From Mizuhopecten yessoensis (Eukaryota), in the NCBI RefSeq assembly GCF_002113885.1, contig NW_018405627.1, positions 955,869-1,019,868 on the forward strand: a DNA stretch of 64,000 nucleotides. Direction: 5' to 3'. The position numbers and the translations under genes were made by a program. The first letter of the stretch is position 1. The number at the start of each line of letters is the position of its first letter. Shown here one piece after another: positions 1 to 64,000 of the stretch. The notes beneath the pieces are model-generated. The model was not told where the DNA came from and ran no database searches. It saw only the letters and a list, made by a program, of their open reading frames with translations.

Positions 1-244
1 AATTTTTCACTGTTTCTGACTTTTTGTCCAATTTCGGCTGTAGGGGGGGTGGAACAGTCAAAACTGTTTTTCTGGTCAAAGTGAACTGTTACTCGGCACG
101 AATTTGATGCGCAGAAATCCCCCCTCGAAAGCCCCGTTCAAGCGTTTCGATGACCGCACCTCAGTGTTGTTTAGGCAGATGAAGCAATGCAATGGCGAGT
201 CATCATTACATGTAGCATTGATACTGATATGTATTTGGTAATAA

Positions 245-388
245 AACAATTGTTTCAATGTTATTTGGGGGACAGTCCAAACTACCATCCCTCGGTAGGG
301 GGAAGCCCTATGGTACTGTTTGCCAGGGCTTCCCCCTACCTCGGGCTGATAGTTTCCACTGTTCCCCAAATAGCCATGAAACAATTGT
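245..388. mobile_element. Long terminal hairpin of a non-autonomous DNA element (element probably begins before the window)
   Basis: Imperfect inverted repeat aacaattgtttca...ggtagggggaagccct / agggcttccccctacc...tgaaacaattgt; similar architecture to the hairpin elements at 9.5-12.2 kb. Confidence 0.55.
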
Positions 389-694
389 ATACTGTATAAT
401 AGAACTCAGTAAATTATGAGAGATTTATTTTTTTTAAAAATATGTTCATCTTTTTTTTTCGGTTTCCCTTCATACTGTGTGGTATGGATTACTGCATCGG
501 CTTTAGTCCTGGACTAAAAGTAAGTTTTGTGCAAAACAAATCTCTCTCTCCACTTGAGACATCTGGAGCTACAACGTATATAGCTTGACAATGACATTTT
601 TTTTAATGAATGTCATATTGCCACAGTCGAAGCAACTACATTAATGTAATATGTTTTAAACAAGGACATCTTGTACTTTGCATGCTTAACCATG

Positions 695-1092
695 TGTAAC
701 AGGAAAGAGAGAAGTGATTCCACTGGGGATCAAATCCGTGATCCAAGACTTCCTATAGTCGGACGCGCTACCTGACTGCATGAGCTTACGGGAAATTCCC
801 TCTAGCGCAATTTAATGCTAGAAGGCTACCGTAATACTATGTACAATTAAAATCTGCCACACTACCTTTTTTTTAAATGTGTTTGCCCTTGCACACCACA
901 ACCCAGGTTGTAACTCCCTGTCACCCCAGGGAGGGCCAAGGACGCCATTTCTAACAAGAAAGAGAATAGTGTGATTCCGCTGGGGATCAAACCCGCAATC
1001 CCAGAGGCTCTACACCACTGAGCTAAAGGAATATTCCCTCTAGCGCGAAGCTAGAAGTGAACTGTAGTCTATGCACAATTGAATCAGCCACA
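695..1092 (-). mobile_element. Miniature LTR retrotransposon (TRIM) with tRNA-like sequence in each LTR
   Basis: Direct repeats 695-861 and 950-1092 with outer TG...CA termini. On the minus strand: PBS-like TGGCGTCC (940-947) after the 5' LTR and polypurine AAAAAAAGGTAG before the 3' LTR. Perfect CATG TSD (691-694, 1093-1096). A/B-box-like TAGCTCA...GGTTTGATCCC inside the LTRs. Confidence 0.8.
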
Positions 1093-1096
1093 CATG

Positions 1097-1519
1097 CGTA
1101 AAAGATGTGCATTGATTAGGTTGCCTTACAAGCGTCAGATGTAGGGAATTTCCCTTCAGCTCAGCAGTTGCTAGAATCGGGCTGGAGAGCCATTAAGGCT
1201 TGCGGGGTCGCAGGTTCAAGTGCAACGTACAGCACTTTCTTTATCACTATTCCACGGCCTACTAAAAATTGGTGACGTTGACCCTCCCTGTTCGAGGAAG
1301 GAGAACCCTTGGCGAGGATTCAAAGAACCCGGGCTGGTGATTGAAAAAGGGGGGAATAGTGTAAAAGATGTGCATTGATTGGTTTCCTTACAAGCATCAG
1401 CTGCAGGAAATTTCCCTTTAGCTCATGCAGCGGTAGAGCATCGGGTTTGAGAGCCAAAGGTCGCTGGTTCAAGCCCCTGCGAGAGCACTTTCTTTATCTT
1501 TATTCCTCGTCCTACTACA
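1097..1519 (+). mobile_element. Miniature LTR retrotransposon (TRIM) with tRNA-like sequence in each LTR
   Basis: LTRs 1097-1266 and 1360-1519 (tgtaaaagatgtgc...cctactaca); PBS-like TGGTGACG at 1270; PPT AAAAAGGGGGGAATAG ending 1359; flanks CATG/CAAG; LTR contains TAGCTCA..GGTAGAGC and GGTTCAAGCCC. Confidence 0.85.
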
Positions 1520-1529
1520 CAAGCATATA

Positions 1530-2788
1530 CAGTCGAATCTCGTTATCTCGAAGTCGACGGGGTCGTGGGAAAACTTCGAGTTATCCGAGTATTCCAGTTA
1601 TGCGGGTTCATAGATTTGGTATGATTTGCTGTTGGGACATAGCACTAGCAGTTGTTGGTTTTATTAATAGTTAATGCTTGTAATCAACTGATAAATGGTA
1701 TACGTAATCAATATAACAAAAACAGCTATGTAATTTTACAATAAACACGCTTACAAAAATAGAGTAAGTTATTTCAGAAAAACGTACTTTCGTTTTTAAA
1801 CGCGATCAAAACGGTTGGACCATTTTGTGAATTCGTTATTAAATATGGACAGGCCTAGTGATTAAATGTTGTTTTTGTCTGGTATAGATCTTGGCAAAGT
1901 CTTTCCAGGTCTGCATTTGTATTTGTAAGTCCGTCAAGTTTTACTTCGGAAGTGTTACATTTCAAACCGAACTATCCCGCTGTCTCTGATCTCGTAGTTT
2001 ACAATGCGGAAATGAAAGTGCGCAAGTCTTAAACAAATCACTGTAATGGAGCGTACGCATAGTTGATTCTGTAAATGAAAACACACAAACAAATTATATC
2101 GTACATGTGACACATTGATTCATTAAAGCCAAATATGACACCTGACACCTCCTCAACTCGATGTAATCAACAGCAATTATCGTTTTGTTCTTAAATCTCT
2201 CGATCGACTTTCAAAGCCATACTGGCTCCTGTAAAAACATGAACCCGTAAAGCTGACCTAGGTTGTGATTTTAACTGTGGAACTCTTTTATGCATGACCA
2301 CGCTTTGTGACCAATTTTCCGGTTTGCACTGTCGTCTGTTTAGGTGTACAAATCATTAAACAGACTCTCAGTAAGTACAGATTACTGTTGATCAACATTG
2401 ATGCAGTTTGTTTTTTATTATGAATAACATGGTTTTGACAGTCCGTAAACTTTACAGTCCTAAGCTTTATCGTAAATTCTTTTTTACTGATTTCATGCTA
2501 GTCTACTTACGAAAGATGTTTATAAACACGGAATGGCGAAATGTCGTACTTTTGCGCTTTCTTTGTATCAAAGAATTAACAAGTGACAAAATGAAATTTG
2601 AATATTATGTTGGATTAACGCTATTGAAACCAATATTTTACTTCGAGGTATCCGAGTTTTTCGACTTTTCAGGGTTCGAATTATCAGAGTTTTATTTACT
2701 AAGATAAAGAAAAGATTTGGTCGGGACCGGAGAAATACTGCGAGATAAACGGGGTCTTCGAGTTAAAAGAGTTCGAGATAACGAGGTT
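1530..2788. mobile_element. Tc1/mariner (Tigger/pogo-type) non-autonomous element; right TIR interrupted by the next insertion
   Basis: TA|CAGTCGAATCTCGTTATCTCGAA left end; complementary TTCGAGATAACGAGGTT at 2772-2788; subterminal TTCGAG repeats. Confidence 0.7.
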
Positions 2789-3783
2789 ACCCTTACCTAC
2801 AAATTACGCATTGAATGCGTAATTCCACAGTATTTCCGCATATTCTCCGCATTCTGAATTCCACACTTTTTCCGCAAGTGCAGAGTATTCGAAATTCCAC
2901 AAATACGTAAAAAATGCGTAAAAAATGGAAAACTGAAATTTACGCACTTGCGTAGAAAATGCGTAAAAAAAATCCACAAATTTTCCACATTGTAAATTCC
3001 ACACTTTTTCCGCAAATGCAGAGTATTCGGAATTCCACAAATACGTAAAAAATGCGTAAAAAATGGAAAACTGAAATTTACGCACTTGCGTAGAAAATGC
3101 GTAAAAAAAATCCACAAATTTTCCACATTGTAAATTCCACACTTTTTCCGCAAATGCAGAGTATTCGGAATTCCACAAATACGTAAAAAATGCGTAAAAA
3201 ATGGAAAACTGAAATTTACGCACTTGCGTAGAAAATGCGTAAAAAAAATCCACAAATTTTCCACATTGTAAATTCCACACTTTTTCCGCAAATGCAGAGT
3301 ATTCGGAATTCCACAAATACGTAAAAAATGCGTAAAAAATGGAAAACTGAAATTTACGCACTTGCGTAGAAAATGCGTAAAAAAAAACCACAAATTTTCC
3401 ACATTGTAAATTCCACACTTTTTCCGCAAATGCAGAGTATTCGGAATTCCACAAATACGTAAAAAATGCGTAAAAAATGGAAAACTGAAATTTACGCACT
3501 TGCGTAGAAAATGCGTAAAAAATGAAATACTGAAATTTACGCACTTGCGTAGAAAATGTGTAAAAAAATCCACAAATTTTCCACATTGTAAATTACACAC
3601 TTTTTCCACAAATATGTAAAAAAATGTGTAAAAATTGAAAACCTTTTGTAGCGTAAAAAAAAATCCACATATTTTTCGATTTGTGGCCCAGTGAAATGGA
3701 AGAAAAAAAAATTCCTTGACATCTCGCCTCTGTTGCCTGTTTTTTGGAGTCTGAGATTTTCAAGATTAGTCACCAGGTAGGGT
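2789..3783. mobile_element. Non-autonomous DNA element with ACCCT(T)ACCT...AGGTAGGGT ends carrying the 138-bp array (possibly CACTA/EnSpm-like)
   Basis: Short terminal inverted repeats bracket the tandem array and split the Tigger-like TIR; superfamily assignment is an inference. Confidence 0.5.
2800..3680. repeat. 138-bp tandem repeat (about 5 near-identical copies plus degenerate ends)
   Basis: tacgcacttg recurs at 2941, 3079, 3217, 3355, 3493 (period 138); the unit is built from tgcgtaaaaaa and ttccac/ttccgc sub-motifs. Confidence 0.95.
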
Positions 3784-3829
3784 CAACAGAAGTAAAAAAA
3801 AAAACATTTGTAGGACTGCAGGACATTAT

Positions 3830-4200
3830 GAGTGCATATTCTTTATATCCTTCTTTAATATTAATATTTGGCCAGGGTATTTTGCTCTTCTAATAGCAGA
3901 TGGTAAGCTATTGCACAACATGGTCAAAACCCTCCCAAAGCACTGCTTTCTTTAGGTCACAGTACAAGAGTTTGGGAACACAACAATGCTTTTGTCTTAG
4001 ACTGGAGTGATCGTGACAGCTGATACAGGGTTAAACAAGCTCCTGTAGGTACTTAGGAGCTGTTCCACGAACAGTGCCTTGTATGTGTACACCAATTTTT
4101 TGTACTATATTTCAAGGGAGGGATCCAATGCTGTTTCTTGTTTAGGTTAGGTTGGTTCCGTTTATCCCTTGCCTGGATACCACCAGGTATGCAGGGCGAT
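3830..4200 (-). mobile_element. Highly degenerate L2-clade LINE ORF2 C-terminal remnant
   Basis: Frameshifted minus-strand translation gives HW.P, VYTYKAL, GTAPKYLQEL, SRSLQS, LCNSLPSAIRRA, collinear with the L2 ORF2 C-terminus. Confidence 0.6.
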
Positions 4201-5341
4201 TGAAGAATAGGAAAAAAAGAATTATATAAGTCAATTGCAACAAGTTCAGGATAAGTTGGGTTTTATGTATTTGGAAACATCTACCGGTTTCTCCAGAACA
4301 GTGAATTTTGACAAAATTTGTTCCCTTATTAGTACTAAAAATCAGGGGGAAACTTTGTATTTTTATCTGTGACATCATACAACCATTAATCATTTTACAG
4401 TTGGTGAATACATTGCTAGGTAACCAATGTATTCAACCACAGCAAAATGTTTAATTTTTAAACATGTAACATAAAGATAACCATGATGGACGAAGGGAAG
4501 GTGATACAATTTATATTGGAGTGACCGTTTACGGATAATCATGTGATATCTAATGTATGATCATCATGACATCACAGATAACAATGCATGCTCTCGGACA
4601 GCACTCAAGTAGTGGCTTAAAGTATAATTCGCTTGGTGATGGGTTCTAGATCTATGGACAGAAGGCTCATAAGCTCACGTGTAGAGCGCAGAAATGTTGG
4701 AATAAACTTTGGAGTATGTTCACTATGTTGGTAGCGAGGCCGCCACATCATGATTGGTAGACGCATCACAATAAGAGTATTCTTGTAATTAAAAATTTAA
4801 GTAGGGACAGTTAGGATTTATGTAAGGTAGTCAAAATCCACTTTGGCCACCATGTGTCTTGTTGTTTATGTTTTCTATTTCGTGTAATGAATATTTTGAT
4901 ATTTTTGTGTCTAATTTTCATTGTCACCAGTTGTCTATGTATACTTTATAATTTCAAATTTGTTACCACTGCAATCAGAAAGCGAAAGCCGCAATTTATG
5001 TTACCCTTCAGCTTGTAAACATGTAATTTGTGTTGGGTGACAATAGTGATGGTGCAACACACTGGTCACCTGGTGAAATTAATTACAATAGCCCCTAGAC
5101 TTCACTCACTCTGCTTCAATTAAAAAAAAAATGAAATCTGACAACTTTGAAAAGCCTAAATTCAATACGACCAATAGTTGACACTACAACAATAAATTTA
5201 TTTGAAGTCCTTGGTACTTTTTTTGGAAGATTTGTGGGGAGGGGGGCTTGGTAATATGATGATCAAGTGAAAATGAGCAGTGTTATTTTTTTTCTTCAAA
5301 TAATCTGACAATGTTACTGGAAGTTGGAACTTATTGTAATT

Positions 5342-5512
5342 CACAGGCATTTATTATTATTATTATATTTTTTTTAATAAAAATAGTCCCTACACAAAAG
5401 ATCACACCCTACTCTTACAAAAAATACATTGGTTCTTTTTTCAAGAGTAAGGGTGTGATTTTTTTTGTCAGGACTATTTTTATTGACAGAAACATTTGAT
5501 TTAATGCCTGTG
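5342..5512. mobile_element. MITE with 8-bp TSD (hAT/P-like)
   Basis: TIR CACAGGCATT/AATGCCTGTG, palindromic interior, TSD TTGTAATT at 5334-5341 and 5513-5520. Confidence 0.8.
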
Positions 5513-6545
5513 TTGTAATTCCACAAATTAAAATTTAAAGAGCAGGCAATAAGTTACAGGTTCAATATATTAAAATACAGAAAATAAAATCACAAACACA
5601 TTTTTTATCTGATGGCTTGTTATTTGACTTTATTTGTAATGCAATATTTATGCTTGATCCATGAATAATAAATTGTAATTAAAGTATTTAAAATGAATCA
5701 TTATATATATATGAACTCTGAATTTAAACCCAGGCAGTGCAATTGTACATTTGGGATTTTTTTTATCAAGCAGACTGTCAATTTGCTAATCTGAACTTTT
5801 CATATATACAAATGTTTCATATACAATACAAAATTTGGTAAATCAGTTTGTAGGAATAGTTACGTGAATTTATTTTATGAATTTGTAAAACGAATTGAAC
5901 GTAGCAATTACGATCTGACGACCAACAACGAAAGCTGTGATCGAAAAATGCCCCTGTCTCCGTAAATTTGACTCTCATTGGGCTTTTATTTATCTGACAT
6001 TGCTCTTACCATCACTAGGAAGGAGATAACGAATCCTCCGTTTGATGTAATGACCGGCAGACCTTCATCCACAGGGGTTCATTACAATTTAATACAAATG
6101 TCCAGAATACACATATGCTACACTGATATGGATCACAGCACACATAAACATACATATCAGTATAGCATATGTGTATTTCAAACATTTGCGATATGATGTG
6201 CAGATAACCGATCATGAGGTGACTTGAAGTTCGTGAACGCTGTCGGCTGTCAACACACAAATCCGATTTGTAAAAGAGCGCGAAAAGTTTGGTTGTCGTC
6301 AGGGTCAATAAGGCGTTTTGAAGGAAAGCCCTTTGATATGGTTAGAAACGTTTTAATGACCAAGATCCATAATATTTACTTCCGGTTGTAATCGGTGTTT
6401 TGAGAAGAGTTTGTGTGGGTTTTCAAGATACATTTGAGAAGACAATCGACACTCACCGGGATAAAAAGCCAGCGTACAGTGTATACAATTTTTAACAGCT
6501 GTACAATTCTTACCAAACGTTCCACGCCCTTCTTTCTGATAAGGT

Positions 6546-8018
6546 TTATATGATTGAAGAATCATGCCAGGACAAACCGCAAGGACTCACAATTAAAATT
6601 ATATCATCATGATCATGATTGCACCATGGATGACAGTCTGGTAAGCGTTTTTGACTGACACAGCCCTTAAAAGAAAAAGGGTCAATCAGACATGATAATT
6701 TCAATTTCTCCTGGAACTCGACAAGGTTAACTAGATCGCGTTGGGTTACAAAACGAGCGAACGTCTTTATATTTTTAAACAAGAATTGTTTCCGTTCAGG
6801 AACAGAGGAACAATTTCCACATTGATTTTCGAATGACAATCTTTCTATATGTTACACTCCACAGATACCAAAATGGCTTGAATGCAAAATGTTTTCATTG
6901 ATTTAATTAGGGGTGTGCAATAATATTGCAGCACTGATATATTAAAATATTTATCTAGCAGTACATATATCGCAATATCATTTTTAGATGGTAATAAGAT
7001 TGTAACATCATTTTTAAATGTTTCAATTAATTGTTTGGGGGTTTTAGCAAAGTGATGTTATTGAATATTTTTATGTTAATTCCATAATTTGTCCTTTACA
7101 TGCATCTCAAACTACATGTATCTCAAACCAGATGAACTACATATTTTTCAGAGAGAATGCAGTTATCCCAACAAAGTGGATGAAAGAACTTCTTGTATTC
7201 ATGCATATGGACTTCAGTAAAGGCTGTAAAGATGTTTCAAGTTTTCCAAATGTAATCAAAAAGGATTGAGCATCTAATGCTGACTAATTAGGCCAGTATT
7301 GGTCTCGTACAACTGAAACATCACTTTTAGGTTGATATTATACTGTCACTTTCATGTCTATTGTTGTAATGTAATTATTAGGCTACTCTCTGAAAACAGA
7401 GTGACATGCAGATTTATCCCCAGGGTATAGGTTGTACTTAGTTACAATGCAGTTTAAATTTTAAAAAACATAGACCTTCTGACACCAGAATTAACATGAT
7501 GTTGTGGTGTTTATTATGTAGTGTTTCCTTATTTTAGGAGGGATGGTGGAAGTCTAACCAATCTCACTGAACAAATGCTACATATACCATGATGTGTACA
7601 GTGTCAGATATTCTAGACTATTATAATTATACTGACCAAATTGGGCCTTTTAGGACTTTCACAACTAAATCATTTACTATATGTTATTACCAAACATTTT
7701 AGCTAATAACTTTAATATTTGAAGTTCAAAACAAGTGACAATTAACCTGAATTAGCCGGAACTTATTTTAGATTGGAACTACAAACATATGAAACACTTG
7801 CTGATTGAGTAATTTAGTTGTGCGAGTCCTTTTAAAAAGTCAATCAATGTCTTATACATTCATAAAAACATACCTTGCAAAGGCTACAAAATGACTTTTT
7901 GGTAGGTTTAGTGGCATATTGGAGTGTCACAGCGTCGGGAAGTTGACAACTGGATGTTTACAAGCAAACCCCGTGACCCAAAACAGAAACGCCCCCAGAC
8001 ATTTTGCCCTGTGCAAAT
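6546..8018 (-). other. Candidate downstream exons of the 8.7-kb gene (Cys/His-rich, possibly disrupted)
   Basis: AG/GT-bounded segments 7874-8018 (…TLQYATKPTKKSFCSLCK|GTATGT, with an in-frame TAA at 7958-7960) and about 7129-7223 (…YKKFFHPLCWDNC…), plus the 97-codon ORF 6546-6839; phases not fully reconciled. Confidence 0.35.
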
Positions 8019-8419
8019 CTGCATACAGACAGACATGGAAATATATCAAAAGTATATATTTTTCAAAAGTTAAATACCTGAACATTTCATTTATCTAAAA
8101 ATCTGTCATCAGTTCCTTATTAAACTCCTTCAGTGGCCGAATGATTAGCCGGATTAACTACATAAACTTATAAACAAATTGACTGTATTTAACTAATTTA
8201 TAAGATTAAACTGAAATTTAAGCTAAATCAAAGCTACAGTAACTTCCTCCTTCTGATTTTCAGAGCCTTTCACTGTAACGCCTTATAAATATTGAAGGGC
8301 AGAGAAGACTTTTTCAAATTCAAAGTTGACACAGTGCATGTTTGTGTACATGATGTGATGTGCATGGTCTATAGTGTAGTCATGTACTGTCTTATAGAAA
8401 CGAACTTTAAATTTCTTAC

Positions 8420-8777
8420 CTTTCAGATACGCCTCCAATAATCTGAATGCTGCAGCTTCGCACTCATGTTCACGTTTTATCCTTTTGGGGCAATTATCTT
8501 GGTCACTATCCTGTCTTCTCTTAATGTTTATAAGTTTATGTAGTTTCTCGACATCCCAAACATGCTTGAACTTAAACAGATTAGTTCGCTGACTCGGATA
8601 ATCGTATAATGCGCTCAGATTTTCTTGGGTTATTACGACAGCTGCAGAGAATGGGTCACCTCCGATTGGATTGCAAAATACTATCCGTAATGTCATAGTT
8701 TCGATAGATTCGGCATTTTTTTCTAAAAGTTCTTGTAGTGCTTGCTCAGCGTCAATCTCCCCATCATTTGACGCCAT
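8420..8777 (-). CDS. First coding exon of an uncharacterised gene
   Basis: ATG in aatATGGCG context; protein-like MASNDGEIDAEQALQELLEKN…LLEAYLK; strong donor AAAG|GTAAGA at 8420/8419. Confidence 0.55.
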
Positions 8778-9529
8778 ATTGCTTCACTGAAACGAAACCG
8801 AAACGAATCCGCGATCGGCAAAGCTAAATCTAGGAACGAAATGGAAACGAAACGGAAAACGACCACAGTTATTTAATATCACTTTCAATCATGTCTCGGT
8901 AGGTCAAAAATGCAAGTTGTTAAAAGCTATAACATATATAAATGAGACAAATAAAAGGATTTTAAAAATATAATGAACCAATCCGTACATTTAACGAACC
9001 ATCATTAGCTGCTTCAAGTTTAGCTGTGATTCCCTCCCTTTGCCCATTCCTTCAAAGAGAAGGAGAGAAAAAACTGTGACAATAGAAGTTTTTAATCCAG
9101 AAGTCGCCGGTTCAAGCCTAGTGCAGTGCGTCTTTCTTACGTTAACCAATTAAAAAATGCATTTAAGTTAAAATATGACTTTTTCTCTCACTTTAATTTA
9201 TGTCTCGGGACAAACATATCGAATTTGCAGTTTTCAAAATTGCATTTGAAAAAATTGAATATTCTGGTAATTTCAATTCATTTCTTAATTCCCGTTTCAC
9301 ATTTTAAAATGAAGGAGGGAAACCAAATAGATAGATCTTACTGTATCACAACACCACATCATTTTTATGGACAATTTTAAAATCCTAATTCAACGTAATT
9401 CATATATTTTACCTATTATATAACGCCATCATATGAAACATATTTTTTCCATGTAAACAATCGTGTGTATGGGTCAAAGCAGAGACATCCCTGGTCAGGG
9501 TGACGTGTTAATTTGTTTTATCACGAAGA

Positions 9530-9998
9530 TATATTTCTCCCTCAATCATTATAGGTTTCCTCACTCCCGATTCATTAGATAAACCTGCTCGGAGTTGGTA
9601 ATTATTTTTCGTTACCCACTAGAGGTAACACCATGAACGTGATTTCATTGGTCAATTTTTACTTATGACGTCACGTACATGTAACAATGCTTTGCGTCGT
9701 CATTTGACATTGTGACGTCATGATTCACGGCAATTGTTCCCCCCATCGGAAGCCTACATAGTGTATTTTCAAAAAGAATCATATGGCTTGCCAGACAAAA
9801 TAAGAACGTTATGGGTAAAACAAGATCCCAAACCCGTGATGGTAGGTTATTTATCATGTTTAGCAAACTCTCGTTAGTTAATTTTAATATTGTAAAAGAC
9901 ACTCGGTAAACCTCGTGTCTTTATACAATTTGAAAATTAACTTACTGGAGTAAGATAAACATGATAACCAACCATCACTCGTTGAGGAACTTCTATAT
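9530..9998 (+). mobile_element. Non-autonomous element with long terminal hairpin (Crypton-like architecture, uncertain)
   Basis: Stem about 9836-9978 centred on CTCGGTAAACCTCG (9902-9915); TGACGTCA-rich interior. Confidence 0.5.
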
Positions 9999-10257
9999 AT
10001 CAGGTAAAATTAGTATAACACTAACGTGGTGCACAACAATTTATTGATATTTCTTAAAGTTATATCATAAATATTTTGAAAAGATTACCTCTTGTTAATC
10101 TTCTTTTTAGTCCTTTTTTCTTTCCCCATCCTCTCTTTTTTGGTATAATGACGGTTCTCAGTGCGTGTGCATTTTGACTATTTTTTACATTACATTGCTG
10201 TTTTTATGTGCTACTTGTAAATGTAAATGTCATATAATGTTTTTCCATGTTGTGGTA

Positions 10258-10443
10258 TTCCGTCTTTGCGTATTGCAGAGTTATCTTCTCTTGTGAGCTG
10301 GTATTGATTGTTACGTCATTGGTTTGTGTGAGAAAATTACGTCGTTTTCTCAAAAATTGATGACGTTACTCTCACAAACAAGTGACGTAACAATCAATAC
10401 CTGCTCCCAAGAGAAGATTACTCTGCAATACGCAAAGACGGAA
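10258..10443. mobile_element. Palindromic MITE, copy 1 of 3
   Basis: About 65-bp TIRs ttccgtctttgcgtattgcagagttatcttctcttg…; near-identical copies at 14145 and 33855. Confidence 0.9.
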
Positions 10444-10740
10444 TTGTAATGTTGGCCAAATGTGGACCCTCAATCAATGTTCTGGTTGGTAAATAGAAGT
10501 GGATGTACAATCAATGTGATTCGACCATTTTGTCGATATAACCACGGGCTTAACTAATTTGCAAATAGTGTCGCGTTATTCCCGTGAGGGGACCTTGTAT
10601 TATATTATTGCTATTTTCGTAAGTGTCGGTTGATCAACACACACGTTAGCTAATTGTTATAGTAATAATGAATAAAAACGTCGTTTATTTTGTCATGTGC
10701 CAATGACGTGTTTACACACAAAAAAATGGAATAAGATTAA

Positions 10741-11220
10741 TTATTCAAACCCAAGGGATACAATATTGTTTAAACATATTTTATTGCCAAAAAATGCAAG
10801 AGGATTGGGCACAAGTTAAATGAACATACAATATTGAGCAGGATACAGAGGCTTTGCCGAGGATATTTTGCTCAATATTTTATCCCGAGGGTTTGAATAA
10901 CCTTATCCTTACCTCATATCAGGGATGGATTATATTTCTTGCTTATTACTTAAAACCCATAAAAACAGCTGCGCTTCTAGTTGTAACCTGTCCGCACATT
11001 TCTCGTTTGCATATGAAGCCCGGATGGCAATTGTTAGTGACGTCAATGACCCTGACTGACCCCAAAACGTCATAATATGACGTCACGAACAATAGCGTGA
11101 ACCCGAAAGGTCACTATAATTCCCAAGACAGTCTGCGCGTATAAGCAATCTAGACCCGTTGGTCGGATAGAATTTTCCATCACCGCCGGAAATGCGGATA
11201 TCTCGGTCTAGTATTTAAGA
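10741..11220 (-). mobile_element. Hairpin-ended non-autonomous element
   Basis: Inverted repeat centred on gaggctttgccgag (reverse complement CTCGGCAAAGCCTC) at 10848-10861. Confidence 0.45.
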
Positions 11221-11224
11221 ATAA

Positions 11225-11620
11225 TAGAATCCATACCTCACAACAGGGATAGATTCTATAAGTCTTACCCTAGGGTATAGACGGAAAATTTCCCCTGCCA
11301 TAGCATTTGTATGACGTCACGTTAACAATGCATTGACGTCGTGTCTACAATGCAAAAACGTCACGTCAACCATAGCAGCTCACAGAAGAAAACTCCAATT
11401 TGCAGGAAATTATGAAACCAACGTTTTAAATTTCATGAAAGTATCACTTCTGTTTGATTTGGGAGAAAATTATCATTTCCCACGTAACAATCTCAACCCT
11501 CGGAGTAAGATTCTAAAATGTCTTGCCCTCGGTAAAGCCTCGCACTACATATTTAAGAATCTTACCCCTTGGGTTGAGATTTTCCTGTCCTTCCCCCAGA
11601 GCGTAGACAAAATATTATTA
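11225..11620 (+). mobile_element. Hairpin-ended non-autonomous element
   Basis: Stem gtaagattct…agaatcttac centred on CTCGGTAAAGCCTCG (11528-11542). Confidence 0.5.
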
Positions 11621-11684
11621 TTCTATAAAAGTTCATTTGTCATTAGTATACCTCTACTTATTTTACACTATACAAAAGTAACCA

Positions 11685-12238
11685 CATAAACAAGCTATTT
11701 CCCCTCTAACTGCATGCCAGGGAAATAGTTCGTCTGGAGGTGTGCAATAGTTTTGAAACTATTTCCCTCGGAAAATGCGGGAAATTGAGTGACGTGGTGG
11801 GCGGGGCCTGACCGAATATTGACCAATCAGCGCAATCGAATTATGTCGGCAATTTCCGGCAAATTCAGAATTCGCATTTATGTTAATGCTAATTTTCAAG
11901 CAAAATCTGTGATTAATTCTTTATTGTACAAGTGATATCCTTTATTTCATATTATTGCAAATACTGTTTTTTTCTGAAGTTGATTCTCAAGAAAATTTTA
12001 GTTTTGTTAATAAAGTGTCCCAACTGTTAATAATTTGTTGTCTAATAATATTTAGAATATTGTAAGGGAGTGTTTGTATCGGTATAATAAAACAGTTGAA
12101 GCATGGGTATTTCGGGATATAGCAAGTTTATGATCCCCCTTGTCCAGGACTATTTCCCTCGGCTTCGCCTCGGAAAATAGTCCTGGCCTCGGGGGATCAT
12201 AAACTTGCTATATCCCTCATATCCATACTTTAACTGTT
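11685..12238 (+). mobile_element. Hairpin-ended non-autonomous element
   Basis: Long stem 12091-12238 centred on CTCGGCTTCGCCTCG (12158-12172). Confidence 0.6.
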
Positions 12239-12820
12239 AATTAACTCGATGTTTTCCCACCTTCACACTGACTTGATTACAACAATCACCTGTTGTTTAT
12301 AAAGTTTAGTTGTCAGTTACTCAGTATTTGACGCCCGATTTTATCAAATACTAAAGTACAACCTTCAAGACATATTAACTTAAATTCTTACTTCAATTGT
12401 TTCCCAGAATCACAAATTCTAAGTTAATTTCGTCACCTCGTTGATGTCTCTGTGTTTGGCTCCAGGAGATCTTGCATATTTTGTTGGCAGTAATAACTAA
12501 AATAGTGTAGCCTCAAAAGTAAGCACAATGTGTTATAATTAAATGCAAATACACGTAGGCTCCTTAAAACTGTTACAGTGCATCGAGTTCACTCTATCAC
12601 ATGGGGCACGTGCACTATGTCACGTGCATAATGTCGTCGTCGATTCTCTAATAATTACTTACAATTTGTTATGCCGCAATGTTGTTGTAATTGTATAACA
12701 ATATTATATAATATAGTTTGAGATAATTTGAGAGAGATCGTTCTGGAAGTACCGACTATTCGCGGGAAGGCAAGTGTTTCGTGTTTGTATGGGAAAACCA
12801 ACGGAAGTGCGTTTTGGAAG

Positions 12821-13031
12821 AAAATCGACTCCACCTAACTTTCCTACATCAAAAATCACATTTCTATTTGTTGTACGAAAAATGCTTAGGCAGAAGGAGA
12901 ATACATTTTACGTGCATATAGGAGGTCTGTGAAAGAAAACTTGTCCATCTTTCCAACGGTACCAAGCATTTTTCGTACAACAAATAAAAATGTGATTTTT
13001 CATGTAGGAAAGTTAGGTGGGGGTCGATTTT
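12821..13031. mobile_element. Inverted-repeat element (MITE-like)
   Basis: About 70-bp arms aaaatcgactccacctaactttcctacat… / …atgtaggaaagttaggtggggtcgatttt. Confidence 0.75.
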
Positions 13032-13071
13032 TCGACATCGAGAGCTTTCCGCCCTTGTCGTATATTATTAT

Positions 13072-13190
13072 CATTGGGGGTGGCAGTTTTACCGAAAATT
13101 GATCGAAACCTCCCAAACGTGTAAAATTACTTTGAACACCTTAGTTTAGGTCCAAATATATATAGCTGTAACAATTCATCAGGTCCCTGT
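13072..13190. mobile_element. One arm of the CACAGGG MITE family (full copy at 57484)
   Basis: Matches the right arm of 57484-57786 (ccaaacgtgtaaaattact…gctgtaacaa…ccctgtg). Confidence 0.75.
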
Positions 13191-13744
13191 GATTGAACGA
13201 CTGGAAACAAATTGCTTTTTCCGGAAATGTTGAACTAACTCATCGTCTCCCCTGTCGATGGGCAGAAGGAAAATAAAGACGAAAAAAATAAAATGAAAAA
13301 CATATAACGATTGGCAAGTTAACAGATCCTAAGTCGATCTATGAGTGGTAAGTGATAATGATACACTCGGACGGTCGTGTAGTCTTAATAGAAGTTTTGA
13401 TGACATTCCATTGCTAATCCGTCTCATATTCGTCCATTCGTATGTCTATTGATAACATTAACATTTCAGGTTTTTTCTACATGTACGGTGTATGCCCAGA
13501 CTCAATCTATTATACAGCAACTGCTTGTGCAACGGAAAAAACATTTTATGACAACAGAACATGGCGTAAGATACATGTTCGAGGTGGATGTTTAGTCCCC
13601 GAGGTTTGCTGTCACTTTGTTGCCCAAAGTTAATCTTTTCAGCAGTGACATTGTTCATAATACACATTCTTTACAAAATATTTGATTTTAAAGTAAACAG
13701 TATTCAGATCGAGAAATGCCGCTGTTCCAAGTAGAAGAGCCGAG

Positions 13745-13985
13745 CCTATAGAGTCCTTGTTTGCAAGCTCAGGAGGATAGAAGCGATAACCATGGTCAAC
13801 ACATTTCTTGTTACAAACAGCACATCCTCGATGTATCTGAATGTGGCATTGACGGATTTGGCTAGATTTATGTTACCAGTCCTGATAAGCCCATCAAATA
13901 AATTCAGCCGCACATGATAACAAAAACAACTCGGCCAAAAGAAGGGCACAGTGTGTTTCTGCAGGAATACTTATACAATTGACGA
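13745..13985 (-). mobile_element. Penelope-like reverse transcriptase remnant
   Basis: Frameshifted IPAETHCALLLAELFL and LAKSVNATFRYIEDVL resemble the PLE motifs GIPMGTNCAPLLADLFL and FRYIDDVL. Confidence 0.6.
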
Positions 13986-14144
13986 AAGTACTACTTTACT
14001 TGCATCAGTGATGCTGATTATGATAGAGTTAAAACTGGGTTTTTGTGTGTGTTTCTCTGCATGGTTGATATAGAGATAATCAGCGATTGTTTTTTTTATT
14101 GTTCTCACCGCTTAATGCAACAAAAGCTCTCCGGGAACCTATAG

Positions 14145-14326
14145 CGTCTTTGCGTATTGCAGAGTTATCTTCTCTTGGGAGCAGGTATTGATTATTACGT
14201 CATTGGTTTGTATGAGAAAATTACGTCGTTTTCTCAAAAATTGATGACGTAACTCTCACAAACAAATGACGTACCAATCAATACCTGCTCCCAAGAGAAG
14301 ATAACTCTGCAATATGCAAAGACGGA
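14145..14326. mobile_element. Palindromic MITE, copy 2 of 3
   Basis: Same sequence family as 10258-10443. Confidence 0.9.
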
Positions 14327-15029
14327 TTTACTAGTCTAATACAGAACACTTCGATCAATTATACAGTCTACACTGTATTATTGCTGCAATCGATGTAAAG
14401 GGTTTCAAAGCATCATTATCTGAACGTGTTTGTACGCGATAATTGTATTGACGTTAACGAATATCTTTGTGCTTTGATTTGTCTTCATACTATTACCATG
14501 AATGCCTCTACCTCTTGGCGTGGCAAAGGAGACAGCAGACTTATTCGAAATCTCGCAAAATAAATTTTCAATTCCTGTTTGTGTTCAAAACAAACGTAGC
14601 CTTTATTAGACTTAATAAGAGTTTACAAAACATATGCGTACAATGTGAAAACAATCGGGTCATAATTTGCCAGATTACGCCAATATCGCATTTTAAATAT
14701 TTTCACGAACAAACAAGAGAACGACATATTAAGGCACGGGATGATGGTGCCACTTTGTGATAGACTTAGACACGACAGTTACAAAAATGTAAATGCACGC
14801 TACATTTTTTTTTTATACATTTTGCTTATTATATGAAAATACTGATATTAATATCTTTCGTGTTAATTAACCGTTTTTATGGCAAGATGAACTGTAAATT
14901 GCAATTTTAAGTCGATAATGCGTCAATATTGTACTAGCGAAATATTTTTCTTTTCTAATTGATCATGGGAATATCGTTTGGATAAATAAATAAACAGATA
15001 TAAAATACGAAGTTAGAACACAGCGATTG

Positions 15030-15260
15030 AGACTTAGTCAGTCCTGGATAGCTCACTTGCCTTTCACCAAGGCGGCCTGGGTTCGATTCGGGATTCGACG
15101 TAAAAAGTATGGGGTCACTTGCCGGACACGTGGGTTTTCTCCGGGTACTCCGGTTTTCTGCCACATTAACACCTCCTCGCGCTGACATCCGGGCCAACAA
15201 GAGTGAATAGTATAAGCTGCAAAAACGTGTTTCATAATTTTTGTAAAATAAATAAAGCTT
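15030..15260 (+). mobile_element. tRNA-derived V-SINE
   Basis: tRNA-like head (ctttcacc…GGTTCGATTC) followed by the V-domain GTGGGTTTTCTCCGGGTACTCCGGTTTTCTGCCACA. Confidence 0.8.
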
Positions 15261-16566
15261 ATATTTATATGAACATATTTCCAAGCTGCTGAGGCTTATT
15301 TAACATATCATGTCTAAAGGGTTCGAAATTATTCCCAGATAAATAACGAAAAGTACGGATGCCTGTTGATTAATTTATTACTTTACAAATGAATTTTTAT
15401 TGCCGCAACAGAAAAATGAAAAAAAAAAAATAATGTTACAAAATTGATAAATAATGAACAATCTTCATTATAGTTATTCCAGCATTGATTAAAATATTTA
15501 TACAAAAATCAAAAGCGATTATGCAATTTTCAAAATTTAATTGTAACGGTCGTTGAAAACATACAATTTTAAGAAAATTAGAACTGATTTTTGCTCGTTT
15601 TTCTTCTTTACCCTACAACTAGCACAATCCTGATATGCAAACAATATACATACAAAAAGTGTAACTCAGAGTAGACTTATATTTCTCGATAAACTAGTGA
15701 AAGTGAATTAATGTACATCTGTAACAAGATCGGAAAATCACGAAAACGTTTCAGTTGAATATCCGGTTTATACCACAATTCATATATTGAAGTTTTTAAT
15801 CTTTTTATCAAATGTATTTTAACTTCTTAAAGTGGGAAATAATTCGATTTGATTAAGATGTGATAATACCAGTGCCACGTTAAATTTTGTGACGTCACGA
15901 TGCATTCTGTTACTATTTTCATCATTATTTTAGATTGAACTATCTTAGTATTAAAAAATTAACAATCTGCAACATACGTTTCATTTCATCTGTAAACGTG
16001 TGCGTGTTTTTCAAATTCAAGAACTGATTTGGGCAACAATGTACAATCATAATCTACTCGAATATTTGGAACACATTATAAAACATTTTCTAAACTGATA
16101 CTAATTTGATGATAGAAAAATATCAAAAATTACTGCAACAACAAAAAAAATGACGTCAACATCAAGCCTATGGTAGTTTGTACTTAAATTTTGTCATAAT
16201 TTACACAACTAAAACATTGCAAGAAACACGTGGGAAAATATTGAAAAAACAAATCATTATATACATGTATCTACTTGTTAGCATAATATTTCAAGTTACG
16301 ATGTAAACCCTTAAATAACCATACGGAATCAAAATTTCGATAAAATAATAGAAAGATAAAAAAAACTTTGAACGATGTTCAGGACTTTCCCTCGCACTAT
16401 TCGAGACTGAACTTGTTGTGGACTGTAATTCAACGTTTGACAAAAATTCCCGGATTTTCTGCAATTGATGTTTGTCACATAGAAGGATGGACACTACAAA
16501 CAATACGACATACATTGTTCCTATTGTACCCGGTAAAACTGTTAAACAAAAGACAATACATAAAAC

Positions 16567-17844
16567 TCAAGACTTACTCTTGAAAAAGCCATCAACAAAT
16601 ACACTATCCGTTATCACAATATTTGCCACCAAGAAAAACCAGAAACAGAAGAAGTCAATCGCTGACGTCACATCCGGCCAAGTCAACTCCAGTTCTACGA
16701 ACGGTTTCACAGGCGAAAGCTTTGCTTGGTCTTCCAACGGGGATTTTCCCATTTTTCCTTTGCCATTCGAAACGGTAGCCTCAATTTTACTCAGGTCCTG
16801 AACTTTCTTATTCGACTTGTGGCACCGCAACGCTTTGCTTAAGCGAACGATCATTTTTGCTAACATGGGTACTTCAGTATCACGATAGTGAAGTCGAAGC
16901 TCCAAAGTAGTGATCATGACAATTGCAGTGCCCAAAGACAGGAGTAATATAAGATACAAACTTAATAGCGACATCGAAGAACTAACTGGAAGTGACGCAC
17001 TTACAATTGTTAGAAAGACAGCGAACGCCAAATATAACGTCATGATATAGCCCATCTTCTCACCACTATCAACAGGTAAGGCAAAAACGAACACAGACAG
17101 CAGTGACAACATTATGATGGGAAGCACGACATTGTAAAGAATGTACTGAGGTTTCCTCTTTACCGTGATAGAGAATGTAACAATAGCTCCCTCCTGCTGT
17201 GATTCTGAAGATTTGGCAGACGTTGTTAGGAGATCCCATTCGCCATTGGTCTGATACTCATCAAGTAAGATACCTTTACTCCCTAGCTCGACGTCAACGT
17301 CACTCAGCGGGCTAGTCCAAACACCAAATTTGATGTCGCATGTTTGTTTGTCAAAAGGGAAATATTGTATATTAATCGAACATTTCGTCTCAAACACCTC
17401 GTACGGACGCCAATTGACTAGGCCTTCGGCATATATTGTAGTCAGTAAAAAGTCATCCCCAAGCTCCTTCAGTTTTGTAAAACCATTTTCCAAAGCAATA
17501 TCCGGTTTCCATATATTTTTCTGTGGTACGTATATGACCTCAGTATCGTTATCAGCAGACGGGTCCCAATTGATGTAGTCGTTTATCCAATATAGCTCCA
17601 AGAATGCCGTGGAAGACATTTTTTCTTGAACCTCGTCGATGTCGGTTATTCCAACTAGATTCAAATTCACGTACATAACAGTAGGAAGTGACTGGTCTGC
17701 AGAAGGACGAACCATCTTGTTGTACGAGTTGGTTGTGAAGATGTTTGTGAGCAGGGCCTTTACATCATCATGTGTGTTCGATGTGACAGGACAAAACAAA
17801 ATGGCCACCACACCAAGCAGCAATACAAGGGAAATAGTCCTCAT
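16567..17844 (-). CDS. nAChR-like Cys-loop ligand-gated ion channel subunit A (intronless, non-alpha, about 425 aa)
   Basis: Signal peptide, YNKMVRP, IWKPDI, Cys-loop CSINIQYFPFDKQTC, RKP-M1, SGEK-M2, M3, short loop, M4 (IDFFCFWFFL); no vicinal Cys; first ATG at 17844 (the track starts at a GTG). Confidence 0.95.
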   Translation of the reverse strand: MRTISLVLLLGVVAILFCPVTSNTHDDVKALLTNIFTTNSYNKMVRPSADQSLPTVMYVNLNLVGITDIDEVQEKMSSTAFLELYWINDYINWDPSADNDTEVIYVPQKNIWKPDIALENGFTKLKELGDDFLLTTIYAEGLVNWRPYEVFETKCSINIQYFPFDKQTCDIKFGVWTSPLSDVDVELGSKGILLDEYQTNGEWDLLTTSAKSSESQQEGAIVTFSITVKRKPQYILYNVVLPIIMLSLLSVFVFALPVDSGEKMGYIMTLYLAFAVFLTIVSASLPVSSSMSLLSLYLILLLSLGTAIVMITTLELRLHYRDTEVPMLAKMIVRLSKALRCHKSNKKVQDLSKIEATVSNGKGKMGKSPLEDQAKLSPVKPFVELELTWPDVTSAIDFFCFWFFLVANIVITDSVFVDGFFKSKS

Positions 17845-19602
17845 TGTTATCACCTATTCTTCAGTTATGTAAAAGATGCTTCACAAAAGGTACCTTACAA
17901 ATTCACGCGTCTCACTTCCTTTACATGTACAGTCACTTCAAATCGGGAGTGTACGAACAATTATCTCCACTAGACTCCATAAACACAAACATGAACCGTC
18001 AATCAATAGCAATTCATAACTTCCAGCGATATATTGCCTCCTTGAATAAAACAGACACTTGCTTAATCAATGTACTAAGCTTTTTGCTAGATTTATCACA
18101 AAAAGGTCTACAATTATACGAGATACAGCAGTAGTAATTTAACAAATCGTTGCATCATCTGGAAAAACGGTCTACCTGGCGTATTTTCCGTAACGAAATC
18201 TAATATCTGAAATCGAGTTAACCATCCACGTTCTCGGTATAACGTCTCAAATATGTTAAATATACTGCGTTAATGTATCCAGTTATCGAGTAGCACAAGA
18301 ACGGGACTGAGTTTTAAAACCACGGCTTGAATGGATGTCCTACAAAATGTATATATACTTAGCCCGATAAATGTAGAGCTAGTAATTCAATCCAACCTCT
18401 AATTGCCTGTGTTATTTCAGATCTTTTTACAGTAATGATTTGAAGAGGCTATATGTTTATTCACAGCGCTCCTTACTGATGGTTCGATATATAAAAGACA
18501 CTCAAAAATAAACAGTGTGATGAATAAGATAATCATTATGTTATTATTCCCATTGTTCCGTTACACTAGCTAACAAAACAACTTAGGTTTTAAATACGTC
18601 TTGATTCAAATAGGTACCCGCCTGGTACGTGTCACTTGGCTGGTGTGTGAACAGCAATTTCACTTTATTAGTGTATTTGGTAATTATACCGCCTACTTGT
18701 AAAACTCTAAAGTGAAAACAGTGTAATTGTTTGTTGTTGAATATCCAGATTGTATTCTCTTAGTCGTATACAGAAGATTCCCAAGTCACACTGTTAATAC
18801 ACCAAGACATCAGGACGCTTAAGTTGACAATCCAATATGTAAGATATATGGGTATCTGTTCACTGAATAGTTCTGTACGTCACCAGCTGAAAAACCCGTT
18901 AATTCCTTGTTGATATTGGCTAGAACTAGTATGTAGCCGCTGTATGCGATACCTGCTTTCACTACTATAACGACCAGGCTATAGTATCATTGACTCAGAG
19001 GCACCTCTATATAGATTGGAAACGCATACACAATTGAATATCGGACATTAGTTTACTCCTTTGATATTGCTAAATTAGTACTGAATAATTAATATTTACC
19101 AGATGTTTTGATCAATTGTTATAATTAAAAAAATAATATTGAAAGAACGCTTACCTTTTATTTACATTGCCAGACATTCATATTATTTCTTTTCATTTCA
19201 CAACTTAAATAATTATCCAGAGAATATACAATCAAATAATTCTTGTAAAGCTTTTCTAACATTAATGATACTGACTTGCAAACTCATTGCCAGTCGTCTT
19301 GCCTAATGTGGTCTACAAGAAAATGCCACTTTAATATTCTTATTGATTCGTTCATGTTTTACAAATGTAATATCCTTAATTTATATTCCAATACTCTAAT
19401 ACTCTTTAGATCACACATGTCCCTATCTGTAAATACCTCTTTGAATTGAAATAAGATACTGAGAACTGTATTTGAAAAATGATGGCCTAACGGCATGCAA
19501 CCTGTGACCTTTCTAAGCAATGAACACCTTTAGCATACCCGAATATTAAGATCGCTTGTGTGATTAATGAAGAAGGCATAAATACGAATCAATATCAAAA
19601 TA

Positions 19603-19760
19603 GGTAGGAGTGGCGCAGTGGATAACGTACTCGCCTTTCACCAAGGCGACCGAGGTTTGTTTTCCCGATTGGACGTGAAACGGCATGGAGTCACCTACCC
19701 GACTGTGTAATTAAGTTGAAATTACTTATTTCCTAAATGCTGTTAAATAAATAACGTTTA
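19603..19760 (+). mobile_element. Internally deleted copy of the 15.0-kb SINE family
   Basis: Head tggcgcagtggataacgtactcgcctttcaccaaggcg… matches the 15.05-kb copy; V-domain missing. Confidence 0.65.
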
Positions 19761-22327
19761 TATTTTTGTTAATATCAAATGTATTGTATTGACTCATTGT
19801 TCATTAAAACTTAACATAAAAAAAAAGATACCGATTTGCTTTATTGAATGCAACCGAGAGAAACGAAGGAAATAAAACTGAGCAAACAGCTGGACACGAA
19901 CAAGGTAAAAAAAAGCTACTTTTACCCGTTTATAACATAAAACGTATTCAATATGACAATAAAAAACTATTTTCCTGTAGAATATCTGTACCTAGCACTT
20001 GTTGTGTGGTCAGAAAATATGATGTGAGTAATTAAGTAGAAAAATGGTTACTTCAAAGGGTTCAGATGCAAAACTGTTTATCTATAACCATCCATAAACG
20101 TAACAACAAAACACACGAAACATATTTGTTGTTGTTGTTGTTGTTGTTGTATTGTTGTTGTCTTTGGTTAATCGATTATGCATGTCTCGATTCATTAACA
20201 TCAGCAGGACTACATGCCAAAAGTTAACATGCTGAAATCACAGAAGTGTGTTGTAAATTTTATCTATAGTATAATGTATAAAAAAAATGTAATGCACTTG
20301 ATAAGTGTTATATAGTATATAAGATAATATGATAGTCATATTATTAATGGTTATTCAAAAAGATTGTGTTGTTTTAAGTTGTTTTTTATACTTTTAATTT
20401 CGTACATGTGCATGTGTTAAACGAAAGTACAGGATAAGGCTGTATGAATATATGTATTCTATGTATTCTCTAAGAGCCTGTAAATTGAATATACTTCAAA
20501 AACCCCAAGCTTACTAAGGCGAGTTTGATTATTTTCAAATGATAAATATCAAAAGACAGATACTACTCCACTCCCATAATATATCAATACATATATAGAA
20601 CTATCTAAAATAGTTATATTTAATTGAACTCAAAATAAGGTGAGGTTGACATTATATGTTTAAGTCTATGACCGTTGATTGTAGGGCCACAATATATGGC
20701 GAGTCCACCTATAGAAGCCCTAGAAGGCCTAGCGGTCGGGCGTGGATATTTATTATTTTATTCTATATATACATATACATCTCACTATGACCGTTGATTA
20801 AATGGCTACATATACCACCATTTTGGTCTACAAATAAATTACTTTCAGTCAAGCAACAATGATTCATTTATGAAATGATAGCAGACTATAATCCCCCGGA
20901 ATACATACATGGCACAAATGGAAAAGACTCAAGGGAAGAGTACACATATCGATTACGGTTATTTGATGCGAAGCAATCGACACTATGTGTTGCTTGAGCG
21001 CCCCCTTTAAATCTGGTTTCTCCAGTTGACTTAATGTATTGGTCTATGATGTATGTACACAATGCAATTAAGGTCTCTTGTATGTATTAATGGAGATCCC
21101 CGACGCCATCATTGCAGTAACGTTATTCGTACTCGAACATATTCAAACCTCATTGCACTTCTATAATGGATGTAAACTTTCATCACACCCCAAGCAAATA
21201 ACTTTTATACAACTCTATTTATGATTTGATACGCACCGAAAATGTGTTTGAAATTGAGTAATAGAACATTCTTTGTATACATGTATGCTGGTTTCATCAA
21301 CTGCGATGCCTTTGGCGAAGTAGTTTATTTATCGTATTTTTGTACATAATGATATTCAGTAAAATATTTCGTTTAAAATATATATCATAAACATGAAAAC
21401 CTCCTTTAGAGATACTTAATCAAAGTTAACAAAACTGTTCAACTTACAAAATATTCTCTAAAATGCCCTAACGTGCATCAAGGGGAATGTTTATAAGCAA
21501 TTTGATTCGATACCATTGTGTTAATTAATTGCACTTCAATCTTCAATTAAATGCCAGCTTATTGGAGGATCAATAACACCTTCAATACCAAACAATGGTT
21601 CAATTGCCTTTCTTTCTTAATGATGATAGAAGGGACATATATCGTCGCTATGTAGGTTTTCGCTTTTTAGATCTAGACCACTATATAATTTACTTCAATA
21701 TGTATTGTGAGCATTAGATATTGCTAGTTTTGCCTTTACCAACTTTAAGTAAAATAAATAGGGGGACGACGTTAGCTCTGTAAATAATAATTACCATCGG
21801 ACATTATATAAGTACAAAGTACTTGTTTCCGAATCGTTGTTGAATATATATTGAAAATGTAATGTATTGTATATTACCAGAAATAAATACGGTTTAAACT
21901 TATTACCAGAAATGTGATAAAAAGAAGCAGATAACTAAACCAAGTAACTCCTTTACTGCACCACATAGCCATATCAGTATCAGCAGTGGTCCTTACATAT
22001 GTATACAAACAAGATAAGGGGACAATTTACTGATACAAAGTAGTTTATTCAGGTATTTCCTTTGTACTTAGTTCGATTACCGTAAAACAAATTAAGTAAG
22101 GGTATAACGTTTTGTGTATTTGTGTATGTGGTACCTTATCCATTGACACTGTGATGAAAACTGACAAGTTACAGGGTTGAGATAGTTAGTAAGATTACCA
22201 CTGACAACGACAGGATAAGTTGTCTTATATAACACAATAAAAGCGCATGGTCCCACGTTCTGTCAGCATTGGCTTTCAGAAAATATTAAAGTACGATTAA
22301 ACCGTTTCAGATGTCGTTTTATATCTA

Positions 22328-22540
22328 CAGTAAAACCCCACTTCCTAGAACTCTATTTACTCGAATTCCCCTCATTCGTCGAACAGTTCGTTTGATTCCG
22401 ACCGGGTTCGTACATATTCTTTGTAAAGTAACCCCAGATTATCTAATTAGTCGAACCGTTATCCTCAAAAAACCCGTATTCCTCGGACAAAAAAATGTCC
22501 CGACTCTTCATAGTCATAGCGTGTATGCTATGTATTCGTC
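22328..22540 (+). mobile_element. Left end of a Tigger/pogo-type element
   Basis: TA|CAGTAAAACCCC terminus with TCGAA subterminal repeats; partner TIR not found. Confidence 0.45.
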
Positions 22541-23384
22541 GAACATGTGTAACCTGTCACGTCTGACATATATGTTACATGTATTACACCGACAATGCCA
22601 TCGACATGTCTCGCGGCACAGGCTGCAGTCCGGATCCACGCTCATTGTTCTTGTGCGTATACAGGTATCGACTGGACGTCAGATAATTAGAGGATTATAT
22701 AATTAATACCAGTGTCCTTTAGTAACTGTACCGTTTCCCTGTTGTCTCTGCATTACTATTTTGTGTGCATATTTATTTTTCAAGGCGATATTTTGTATGT
22801 TATTAGCCCATATTTATGCATTTTAAGAAGATAAACATCACAATACATATGCTTAACAATACAGAAAGTCAATGGGATTTGTTTTCCTAAAATACGAAAT
22901 ATTTACTCCTTGATGTCAGGATCTCAATTATATTACAATAGTATATTCAGATTATAAGACAAAATAATATGGCAATGACAATATTTGATCTGTTTTTTAA
23001 TCAGAAGTGGAGAAATTCTTAACTGTATAGCCGTACGTTTTAACGGCAGCTGTCGGTGAATTTCTAGCTAACAAAAATGTCTTTTCAGCAGGTGGTATCC
23101 ATTCACTACAACGGCCAACTGAAAGCATTTTGATGCAAAAATAAACATGTGTAAACAATCTAAACAATTCTTACCAAAATAGTATCGTTTTTTTTGTATA
23201 CATATTGAGACAATCTTATGTTACTTGTTATTGATATATTTTGTCTGTTAATGGTTCATCTTAATTATTTTCCTAATTTCGCATATCCTTAAAGTGTCCA
23301 ATAACCTGTATTTTATAATCTATTCACATTAATACATTTCGTAAAATAAAAGTTATTCAACATCTGCATTAAGTATCCCAACAT

Positions 23385-24400
23385 TGTTTGCATAAAGATG
23401 AACCTCTAAACACCGGGACACAACCTTCTGCAAGATTTTAGACAAGAAGGGTATATTTGATACTGGGCGGTAGTTCTTCGATTCCTCCTTGTCCATTCCA
23501 GGCTTCTTCAACAACGATCTTACCTGTGCCTTCTTGGAACACAATGGAACCTTTGACTCAGCCAATGATTTGTTCATGATTGAGGTAATCAAAGGAAGCA
23601 GTGCTTCAAGACACTGCTTTAATAGGTCTTAAGGAAGTGGATCAAGCTCACAGGACTTCGATTGCGAGGTCATCATGACATTGCCTAAATCGCTCTGGGT
23701 TGTTGGTGACAGCTTTGTCAATGGTTCCTCATCAAATTAGAGATATCATTGTCAACAGTAGAGTTCAATCCGCCAATATTTTCCTGATCGTGTTGAATTT
23801 ACAGAAAGTGTAATCACTGACAAGTCTTATTCAGATATACAGCTTGGCAGCTCCGAATAATAAACATTCTTTGATTAAATGAGAACCGAACCAACTAGCC
23901 GGCATTGTTCCCTATAATCTGTTGTTGTTCGGTTAATTTGGTCATTCGCCACCGTTTCTTTGATTTTCGGAGGTTCTGTTTTCCTACGCGAAGATTTTCA
24001 TTATACCACGGGACTTTCGGTCTCAGTTATCACCTTAGTCTGTAGAGGTGCGTGTTTCTCTATGAGGGCTTTAATACCAGATGTGTATGTTTCAACAAGA
24101 TCACCAACCCCACCTTCAGTAGATTGAAGGGCAGAAGAAGACTGAATATGTCATTATTGAAATTTGGTGTTGAAATTATTTTCGGAAGCTCACCTCTTTC
24201 CTTGCACGATATGACTTACATTCACTACAATTCAACATTGCGTGGACAACAAGGTGATCACCAGATATTGCTCCATTAATGACCGAGTTATCTTCCCTTG
24301 TTATGACCACATGCTGAATCAGACCGTGAGTCTAAGTGGAAATTCAGGTCACCCGTTATAATAATCTCTTGTGAATGTGCCTAATTCCATTAGTGTCAAA
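23385..24400 (-). mobile_element. L2-clade LINE ORF2 fragment (endonuclease end to RT start), degenerate
   Basis: GDLNFHLD, SCELDPLP, LLKKPGMDKEESKNYRPVSNIPFLSKILQKVV with stops and frameshifts. Confidence 0.85.
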
Positions 24401-25189
24401 CCAATAACATAGTGTACTTATTGGATGCCCTTTGCAATCAGCATATAAAAAAACTCCATTAATTTCAAAAATCACATTAAGGGGTTATACGCATATGATC
24501 AATGTATACCTCTTGATTTATGTATACTATAAACGTACACTTAAATAAGCCTATCGGAAAACTATGAACATTTACTGCGTATATATATCATACAATCGTT
24601 TCTAAAATAGGGGTTTAAACGGCCCCAGGAGCAAATAATATTAACAACAGTAATATAACGATGCGTTAAATGCTGAATAGGCCTAACTAATATTCACCAC
24701 ATTTGCATTTCTGACTCGTGATCTGAATACGTTGAATACATGTTTTGTTTGTGAACATTTTAAATGTACGTTCAATGAGGTAACCTAGCTGATCCGAACT
24801 ACTCCAACCCTTTAAAGCCCCCTGTTACTTGAGATGCAATCGTCAGCATTTCTTCACAAAGCTCTTTGTGTAAAAACCTTTTGCAGGTGATATACACTCT
24901 TTGCATGTTTTGGTTACCAGGCTAATTTAGATAATTAAGAGGTGCGCTCATCGGCCTTTTGTTACTTGGCTACAATGTATACAATTTTTTCTGGTACATG
25001 TAGGTGACATACATATTTGAATGTAGGGCTGTCAATCACTCAAATAACAAGTTAAACCATATTCAATTGGTAATACCTAAGGGAATTTGTGCGATTGTAG
25101 ATGAAAATGACCTATGTGTACATGCATTGTTTCTTTTATATTGTAAAGAAATATTGCATCATGTTTAATAATTCATATATATAATGATA

Positions 25190-25514
25190 ATAATAATAAT
25201 AATAATTCGAGTTTCTTAGGTCCTCTCAAACCGGTTCTCAAATTATTATCCTTGGTTAAAGATCCTTTGCAACCAGGCAATACCTTTCTCAACTTACTGA
25301 GAAGCATACAGCTGGTGTTGCCATTTCGGCGCTCATAGCTAGCATTCAACAATTCCAGCACTGCCCAACCACGTACTCATTTACAGCTGCGTAGACTGTA
25401 ACAAGCGGAGTAAAGTTTCTTGCTCAAAGATACAACACAGTGCCGTGCCGTGACTCGAAGCCGCAACCATTCGGTCACGAGCCCGTCGTCCTACCACTAG
25501 ACTACCGTGCCTCT
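25190..25514 (-). mobile_element. tRNA-derived CORE-SINE, copy 1
   Basis: Head ggtagtctagtggtagg…ttcgagtc, CORE-like ttgagcaagaaactttact…agctgtaaatgagtac, (TTA)n tail. Confidence 0.8.
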
Positions 25515-26619
25515 ATATCTTAAATCTTAAATATTATTAATATAAAAGAATGTTTCTTTATGTCTACCTTGTGTATTTGATAAGAATACATTTGAAATTC
25601 TTTTCAAGTCCAGATCACGTTTGCTTATATAACGTTTTGATACCTCGGCCTAACTGAACATATGACTGTCGGAGCTACCTCCCCTGTGGCTGCTAGGTGT
25701 TTTGATTAATTTTAGTTGGCGAAATGTCTGCCTCCGACAAATCTCATTATTTAACATCACATTTCGGTTAGTTAGTGAGGTTAAATAAAATGTAACTAAA
25801 ATGAGTTTGGGTTAATTATGAAATACTTGCATTGACTTATAGTTATTGAAGTTTTTTTTTAACATTGGTCATACAATAAATTGACCTTTGGATGACACAT
25901 TTACCGAATACCGATTTGTTTTCGAAATTTCTGCTATCGTCAGTCAACAAAATGTGTCAAATAGGATCCAATGTCTGTTGTAGTACAAAAACCGAAAATG
26001 TGTCTATCACTTCCGTAAAGATGCGACAACTAAAAATGTACACAACATAATAAAATTGTATGTGTGTGAGACTGCATAACCTTTTTATTTTTTCTATCTT
26101 TATAGTTGACCTCATCATGAGCACCTGACTTTAATGACGACAACTTTATTAAATGATTAAACATGACTATATGCCAAAAGGTTATTGGATTTTATTTGGA
26201 AATAGACATTGCTATAATTTGTCATTTATATGGCAAAACCGGTTCTCAAATTTTCTGATATTTTTTACCATCGTCCCTCAACATAATGCAACAACTAATA
26301 TTAAAAGATTTCTGGTGTACAAGTCCCGGAAATTGGTGTGTCCCTTCCGTAAAAATTGACAAAGCAAAAAAAAGAGTATGAAAATACCAACATTTAAGAG
26401 TTTAAGATTGCAGAACTGTTTTATCATGCAACGTTTTGTTAAATGTTTGAGTTCATAATTTGCAGCAGATCCTACTTTAAACAATATAATATTATTTGAT
26501 AGCGTAAAACATTGTTTTGATAGTTATTTGGACAAAAGAGTGAACCCTGTCGTACACCTTTGGAGGGCGGCACTAAAAAGGCCATAGCACAAGCCCCGGG
26601 GACCTATATCATGGGTCGT

Positions 26620-27378
26620 GTCTTAGGGATCTTATTTCGAAATTACGACTTTCATCTCATCAGTTATATGTAGAAGAAGGTCGGTATCGTAATATTCGGA
26701 GGGCGAATAGGTTATGCCGTTATTGTAATCAAAACTAGGTAGAGGACGAGTTCCATTTTGTTCTGATTTGTCCACTCTATGTTGATATTCGTAAAAAGTT
26801 CATTAAAAAGTATTACTGGAGCCGCCCATCTTCATATAAACTTGTCCAACTGCTGGCTGTACATAACAAAAAAGAGCTGTGTAATTTAGGAAAATATTTG
26901 CAATCAAGTTAGTTAGAACGGTCTAGATTCCAACCTTAGGTTATTGTGTTTTTTATCACACTAACATTTGAGTACTTGTTTATTTCCAGGTAAACACATA
27001 TTGTTTTGTCCATCCCCTGATCACTACATCACTGTATACAAATTGTATGCCTTTTTGTTTTGTTTTTATAATTAACATACTCTTTGTTGAGCCCCGTTAT
27101 TAAGAAAATGTTGTCACCTCATCTGTTTTCCGATAGCCACAGTACACTTAGGTGAGGTAATTTTATAAGAGCTGTCCATCTTCCGAAAATTTATTTATCT
27201 TGTACTTTATAATAATTTAAAGAATTATACTGTCCATTTAAACATGCGATGTACAAGATTATGATTCATTCATGATGTTATAATTATTTGGTATTTCATA
27301 TCACTGATGTATCAATTATACGTTGCTATATATGCTTATGAGCCGTAAGGCTTCAAGTTGAATAAACAATACAATACA
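26620..27378 (+). mobile_element. 3' end of a CR1-group LINE (ORF2 C-terminal CCHC region plus 3' UTR)
   Basis: LISKLRLSSHQLYVEEGRYRNIRRANRLCRYCNQN*VEDEFHFVLICPLYVDIRKKFIKKYYW; terminal stem-loop gccgtaaggc, AATAAA and (caata)n tail. Confidence 0.85.
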
Positions 27379-30181
27379 AATATAATCAAGTTATGGTTAA
27401 ATTGCTTTGTGGGCATAATTCTATTGTTCCTGTATTAGGTCATTCTTTTGTTACTTATGTCATATAACGTATGCTTTATCAAAACATTAAATAGGGGAAG
27501 ACACCAGACAATTTCAAAGTTACAAAAGTTACCGTTTATGCAATAGAACTTTGTATAAAGCGGTGAATTCTAGCATCTATGTGGCGAACAATTCAATTGT
27601 AGGGTTGTACAAAAACCAATTGCTACGCGACCTTTGATTTGCATTCCTTTCAGTGGAGAACAAAAAAAAACAAAAAAAAAACAGTGATATGCAATATGTT
27701 GGTTGCCGCTTGGTTGGTTTTGGATTTGACGTCACTCGTGCTAGGGCCACATGAAGACGACGTCTGCATTATTTCTAGCATTTGTTTAATCCTAATATAT
27801 ATATATAAATAAACCACGACAACGACATTTTTGAAGTTCATATAATGTGATCACTGGATACAAATCTGTTCTTTCTAAAGGAATATTCAATATTTAGTGT
27901 TCTTTATGAAGCGACTAGTGAGAGTTCATTATGAGAAAAATGTTTTTAAGATGGTTGTATTCTTAATTAAAAACAAACAACTAAAAGCTTCAGTGAGCAG
28001 ATTCTCGTTCGAAAATAAAATACGTAGCTTATATTTTCGATCGTATTTAATTTTCATTTGAATATCCAGTTTAATATTTAATCCATTAATTAGAGCAACA
28101 CTAAACTGACATGGTTTATGTTTCGATCGTGAGTAAACTAAATGAAATACGTCACAATACCATAATGCAACAGCGACGTTACATATATATTAATGTAACG
28201 CCAGTGACATTATGAATAGTTCATGCAATACAACCAAAACGCTTTTATGTGTGACGTTTCGATGACTAGTGCGTTATATACTCTGTACACTATTATAAAT
28301 GTATGTATCCCTCTCCCTCTATATCCGATTGCTTCTTTTGCACATACTTATCTTCCCATTGTCTTGCTATATCTCCGTCCGATTATTTATCGTTTTTTTC
28401 CGTATGGATGATTTTTTTCTTTTTCCATTTTTTAATTGAAAAGAACCTACATATGTTCAATCTGCTAACTAGCCAAATAATTGTATACCGTTAAAATTTC
28501 CTTTCAGTAAAACTATTACATTCGCCTGTAAGATCTATATTCCCCCAATATTAATTTCGCCGACACATTTGATCATTATGTTCATCGTGCCATATATTAT
28601 TATTCATTGTAGTGATAAAATTGCCCTCATTTCGGAGGGCAAAAAGGCAAAAGCAAAATTGCAGCGAAATATCTCGGTATAAAACGTTTAAGAATAATGG
28701 AGTTCCTGTCTCTCTATTACTATCACTAGATAGTAATATCTAGTGATGTGTACACTTGTGAAGAAACTGTCATTTTGCAATATGATAACACATTTGACAA
28801 TGCGGTATATACACTTGCATTCACGCGACACATTTGTAAGATTGGAAACACAGTAATATACATTGCATGTAGCTTTTGAAAACCGTGAAATATCGATAAT
28901 ATGAAGTTGCTTGTTTTCATTTTAACCAAAACATCAGAGGCTTATATCCAAAGGCGGACTAATGATATTAATGGCCATTTTCATAAGAACTATAAATTTC
29001 CTTAAAACCGTTTTCTAGCTGAATATTTCACATGGTGAAGATAAGATTTAAATTGAAAACGAATTATGATAAATATCACGAGGAAAGTCTATATTTTCTC
29101 TGGCGTGATGATCATTTGATAAGGAAATACATTGTATGTGATATATATTGGGGTCAAAAGAGGGACTGTGTTACTACGAGGAGTCGAATCATATTTTCAA
29201 GGCATGCCTTGTTCAAAACTATACTTTCCATCACGTGTTATCCTGGGTTGAGCTGCTAAAGTATTTATAGACACACAGATGTTTCAGTAAAATAACATTT
29301 AATGAAGAAATGTGAAAATAAGTTATTTGGGGCAAAATAAAAAAACGAGTTTCTACACAAAATCCAAATATTATTTTCAAGGCTAACTATTTCAAAGCAA
29401 CATTTTCGATCACGTGATGATCATATAATGAGCTGGTAAATTATTTATGAACACATGTAAATGTCCTAAAATCATTTTGATTATAATATCTTGAAATATG
29501 ATAACAAATTGTCAAATATGTTCATAAGCGGGAATGCCGCTTTTTTTTAATGGAATGTAAGGCTTATTTTCAACGCCTGTCTTTTATCATATTTACTATC
29601 GATGTTATATGATATGTTTTTAAACATTTTAAAAGCATGGTCCGTAGATCGAGAAACAATTATAGACTTTAGGCGTTTGCTTTGACGTCACGTTTTCATT
29701 ACGTTATTTATAACTGATAAAGTCAAAACTTTAGACAAGTTTAGACATAAGACCGATTCATGACCTCGGAGCCTGAGGTAGCATATGAACAAATAGATGA
29801 TATAACTGGCTTAATGCTTAATATCATTTGAATAAGTCAAATACAAATAGATGCCATGGAACCCTACCAAGAATATCGGAAGTGATCCTCTTGTCGTTCT
29901 AGGGTTTTGGGTTGATAAAAAAAATAATACCATATTTATACACCTAAGCCTGAGTAGTGGCATATTCCAGAGAGCAAATCAAAGCAGATAACAACTTGCT
30001 AAAGAATACAGTGGTGTACTTTGAAGGTAGAGCATTTACATTTTGTTTCATAGAATATGTTGTCGAAATAGGCAACAAGCTTAAGCTCGTCAAATATCAT
30101 TCAAAGTTTCGATTTCCTGAATAGCCAGTATAACAACACGACACGACATGCTTCCATTTTATCAGATAAAATATATATTAT

Positions 30182-31471
30182 CTAATTATTGCTCAGAAAG
30201 TAGCCATTCACAAATATAGTAACCGTCATTGATATGTTTGCCAGCAAAAAGAACCAGAAGCAGAAGAAATCAATTGCTGACGTCACATCAGGCCAAGTGA
30301 ACTCTTCACTCGATTCTGGTTCTTCGAATGCTTTAACGACAGTCGGCTCCTCTACCGACTTGGCGTTTTCTGGGGTTTTCTTGTCTTTTGAAACGCGTTC
30401 CTCGAATTGGCTTACATCCTGTACTTTCTGAGTAGACTTGAGGCAGCGGAACGTTTTGCTGAAACGAATCATGCATCTAGCAAACTTGGGAATGGCACGA
30501 GAACTGTCTCGGTAGTGGATTCGGAGTTCCAGTGTCGTAATCATGACAATTGCTGTTCCCATACACAGAAGTAATATCAGGTACAAACTCAGTAACGACA
30601 TGGAGGCGCTAGATGGAAGTGACGCACTTACAATTGTTAGAAAAACTGCAAATGCCAGATACACTGTCATGATGTAGCCCATCTTCTCTCCACTGTCAAC
30701 GGGTAGAGCAAATACAAAGATAGAAAGCAATGACAACATGACAATGGGAAGCACAACGTTGTATGAAATGTACTGAGGTTTCCTCTTTACCGTGATAGAG
30801 AACGTGACAACAGCTCCATCCAGATTTGATTGCGTTGCGTTTGAAGATGTTTTGATAATATCCCATTCACCGTTCGGCTGATATTCATCTAGTAATATTC
30901 CTTTACTGCCTAGCTCAACGTCAACGTCACTCAGTGGGGTCATCCAAACTCCAAATTTGATGTCGCATGTTTGTTTGTCAAAAGGGAAATACTCTATGCT
31001 AATAGAACATTTCGTCTCGAACACCTCGAAAGGACGCCATTCGATGTGACCGTCGTTCGATATTCTAGTCAGTAAAAAGTCATCCCCAAGCTCCTTAAGT
31101 TTTGTAAAACCATTTTTCAAAGCAATGTCTGGTTTCCATATAGCACTCTGTTGAACGTATATGATGTTAGTGTTATTATAGTTGGATGGGTCCCATTGCA
31201 TATATTCGTCTATCCAGAAAATATCCAAGAATGCCGTGGAAGACATTTTTTCTTGAACCTCGTCGATGTCGGTTATTCCAATAAGATTCAAATTCAAGTA
31301 CAATATAATAAGGTGTGACTGGTCTGCAGCAGGACGAACCATCTTGTTGTAAGAGTTGGTTGTAAAGATGTTTGTGAGTAGGGCCTTTACATTATCATGT
31401 GTGTTTGATATGACAAGGCACGGTAATATGAACACCACACCAAGTAGTATAACCGGTAATTTACTTCCCAT
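30182..31471 (-). CDS. nAChR-like Cys-loop ligand-gated ion channel subunit B (intronless, non-alpha, 429 aa)
   Basis: Close paralogue of A; Cys-loop CSISIEYFPFDKQTC, GEK-M2, four TM helices, no vicinal Cys. Confidence 0.95.
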   Translation of the reverse strand: MGSKLPVILLGVVFILPCLVISNTHDNVKALLTNIFTTNSYNKMVRPAADQSHLIILYLNLNLIGITDIDEVQEKMSSTAFLDIFWIDEYMQWDPSNYNNTNIIYVQQSAIWKPDIALKNGFTKLKELGDDFLLTRISNDGHIEWRPFEVFETKCSISIEYFPFDKQTCDIKFGVWMTPLSDVDVELGSKGILLDEYQPNGEWDIIKTSSNATQSNLDGAVVTFSITVKRKPQYISYNVVLPIVMLSLLSIFVFALPVDSGEKMGYIMTVYLAFAVFLTIVSASLPSSASMSLLSLYLILLLCMGTAIVMITTLELRIHYRDSSRAIPKFARCMIRFSKTFRCLKSTQKVQDVSQFEERVSKDKKTPENAKSVEEPTVVKAFEEPESSEEFTWPDVTSAIDFFCFWFFLLANISMTVTIFVNGYFLSNN

Positions 31472-33854
31472 GGTTATCGCTGAATATGTCGTTCACTTGA
31501 ATCAAATTTGCAGAAAAAAAACTGCTGAAAGAATAACTTCACTTTTCAGGCATGTTCTACTTCCATATGGAATATGGTCTGAATATTCATAAAAGTTTCA
31601 AAGCAGCATTGTGTGGTCTTGCAAAATGATTAATAGAAATGGTTTCCAAAATCTGGGTGGCAATCGTTCACCCAAGTCCACAGTAAATGCCTCAAATATG
31701 TAACAAGTACGTAGTTGTTATCTTACCAGTTCACGAGAGTGTGAGGGCACCTTTATAGTTACCCACGGTTAATAGTGCAGATAATTCGTCACGAAATTTT
31801 AGGACTATCTACTGGCCCTTCCTTTGGTTACCTATAAATAATATATATATATTTAAATTCATCTCTTTTCACAACACCCTTTTGAGGAGGCATGCGCTTA
31901 TACAAATATTATTGACCGAAGACAAATGAAAGACAAGCTTAGCGATGTACAGTGTGACGATTGGAATAACTTTCCCGGCGTTAGTTTCTATCCGATTAAA
32001 TATGACGAAACCCTTTCTAAACATTTGATCTCCCTAGCCTAATCATTAGTATGTTATAAAAACAGGGTATAAACTATCCAATAAATGTTTACCCAAGAAC
32101 TATTTCCACAGAGTAGATGTATCAACTTGCAGACAATAGAATTGTTCTGTGTTAACGGGACCTCTTCATCAAAAGCCGTACACACTTCAAACCATATTGC
32201 CCGATCTTATCACATTTTAACGGTTCTTGTTTGTTTGTTTGTACGTTTGTTTTTTGTAAGATTTCTGACATATTATGCAATCAGCCATAAATCAGTATAC
32301 ATTTTTTAACGATGCTGGCTAGTATCAAAGTGTAGTATCTCATGATTTTTTCTCTACTTAAGACTGGCATTTTTCTATACACAGATTTTGATACGAGTCT
32401 CCCTTCTTCCACACTTTATTATTGATGGAAAATATTTTGAACGTATCCTTTCTTATGCTATTTTAGAATGTTAACATTTCCCTAGATAATGTATCTTCAT
32501 TTTCGCTTTCATATGGTTTGTATGGTTTTAGTATTTCGTTTTCGTTTTGTTTTTTGTTTTTGTTTTTGTTTTGTTCTGAAAATTGCCAGATGCATCCGGG
32601 AAAAATAAGATCTAACGACCAACAAAAAACTAAATAGTATCTATATGCTCTATACTTATGTTTCTTAGTTGGTCGTGAGATCTTATTTTTTCTATACTTA
32701 CATACTTCACATCGACAATTAATCTTTTTTGTTAAATAAATATATATACAATGTAAATGGGTGAGTTGGTCACTCCTCCATATCACTTCGTCCGCTATTT
32801 AACTGCCAATGGCCATTTTTGGATTATATTTACTGTTTGTTTTTGTCACATCACAACAAGTATTGCATTACAATTCAGATGACCGTTACGGTCCACGAAC
32901 CTCTTGTTTAAATAGATAGAAGCACAAGACATTATTGAACACGATTCTCCCTTCTGATACACACTACAGAATTAAGGGAGAATATTGTGGACGCATTATC
33001 TCCTTTTTATATATTACAACTGTAACACTACTCCAGAAACTCAAGAGAATATATTCATTTACGCATATTTTGTTGAAACTTCGATTGTCTCATTTATTTT
33101 AATATTCACATTGTTTATAAAATTGACTCGTTAAACTTAGTATGCAAGTATGATCCGTTCTACTTGGCTGCACCTTAAAGCGTAGCACCTTACTAAAATA
33201 TTTTCAAAGATAATCTCTATTACTTGGAGGTATATAACCCTTTTGTATAACCTGAATTTGGCAGTTTGATGAGCGTAATTAAAACACGTTTTTCAGGGTC
33301 AGTTTAAAAGCTGTTTGCATGTAGCCTAGTACCTTTGTAAACAATTAACATATGTAGAGAGATAACATCAGAATGTTTAATATCTCGTTCAACATAAATT
33401 GAGAAAGTGAAAAAAAGGAATATTAACCAATAGTGATGAATATAACGACTTTAATCAACTCAAGCAAAAGACTTAATGATAAGAAACGTATATATTAACA
33501 CTTTTCGGGTTCACAACGCTGAGAACAATAAACACGATAGAATCAGTTCAATTCACCTCAAAATATTTTATAGATGATACATTAGAACTACAATAAGACA
33601 GATGAGCAACTTATATGAAATATAAAACAATACATGAATTATCAAAAGGATGATATAGTAGAGAACATTACCTGTGTATTACATAATCATGAGGTACATT
33701 AAATATAAAGTGCATTTATTAAAAACAAAAAATTAAAAACAAAATATCAGTCAAACATCTCAACATATTTCCATATAAATTACACAATTTAAGTTGTATG
33801 AGGTATGAGTAGAAACAAAACCAATCGATTACAAGATATTCAATCATCATGCTG

Positions 33855-34032
33855 TTGCATATTGCAGAGTTATCTTCTCTTAGGAGCAGGTATTGATTGT
33901 TACGTCACTTGTTTGTGAGAATAACGTCATCAGTTTTTGAGAAAACGACGTAATTTTCTCACACAAACCAATGACGTAACAATCAATACCTGCTCCCAAG
34001 AGAAGATAACTCTGCAATACGCAAAGACGGAA
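33855..34032. mobile_element. Palindromic MITE, copy 3 of 3 (inverted interior)
   Basis: Same family as 10258 and 14145. Confidence 0.9.
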
Positions 34033-34377
34033 TAAGTTATAGTTAGCTAAGTGTAAATGTACATTATGTTTATATACAATGTTATCAGTTATTGGTACGT
34101 AACCTAATGTAGGAAAGTAATAGTATATCAATGAGGTACGTGATTTTGTATAAACATCTACGCTACTGTAGTTTGCAAACGTTCATTGTTAAACATGAAT
34201 ATACTCCAACAATCCATCCGGGCCTTTCATTTCATTCTCACCGGAATATACATATAATAAAATGCTGTCTCCTTGTATAATTTAGATAAGCAATATGTAG
34301 GTGTATGCAATTGAGTTATATGACATTCCTTAATATACCGCCACCATTGGGCTATCGCAGTGAACATATCATTGTGA

Positions 34378-34448
34378 CAATCGGGAACCGACGGCACTTT
34401 CCGTAAATGTTTTCCTCGTTTACGGAAAGTCCCGACGGTTCCCAATTG
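34378..34448. mobile_element. About 70-bp micro-MITE
   Basis: TIR CAATCGGGAACCG; flanks atcattgtga/atcgttgtga; second copy at 52858. Confidence 0.75.
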
Positions 34449-36943
34449 ATCGTTGTGAATGAATTAATGTGTATTACATATGCGCTGACAAGTAGAAGAT
34501 ACCACTGTCTTATTATGACCCTGGCGTTAAATTCTAAATAAACCAATTAACTGTAAATATGCGTTATTACAAAATAATAAAAATCATCAGTACTGCTTTA
34601 GTTTATATCAAACCATATTTTATTCATGTTAATTAACATATACAATTATAAAGACATTTCAAATACTGCTGTGCACTCACTGACACCGTTAAAGGTCAAT
34701 TGATCTATCACTTAAAAGTTCGGAAAGTGACAAAGGGAGGCAACGGCGTCAACAGTAAGTGTGGTACATGTAGGAGCTATATATGCTTTGTTTCGTTATT
34801 ATCCCATAACGATGTAACGGTGTTCATGTCTTGTTATTGCCCTTCGCTAGGTGACGCAGACGCTGTTACATGTAGCTAGGGCTGTTATCAAAGCAAAGCA
34901 AATTTTGGATTTAAATGTTTCAATCAAATATACTTACTTATTCAAAAACCAAGTACACAATGACGTTGGATACATCTGTCTTTTTACACAAAACATATGG
35001 AGAAATGACGGTCACTTTGCTAATTTGCACAATCCGCCATCTTGGATAAAATGGCGGCCATTTGGCCCATTCCGGATATTATTTGCCGGGATGTCAAATT
35101 TCCCTACACACCGTCTAAGTATGGGTTACAAGTTAATTAGTGCGATCCATTAAAAACTCGAGGTTCCTGGAGTAGATGAACTTTTGAAGCGAGGGCGCCT
35201 ATATGTTCTATGCAATCGAATACTGGAAAACGACCAAATAGCCATTTTCTGCACTTTCGATCGAATTTTTCGATGCTATCTCCGTGATCTAGATAAGTTG
35301 CCGAGATTCGCTCGGTAACTTCCGGTTTAGAAAAACACAGTTTATGAGGTGTTTTAAGAATATTTGCAATATCCGAGGTTCCTGAAGCATTTGAAAAGTG
35401 GATTTTCTTCAATTTGACATAAAATCAAAGGGGCACCATAGGGGATTATGTAAAAACATCGTATTCTTCTGAAAGTGAAAGGAGTCTCCATGTTTTTGTG
35501 ACACTCTATCGACTTGAAAGAGGTACGAAAAGGATTCATATAAAATATTTACTTATTCAATCCTTTCAGATAAACTGAATTTGATATATATTACTGTGGG
35601 TAGAAGTACAAGAATGCTATTGTACACGAATGGCCACATGATTTGAAAAAATAGCTTACATTAACAACTTCTCACTGATCTTACATGTTATTTGTAAATT
35701 ATTTAATATTTCTTTTTAGTTATTTTTTCCAGAACATGCCGTGACATAAAGTTTGTCCCTGTTTCAGACAACGTTGTTAAATAAATGTGTAGACAATCTT
35801 TTATTCTAAGTTGGTATCACATATGAACGTACATGCTCGATCACCTCATAATTTGTATACGTCAAAATAGGAGCAAAAACGGATTTTCAGGACGAAAAAT
35901 TAAAGCATAATGATACATGTACTTGAAGCTAATCCATGTTGTTATATTTTTTAATTTATAAGTCAATCCGTCTGCCTTATTGTTGAATGAGATATGTTAG
36001 TTTATCAGTCGTTCCAACTAACTTTATTTAAATTCAACATTTGAAAAAGAGCTGGTATTCCAGCCTAGCCTCCGAAATGATCATCTGAGACATATAAATG
36101 TAATCCTTCTCTCCGGGGCAGTCTTGTCCTCGTATTGCACCTTTCATCTGTTACATATAAATAAACATTGTCCTCAGTATATTAAGAAACATCCGTCAGC
36201 CCGTGATTATTCTGTCCTGATTGTTTTAGAATCTCTGTATCACCACGGACTTAGATTATCTAATTCCGTGGTGTCACGTATACTAACTGTACTACTGCAA
36301 TATATATGAGATTGCAATAGTCATATTTGGTATTGTTTTNATTTTGTAGGTTAATGTTTCAAAACTAATATCTTAAATGTTTTCTTACATATAAATAAAA
36401 TACGATTTGTATATAGTGTAGACGTAACAAGTACAAAATGCTCATTGTTTATGCTCCTTCATCGGAAGTATAGAATGTGCGAGAATGACAGCTGTCTGGC
36501 TATATATTCCATATTTTCCCTTATATTTAAGAAGTTATGTAACTCCCGTTCCTGTTATTTTTGATAAATCTTGTTCAATGTGACCAGTTGGTTAATTTTA
36601 TTCTACAGATTTGTCTTAAAATACGCCGAAATCGTAACTAAAATGAGCCTGGGAACAAAAAAAAAATATGTTGGTTGCCATGGTGGCGCGGAAAAACTCT
36701 GATGATCACGTGATCAAACATGCTCCGCCCCTCATTAATATTCATGAGCAAAAGTGGCCCTCATTTCTCCATATGCTAAATACATGAAATAGAATCTAAA
36801 AGAAGAGTTGATTCTCTCTTCTGTCTAGCTTATGTGCCGAAGGAAATTAAACATGAACATTTATTTCCACATTGGATAAAATAAACACGATTGAAGGATC
36901 GATTAAATAGTTGGGTTTTTTTTCTTCAAATTCGGCATGGTTG

Positions 36944-39522
36944 CTAGGCGTGACTTTCCTGATATCCTGTCAAAAATAACACTAATGTCCCTAACATAAC
37001 TGTTGTGAGAAAAATCCAGAAACAGTAAAAGTCAATAGCGGCAGAAACAGACATCCACGATATTGTAACAATGTCCTCGTCTTTGTCATCGACGGTGGAC
37101 GTTTTCGTGACTGTATCTGTCGCCTGATCGACAACCTTTCGTCGGCGTCTTCGGCATTGGAGAACCAGACTGAATCTCACGAGACATTGCACCCATCCCG
37201 GGATTTCACGGGAACTGTCTCTAAAATGAATTCTTAGTTCAACTGCTGTTATCACAATTATTAAAGTACCTACAACTAAAAGAAATATAAGATACTTTCC
37301 TAAAAGAGACATGTATGACGAAACCGGAAGTGACGCACTTACAATTGTAAGAAACACCGCAAAGGCTAAATACACTGTCATACAGAAACCAAGTTTTTCA
37401 CCACTATCTACTGGAATCGCAAATGTAAACACAGATAAAATTGAAAGCAGGAGAATTGGAGCCACGACATTGTATATATAGTACTGTGGTTTACGATCCA
37501 TGTAGAGCGAAAACTTGACATTAGCATTGTTAGATTTAGATATGTAAGTTGTGGCACTGGTTTCAGTTAAATCCCATTCGCCATTCTCTTGATAGCTGTC
37601 TTCAGTCATCGCTGCAACTCCTACTCTGACCATGACGTCATCGACTTCGCTCGTCCAGACTCCGACGTTAATATCACATTTTTGTTTGTCGAAGGGAAAG
37701 TATGTGATGTCCATGGAACATTTTGTTTCAAAAATTTCGTACGGAACCCAGTAAACGGTTCCGTCGCTTTTGATATTAAGCAAGAGAAAGCTGTCACCTA
37801 GCTCCGTCATCTTCGTGAAGCCATTTTCCAATGCTATGTCGGGCCTCCACACTTTCGACTGTGGCACGAGGATCTGTTAAGACGAGCAGTCAGCAGATGT
37901 ATTACATGTATATCAGGTTTAGTGAGTCGCAAATAAAAGTGTATTTTGGATTTATAAATGTTTACATTGATAAGGGTTCATTAGAAGCAATATAAATACT
38001 AAAATCAAAAATACGCCACTCGCTAGAATTATTGCTCAAACATTGAGTTATTTAATTGATGAAAAAATTAATGTTTATTATGCAATAGTGTGATGAGGTA
38101 GTTTATAAGGCATTGGATTTTTAGTTTTTGTTTTAAATCAAATATCTGACAAAAGGTGGGAGACGCATAAGGCGGGTATTTTGTTTCATAGGAGGATTAC
38201 TTTCCTAAATGGCAAAAGACGTTGGAAATGTTTTCAGGTTGCAATACAAACCTATGGGCTTGTTAGAGTCGTGTGCTACGCCATGTCAATCGGTAAAGGA
38301 TCGATCAGACATTGATCAGATTAAAAATGTGTGCATATTATGTCATATTTACACCTACTATTTAAGGAATCCCAAAAGACGAAACTCATAATAATAGATA
38401 ATAATATTTCGAGGTTCTTATATACCGCTTTATCGCAACCTAGTTGGTAGGTTATCTGTGGTTGCAACCACTCGACTTTCTCGACTCCCTGGGGAGCATA
38501 CAGCCAGAGCTGTCATTTCGGCGCTCATAGAGCTAGCATTCAACAATTCTAGCACTGCCCACACCACGTACTCATTTACAGTTGAGTAGACTGGAACAAG
38601 TGGAGTAAGTATCTTGCTCAGGGATACAACACAGTGCCGTGCCGTACCGTGCCGTGCCGTGCTGTGCTGTGACTCGAACCCGCAACCCTTTGGTCACGAG
38701 CCCGGCGTCCTACCACTAGACTACCGTGTCCTCTCGAAATTCCTAAACTAAAACAATACATACATATATACATAATTTGAAAGTGACAAATCGTCAGTAC
38801 AAAAATGTCCATGTATGCCGTTGTATGGAGATTTTGACGTTGAAACTGACTTTCCAAACTTACGTGAGGCCAGTATTTAATACATTTAATACTGGACTAA
38901 CTAAAGGACGAAAATCCAATGCCTTATAAGCTACCCCTACTTCATCGTAAAACTCAAACCAGCATATTTTCAAAAAACACTAAAATTCAACACTTTAGTT
39001 GTATGTATATTGATTGCAATAATAATCCTATGACAACAAACACACATGTATTCGGGAAAAAAAATACATTGATTTCCAAAACTCACATTTTGAAGTTTTG
39101 CATTAGGACCTGACGAATCATTAAGTTAACCAGACTTTGATCGACTTGGGTAAGATGACGTGAATATCGACGTCACGAATAAGTGTGCTTAATAAGGTTA
39201 TACGAACCGAAGAGAGTCCTCCGTATGTCGCCGGGTCCCACATCAAGTGTTCGTCTGTCCAGAACAAAGTAAGGAATACTGTCGTTGTAAGTTTTTCCTC
39301 CACTTGGTCAACATCCGTTATACCTGCTAGGTTAAAGACGACAGTCACATACGTTGGATAGAACTGGTTGTAAGTCGGTCGGATTTCTTTGTTGTAAGAT
39401 CCGGTGACAAATAACGCCGTCGTCAGGTTTTGGACGTCATCGAACGTCGATGCTGACGTCATTGAAGTCACAATGAAGATCACGCTGACTATTAAGATGC
39501 TTGTCACGTTATATTTAGACAT
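36944..39522 (-). CDS. nAChR-like Cys-loop subunit C, two coding exons (39208-39522 and 36944-37873), about 414 aa
   Basis: Phase-0 intron TCG|GTTCGT…TTAACAG|ATC joins WDPATYGGLSS-ILVPQSKVWRPD, collinear with intronless A/B; Cys-loop CSMDITYFPFDKQKC, GEK-M2, M4 intact. Confidence 0.9.
38390..38734 (-). mobile_element. tRNA-derived CORE-SINE, copy 2 (in the intron of subunit C)
   Basis: Closely similar to 25190-25514, with an expanded (GCCGT)n tract. Confidence 0.85.
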
Positions 39523-41144
39523 GCTTGTAGTCAATACTTAAGAGGTATAATGGAAAGTGGTTAACAAATTTGTATATCTATGTTACCTAATTTGCATTGA
39601 GTAATGTATTTAATATCCGAAACTTTACGGGCATTACATAATTCTTATAAGAATAAAAAATAAATTGAAAGATTAGCACGTTTCGGTTATAATTTCATAA
39701 ATAGAGGACTTATTCAACCATGCGTCCTGATTTATAAGTAATCTGGAAGTAAAAAAAAAGAAGATAAAATTAACAATTTATTAATCTACATTAGATACAT
39801 AATTCGACACAATAGCTACTACCGCACAAAGTACTGGTGGATGTTTCTATACATTCCTCTATCATTAATATGATACCATAAAGAAATGTATACATATAAT
39901 CAGATATTTATGTTTTGTTTTCTGTACTAAAACAAATGCTGATGCTATACAAAATGGAAACTGTTATTTACAAAAGAAATTGACATTTACTTACCATTGT
40001 GTTACAACCCGAGTGTTGGATTTCTCTAGCATAGAGTGCAATGAGCCGACAGTTCGCAAGCAGATAAAATAAAAACAGTATAATCTAAGAGTCATGTCTG
40101 AGGATCAATAGAGGGTTTTTTATTGAAGTTATTCTAAAATATGTTCTTAAATAAAAAAAATATATATATCTTGTTGATTTTTTTCTGGTAGAAATCTAGA
40201 CAACCCTAACCGAGTTTTGATATATAGCATTTCAGACACGTTATAACTATAAGAATTTTATCAGATATATTTAGATTCCCATTTGAACCCCTTAAAGGAT
40301 AATTAGTAATCCTGTTTTTTTAAATTGACGTATATGTACCTAAAACAGTCGATAATCCTATTTTCAATACAGTTGTACAGCTAGCATGAATTAAACCATT
40401 TTAATCCTGTTGATCAACACATACACAAGTTATATTTAAGATTATAGAGTTAGGAATCAACTGATTCAATGTCGATCCAGTTACTAGGTAGAGGTCACTC
40501 AAATCGTGTGACGGATCGGGCCTAACAACAGGGTCAATATATAGAATAAGCGGATTAATGGCACGTTTTACTGATTTATTATCTAGACTCGAAACACAGA
40601 ATCAATAAAGCTTAATTATAGATAACAAATTTGGAGTAGTTCATTCTTCCTATTACATCCGTCTGGTCCCTTCTTCATCTCGTGATCGGTCGACGTCATT
40701 GGTTTTTAATGACGAATTTTGCAATCACTTAAATGCCATATATCACATGACAATGTTTGAAAACACTTCCAACATGTCTTTACATCCTTGCGAACCTGTC
40801 AGATTTCATTCCAATTGGAAGAGGTCACTAAGAATAAATGCGAGATGAAAGCAGTTTTAGGTCCCCGCACAATACTTATTGAGTGATCAATGACGTCATT
40901 AAGTTATGACGTCATAATACATTCTTTTTTTTAGTGTAGTATAACCACCTATATGTGTATAATACGTATACGCGCACCTGCCTATAGATAACTGACAAGT
41001 GAAACATGTTTGCTAGGAGGACATAAACAATTTAGATGAATAACTATATTCAATAATTTATATATAACCCAGCTCGACCATAGTCCGTAGTGTATCAAGA
41101 TACCCAGACCACGAGAAAAGAAGGGGCCAGGGCTACGCCTTGTC

Positions 41145-41475
41145 CAGGGTCGGGTCCACGTGAGGGCGTAATGGGCGTACCCCCCCCCCCCCCCCCCTTT
41201 TCTAAAAAACAAAACAAAACAAAACAAAAATATCGTAATCTGCTTATATTGTTTTGAATATGGCAATTTATCATATTCATTAATTAAACACATAAACACC
41301 CTGATATTTTAACTATAACATATACATGCTCCAAGTCAGGAACCGTCACATAAGTGCATTTCACAATCATTTTGTTTTTTAGCCAAAAAAAGGTCCAACA
41401 TTTTTTCGCATCGCTCCGCTCGGCGAAAGATTTAATTCTGCGCCCCCTCTTTCAAATATCCCAGAAACGCCCCTG
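41145..41475. mobile_element. Degenerate hAT-like MITE
   Basis: CAGGGTCG…CGCCCCTG termini, internal C-run; no clean TSD. Confidence 0.4.
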
Positions 41476-41839
41476 TTGTCATATACAACAATATACATTG
41501 TGAGATACAATCGTGAAAAATATGTAAATATCAGATGAACACTGTAGATTTTAACATGTGTCGTACTGATAAACAGTGTGTACATATGCAGGTCGTTTCG
41601 ACAGTAAAGTGTATGTAGATAATGCAGTTTTTATCAATTTGTCGAGCTAGGTACGTATTTATATCGGCGGTAGTAAGCGTAGGTGTATTTGAGCAACACC
41701 AGCCGGGGTACGTATGTATATATTTGGGTTTTGGGGTGTCGTCACGATTGCTCACAAAACACGATTTCCCAGCCGCATAAGGATTATAGGGGTTGAGAAT
41801 TAAGGCGAAATAGGGTGGGAGGGTAGGGACATGAGACAT

Positions 41840-41980
41840 TATGTCAGCTATATCTGGACCTAAACTAAGGTGTTCAGAGTAATACTGCACATTAAAGGGG
41901 TTCACTACCTAAAGCTTTTGCCCTGAACTCCTCAGTTCAGGTTTAAATATAGCTGTAACAAATTACCATGCCCCTATGGA
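41840..41980. mobile_element. Deleted copy of the CACAGGG MITE family
   Basis: cagctatatctggacctaaactaaggtgttcagagtaat…atatagctgtaacaaatt matches the 57484 element. Confidence 0.6.
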
Positions 41981-43810
41981 TGGAGTGATTTAATTTGTAC
42001 ATGTATTTTCCTAAAGGAGTTAATTTGAAAAGCGTTTATATACCGCCATAGTTTTGATATTGTTTAAATGAAAAATTGTGTAAATTTATTTCTGTTCTTC
42101 TAATTCGGGTCTGTTGACGGTGAATTGATGCAAAACATTCAGTTGTTCTTATAAATTTTCAGAGAAAAGAAGTTTTAACATCTTTATTTAAATGATGTTT
42201 AAGAAATCGAGTTAAAGTATTATAAGTGTAGCTTTACTGATGACTTTTACTTATTATAAACGATACCGGAGGGTCGGTATTGCGGTCGGTATGGCGAGAT
42301 AATAGTTAGCAATCCAGATAATCTTAAAGTCCACTCGGAACTCCTCGGGTGTCTCGTTCTCAATTGACCGGAGGGGAGGCACCCGAGGTTAGCCGATCGT
42401 CTGCAAGGTGGCGGCGAGGTAAGTCATCGCCTGCCTGCAAGTACAGAATTATCCTGATATAAGTTGAGCAAATGCATTGCTTTGTATTCTGGTTCATTAA
42501 ATAGTGGAGGATAATCGATTTTCTAGCCATGTTGTCTACAACGACGTAATAATAACGTCAGCTTCGGACAATGTATATCCAAACTACAAGAGTTATCTCT
42601 CTTTACCCAGTTCGGCGCGCTTTCCATTGTGATGACTTGCGCTGATGTGGGCCATTTTCTGCAATGGGACAAATTTACTAATACATACACATACAAGCAT
42701 GGAGATAATTATTTAAACGTTTATTTGCTCAGATATATTATCATCATTCGTATTATATCTGGTGACAAGTCTATCTGTTGTTCTAATGATGAGTTCTGTT
42801 CATACTTGCCAACCTTTAGAAATTTCCTTGGTGAGATTTTGTATGCTCACAATTAAAAACATCAATAAAATTAATATATATATACACCTTAGAAACAAAA
42901 TAGCTCTTTAAGATTAGTTTAGCAAATCTATTGGTTAAAGATATTGAATTTAAATGCCCAAACCCGGGAGTCTCCCTACTAAATAAAGAGAGCTAGTAAG
43001 TACGCGAGTCTGTATGCCACATACCTTGCACTTCGCCAACGTGTACACCACCGGTTTTCTGTATGATGAAATATAAAAATATAACATTTACTATAAATGT
43101 TATATATCTCAGGAGATAGAAGGTCATGCGTCTCCATGGATACATCTCACTGTCATGTTTCGCAATTGTCACTTAGATGCTATTGTTTTCGTTTTTGTGA
43201 CGTTATAACATGGCATGACGTCACATACATGAATGGCGTCTATTTGGTTAATTATAAACTTTATTGAAGACAAAATACAGGTTAAGCTAAATAATAACTT
43301 ATATTTCACATGGTCCTATGGCTTAGTTTACTACACGAGCTACGTACAAGATACAAATTTATTATTTAAACAAACATTATTTCTTAGAACATAGCTTCAT
43401 TAAAAAACAGAATCTATAAAAGTGCATGCAAAAGTGTTTAAACAATTAAATGACATTTGCCTGATTAACATATATACCAATGTAACTAACAATAAAAAGT
43501 GACAGTTATATGCTAATATTGCATATTTTAAATCACATTAGGATGAATTAAGAAGTTCCCTAAGAATGCACCAGTCAGGGTTACGAAGTAGAACAATCAA
43601 TGAGGTGTATAAGACACTTATATGTATTTTGGTGGAGAAAAAGAAAGAGATACAAAACTAATGTAGCATTGGGTGTTTTGGTTAGATTTTGTTGTCGTAG
43701 ATATTCGAAAAAGTTTGATAGAATCGGATTTTTTTACCCTGTAGGCATGCAAATTATTTCCGCAGTACTTTGATTTGTTTCTAAAAACAATGTTTCGAAT
43801 TGCAGTTACC

Positions 43811-45019
43811 ATGTCAACTCCCCCTTTGAAGATTGTGGTTTGTGGTGGTGGAAACGGAGCTCACGTGTTTTCAACTTTAGCAGCCACGCGCGCAAACACT
43901 GACGTCAGTGTTCTCACAATATTTGAGGACGAAGCAGAGAGATGGACAAAATCCATGAAAGACGGTGTGATGGTATCCTTCACTGCAGCGTCGAACCAAG
44001 TGAAATCAAGACCGTCTTTAGTCACAAAAGATCCAGCAGCCGTGATCCCAAGAGCTGACGTCATAGCAGTAGTTGTACCATCTTACGCGCATGCTCCAGT
44101 CTTGCAAGCTATTCTCCCTTTCTGTAGACCAAACACATTCATCGTTGGTCTTCCGGCACATGCTGGTTTTGACTTCCAGTTTACACATATTTTTGGAAGC
44201 AAAGCAAAAGAATGTACTCTAGCTGTATTTGAGACATTACCTTGGGCATGTCGAATAATTGAATATGGTGCCCATGCGCAGGTTCTTGGGACAAAAGAAC
44301 GAGTAGGTGCCGCGTTGTTACAGGGGGAAAACAGCAACGTCCCATTTGACTGCATTGCCACACTTCAACAACTGATTGGGGACAAGCCGAAGCTGAAAAT
44401 GGTACAAAACAGTCTCGTCGTAAATCTGATGGCTAAAACTATGATACATCCACCAATTATGTACGGGAAATGGAGAAATTGGGATGGAAAACCAGTCAAG
44501 CAGAAACCTCTCTTTTATCAGGGAATGGATGACGCCCAGGCAGATTTGTTGACTCGAGTTAGCGACGAAGTCTTGCTCATCTCCCAAACAGTCAAAGACA
44601 AATGCAACAAAATTGTCCTTGACATTTCACCGATTACTCACATCCAAGATTGGATAAAGGAATATTACGGCGACCAGGTGAAGGACGGAAGTTCGCTGAA
44701 ACTCTCATTCCAGACGAACCAGGCGTACAACGGCCTTGTTCATCCACTGAAAGACGCAGAGGACGGGGGCTACGTTCCGGACTTCTCATATCGATACGTT
44801 CGTGAAGATGTTCCGTTCGGATTGGTCGTACTGAAAGGAATTGCCGAGATCGTCGATGTATCCACTCCGGCTATGGATACTGTGATCAGTTGGGCGCAAG
44901 AGAAACTAGGGGCGGAGTATATTGTTGGAGCCGAGCTCAAGGGTCGTGACTTATCACAGACAAGGGCTCCGCAAGTGTTTGGTATCCAAACAGTTGACCA
45001 ACTGATGCTATCCAATTAG
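43811..45019 (+). CDS. Opine dehydrogenase (octopine/tauropine/strombine dehydrogenase family), intronless CDS, 402 aa
   Basis: Rossmann motif VCGGGNGAH, DEAERW, FETLPWACRI, IHPP, WDGKP..PLFYQG, YRYVREDVP (His/Arg/Asp catalytic residues as in scallop octopine dehydrogenase); ATG at 43811 follows the acceptor TTGCAG. Confidence 0.95.
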   Translation: MSTPPLKIVVCGGGNGAHVFSTLAATRANTDVSVLTIFEDEAERWTKSMKDGVMVSFTAASNQVKSRPSLVTKDPAAVIPRADVIAVVVPSYAHAPVLQAILPFCRPNTFIVGLPAHAGFDFQFTHIFGSKAKECTLAVFETLPWACRIIEYGAHAQVLGTKERVGAALLQGENSNVPFDCIATLQQLIGDKPKLKMVQNSLVVNLMAKTMIHPPIMYGKWRNWDGKPVKQKPLFYQGMDDAQADLLTRVSDEVLLISQTVKDKCNKIVLDISPITHIQDWIKEYYGDQVKDGSSLKLSFQTNQAYNGLVHPLKDAEDGGYVPDFSYRYVREDVPFGLVVLKGIAEIVDVSTPAMDTVISWAQEKLGAEYIVGAELKGRDLSQTRAPQVFGIQTVDQLMLSN

Positions 45020-45109
45020 TCATACTTTTTCAAACGTATTATGATTTACTACGCTAAACAGATCTGTAGGCAGAAACACAAAATGAATTTGTTTTTATTC
45101 TACACATTG

Positions 45110-45183
45110 CATCCCCGATACTCCAAGGGTTATGCTGACTTTCGCTCTCTGCACCCCTGGAATATGGCATAGCAAATTCGAAG
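45110..45183. mobile_element. One arm of the MITE family at 61980
   Basis: catccccgatactccaagggttatgctgactttcgctctctgcacccctggaatatg matches the left arm at 61980. Confidence 0.7.
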
Positions 45184-46014
45184 TCTCAGTGTGCACCACC
45201 TTGTGAATGAGACGAGCGAGAAGATTAGTTTGATCCATTGATGTACATCAAACAAATCTCTCGGTCGCGTCACTGTAAATTGACTGGCTTTATAGTCGAG
45301 AATAACGCTTTGTATAGCTTCAATCTAGAGTGTTCCTATGATGCAATAATCATTTGGTCTTTGGTTTTGATTATTTCTGATTGATTGAATAATTACGACA
45401 TAAGAAGTAATGCGTGATATTTTTATTATCATTATTTTTAAGTTACTAATGTATAAATAACAATTTACAAAACATCTTAAAAACGTCTTTGTTGTCAAAA
45501 GAAATGAGAGGTTGAGACGACGATTACGTTCTTGTATTACCGTATACACATTAATAAAACTGTTTAAGTTTTTACATAAACGGCCGATTTTTGTCGAGTT
45601 GACATCTGTTTTTTAAATAAACGGCATAACAAGCATTTATATATATATAACATATAGCATTGATGGAACATTGTCAACATTGACCATTGATAAAACTGAA
45701 GCCTATAAGTTATGGAATTTAGCACGATTACCACTGACAATATTTCTTTCCTTTTTTTTGGAATTTGTCTTGAGGTAAAAAAATACTTATTTGAAATATC
45801 TTAACTGTGTCATTAGACCAATGGATCATGACACAGTTGATTCTCGCCAATTGTTGTTAAAGTAAAATGATCAATCTAGACAGAAAGCCACAGACCTTTC
45901 CTAATTAAATTTAAGCAAGAGTGAAGGAAAGAAGATACGTTTCCTCTTATCAACTTGTCCGATTGTATTATAACCAAAATGATATCCTTAATCCTTAATA
46001 AACTTAAAGTAAGT

Positions 46015-47118
46015 ATGATAAGGTCAATAGCAAAATGGATACAAGAAGGGCAAGAGTAGAGAAATAAAATGGTAATGTTATAACAAATCAGTCTGAAATA
46101 TTAAAAGAAATTGAACTCTTCTATAAAAACTTTTAAAAAATGATAATATACACGATGAAGACTTAAATATGTTATTAAATGATTAGAATGTGCAAAAACT
46201 ATCGGATATTGATTCTGAAGCTTTAGAAGAACCATTGGACATTATTGAACTTGCAAAAACTTTAATGAAAATGAAAATCAACAAAAGTCCAGGATCGGAT
46301 GGTTTCACAGCTTTTTTTTTTTTTTTTTTTTTTTGGAAAAGCATTGGACATTTTATTGAAAGATCTATACATTTTGGTTTTAAGATAACAAACCCATCTG
46401 AAACACAAAAACAAGGAATAATAACATGTATACCAAAGGGAGATAAATCTAGAATTTATTTTGAAAAATTGGAGACCGATAACATTACTTAACATTGTAT
46501 ATAAAATTGCTTCAAGTTCAATTGCTAATAGAATGAAAAATCTTTTAAAGAAATTAATCAGTACTGATCAGACAGGCTTTATTCCGGGGAGATATACTGG
46601 CGAAAACACTAAGACTGATCTATGATATTATACATTACACAGAGGAAAATAATTTACCAGGACTTTTATTACTAATTGATTTTGAAAAAGCATTTGACTC
46701 TATCTCATGGATTTTTATCAGTAAAACACTTGACTTTTTTCAATTTTGGTAAAAATGTAATTAAATGGATCAACTTATTCCAACATGATTCCAAATCAGC
46801 AGTAGTTCAAGGTGGCAATTTGTCAAACTTTTTTAATATTGAGCGTGGGTGCAGACAAGGGGATCCAATATCGCCATACATATTCATTCTCTGTGCTGAA
46901 ATTTTATCGATTATATTGAGAAATAATAAAAATACCAAAGGTATAAAAATAAGAGATAAGGAGTTTTTACAACACGCAGATGCATATGACACCACAGTCA
47001 TACTAGATGGCACTAGATTATCTCTAAATTCCACTATTTCAGACTTAAATAAATATGCCAGAATTTTAGGACTGAATTTAAATATTTTAAAAACCCAAGT
47101 GATTTGGACTGGCAACTG
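46015..47118 (+). mobile_element. L1/Tx1-clade LINE reverse transcriptase fragment, frameshifted
   Basis: NKSPGSDGFT, GIITCIPKGDK, NWRPITLLN, DQTGFIPGR, IDFEKAFDS, RGCRQGDPISPYIF, degenerate YADD. Confidence 0.92.
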
Positions 47119-48999
47119 AATATAATTCATTCCGCATACTATTTTAGCAATTGTCCTGTCAAATTAGACATAAAGATCGTACATCTAATTTTTCTCCTTA
47201 ATATGACATATAACAGCAATTATAATGTCAACGTGTCTGAGAAATTGGGTAGGATTTTCAAATGTCACAGTTTACTTTTAGTCAGGTTTGATATTTTTGT
47301 ATTTCGTATCCGATGATATGATGTTCCGTATACAAGAAAATGATAACCTTACACGGATGATATTTGAACTGAACGTTACTATATTAAATTGATCAAGACA
47401 AGTTCATAATAAATCAACAGTAGGCTGAAACAGTTAGATTATAGCTTGATTGTAGATATAGGGACCGCAGTACCAAATGATTTTCCATTGACGATAGTGT
47501 TAACGTTTACCACTGTCCTGGTTAAATGGGGTTATCCACACTGGTTTACGTGCCCTCATTTTGAAGAATATCATCTCACACAACTGTAAATAAAATATTT
47601 AAAAATTCTGCCTATTTGAACTTTTTGTATATGGGGGCCGCCATTTTGTATAGATTTTTTTTTTATACATTTTACATCTATATGTATTGCTCAACCCACA
47701 CATAAAACTTTTGAAACTTCTGCCACCTAAATATCCAACCAACAGGCCCCGAGGCATCTTCTGCCCAAAAGGGAAAACCCCACAATCTATTTTTGATTTG
47801 GTTCCGTGGTCCCTATATATGACCTTGTTACAGGAGAGGAATAAATAAGTTGGCATATCTTGTGTCCAATCATTTTGTACATATTTATGCAATATAATTT
47901 AAAATCGGCAAACCTACCAAATATACACGTAGAAATTTACATATGCACGACATGAACGTTGAGGTTGTTTTAGTAAAACCCATAAAAGAATGTGTATGTA
48001 CAGGGACATTGAATACATTTTCATAAAACTAAACCCTGTACTAGCAGGCACAGCAACAGTAAACCCCGCAATTAAAAAACCTAGATATTCGTAACGAAAA
48101 CGAATCTGAACATAATATTCAAGCAAGTTGTTGTAGCGCTACAAAGACACGGTGGAGTTTTAGACACTTAAGCCACACTCAGACATTTTCACGCAATATG
48201 AGGTAATATCATCAACCGTTAACACAGTTTCATTTCATTATAATTACACTATGGTATTAAAAAATCAAAAACATCTTCAACTCTCACATGCAAGATGAAT
48301 AAGTGTTAACGAGTCCGAGAGCATATTCAGACAAAGGACAAAAAACAACAAAATAGAAAATAATTTACATGTGTTTTTGTCCGCAAGTAAAACAGTATAA
48401 GCAAAATATTTAATAAGATTCATCAGTTTGGAAATACTTTACATCGCAGTTTTACATTACGCATGGACTGGACCCTTTGTCATAGCTTGACAAATGGACC
48501 AGTCGGGCTTGAAGCGTTGCGACACGTTTAATACGTACATTGTTTGTGTATAAAGTAAAACTTCGATATTCGTATAAGCAAAAGTAAACATATCAAAAGA
48601 AATTGTTAATTTAAGTCATATACAATGTTTAAGCTTTCAAGAATCAACATACTGATTCAGCTATATTCATTCAATAAAATAAAAACATAAATAAAAATTG
48701 TACACAGTCTGGAACAGTGAAAGGAAAAACAGAAAGCAGGTGTTTAAAGATACATTGAAGAATTATCAGAAAATATTCAAGCAAGTGCAATTAAGTTAAA
48801 TCACATTGTGCCATGCTCCTTTCACATACATTGCTATTACTGACATTGCTTGGTGGGCTCTGTTGACTTTTGGGGGCAATAGAGGAGCATGTTATAACAC
48901 CATTAGCTCTTATTTTGGTGCGCCTCAAACACGTACAATGGGGAGAGCGTGTTTCCAACACAATCAATTACGCAGTGATGTGTGTCTCACCTAAAATAG

Positions 49000-49654
49000 T
49001 CTAGTTGTTTGTGTAGCCAACACTTATGATGGCGTAGTTGTCTCTCTGTGTGTGTGTGGGTGGGTGCGTGTGTGTTTCCAAAACTTACGATTGTGTAGTA
49101 GTGTGTATGTGTGTATGTGTGTGGGTGTGTATGTGTGTATGTGTATGTGGGTGTGGGTGTGTTTCCAAAACTTACGATTGTGTAGTAGTGTATGTGTGTT
49201 TTCAACACCTACTATATGTTAAGTTGTAGTTGTTTGTGTCTGACACTAACGATGGTGTAGTAGTGTGTATGTGTGTGGGTGAGTGGGTGCTTGTGTGTTT
49301 CCAAAACTTATGAGTGTGTAGTAGTGTGCATTTGTGTTGGTGTATGCGTGTTTCCAAACTTTACGGTTGTGTAGTAGTGTGTATGTGTGTGGGTGTATGT
49401 GTGTGGGTGAGTGGGTGCTTGTGTGTTTCCAAAACTTACGAGTGTGTAGTAGTGTGTATGTTTGTGGGTGTATGTGTGTTTCCAAACCTTACGATTGTGT
49501 AGTGTATGTAGTGTATGTGTGTTTCCAAACCTTACGATTGTGTAGTGTATGTAGTGTATGTGTGTTTTCAACACCTACTATGTTGTAGTTGTTTGTGTCC
49601 GACACTAACGATGGTGTAGTAGTGTGTATATGTGTGGGTGTATGTGTGTGGGTG
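49000..49654. repeat. Complex TG-rich minisatellite
   Basis: Recurrent tttccaaaacttacgattgtgtagtagtgtgtatgtgtgt units; abuts the truncated 3' end of subunit D. Confidence 0.9.
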
Positions 49655-50468
49655 TACATCCATCCATGTGGGGTTTTTTGGTATCCACTTCCGGTCCATT
49701 TTCGTCCTGGATTACCTTTTCCGGCATTTGGTCAACACTCCTTTGTCGACAAGTACGGCATTGTAAGAAAGGACTGGATCTCACAAGACCTTGGACACAG
49801 CCAGGTATTTCACGGGAACTTTCTCTGAAATGTATCCGTAGCTCCAATGTGCTAATTATCACAATAAGTGTTCCTATCACTAGGAGAAATAAAAGGTATT
49901 TCCCGAGGAGCGACAGTACAGACGAAACCGGAAGTGACGCACTTACAAACACAGCGAAAGCTAAATACACTGTCATACAGAAACCAAGTTGTTCGCCACT
50001 CTCTAACGGGATCGCAAATGTGAACACAGATTGAAGTGAAAGCATAAGGATGGGAGACACAATATTATACATGTAGTATTGTGGTTTACGCTGTATACTG
50101 ATTGAGAAAATTATCATAGAGCTTTGAGTTAATATAAAGGTTTCGGCACTGTGTCCAACTAAATCCCATTCGCTATTTGCCTGGAAATTTGTCAAACTAA
50201 TGGCGAATTTGCTTAGCCTTACAATCACTTCTTCTATTTCACTGGTCCATACTCGAACGTTGATAGCACATGTTTGCTTGTCAACGGGGACATACTCCAC
50301 ATCCATCGTACATTTCGTCTGAAACACCTCGTACGGTTCCCAGAGAAGAGATCCATCACTTAGAACACTAATCAAGACAAAACTATCACCTAGAGCCTTC
50401 ATCTTGGTGAAGCCATTGTCCAATGCCATGTCGGGAGTCCACACTTCAGTCTGAGGTATTAGGAGCGA

Positions 50469-51041
50469 CTAATATGGGGAACCCCCTGCAGAATTGGGGA
50501 TTTGCTTTGGTGGCCTCTATTTGGGTACACAAAAGCGACCAAAAGAAATCTGCTGCGCCCATTGTAGTATTTTGGATTTTTGTCTTTCTTTCTACTTTTA
50601 ACTACCTTTTATTTCCTAGCACCTTGCTTGGCAACCCCTCACTTTTGGCTTTAATGTTGAGCGTTCGCCCAGGTGAGGAAGGCAATGGGTTCTGTCCCCA
50701 GGCCAGGACATACCAAAGTCCTTAAAAATTGTAGTTGTTATTCCCTGCTTAACGTTCAGCATAAAGGGGAATGGCAACAACTGGTTCACCCGTTGTCAGT
50801 ATTATGTGACCTGGCGGAATGCTGTGCTTGGTTCCTTCGGCATGGCATTTCAGTGAGATAGCACTATAATATAAAGTCGGCATCAGATCCGCGCTATCAC
50901 AAGAAGGCGAGCACACCAACATATCCTGTCTCCTGCATACACACACGCAAGCACGCATACACAAAACACATGGAGACACGTCCTCAAATGACCTTAGCTG
51001 TTAATAGGACGTTAAACAAAAGTAAACCAAACCAAACCAAA
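50469..51041 (+). mobile_element. Composite Meta-type SINE in the intron of subunit D
   Basis: tRNA-like segment about 50645-50705, Meta-like cataccaaagtccttaaaaattgtagttgttattccctgcttaacgttcagcat, tail ggacgttaaac(aaacc)n. Confidence 0.7.
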
Positions 51042-51074
51042 TTCCATAAAATGTAAGGCATATATGACGTCACT

Positions 51075-51225
51075 TTTTTTACGTTTAGTGTTATAGCGTG
51101 TCGACACTATGCGACATTTATTTACGTTTAGTGAAACAGTGTGACGTCACACTGTCGTTTATTAACGTTTAGTAAAACAGTGTGACGTCATAATGTCGTT
51201 TATTTACGTTTAGTAATAAGGTGTG
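51075..51225. repeat. About 42-bp tandem repeat, about 4 copies
   Basis: tttacgtttagt…gtgtgacgtca…gtcgttta units. Confidence 0.8.
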
Positions 51226-51529
51226 AAATGGGTAAACATGTTACCCGTCGTCGTGACTGCCTGCAGTATTAGAGAGCGACACTCTGTCAAGTATGCGTTA
51301 AGTGCTACAGGGTGTCGTTACAATATCATTGGTTTATATTAAATGTTACAGTCGAGAGGAAAAACATCATGTGTAATACTTTATTTTCACTCTCGTTATT
51401 TGCTTATTAAACCTTAAAGAGGAACATTGAATTATTGGCATTGATGTATTTAGGTACACTTTAAAATGTGTATGTGGGTGTTTGACATCTTGAATTGAAT
51501 ATCGCCCCTCCCAAAACCTGAACCTTTGG

Positions 51530-51650
51530 TTTAGTTTGTTTGTGTCATTTAAGGACGTGCCAGGATTTTGTGGTAGAGGAAAGCCGGAGTTCCCGGAGAT
51601 AAACCACCGACCTACTGACCTTCCCTGGCGACTGCCACCCGGAAATGTTG
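51530..51650 (-). mobile_element. V-SINE fragment
   Basis: Reverse complement reads ggtggtttatctccgggaactccggctttcctctacca (V-domain). Confidence 0.65.
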
Positions 51651-51761
51651 TATGCTTCACATTATTGTAATGTTTTATCGTAGGGCACCAATGTAAAAAT
51701 TGAAACTTTCTTTTTAATATATTCAATTATATTGGAAGGGCTGTGCATATATTTCGAAAAG

Positions 51762-51893
51762 TGACGTTTCGATGACTAGTACGGTATATGTACTCTGTCA
51801 CCTTCATCAGACAAATGTGTAAAGCTGCACTGGTCATTTGTCTGATGAAAGTGACAGAGTACATACCGTACTAGTCATCGAAACGCCACATAG
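51762..51893. ncRNA. Palindromic pair of degenerate hammerhead-ribozyme-like motifs (Penelope/retrozyme type)
   Basis: CTGATGA-stem II (gtgac/gtcat, agtac/gtact)-CGAAAC on both strands; stems I and III are weak. Confidence 0.5.
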
Positions 51894-52857
51894 AAACACT
51901 AATTGGTTGTGTAACAAGAAACTTTTCAGAATCCATATACTTACCAACACGAAATAAATGTTTAGAAAGTGCTGTGCATATAGTTTTATGTTGATCGGCT
52001 GGATCACGAAATGTTACCCTGACAACATAAATGTTAGAATTAATACTCACCTTTGCTTCACCGCCATATAAATCTGGATCCCATACAAGATTATCGTCGT
52101 TCCAATTTAGGCTTACAGAGGCAGTAGTGGTGAGGTTTTCCTCCACAACGTTAATTTCCATGATTCCTACAAGGTTTAATCTCGTCTCCACAAATACCGG
52201 TGTATTATGATCCTTAACGGGGCGTGTGAACTTATTGTAAGAACCTTTGGTGAAAATATCCTGCCATAGTTTCTTAACGTGGTCAATTGTCTCCTCTGAC
52301 GTCACAAACACGATGTAATGACCAACAATAAACTGCAAAGTTAGACATGTGAAGACTTTCCCAAGAACGGACTGAGGCATATTTGCTTTGATGAAGACTG
52401 TTTACAAACAAAATAGTAATCGCAAGATCAAAACGGATATTTATTTACCAATTTTATCTGGCACGGGTTAAATGATTTTTTTTGTAGAAAATCGTCCCAG
52501 GGATGGATCGATTGATTTTAATTTCAGTAGCTTATGGTACAAATCTCATTAACCAATGTTTTCGCTGGATTTTGATTTGTTTGAGACACTCGTCGTACCT
52601 ATCCTGGTTGTGAATGTTGCAGTCTGAAAAATGAAACAGGTCAATATTTCATATCAAAATATTTCATGTAAATCTTCTTATCAAAGCCCTGCGTATACAT
52701 ATCTATACCTGGTTATCTGTGTAAATACTTGTGTCTGCCACTGCACGTGTTGTTAATTAATAATATTAAGGTTCTAAACTATTTAGGAGCAGTGTATTTG
52801 CGATCTGGCGGCACCTGAGAACAACATTCTAGAAGGAAATGAATTCAGGAGGCTGTA

Positions 52858-52925
52858 CCAATCGGGAACCGTCGGCCCTTTCCGCCCTTTCCGTAATTCG
52901 GAAAGTGCCGACGGTTCCCGATTGG
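52858..52925. mobile_element. 68-bp micro-MITE with TSD
   Basis: TIR CCAATCGGGAACCGTCGGC; AGGCTGTA duplicated at 52850-52857 and 52926-52933. Confidence 0.85.
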
Positions 52926-54479
52926 AGGCTGTAATAGACACGTGAAGTGATGATGAACAGTCGAAAATGTGAACATTTGGTTCAGTGAACAGCCGTGACT
53001 AGTGCCATCAGTTTAGGGAAATAACACTCCCACGATCTCATACTTAGTTTATAATCCTTTATTTGTCTCCTTCTGTGTCTCTCTCACATTCTTTCACTTC
53101 GCGTGCTTTAACTTTTATTCTCAAACTCAGACTCAGGTATTGGTAACTTATTCAGTAAATAAATGTTGTAAATGTACGTTATAAAATGTGATTGAAAAAA
53201 AAATCATCTAAGTTTGAAAACTTGCGCCCAAATCCCACTGTAAATGTTTTGCAATAAAATATGCATAAATGAATAATCCGTTATCGGTGGGATTTCCCAG
53301 TCGCGTATAATAGCAGTGGGCTAAATGTCAAAGAAATGGCTACGATTTGTCCTTAATTAATTTTATTTTAAGGAATTAAAAACTGTTAATTAATTAAGGG
53401 CACCGCAGACTTTAGTAAAAAGTTGTTGATAAAGCTATAGTTGTTTGAAATGTGAAAGTGGAGCTTCTGATCTATGTTTATTTTTTTGTAATTTTCATTT
53501 CAAATATTGAATTTTCATTCAAAATAATAGTTAATAAGACTTACATACATTGACCATTTAATTAATTGGCTACCTAAATTCATAATTATAATATAATTAT
53601 ATGTATATTTTTTGCCTCCTGTATAGTATTGATATGGAGATGGCTTATATAGGCTGTGCCTGTTTGCCCAATCCCTTTGACAAGTTGTCATTTTCGTCAA
53701 TAAAAATTGTTGAAATTAAATGAGAAAATTTCAAACGTTCGCGAAAAAAGCGACGGAAGAAATAGAAAAATATATTATGGAATTTTCGGTATTACCCGTC
53801 ATTCACTTGCATGTACAATGAATGCTATTTTGTTCTACACATTTTTAGATCTTACTTACCACATACGTATATATCTTCTACTGTATTTCCTGGAACATGT
53901 ATAATGATGTCTTCTGTTTGCCAGACTCTTCATATATCCATTTTATATATATAGTGCCGCGCCTTCGGTTTCATTAAAGGCATATGAACGACTGTCAAGT
54001 CTACGGCAAGTGAATGATCAAAAACAGCTTTTAACTGGATGTTGAGATAATTTAAGTGAGTGATGTTATCAATATATTCAAGTACATATGTTAAGCATTG
54101 TATCCGTGTCATATATATATATATATCGATTTACGGTAACAGACATCAAACACTGTATTACAATCATCGATATATTCGTCATGATTTAAGAGATAGTTAA
54201 ACATTAGAAGCTTTTAGCTTCTTACCGAGTCCTTTTTGTATAATTTATTAATTGTCCTGCTTTTCCTTCGTAATAAAATATATATTTACTAAACAAACAT
54301 TCGTTAATTCTGTCAATACTCGACAGACAACTCATCAAATATATAGTAGTTTTATTCTTTTGCTAACTAGAAATAGTCACGAAATCGATCGACCGATTGT
54401 TTAAAAATACAAAACTGACCAGGACCATATATGTACAGTGGCCATACTGTAATAGAATATATTGTTTGTAGCTTTTTAA

Positions 54480-54562
54480 CCCTTTCACCACTGTAGACTG
54501 TAATGGACTCGTCCAGATCAATACATGGTAGAGTCTACTAAAGTTACATAGGGGTGAAAGGG
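54480..54562. mobile_element. piggyBac-like miniature element
   Basis: TTAA|CCCTTTCACC…GGTGAAAGGG|TTCA. Confidence 0.65.
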
Positions 54563-56518
54563 TTCACGTTAACATCGTCTCGCCCAACAGTTCAATCTCG
54601 ATAGTGATGAACAAACTTAATCATGACTATTCGGAGTAGAAGTTAATGTTTACCTAGCTAATGGCCGTCCCAGATATATATAACTATAATCTAAGTAGTA
54701 ATTGGTTAGTGTGCTCCTGTCACGTGCAGCTGTCCAAGAACATTTCGTCTGGTCTGACGGCTAACTCTTGTTAATTTTATTAATTACAGTGTAATTGTTT
54801 TATTTTTAAACATTTCTTGGTTTTTAATTTACAATACTTATGTCCATCCTGTTCCACCATGTATTGTTGTCACCCATTTGTATATATATATATATATATA
54901 TATATATTCTCCACACTGTATTGTTTATGAGAATAAAACAATAGTCATTGTCATTATTGTTTTCTTTGTCTTCTTTGTTATCATAACACATCTAATTCAT
55001 GACTTTTGGCGTAGTTTGTACGTATTTTTATTACAACTTAGTCCATATCAAGCTTTTCAAGATATACCGCGACGCGCATGCACGTGTCCCCCACCTCCGG
55101 GTGATATATATAGATTATTAAGCGGCATTTCAGAAAAATGCTAATAGCTCGTTCTCCAAAACATTTTCTTTTAAATGTATATATGGTTCATGGTTCATGG
55201 TGGTCGACATCTTCGTAAGCACAGTATTGCTTCTGTTGACGCTTCTTCATAGTTGTTCACATATTTACGGGTTGTGCAGAGGACGCGTATATACTAAAAT
55301 TACATATTAGTAGCACGATGGTAAAAACTTGATTGGATGGTTGACTTCTGATCATTTAGTTATTACGTCTACGTTATAAATGTATATGATAAAATATTAA
55401 ACGAAAATTGGTTCGGTGTCATTTTTAAGTTGAAATCCCTCCAAAGTGTAATGGTAAGATATATCCTCCATGCCTTTCACAAACCTTCAAAGGATGGTTT
55501 TCTTGAAAGTAAACTAAAGAATGAAAGTTGCAATCTTCTAAAACCTAATATACATACTTAACCATGTGTAATGGTTATTAGAATGCGGTTGTTGGTCTCA
55601 GCAGACACGTATGTATTACTACCTTTGGGTTTATATGTATCTGGTGTCAGCTATAGGAAAATTATTAGTTTCTGATATAGGTGATTATGCTGTTATCTTC
55701 ATAGGTTGTTTTTGATATTTTTTTGTGAAGCAACAAGTGATATACTTTCAAGTAATGCTATTTATTTTAAAGTGCATATTCATATATGTAGCCCATCTTT
55801 TTTCATTTACCTTTGATACACGTTTTTTTTTTTTAATTTTCAGATCCGTTTAAAATCCGTTAACACCGGTTTTCAGTCAAATAACTACAGGAATTAAAAA
55901 TGTAATTCGTATGGTGAGCATAAACTATATATAATCCCGCTTTGCACCCTGATATTTATACATTCCGCCATGGCAATTCAACTTTCCGGATATTTATATC
56001 TGCCGTTTCGTGTATTAAGTAAAGTAACACGCTTCCGGGGTCTCATCTGCCTTTTTTGTCAAGATGTCCCTTTGCATTTTATGAAAGATATCGACTATGA
56101 AATGCAGAAAGAGGTATATGCATACACACGTTTTGAATTTCGTATATTTGACATGATGGAATTTCGTCATGCATTTAATCATCGAAAAGAGAAATTGTGG
56201 CATTGCTTTTTGTATTCCACGCAAACAATTTATGCAAAGATGATTATGCGCATACATGTACTTAACCAACGCATGTATTAGGTCACCAATTTCTTTATCT
56301 TATAATATTTGCAACGATTAACAAAGATATAATATCTCAAAAGAAATACTTCTCATACTAAGTCAATCATCTAGAACTTATTTTGTCAATATTTACATCT
56401 ATATCCGTACGCTACTTCTAGGGAAACTGTCTGTATTTCATGATACAGGCTCTGTCAGTGCACAACGAGCCCCTGTGGTCAATGTACATATGTAGTATGA
56501 GATGGGCTCATAACTTTT

Positions 56519-56938
56519 CCTCAAAATGAAAAATAATATGGAAGTTGGTTGGTAAACCCATGTCAAGAACAATGTCAATAATGACCTTTGCACAAATTAT
56601 TTGTTGAAAATATTGTTGACTTTGTCTGAAAAGTAACGTTGAATGCAGAATTTTTGTGGCACAAAATTGCAATGAATAATGACACCACAGACTTATAGAT
56701 CTAATTCTGTGATGAAACTAATGAAAACACTTACATGTAGATGCATTCCTGAAGTATCCATGTATTGACTATTATCGAGAAAAATGTAATGCGCCACTAA
56801 AATTCTGCATTCAAAAGTTACTTTTCAGACAAAATCAAGAATATTTTCGACAAATAATTTCTGCAATGGTGATAACTATTGACATTGTTCTTGACATGGG
56901 TTTACTTACCAACTTCCATATTTTTTTTCATTTTGAGG
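56519..56938. mobile_element. Long palindromic MITE
   Basis: Arms over 130 bp: cctcaaaatgaaaaa…catgtcaagaacaatgtcaata / tattgacattgttcttgacatg…cattttgagg. Confidence 0.85.
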
Positions 56939-57483
56939 ATGTATACACTGACATATGGACCTTGAAGTTAATTAGAGCTCTTCTACTGCCATTAGAATAT
57001 TTTTTTTAAGTTTCCTATTGAACTGTTTCTGATTAATTCCGAACTCCAAAGCTTAAGTCATACCAGTATATTAATATAAAAAAAAGTTTTATCTATTCAG
57101 AAATTTTAGATTTATTCTATGAAGACAATGTAAATGGTCCCTCAGGCAAAAATGGGGACATGCAAAGGTTGAAGTTCACAAACATGATCAATTGTAACCA
57201 GACATACTTATATGTACATATGAACACAATTTAATTGGCCTATCTTATTTCCAAAATACATTTATTGGCACAGTGTATCTTCAATTGACCGATATGAGGT
57301 AATGATTACAAGTCCTTAATCATTAATTTGTGCAAACTTTGCCAAGTTTGATAATACAATGTACGTATTTCAGTGAAACAAGGGAACTAATACATGTACA
57401 CACTATAACAGGAAATCTGCTGGAGTGGCATGCAGATCAAAGAAATTCATCTTACTTCATCCAGGTTCAAAGCAATGCGCGAT

Positions 57484-57786
57484 CACAGGGACCTGAACAT
57501 TTGTTACAGCTATATTTGGACCTAGACTAGGGTGTTCAGAGTAATTTTACACGTTTGGGAGGTTTAGATCAAATTTCGGTAAAAATGCCACCCCCCAATG
57601 ATCGTATGATTTTACACGTATGAGGGGTTTAGATCAAATTTCGGTAAAAATGCCACTCGCAATGATATATATGATCATTGAGATTGGCATTTTTACCGAA
57701 AATCAATCTAAACCCCCCAAACGTGTAAAATTACTCTAAACACCCTAGTTAATGTCCAAGCTGTAACAAATTCCCAGGCCCCTGTG
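57484..57786. mobile_element. MITE with CACAGGG…CCCTGTG termini
   Basis: Long inverted arms plus an internal tandem duplication; relatives at 13072 and 41840. Confidence 0.8.
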
Positions 57787-58036
57787 TGCAAGATTGGTGC
57801 AAGTGCAGTTCGGTAATTTGGGCTAATTAATCTTTTATCCTAACTAATAAATCTAGAGTCTGACTGACTGACTGACCTGATGTAATCTCTTAACATTAGA
57901 TGATCCAGCTGTGCCATAACATGAAAGTGTTATATTTACATTTTGTTGACTTATTGTTTCCTTATATATCTTTTCAGATTTTGAGGTCAGTGCACCATTC
58001 TATCTGTAAGACAAGGCAGCTATTTATGAGGTGATA

Positions 58037-60040
58037 ATGGAAAATAAAGGAATGGTGGGAAGTTCTAGAGGTAATATGAAGGTTGATGAGGGAAACTGTG
58101 GAGAAGTTATTCAGCAAGGTTTAGACATGGCACCAGAACTAAATACCCATGTTCAGATTACAAGAACGCGTCCACCTTCCATTAGAATAAAACAGAAAAG
58201 GACAGACATTTCAGGTACGGGAAAAACATCGCTAGCTGTTGTTAAGCCTGGTGGTAGTTCAAGACGAGGTTCCACAAAGAACTTTGCCAAAGCTAAAAGT
58301 CTCTCAACTGGAAAATCAAGTAATCTTGGAAAGAGATCCGTGAAGAAACGTGTTTCTTCAAAAGGAAAAAAGAAAACCAAACAGACAAAATTGGATATCC
58401 AAGCACAAATGCAACGATCGGTATGTAGCAAGTCTGTTGAGGGTGTACAGCAATTAACAATTGACCATGACAAGGATCAAGCAGATTTGAAATGTTTAAT
58501 TTGTGCCAAAACATTTTCCAATATAGTTGAATTGAACTTTCACACACAAACGCATAACATTATCCATGAATGTGATGTTTGTGAAAAAGTATTCAAACTT
58601 GCATCTAGTCTCCGGCATCATAAGCGACTACACACGGGCAAGAATGTTCTCCAGTGTGGTCAGTGTGACCGTGTGTTTATTCACTCGGGTCATTTTAAAG
58701 ATCATCAGCAGCAGCATACTGGTGAAAAATTATTCAAATGTGAAATTTGCTTGAAAACGTTCACACGAAAGCATACTCTAAAACAACATCAGGTGGCACT
58801 TCATGAGGATAAAACTCTACCCGAGTGCGAGTTCTGTGGGATTAAATTCAACTGTGTAAGTCATCTTATAAATCATACTAAAACTCATAACGATCAATCG
58901 TCTTATAAATGTTTTATTTGCAAGCAAATATTTGATAGAATTGAACTCTTTGTGAGCCATTTTGAGGCTGATCATAAAGGATCTACGAATACAGACATTT
59001 TACCAGTGTCTGGTAATGTGATACAAGGTGATAATGTTACGGAACCTGATAATTCCCTCGAATGTGACCGCTGTGGGAAAGTCTTTAGGCAGGCGTCAAA
59101 TCTCAAGCATCACTATCGAAAACATACTGGAAAAAATCTGCTGAAATGCGAGTTTTGCGACAGAATGTTCAACCATTCTGGTCACTTGCGGGACCATATG
59201 AGAAGACACATGGGAAAGAAAGAGTTTCAATGTACACTCTGTCAAAAATCTTTTACTTGTTCATCAGGTCTGACTCAACATTACAAAGCACATAACATTA
59301 TTGAGCCAGATAAGCCGTTCAGGTGTGATGACTGTGGTCAAGTCTTTAAGCAGGCATCGAATCTCAAGCATCATTATAGAAAACATACTGGAAAGAATCT
59401 GCTGAAGTGCGAGTATTGTGAAAGAATGTTCAACCATTCGGGTCACCTGAGAGACCACATGCGGAGACACACAGGAGAGAAACTGTTTCAATGTAAAATT
59501 TGTGAGAAAGCATTTACCTGTTCACCAGGTCTAACTCAACACTACAAAACCCATGAGAGTGGTGCACTCTCCCAGTGTGAAGTTTGTGGTAAAACATTTA
59601 CGGAGCTAGGTAGTCTGAAAACTCATTTACGTAAACATACGGGGCAGAAAAACTTTGCATGTAAAGTTTGTCAGAAAGCTTATACCTATGCCAGTGGCCT
59701 CGCTTATCATATGAAGTTACATGAAACCAGCGTAAAATCATTCAGTTGTGAACTTTGTGGAAAACTGTTCAGACATGCAGCTAACCTCGCTAGTCATTCT
59801 CTCACACACACGGAACAACGGCCGCACGCGTGTGATGTCTGTCATAGGACATTTAAGCACAGGTGCAGTTTGAAAAAACATGCTGTGATTCACACTGGAG
59901 TGAAACCGTTCAAATGCATGGTTTGTTTGCAGACATTTAGACGATCCGATAGCCTGCAAAGACATAAGAAAATCCACTCCAACCTTGATCAAGTTGAACA
60001 TTTACATGTAGATAGAAATGGCACGCCTGAATACGCTTGA
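58037..60040 (+). CDS. C2H2 zinc-finger protein, 17 fingers, single coding exon (667 aa)
   Basis: 17 C-x2-C-x12-H-x3/4-H motifs with TGEK-type linkers; basic N-terminal region; in-frame TAA at 58007-58009 upstream of ATG 58037; acceptor TTTTCAG ends 57977. Confidence 0.95.
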   Translation: MENKGMVGSSRGNMKVDEGNCGEVIQQGLDMAPELNTHVQITRTRPPSIRIKQKRTDISGTGKTSLAVVKPGGSSRRGSTKNFAKAKSLSTGKSSNLGKRSVKKRVSSKGKKKTKQTKLDIQAQMQRSVCSKSVEGVQQLTIDHDKDQADLKCLICAKTFSNIVELNFHTQTHNIIHECDVCEKVFKLASSLRHHKRLHTGKNVLQCGQCDRVFIHSGHFKDHQQQHTGEKLFKCEICLKTFTRKHTLKQHQVALHEDKTLPECEFCGIKFNCVSHLINHTKTHNDQSSYKCFICKQIFDRIELFVSHFEADHKGSTNTDILPVSGNVIQGDNVTEPDNSLECDRCGKVFRQASNLKHHYRKHTGKNLLKCEFCDRMFNHSGHLRDHMRRHMGKKEFQCTLCQKSFTCSSGLTQHYKAHNIIEPDKPFRCDDCGQVFKQASNLKHHYRKHTGKNLLKCEYCERMFNHSGHLRDHMRRHTGEKLFQCKICEKAFTCSPGLTQHYKTHESGALSQCEVCGKTFTELGSLKTHLRKHTGQKNFACKVCQKAYTYASGLAYHMKLHETSVKSFSCELCGKLFRHAANLASHSLTHTEQRPHACDVCHRTFKHRCSLKKHAVIHTGVKPFKCMVCLQTFRRSDSLQRHKKIHSNLDQVEHLHVDRNGTPEYA

Positions 60041-61419
60041 ATGCATATATGTACACTATGTGTTGGTGAAGGCTTCAGGATTTATGAACATGTAGGGGTT
60101 AATCAGGGTACTTTTTAAGTCAATTCACAGAGCCATTCTCTTTCAGAAGAGTGTGATTTTCCCCAAATTGCCCCTTTAAAATTCCAAGTTGGGGAAAAAT
60201 GCATCAATTTAAATAAATTCCTCACAACTGACTGATTTCACAATATGGTAGGCAGGGACAGAATGATCATGTTTTGTCGTAAAGATTAAATAATTAAGGC
60301 TTTAATATATAAGTTAACAGCCTAATTCCTTGTAATCAGAGTTCTTTTTTTTTTATTTAATGTCATCTATATTTCAGGACATGGTTCTTTTGTCAGTAAT
60401 ATAATTATGTCCTTATGATTTATTGTCCGTATTTGTATCACCTAACTTTCTGTCAAAACCATTTATTTAATAGAAAACATTTTGAGCAGTTCATAATTAT
60501 ATGAAGCTCTTTTATAGCCCACTATAAGGTGTACATGTAGAACAATGGTTGTAGCTGTTAAGATAATGAAATATTTGTCCAGGGAATAATTCCAGTTTTA
60601 GTAAGACAATATTCTTTTACAATTATACAGATCTATGAATACATTTGTATTTCATATACTGTAGCAATAGGAGTTCAAAGGTCATCCAGTGATTGTGACA
60701 TTATTTTCAATACATGTATATATATATATATATATATAAAGTACATGGTGACATGAATAAAATGTGTTTTCTCAGATCTCCAGTCAGTATTGAATGGTCT
60801 CGTGACTGTTCTTTAAATTTACAAATATATAGCTTTGATACAGATGTTGCAGGGCCATACTATACATGTCTAAATATGTATCCCTCAGGCCTAGATACAT
60901 AAAAGATATTATTATTATAATTTGTTTTAAGAAATGTGATGAGTGATGACATATCTGCAATGATAACTTAGTTAAATCATAAAATGTAAGCAGTGCATTT
61001 AAAGATGATAAGGTTTGACCCAAGGGAAATAACTCAGGTATTTTTAAGGCCAATATTTATATATGAATACATGTACATGTAGTCTGCATGTTGAAATTGT
61101 TTACAAATAAATCATTTATTACAAAAATGTAATATTGTGGTCATGTATTTCTGAATAAATAAGAAAAAAATGCATCTTGTTAAGTGTAGAAAACATTTAT
61201 TTAAATATTACGAAAAGTAAATAACTGACAATAAATATTTTCAAATTAAAAACAACCTGTACAAAGGGTTCCTGTTGGTTTACAATAATTCTGATATTAT
61301 TGACATGGAGTTCTTGTTGGGATGTATTAAAAATGGTACTGTTTGATTAATATTTGTACAGAAAGTACAAATAATTGTACCTGAAAACTTTTCCTCAGTG
61401 AATCTTTCACCTTTTACAG

Positions 61420-61570
61420 TTACAATTCTAACTTTCACTGGTACAGTTCAAACTTTCATGGTACAATTCTAACTTTCACTGGTACAGTTCAAACTTTCAT
61501 GGTACAATTCTAACTTTCACTGGTACAATTCAAATTTTCACCTTTCACAGGTACACTTCAAACTTTCACT
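61420..61570. repeat. Tandem repeat of about 20-bp units (about 41-bp dimer)
   Basis: ggtacaattctaactttcact / ggtacagttcaaactttcat alternating. Confidence 0.85.
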
Positions 61571-61979
61571 AAGTTTTAATTTTGCCAAGATTTACCATAT
61601 ATATAGTAAGTTGTGTACTGAACTTCATTGTCATTATCATCAAAACCACTATTGGTCCCTCTAACGTTATAGTTCTAGGCATACAAATTCTACATTAGTA
61701 ATAATCCTAATTCATCAGCCCCATTCTAACAAGAACATCATTATATAATGTACCTGAATTCCGTCAATATTACTAAGTACTGTACATGTACATGTATAGG
61801 CATAAGTAAAACAAATATGCATATTTCATGAAAACCCTTCAGTCATCAAAATGTTTGAAAAGATGTGAGGGAAATTTTATAAAGAATTAAATGATATCCT
61901 CTATTTGATAAAAAGACTTAGTTTATCATTGTGTGATGTACATGTATAGTCAGGATTTGTCTCAAATTCACAGGAGTTG

Positions 61980-62336
61980 CATCCTCGATATCCAGGGGGT
62001 TCGCTCACTTTCGCTCTCTACACCCCTGGAATATGTCGTAGCAAAATTGAAGGCACGAAGATAGCTGTTTGATTGGTCTCGGATAAAAAAAACCTGACCA
62101 ATCGCTAGACTGATACCTGTCCTTTGAAGTTTACAAAGGAGAGGCGCCCGACTTCAAAGCCTGACAAATTTTACTGTTATGTGACCGCGAAATTCTTTTG
62201 ATGTATGTCAAACGATCAAAGTAGTCTTCTTGTCTCATCAACAAGGTGGCACACACCGAGCCTTCAAGTTTGCTATGACATATATTCCAGGGGTGTAGAG
62301 AGAGAAATTGAGCGTAACTCCTGGATATCGAGGATG
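61980..62336. mobile_element. MITE with 9-bp TSD
   Basis: TIR catcctcgatatccagg…; CAGGAGTTG at 61971-61979 and 62337-62345. Confidence 0.85.
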
Positions 62337-62504
62337 CAGGAGTTGATGTTTCTTTATCAGCATATATATATGCATCATCACTGTTGATAACCTCTGATTC
62401 AGTATATTATGTCACCAACAGCTAAACATGAATCAAATGAACCTGCTGCTGTGCATAAACACTTTGTACATGATGAATCGGCATGAGAATCAGATCCTTC
62501 ATTG

Positions 62505-63306
62505 TCAGGATGTGTCTGTTGGCTGTATGCCCATCACAGCAATTTGTTGTGGGGTGAGAACTTCAGCAGCGTGCTCAGCCTGCCAGGCAGTTATTCTCTC
62601 AGCTCCAAACTCTGCTGACAGCTTATCCAGCTTTACCTGGGATTTGTCCACTTCTTTGTTCATCCTGTAATAATTATAATAAATCCTATAATTATCCTAA
62701 ATATCATATCATTACGTTACTAATTATAGATTACTTACGTATGCACACACACATACTGTACATGTAATAGCACCTGTCCCTCCTTAGTCTCCTATATGAT
62801 GTACGTGTAGACAGAGAAATCTCCATCCAAGAGACACGTGTCCGACCATAGCATTATTGATATAGCCCATTGTCTGTTATGTAAAACTTCAAAATATGAA
62901 ATCTGATGGAGCCTATTTACATGAGTTACAATTCCTTTGTTTGATGTACAAATCTTCAAAGTAACAGAAATCATCAGACTTTTGAGCTACGGTTCCTGCA
63001 GCTATACGCTTACCATGATGATGCATTGAAATTTTTTCAGGTAACTCGGAGGCAATTAATATCAGGAATAAAATTCACTTCACATTGCAATGTTTCTATC
63101 ACAAAAAGTTTGAACAAAAACATACACAAATTGAACCTGGAAAATATCAATTCAATGTTTAAAAGTAATTCCTTTTTTTAAGCATTCATTACTACAGAAA
63201 TACTATGCAGATGTAATCACCTTCTGCTCTCAGATATGGCTCTGTCAAAGAAATTTGAAGTCCGGTCATCATCAATGTCTTCAGTGGCATCCATCTTCCC
63301 ATTTTC
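62505..63306 (-). CDS. Last two coding exons (63221-63306 and 62505-62664) of an unidentified gene extending beyond the window
   Basis: Canonical TTACAG acceptors and AG|GTGATT donor; phase-2 join gives ENGKMDATEDIDDDRTSNFFDRAISESRRMNKEVDKSQVKLDKLSAEFGAERITAWQAEHAAEVLTPQQIAVMGIQPTDTS*. Confidence 0.8.
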
Positions 63307-64000
63307 CTGTAAGAGCAATTAAAACCAATAGTTAAGCTAGAAAAAAAATCATTATTTTAAAGGTTACGCAGTGATGTCATTTAAATATCCAGGTGTTAAT
63401 TATACACTCTCGTGCTTAAAATAAAAAAGAGTTAAATTTCATAACCTGATATCAAAGTACCTTAAAAATAAAAACTTCAAACTTTTCTATGTAAATGACT
63501 GTATAAATCACTAGGCAACCCTCATTTTCGTGTGATATATTATTTGATCTGAAGAACTGCAAAACTGGAGCCAATGGAATAAGCATATCTGTCCACACAG
63601 AGGAGATTCAAAATTATATTATTCCATTTAGATATTGTTGCTTACTTGTTCATTCGATCATTATACGGTTCGTACCAGAAACTTACTGAAACAGCTATTA
63701 AAAATGATACTTAAATGACTTGATCAGGAATATACTGATTGTTTTCGGGTCTATAAGTTTTAATTACATATTTTTCTTGGTCAAGAATTTTGAAAATGTT
63801 ATGTGCCTACAAGCTACTATACTGCATTATACAAACATTCCTACAAACTACATTCAAACAGAGAGATCACCAATGCTATACATGTACATACAGTTTTTTG
63901 CTGTGTCCTACATATACACGGACCTTGCAATTTTGAACAGATCAGATTTTTTTAATTTGTGAAAAAAATATCTCATGAAAAGAAACAACACATATATATA

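What the first reader, a model, noticed from the sequence alone, without database searches (positions are those of the whole stretch)
16567..52380. Tandem array of nAChR-derived channels that have lost the acetylcholine site: candidate bivalve chemosensory receptor cluster
Seen: four co-oriented paralogues with a Cys-loop, a cation-type GEK motif (GEQ in D) and 9' Leu. The loop A Tyr is replaced (ALENG/ALKNG/ALENG/ALDNG), the loop D Trp is replaced (F/F/F/S), and loop C is short with no vicinal Cys and no YxCC..Y motif. Only the loop B Trp remains, and the M3-M4 loop is short. Known: cephalopod chemotactile receptors are intronless, tandem, nAChR-derived channels lacking ACh-binding residues, and bivalves have large intron-poor nAChR expansions of mostly unknown function. 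Inference: these subunits detect non-cholinergic, possibly environmental, ligands.
Basis: partly seen in the sequence, partly recalled or inferred. Interest (0 to 1): 0.8.

Follow-up and report, generated by a model that had tools for sequence, protein, structure and literature searches.

The report
Scallop orphan nicotinic-like channel gene cluster
Four neighbouring scallop genes encode nicotinic-receptor-like ion channel subunits that have lost the acetylcholine pocket; three look functional and one is decayed, but they belong to an already described bivalve gene expansion, and a chemosensory role is untested.

Summary
The window (Mizuhopecten yessoensis) carries four minus-strand Cys-loop receptor genes. 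A and B are intronless. C and D share one phase-0 intron. All four keep the Cys-loop, the GEK/GEQ cation motif and 9' Leu. All four lack the loop A Tyr, the loop D Trp, and the loop C vicinal Cys and Tyr residues. Only the loop B Trp remains.

New here:
- The loss is shared across the clade. Of 121 sequences (the four copies plus bivalve homologues), none has a loop C Cys-Cys and one has an aromatic at loop A.
- A, B and C are intact and under purifying selection (dN/dS 0.1-0.3).
- C is transcribed and spliced as modelled.
- D is degenerate: no M4, a 3-residue M2 deletion, and VPVD in place of FPFD.
- The rebuilt pocket has its own conserved residues, including an Arg in loop E.
- A site-wise codon test found no positive selection.
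- The closest solved structures are canonical nAChRs. Cephalopod chemotactile receptors are not among them.

This is a member of the published bivalve intron-poor tandem nAChR expansion. The non-cholinergic reading is plausible. The chemosensory reading has no support yet: no tissue data could be obtained. Another first-stage note of this scan (s1-528188) covers the A/B part of this stretch.

The parts
16567..17844 (-). Gene A: intronless 425-aa nAChR-like non-alpha subunit (ATG at 17842-17844, stop at 16567-16569)
   Evidence: ORF. Pfam LBD 2.3e-42 plus transmembrane domain. Identical to database protein P0003. AF2 model pLDDT 85.5 with an ECD beta-sandwich and M1-M4. Best PDB hits are alpha7 and beta2, E about 2e-47.
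30182..31471 (-). Gene B: intronless 429-aa paralogue, 71% identical to A
   Evidence: ORF. Pfam. Best PDB hits are beta4, alpha7 and beta2, E 1e-54 to 1e-51. The public model P0001 covers only residues 76-429.
39208..39522 (-). Gene C exon 1 (signal peptide to '...GGLSS'); GT donor follows
   Evidence: Sequence. Splice joint 37873|39208 seen in an 845-nt transcript contig of run X1 and in one raw RNA-seq read of X21. The public model P0025 uses the same junction.
37874..39207 (-). Gene C intron (1334 nt, phase 0, GT..AG); contains an interspersed repeat at 38356-38810
   Evidence: RNA depth is zero except over the repeat.
36944..37873 (-). Gene C exon 2 (loop A to M4 and stop); joined model is 414 aa
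   Evidence: Exon covered in runs from four studies.
52051..52380 (-). Gene D exon 1; GTGAGT donor at the same position and phase as in C
49605..50468 (-). Gene D exon 2: degenerate. GEQ instead of GEK, 3-residue deletion in M2 (15'-17'), Cys-loop VPVD instead of FPFD, no M4; the ORF runs into a minisatellite
   Evidence: Homology to the full-length orthologues P0036 and P0035 ends near 49674. VPVD is unique among 121 sequences.
49010..49656 (.). GT/CA-rich minisatellite that occupies the place of D's M4 exon sequence
   Evidence: Tandem Repeats Finder. Three-frame translation shows no M4.

Best explanation
The window holds a four-gene tandem array of the bivalve-specific, intron-poor nAChR-like expansion in the Yesso scallop. 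Each gene encodes a non-alpha Cys-loop subunit with a signal peptide, a ligand-binding-type ectodomain, four transmembrane helices and a short cytoplasmic loop.

Shown: the pore and gating hardware of a cation channel is intact and conserved. This covers -1' Glu, 9' Leu, the Cys-loop FPFD, the pre-M1 Arg and the M2-M3 Pro.

Shown: four of the five aromatic-box residues that hold acetylcholine are gone. Charged residues sit at pocket positions: Glu/Lys/Asp at loop A, and Arg at the loop E Leu119 position in A and B.

Inferred: A, B and C are subunits of pentameric cation channels that are not gated by acetylcholine through their own interfaces. They respond to some other, probably polar or charged, ligand. 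The conserved Trp-Arg (loop E), Trp (loop B) and Ser/Gly (loop C) residues would form a rebuilt site, and neighbouring near-neutral positions vary between paralogues. Where they act (sensory epithelium, neurons, other tissue) is not known.

D is a decaying copy.

The array grew by tandem duplication. The 5' (ectodomain) halves of neighbouring copies have since been partly homogenised by gene conversion.
For: Family and fold:
- Pfam.
- PDB sequence hits beta4/alpha7/beta2, E 1e-54 to 1e-47.
- AF2 pLDDT 85.5. Foldseek and VIA-align top hits are all nAChR chains, Z 29-33, 25-29% identity.

Pocket loss:
- In 121 sequences (the four copies plus bivalve homologues), loop A is aromatic in 1 and Cys-Cys is absent in all.
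- Loop B Trp is present in 120, -1' Glu in 120, 9' Leu in 121.

Function retained:
- dN/dS is 0.10-0.33 in A/B-clade pairs.
- By region, pN/pS is 0.11 for M1-M3, 0.13 for the ectodomain scaffold, 0.36 for the pocket loops and 0.61 for the cytoplasmic loop.
- 141 of 229 ectodomain codons are under significant purifying selection. These include Arg146 (p=0.002), Ser178, Ser215 and Gly219 of the rebuilt pocket.
- C's exons are covered in runs from four studies, and the predicted splice joint is seen in a transcript contig and a raw RNA read.

Cluster history:
- Orthologous intronless tandem arrays exist in Pecten maximus, Argopecten irradians and Ylistrum balloti.
- In the tree, A and B fall in a 15-row pectinid clade and C and D in a 4-row pectinid clade, both with 100% support.
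- Synonymous divergence in the ectodomain is lower than in the transmembrane part: 0.29-0.41 vs 0.63 for A-B, and 0.26 vs 0.66 for Pm1-Pm3.

D lesions.

Literature: the bivalve expansion is intronless and tandem, and few subunits keep ACh sites (PMC6896357). Divergent molluscan clades have binding-site substitutions (PMC13174522).
Against: - No ligand, current or assembly partner is known.
- Non-binding accessory subunits of heteromeric nAChRs would also keep the pore and gating elements and be under purifying selection.
- No pocket site shows positive selection. Several pocket positions evolve as if neutral, which also fits a pocket that is no longer used.
- Expression was tested for C only. 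It is low, and the tissue is unknown.
- The pocket residue mapping rests on sequence alignment to alpha7 and beta2.
Confidence: 0.55

Rival explanations
1. Accessory subunits. A, B and C do not bind any ligand themselves. They co-assemble with canonical alpha-type scallop subunits, as vertebrate beta1, beta3 or alpha5 do, and tune conductance, desensitisation or trafficking of acetylcholine-gated receptors.
For: They are beta-like: no vicinal Cys, and loop C only 2 residues shorter than in beta2. Best sequence matches include beta4 and beta2. Pore and coupling elements are conserved. Pocket positions are partly near-neutral with no positive selection. Loop B Trp is also kept in non-binding beta subunits.
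Against: Ordinary beta2 and beta4 keep the loop A Tyr and loop D Trp that are lost here. Some rebuilt pocket residues are under significant purifying selection: Arg146, Ser215, Gly219. In oyster, 33 of 132 nAChR genes are alpha-type and only 13 of those keep the principal ACh site (PMC6896357), so there are few canonical partners for so many non-alpha subunits. Some intron-poor bivalve nAChR genes are expressed before ChAT and AChE appear (PMC6896357).
Confidence: 0.3
2. Bivalve chemosensory receptors. The array encodes peripheral receptors for environmental chemicals in mantle tentacles, gill, palps or larvae, convergent with cephalopod chemotactile receptors.
For: Shared with CRs: nAChR origin, intron-poor genes, tandem arrangement and loss of ACh residues (PMC11526382). 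Hypervariable columns are enriched in pocket loops: 15 of 79 vs 8 of 130, Fisher p=0.005. The idea that divergent molluscan nAChR clades add an ionotropic chemosensory component has been raised in print (PMC13174522).
Against: There are no tissue data. A site-wise test gave 0 positively selected ectodomain sites, whereas strong diversifying selection in the pocket is reported for octopus CRs (PMC11526382). The pocket positions are charged rather than hydrophobic. Gene conversion homogenises the ectodomains of neighbouring copies. No cephalopod sequence is among the 120 nearest homologues, and no CR chain is among the best PDB matches.
Confidence: 0.12
3. Non-functional relics. The whole array is made of decaying retrocopies without a role.
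For: D is clearly degenerate. Intron-poor bivalve nAChR genes more often show no or low expression (PMC6896357). RNA depth over C is low.
Against: A, B and C have intact ORFs with dN/dS 0.1-0.3 and transmembrane pN/pS 0.11. Intact orthologues exist in three other scallop genera. C is spliced and present in runs from four studies.
Confidence: 0.03

Closest known systems
Bivalve intron-poor, tandemly duplicated nAChR expansion (Jiao et al. 2019, PMC6896357; molluscan-specific families in PMC10338036; clades with binding-site substitutions in PMC13174522)
   Same: Intronless or one-intron genes. Tandem arrays. Lineage-specific clades: A/B and C/D fall in pectinid-only clades, with mussel, oyster, clam and unionid sequences outside. 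Most members are non-alpha and lack the conserved ACh site. M. yessoensis was one of the genomes surveyed.
   Different: Nothing categorical. This report adds detail for one array: a residue-level pocket map, conserved rebuilt-pocket residues, ectodomain-limited gene conversion, one decayed member and RNA proof of the C intron.
Cephalopod chemotactile receptors (CRT1 and relatives; van Giesen 2020, Allard 2023, Kang 2023, as summarised in PMC11526382)
   Same: nAChR-derived pentameric cation-channel subunits, intron-poor, in tandem clusters, without the ACh-binding aromatic residues.
   Different: There is no evidence of common descent beyond the nAChR family. The 120 nearest homologues are all bivalve, and CR structures are not among the best 50-60 PDB matches. 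Pocket positions are charged here but hydrophobic in CRs. No positive selection was detected. C and D have an intron. No sensory expression or ligand is known.
Vertebrate non-alpha nAChR subunits (beta2, beta4; structural beta1)
   Same: These are the best sequence matches (E 1e-54 to 1e-47). Shared features: no vicinal Cys, similar loop C length, GEK and 9' Leu pore, loop B Trp retained.
   Different: Beta2 and beta4 keep the loop A Tyr and the loop D Trp that make the complementary ACh face. The scallop proteins have E/K/D and F/S there, and A and B have Arg at the loop E Leu position. The cytoplasmic loop is about half as long.
Alpo4, orphan lophotrochozoan nAChR-like receptor of Alvinella pompejana (PMC10338036)
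   Same: A lophotrochozoan nAChR-like subunit without the loop C Cys-Cys, not activated by ACh or serotonin, with unknown ligand.
   Different: Alpo4 keeps the aromatic residues of loops A, B, C and D (F103, W159, Y199, Y205, W65). The scallop proteins keep only loop B Trp.

Membership tests
Cys-loop pentameric ligand-gated ion channels, nAChR branch | Neur_chan_LBD plus Neur_chan_memb domains, 13-residue Cys-loop, four transmembrane helices | tested here: met
   Pfam hits for all four genes. C-x13-C is present in 120 of 121 aligned sequences, including A-D. The AF2 model of A has an ECD sandwich and helices M1-M4. nAChR chains are the top PDB matches by sequence and fold. D lacks M4.
Cation-selective nAChR-type pore | -1' Glu (GEK motif) and 9' Leu in M2 | tested here: met
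   GEK in A, B and C; GEQ in D; 9' Leu in all. Selectivity itself was not measured.
Alpha-type nAChR subunit | Vicinal Cys-Cys and flanking Tyr residues in loop C | tested here: not met
   No Cys-Cys in A-D or in any of the 121 aligned sequences. The alpha7 Tyr188 and Tyr195 positions are Q and G in A.
ACh-binding complementary subunit (beta2/beta4-like) | Loop D Trp55/57 plus conserved loop A Tyr and hydrophobic loop E residues | tested here: not met
   Loop D is F/F/F/S. Loop A is E/K/E/D. The loop E Leu119 position is R/R/V/E.
Bivalve intron-poor tandem nAChR expansion (PMC6896357) | 0-2 introns, tandem array, lineage-specific clade | tested here: met
   A and B are intronless; C and D have one intron. 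Four co-oriented copies lie within 36 kb. Pectinid-only clades have 100% support. Orthologous arrays exist in three other scallops.
Cephalopod chemotactile receptors | Membership of the CR clade in a phylogeny | not testable with these tools
   No cephalopod CR sequence could be obtained by reference. Indirect evidence: the 120 nearest homologues are all bivalve, and no CR chain appears among the 60 best PDB sequence hits or the 50 best fold hits.
Cephalopod chemotactile receptors | Hydrophobic ligand pocket | tested here: inconclusive
   By alignment, pocket positions carry Glu/Lys/Asp (loop A), Glu/Asp (loop D +2) and Arg (loop E) in A and B.
Cephalopod chemotactile receptors | Diversifying selection on pocket sites | tested here: not met
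   FEL-type site test on 13 scallop A/B-clade genes, 229 ectodomain codons: 0 sites with beta>alpha at p<0.1. Power is low and gene conversion is present.
Cephalopod chemotactile receptors | Expression in a sensory epithelium and activation by environmental ligands, not ACh | not testable with these tools
   RNA runs are coded, so the tissue is unknown.

The most novel reading that the evidence does not exclude
A, B and C assemble into cation channels gated by a soluble polar or zwitterionic environmental or dietary cue. The ligand would be held by the conserved loop E Arg, the loop A acidic residue and the loop B Trp. The channels would be expressed in scallop mantle tentacles, gill, palps or larvae. 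That would make them the first nAChR-derived chemoreceptors outside cephalopods, arisen independently.
Probability: 0.12. Interest if true: 0.8.

Novelty: new member of a known kind. Interest (0 to 1): 0.38.

Why it matters
Bivalves carry 100-200 nAChR-like genes. What most of them bind is an open question raised by the papers that described the expansion. This array is a compact, well-defined test case:
- three intact paralogues, with orthologous arrays in three other scallop genera;
- a pocket that has lost acetylcholine chemistry but kept a small conserved residue set of its own;
- one natural loss-of-function copy.

If a non-cholinergic ligand were found, it would show a second, independent conversion of nicotinic receptors to a new ligand class in molluscs. 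As it stands, the cluster is an ordinary member of a published expansion.

Tried and rejected
- Phylogeny with cephalopod CRs: not possible. No CR sequence could be fetched by reference, and typing one was not an option.
A site-wise likelihood test that sums over internal states was written instead. Its global lnL reproduces IQ-TREE's.
- Locating the window on the scaffold through protein A: no record for P0003.
- Search for D's M4 with orthologue C-termini: nothing beyond 49674; only a minisatellite.
- Flanks of A, B, C and D share no similarity outside the coding sequence, so there is no recent segmental duplication.
- Rfam and tRNA scans of the highly expressed repeat in C's intron found nothing.
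- Protein Atlas gave only generic nAChR clusters.
- Paper searches for functional work on scallop or bivalve divergent nAChR-like channels found none.
- The all-pseudogene reading was rejected for A, B and C on dN/dS and RNA evidence.
- The joined C and D protein models were never sent to a search tool. Exons were searched by reference. Joining was done only in local scripts for alignment and codon statistics.
Full report
**What is there**

The window comes from Mizuhopecten yessoensis. Proteins identical to its ORFs sit on a 1.81-Mb scaffold, and the nearest relatives are from Pecten, Ylistrum and Argopecten.

Four Cys-loop receptor genes lie on the minus strand:
- A: 16567-17844, intronless, 425 aa.
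- B: 30182-31471, intronless, 429 aa.
- C: exons 39208-39522 and 36944-37873, 414 aa.
- D: exons 52051-52380 and 49605-50468.

tblastn finds no further copy in the 64 kb. Identities are 71% for A-B, 59% for C-D and about 50% for A-C.

C and D share a phase-0 GT..AG intron at the same codon position. Between C and D lie an intronless octopine-dehydrogenase-like ORF and a reverse-transcriptase fragment.

I used the HMMER alignments to human alpha7, beta2 and beta4 chains.

| alpha7 position | Residue in A / B / C / D |
|---|---|
| Loop A Tyr93 | E / K / E / D |
| Loop D Trp55 | F / F / F / S |
| Loop B Trp149 | W in all four |
| Loop E Gln117 | N / E / Y / L |
| Loop E Leu119 | R / R / V / E |

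Loop C is five residues shorter than in alpha7 and has no Cys-Cys. The two loop C Tyr positions are Q and G in A. M2 reads GEK (GEQ in D) with 9' Leu.

One caveat on its reading: beta2 and beta4 also keep the loop B Trp. Its retention says nothing about a ligand site.

**How wide the loss is**

I aligned the 120 best database relatives, all bivalve, with the four copies. Public models identical to A, B and C were replaced by the window copies, giving 121 sequences.
- None has a loop C Cys-Cys.
- One has an aromatic residue at loop A.
- 120 keep the loop B Trp, 120 the -1' Glu, 121 the 9' Leu and 120 the Cys-loop pair.

The pocket loss is thus an old, clade-wide trait of a large bivalve expansion. 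It is not a feature of this array alone.

A maximum-likelihood tree puts A and B in a 15-row pectinid clade and C and D in a 4-row pectinid clade. Both have 100% support. Mussel, oyster, clam and unionid sequences fall outside.

Orthologous intronless tandem arrays exist in P. maximus (three genes about 9 kb apart), A. irradians and Y. balloti. Two more paralogues lie elsewhere on the same M. yessoensis scaffold.

**Are the genes alive?**

Pairwise dN/dS in the A/B clade is 0.10-0.33. By region, pN/pS is as follows:

| Region | pN/pS |
|---|---|
| M1-M3 | 0.11 |
| Ectodomain scaffold | 0.13 |
| Pocket loops (A-G) | 0.36 |
| Cytoplasmic loop | 0.61 |

Invariant positions across 97 homologues include the Cys-loop Pro/Asp, the pre-M1 Arg and the M2-M3 Pro. 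These are the elements that couple ectodomain movement to the gate.

Reads and contigs from four runs of four studies cover C's exons and leave the intron silent, apart from an interspersed repeat. The predicted joint 37873|39208 is present in an 845-nt transcript contig without mismatches and in one raw RNA-seq read. The public model of C uses the same junction. Depth is low, and the tissues are not disclosed.

D is different. Its orthologues P0036 and P0035 are full length. D's similarity to them stops just before M4, where a 650-bp minisatellite begins. D's M2 also lacks three residues. Its Cys-loop reads VPVD, unique among the 121 sequences. D is most likely a decaying copy.

**Is the pocket used?**

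Hypervariable columns are enriched in the pocket loops: 15 of 79 against 8 of 130, Fisher p=0.005.

I wrote a site-wise codon likelihood test in the FEL style. It used 13 intact A/B-clade genes from four scallop species and 229 ectodomain codons. Its global likelihood reproduces IQ-TREE's value.
- No site has beta>alpha at p<0.1.
- 141 sites are under significant purifying selection.
- Near-neutral sites lie in strand beta1 (A53), loop E (A142, A144) and loop C (A216, A217).
- Conserved residues in the pocket loops are Trp145 and Arg146 (loop E; Arg p=0.002), Trp176 and Ser178 (loop B), and Ser215 and Gly219 (loop C).

The pocket is therefore neither simply dead nor visibly under diversifying selection. 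It has a new conserved core flanked by freely varying positions. Power is low, and gene conversion violates the single-tree assumption.

**Gene conversion**

Between neighbouring paralogues, synonymous divergence is lower in the ectodomain half than in the transmembrane half.
- A-B: 0.29-0.41 in the ectodomain against 0.63.
- P. maximus copies 1 and 3: 0.26 against 0.66.
- The A-Pm2 interspecies pair (Pm2 = P. maximus copy 2, the best match to A) shows high synonymous divergence throughout.

Flanking DNA of the four copies shares no similarity. This partly confirms the scan's separate note on A/B mosaicism (s1-528188). The low-pS tracts are real, but only one 20-codon window is nearly silent-site identical.

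**Structure and closest known**

The AF2 model of A (pLDDT 85.5) is a standard nAChR subunit with a cytoplasmic segment of about 69 residues.

Foldseek and VIA-align rank muscle, alpha7, alpha4beta2 and alpha3beta4 chains first, with Z 29-33 and 25-29% identity. 5-HT3A follows closely. No cephalopod chemotactile receptor entry appears among the best 50 or among the 60 best sequence hits.

**Literature**

- Jiao et al. 2019 (PMC6896357) described 99-217 nAChR genes in bivalves, M. yessoensis included. The genes are mostly intron-poor and in tandem arrays. Few subunits keep the principal ACh site, and the authors ask what the ligands are.
- The MolluscaGenes preprint (PMC13174522) reports clades with substitutions at agonist-contact positions. 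It describes a CR-like clade that includes bivalves. [quoted passage not shown]
- Alpo4 (PMC10338036) is a solved lophotrochozoan orphan, but it keeps the aromatic residues.
- A 2024 bivalve tentacle study states that CRs are known only from cephalopods (PMC11682238).
- I found no functional study of a bivalve member.

**Verdict**

The sequence observation is right and is extended here.

The most likely reading (about 0.55) is that A, B and C are subunits of orphan, non-cholinergic, cation-selective channels. An accessory role in ACh receptors is the main rival (about 0.3). The specific chemosensory claim has no direct support (about 0.12).

The parallel with cephalopod CRs is one of gene architecture and loss of ACh residues only. 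Clade membership could not be tested. The hydrophobic-pocket comparison is inconclusive and leans against the parallel. Diversifying selection was tested and not found.

The array is a new, well-characterised member of a known kind.

The joined C and D models were used only in local scripts. Search tools received exons by reference.

Noticed in passing
window 43775-45019 (+): Intact intronless 414-aa ORF between genes C and D. It is strongly similar to Pecten maximus octopine dehydrogenase (PDB 3c7a, E 6.5e-114; Pfam Octopine_DH). It may be an opine dehydrogenase retrocopy or paralogue.
   Followed up: partly
window 46676-47119 (+): Reverse-transcriptase fragment (Pfam RVT_1, E 1.7e-9) between the dehydrogenase ORF and gene D.
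   Followed up: no
window 38356-38810 (intron of gene C); second copy 25267-25514: Interspersed repeat with very high depth (10^3-10^5 word depth) in all four runs laid, with many internal joints and variants. No Rfam family or tRNA match.
   Followed up: partly
window 17140-31290 (A vs B) and L002 (P. maximus copies 1 and 3): Synonymous divergence is much lower in the ectodomain half than in the transmembrane half between tandem paralogues in two species. This fits gene conversion limited to the 5' part of the coding sequence. Flanks share no similarity.
   Followed up: partly
window 30182-31471 and 39463-39522: Public gene models are N-terminally short. The model of B (P0001) starts at residue 76 of an intact 429-aa ORF. 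The model of C (P0025) starts at Met21 and so lacks the signal peptide.
   Followed up: yes
P0036 (P. maximus orthologue of D): The annotated protein has a 22-residue insertion exactly at the C/D intron position. This is probably a mis-called splice site in that annotation, and a hint that the intron is shared across scallop genera.
   Followed up: no
window 58031-60040 (+): 669-aa single-exon ORF with at least ten C2H2 zinc fingers (Pfam zf-C2H2, E 2.3e-61).
   Followed up: no
L001 531-1799 (-) and 10001-11296 (+): Two further paralogues (422 and 431 aa) in divergent orientation lie elsewhere on the same 1.81-Mb scaffold. The family is therefore dispersed in several small arrays on this scaffold.
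   Followed up: partly
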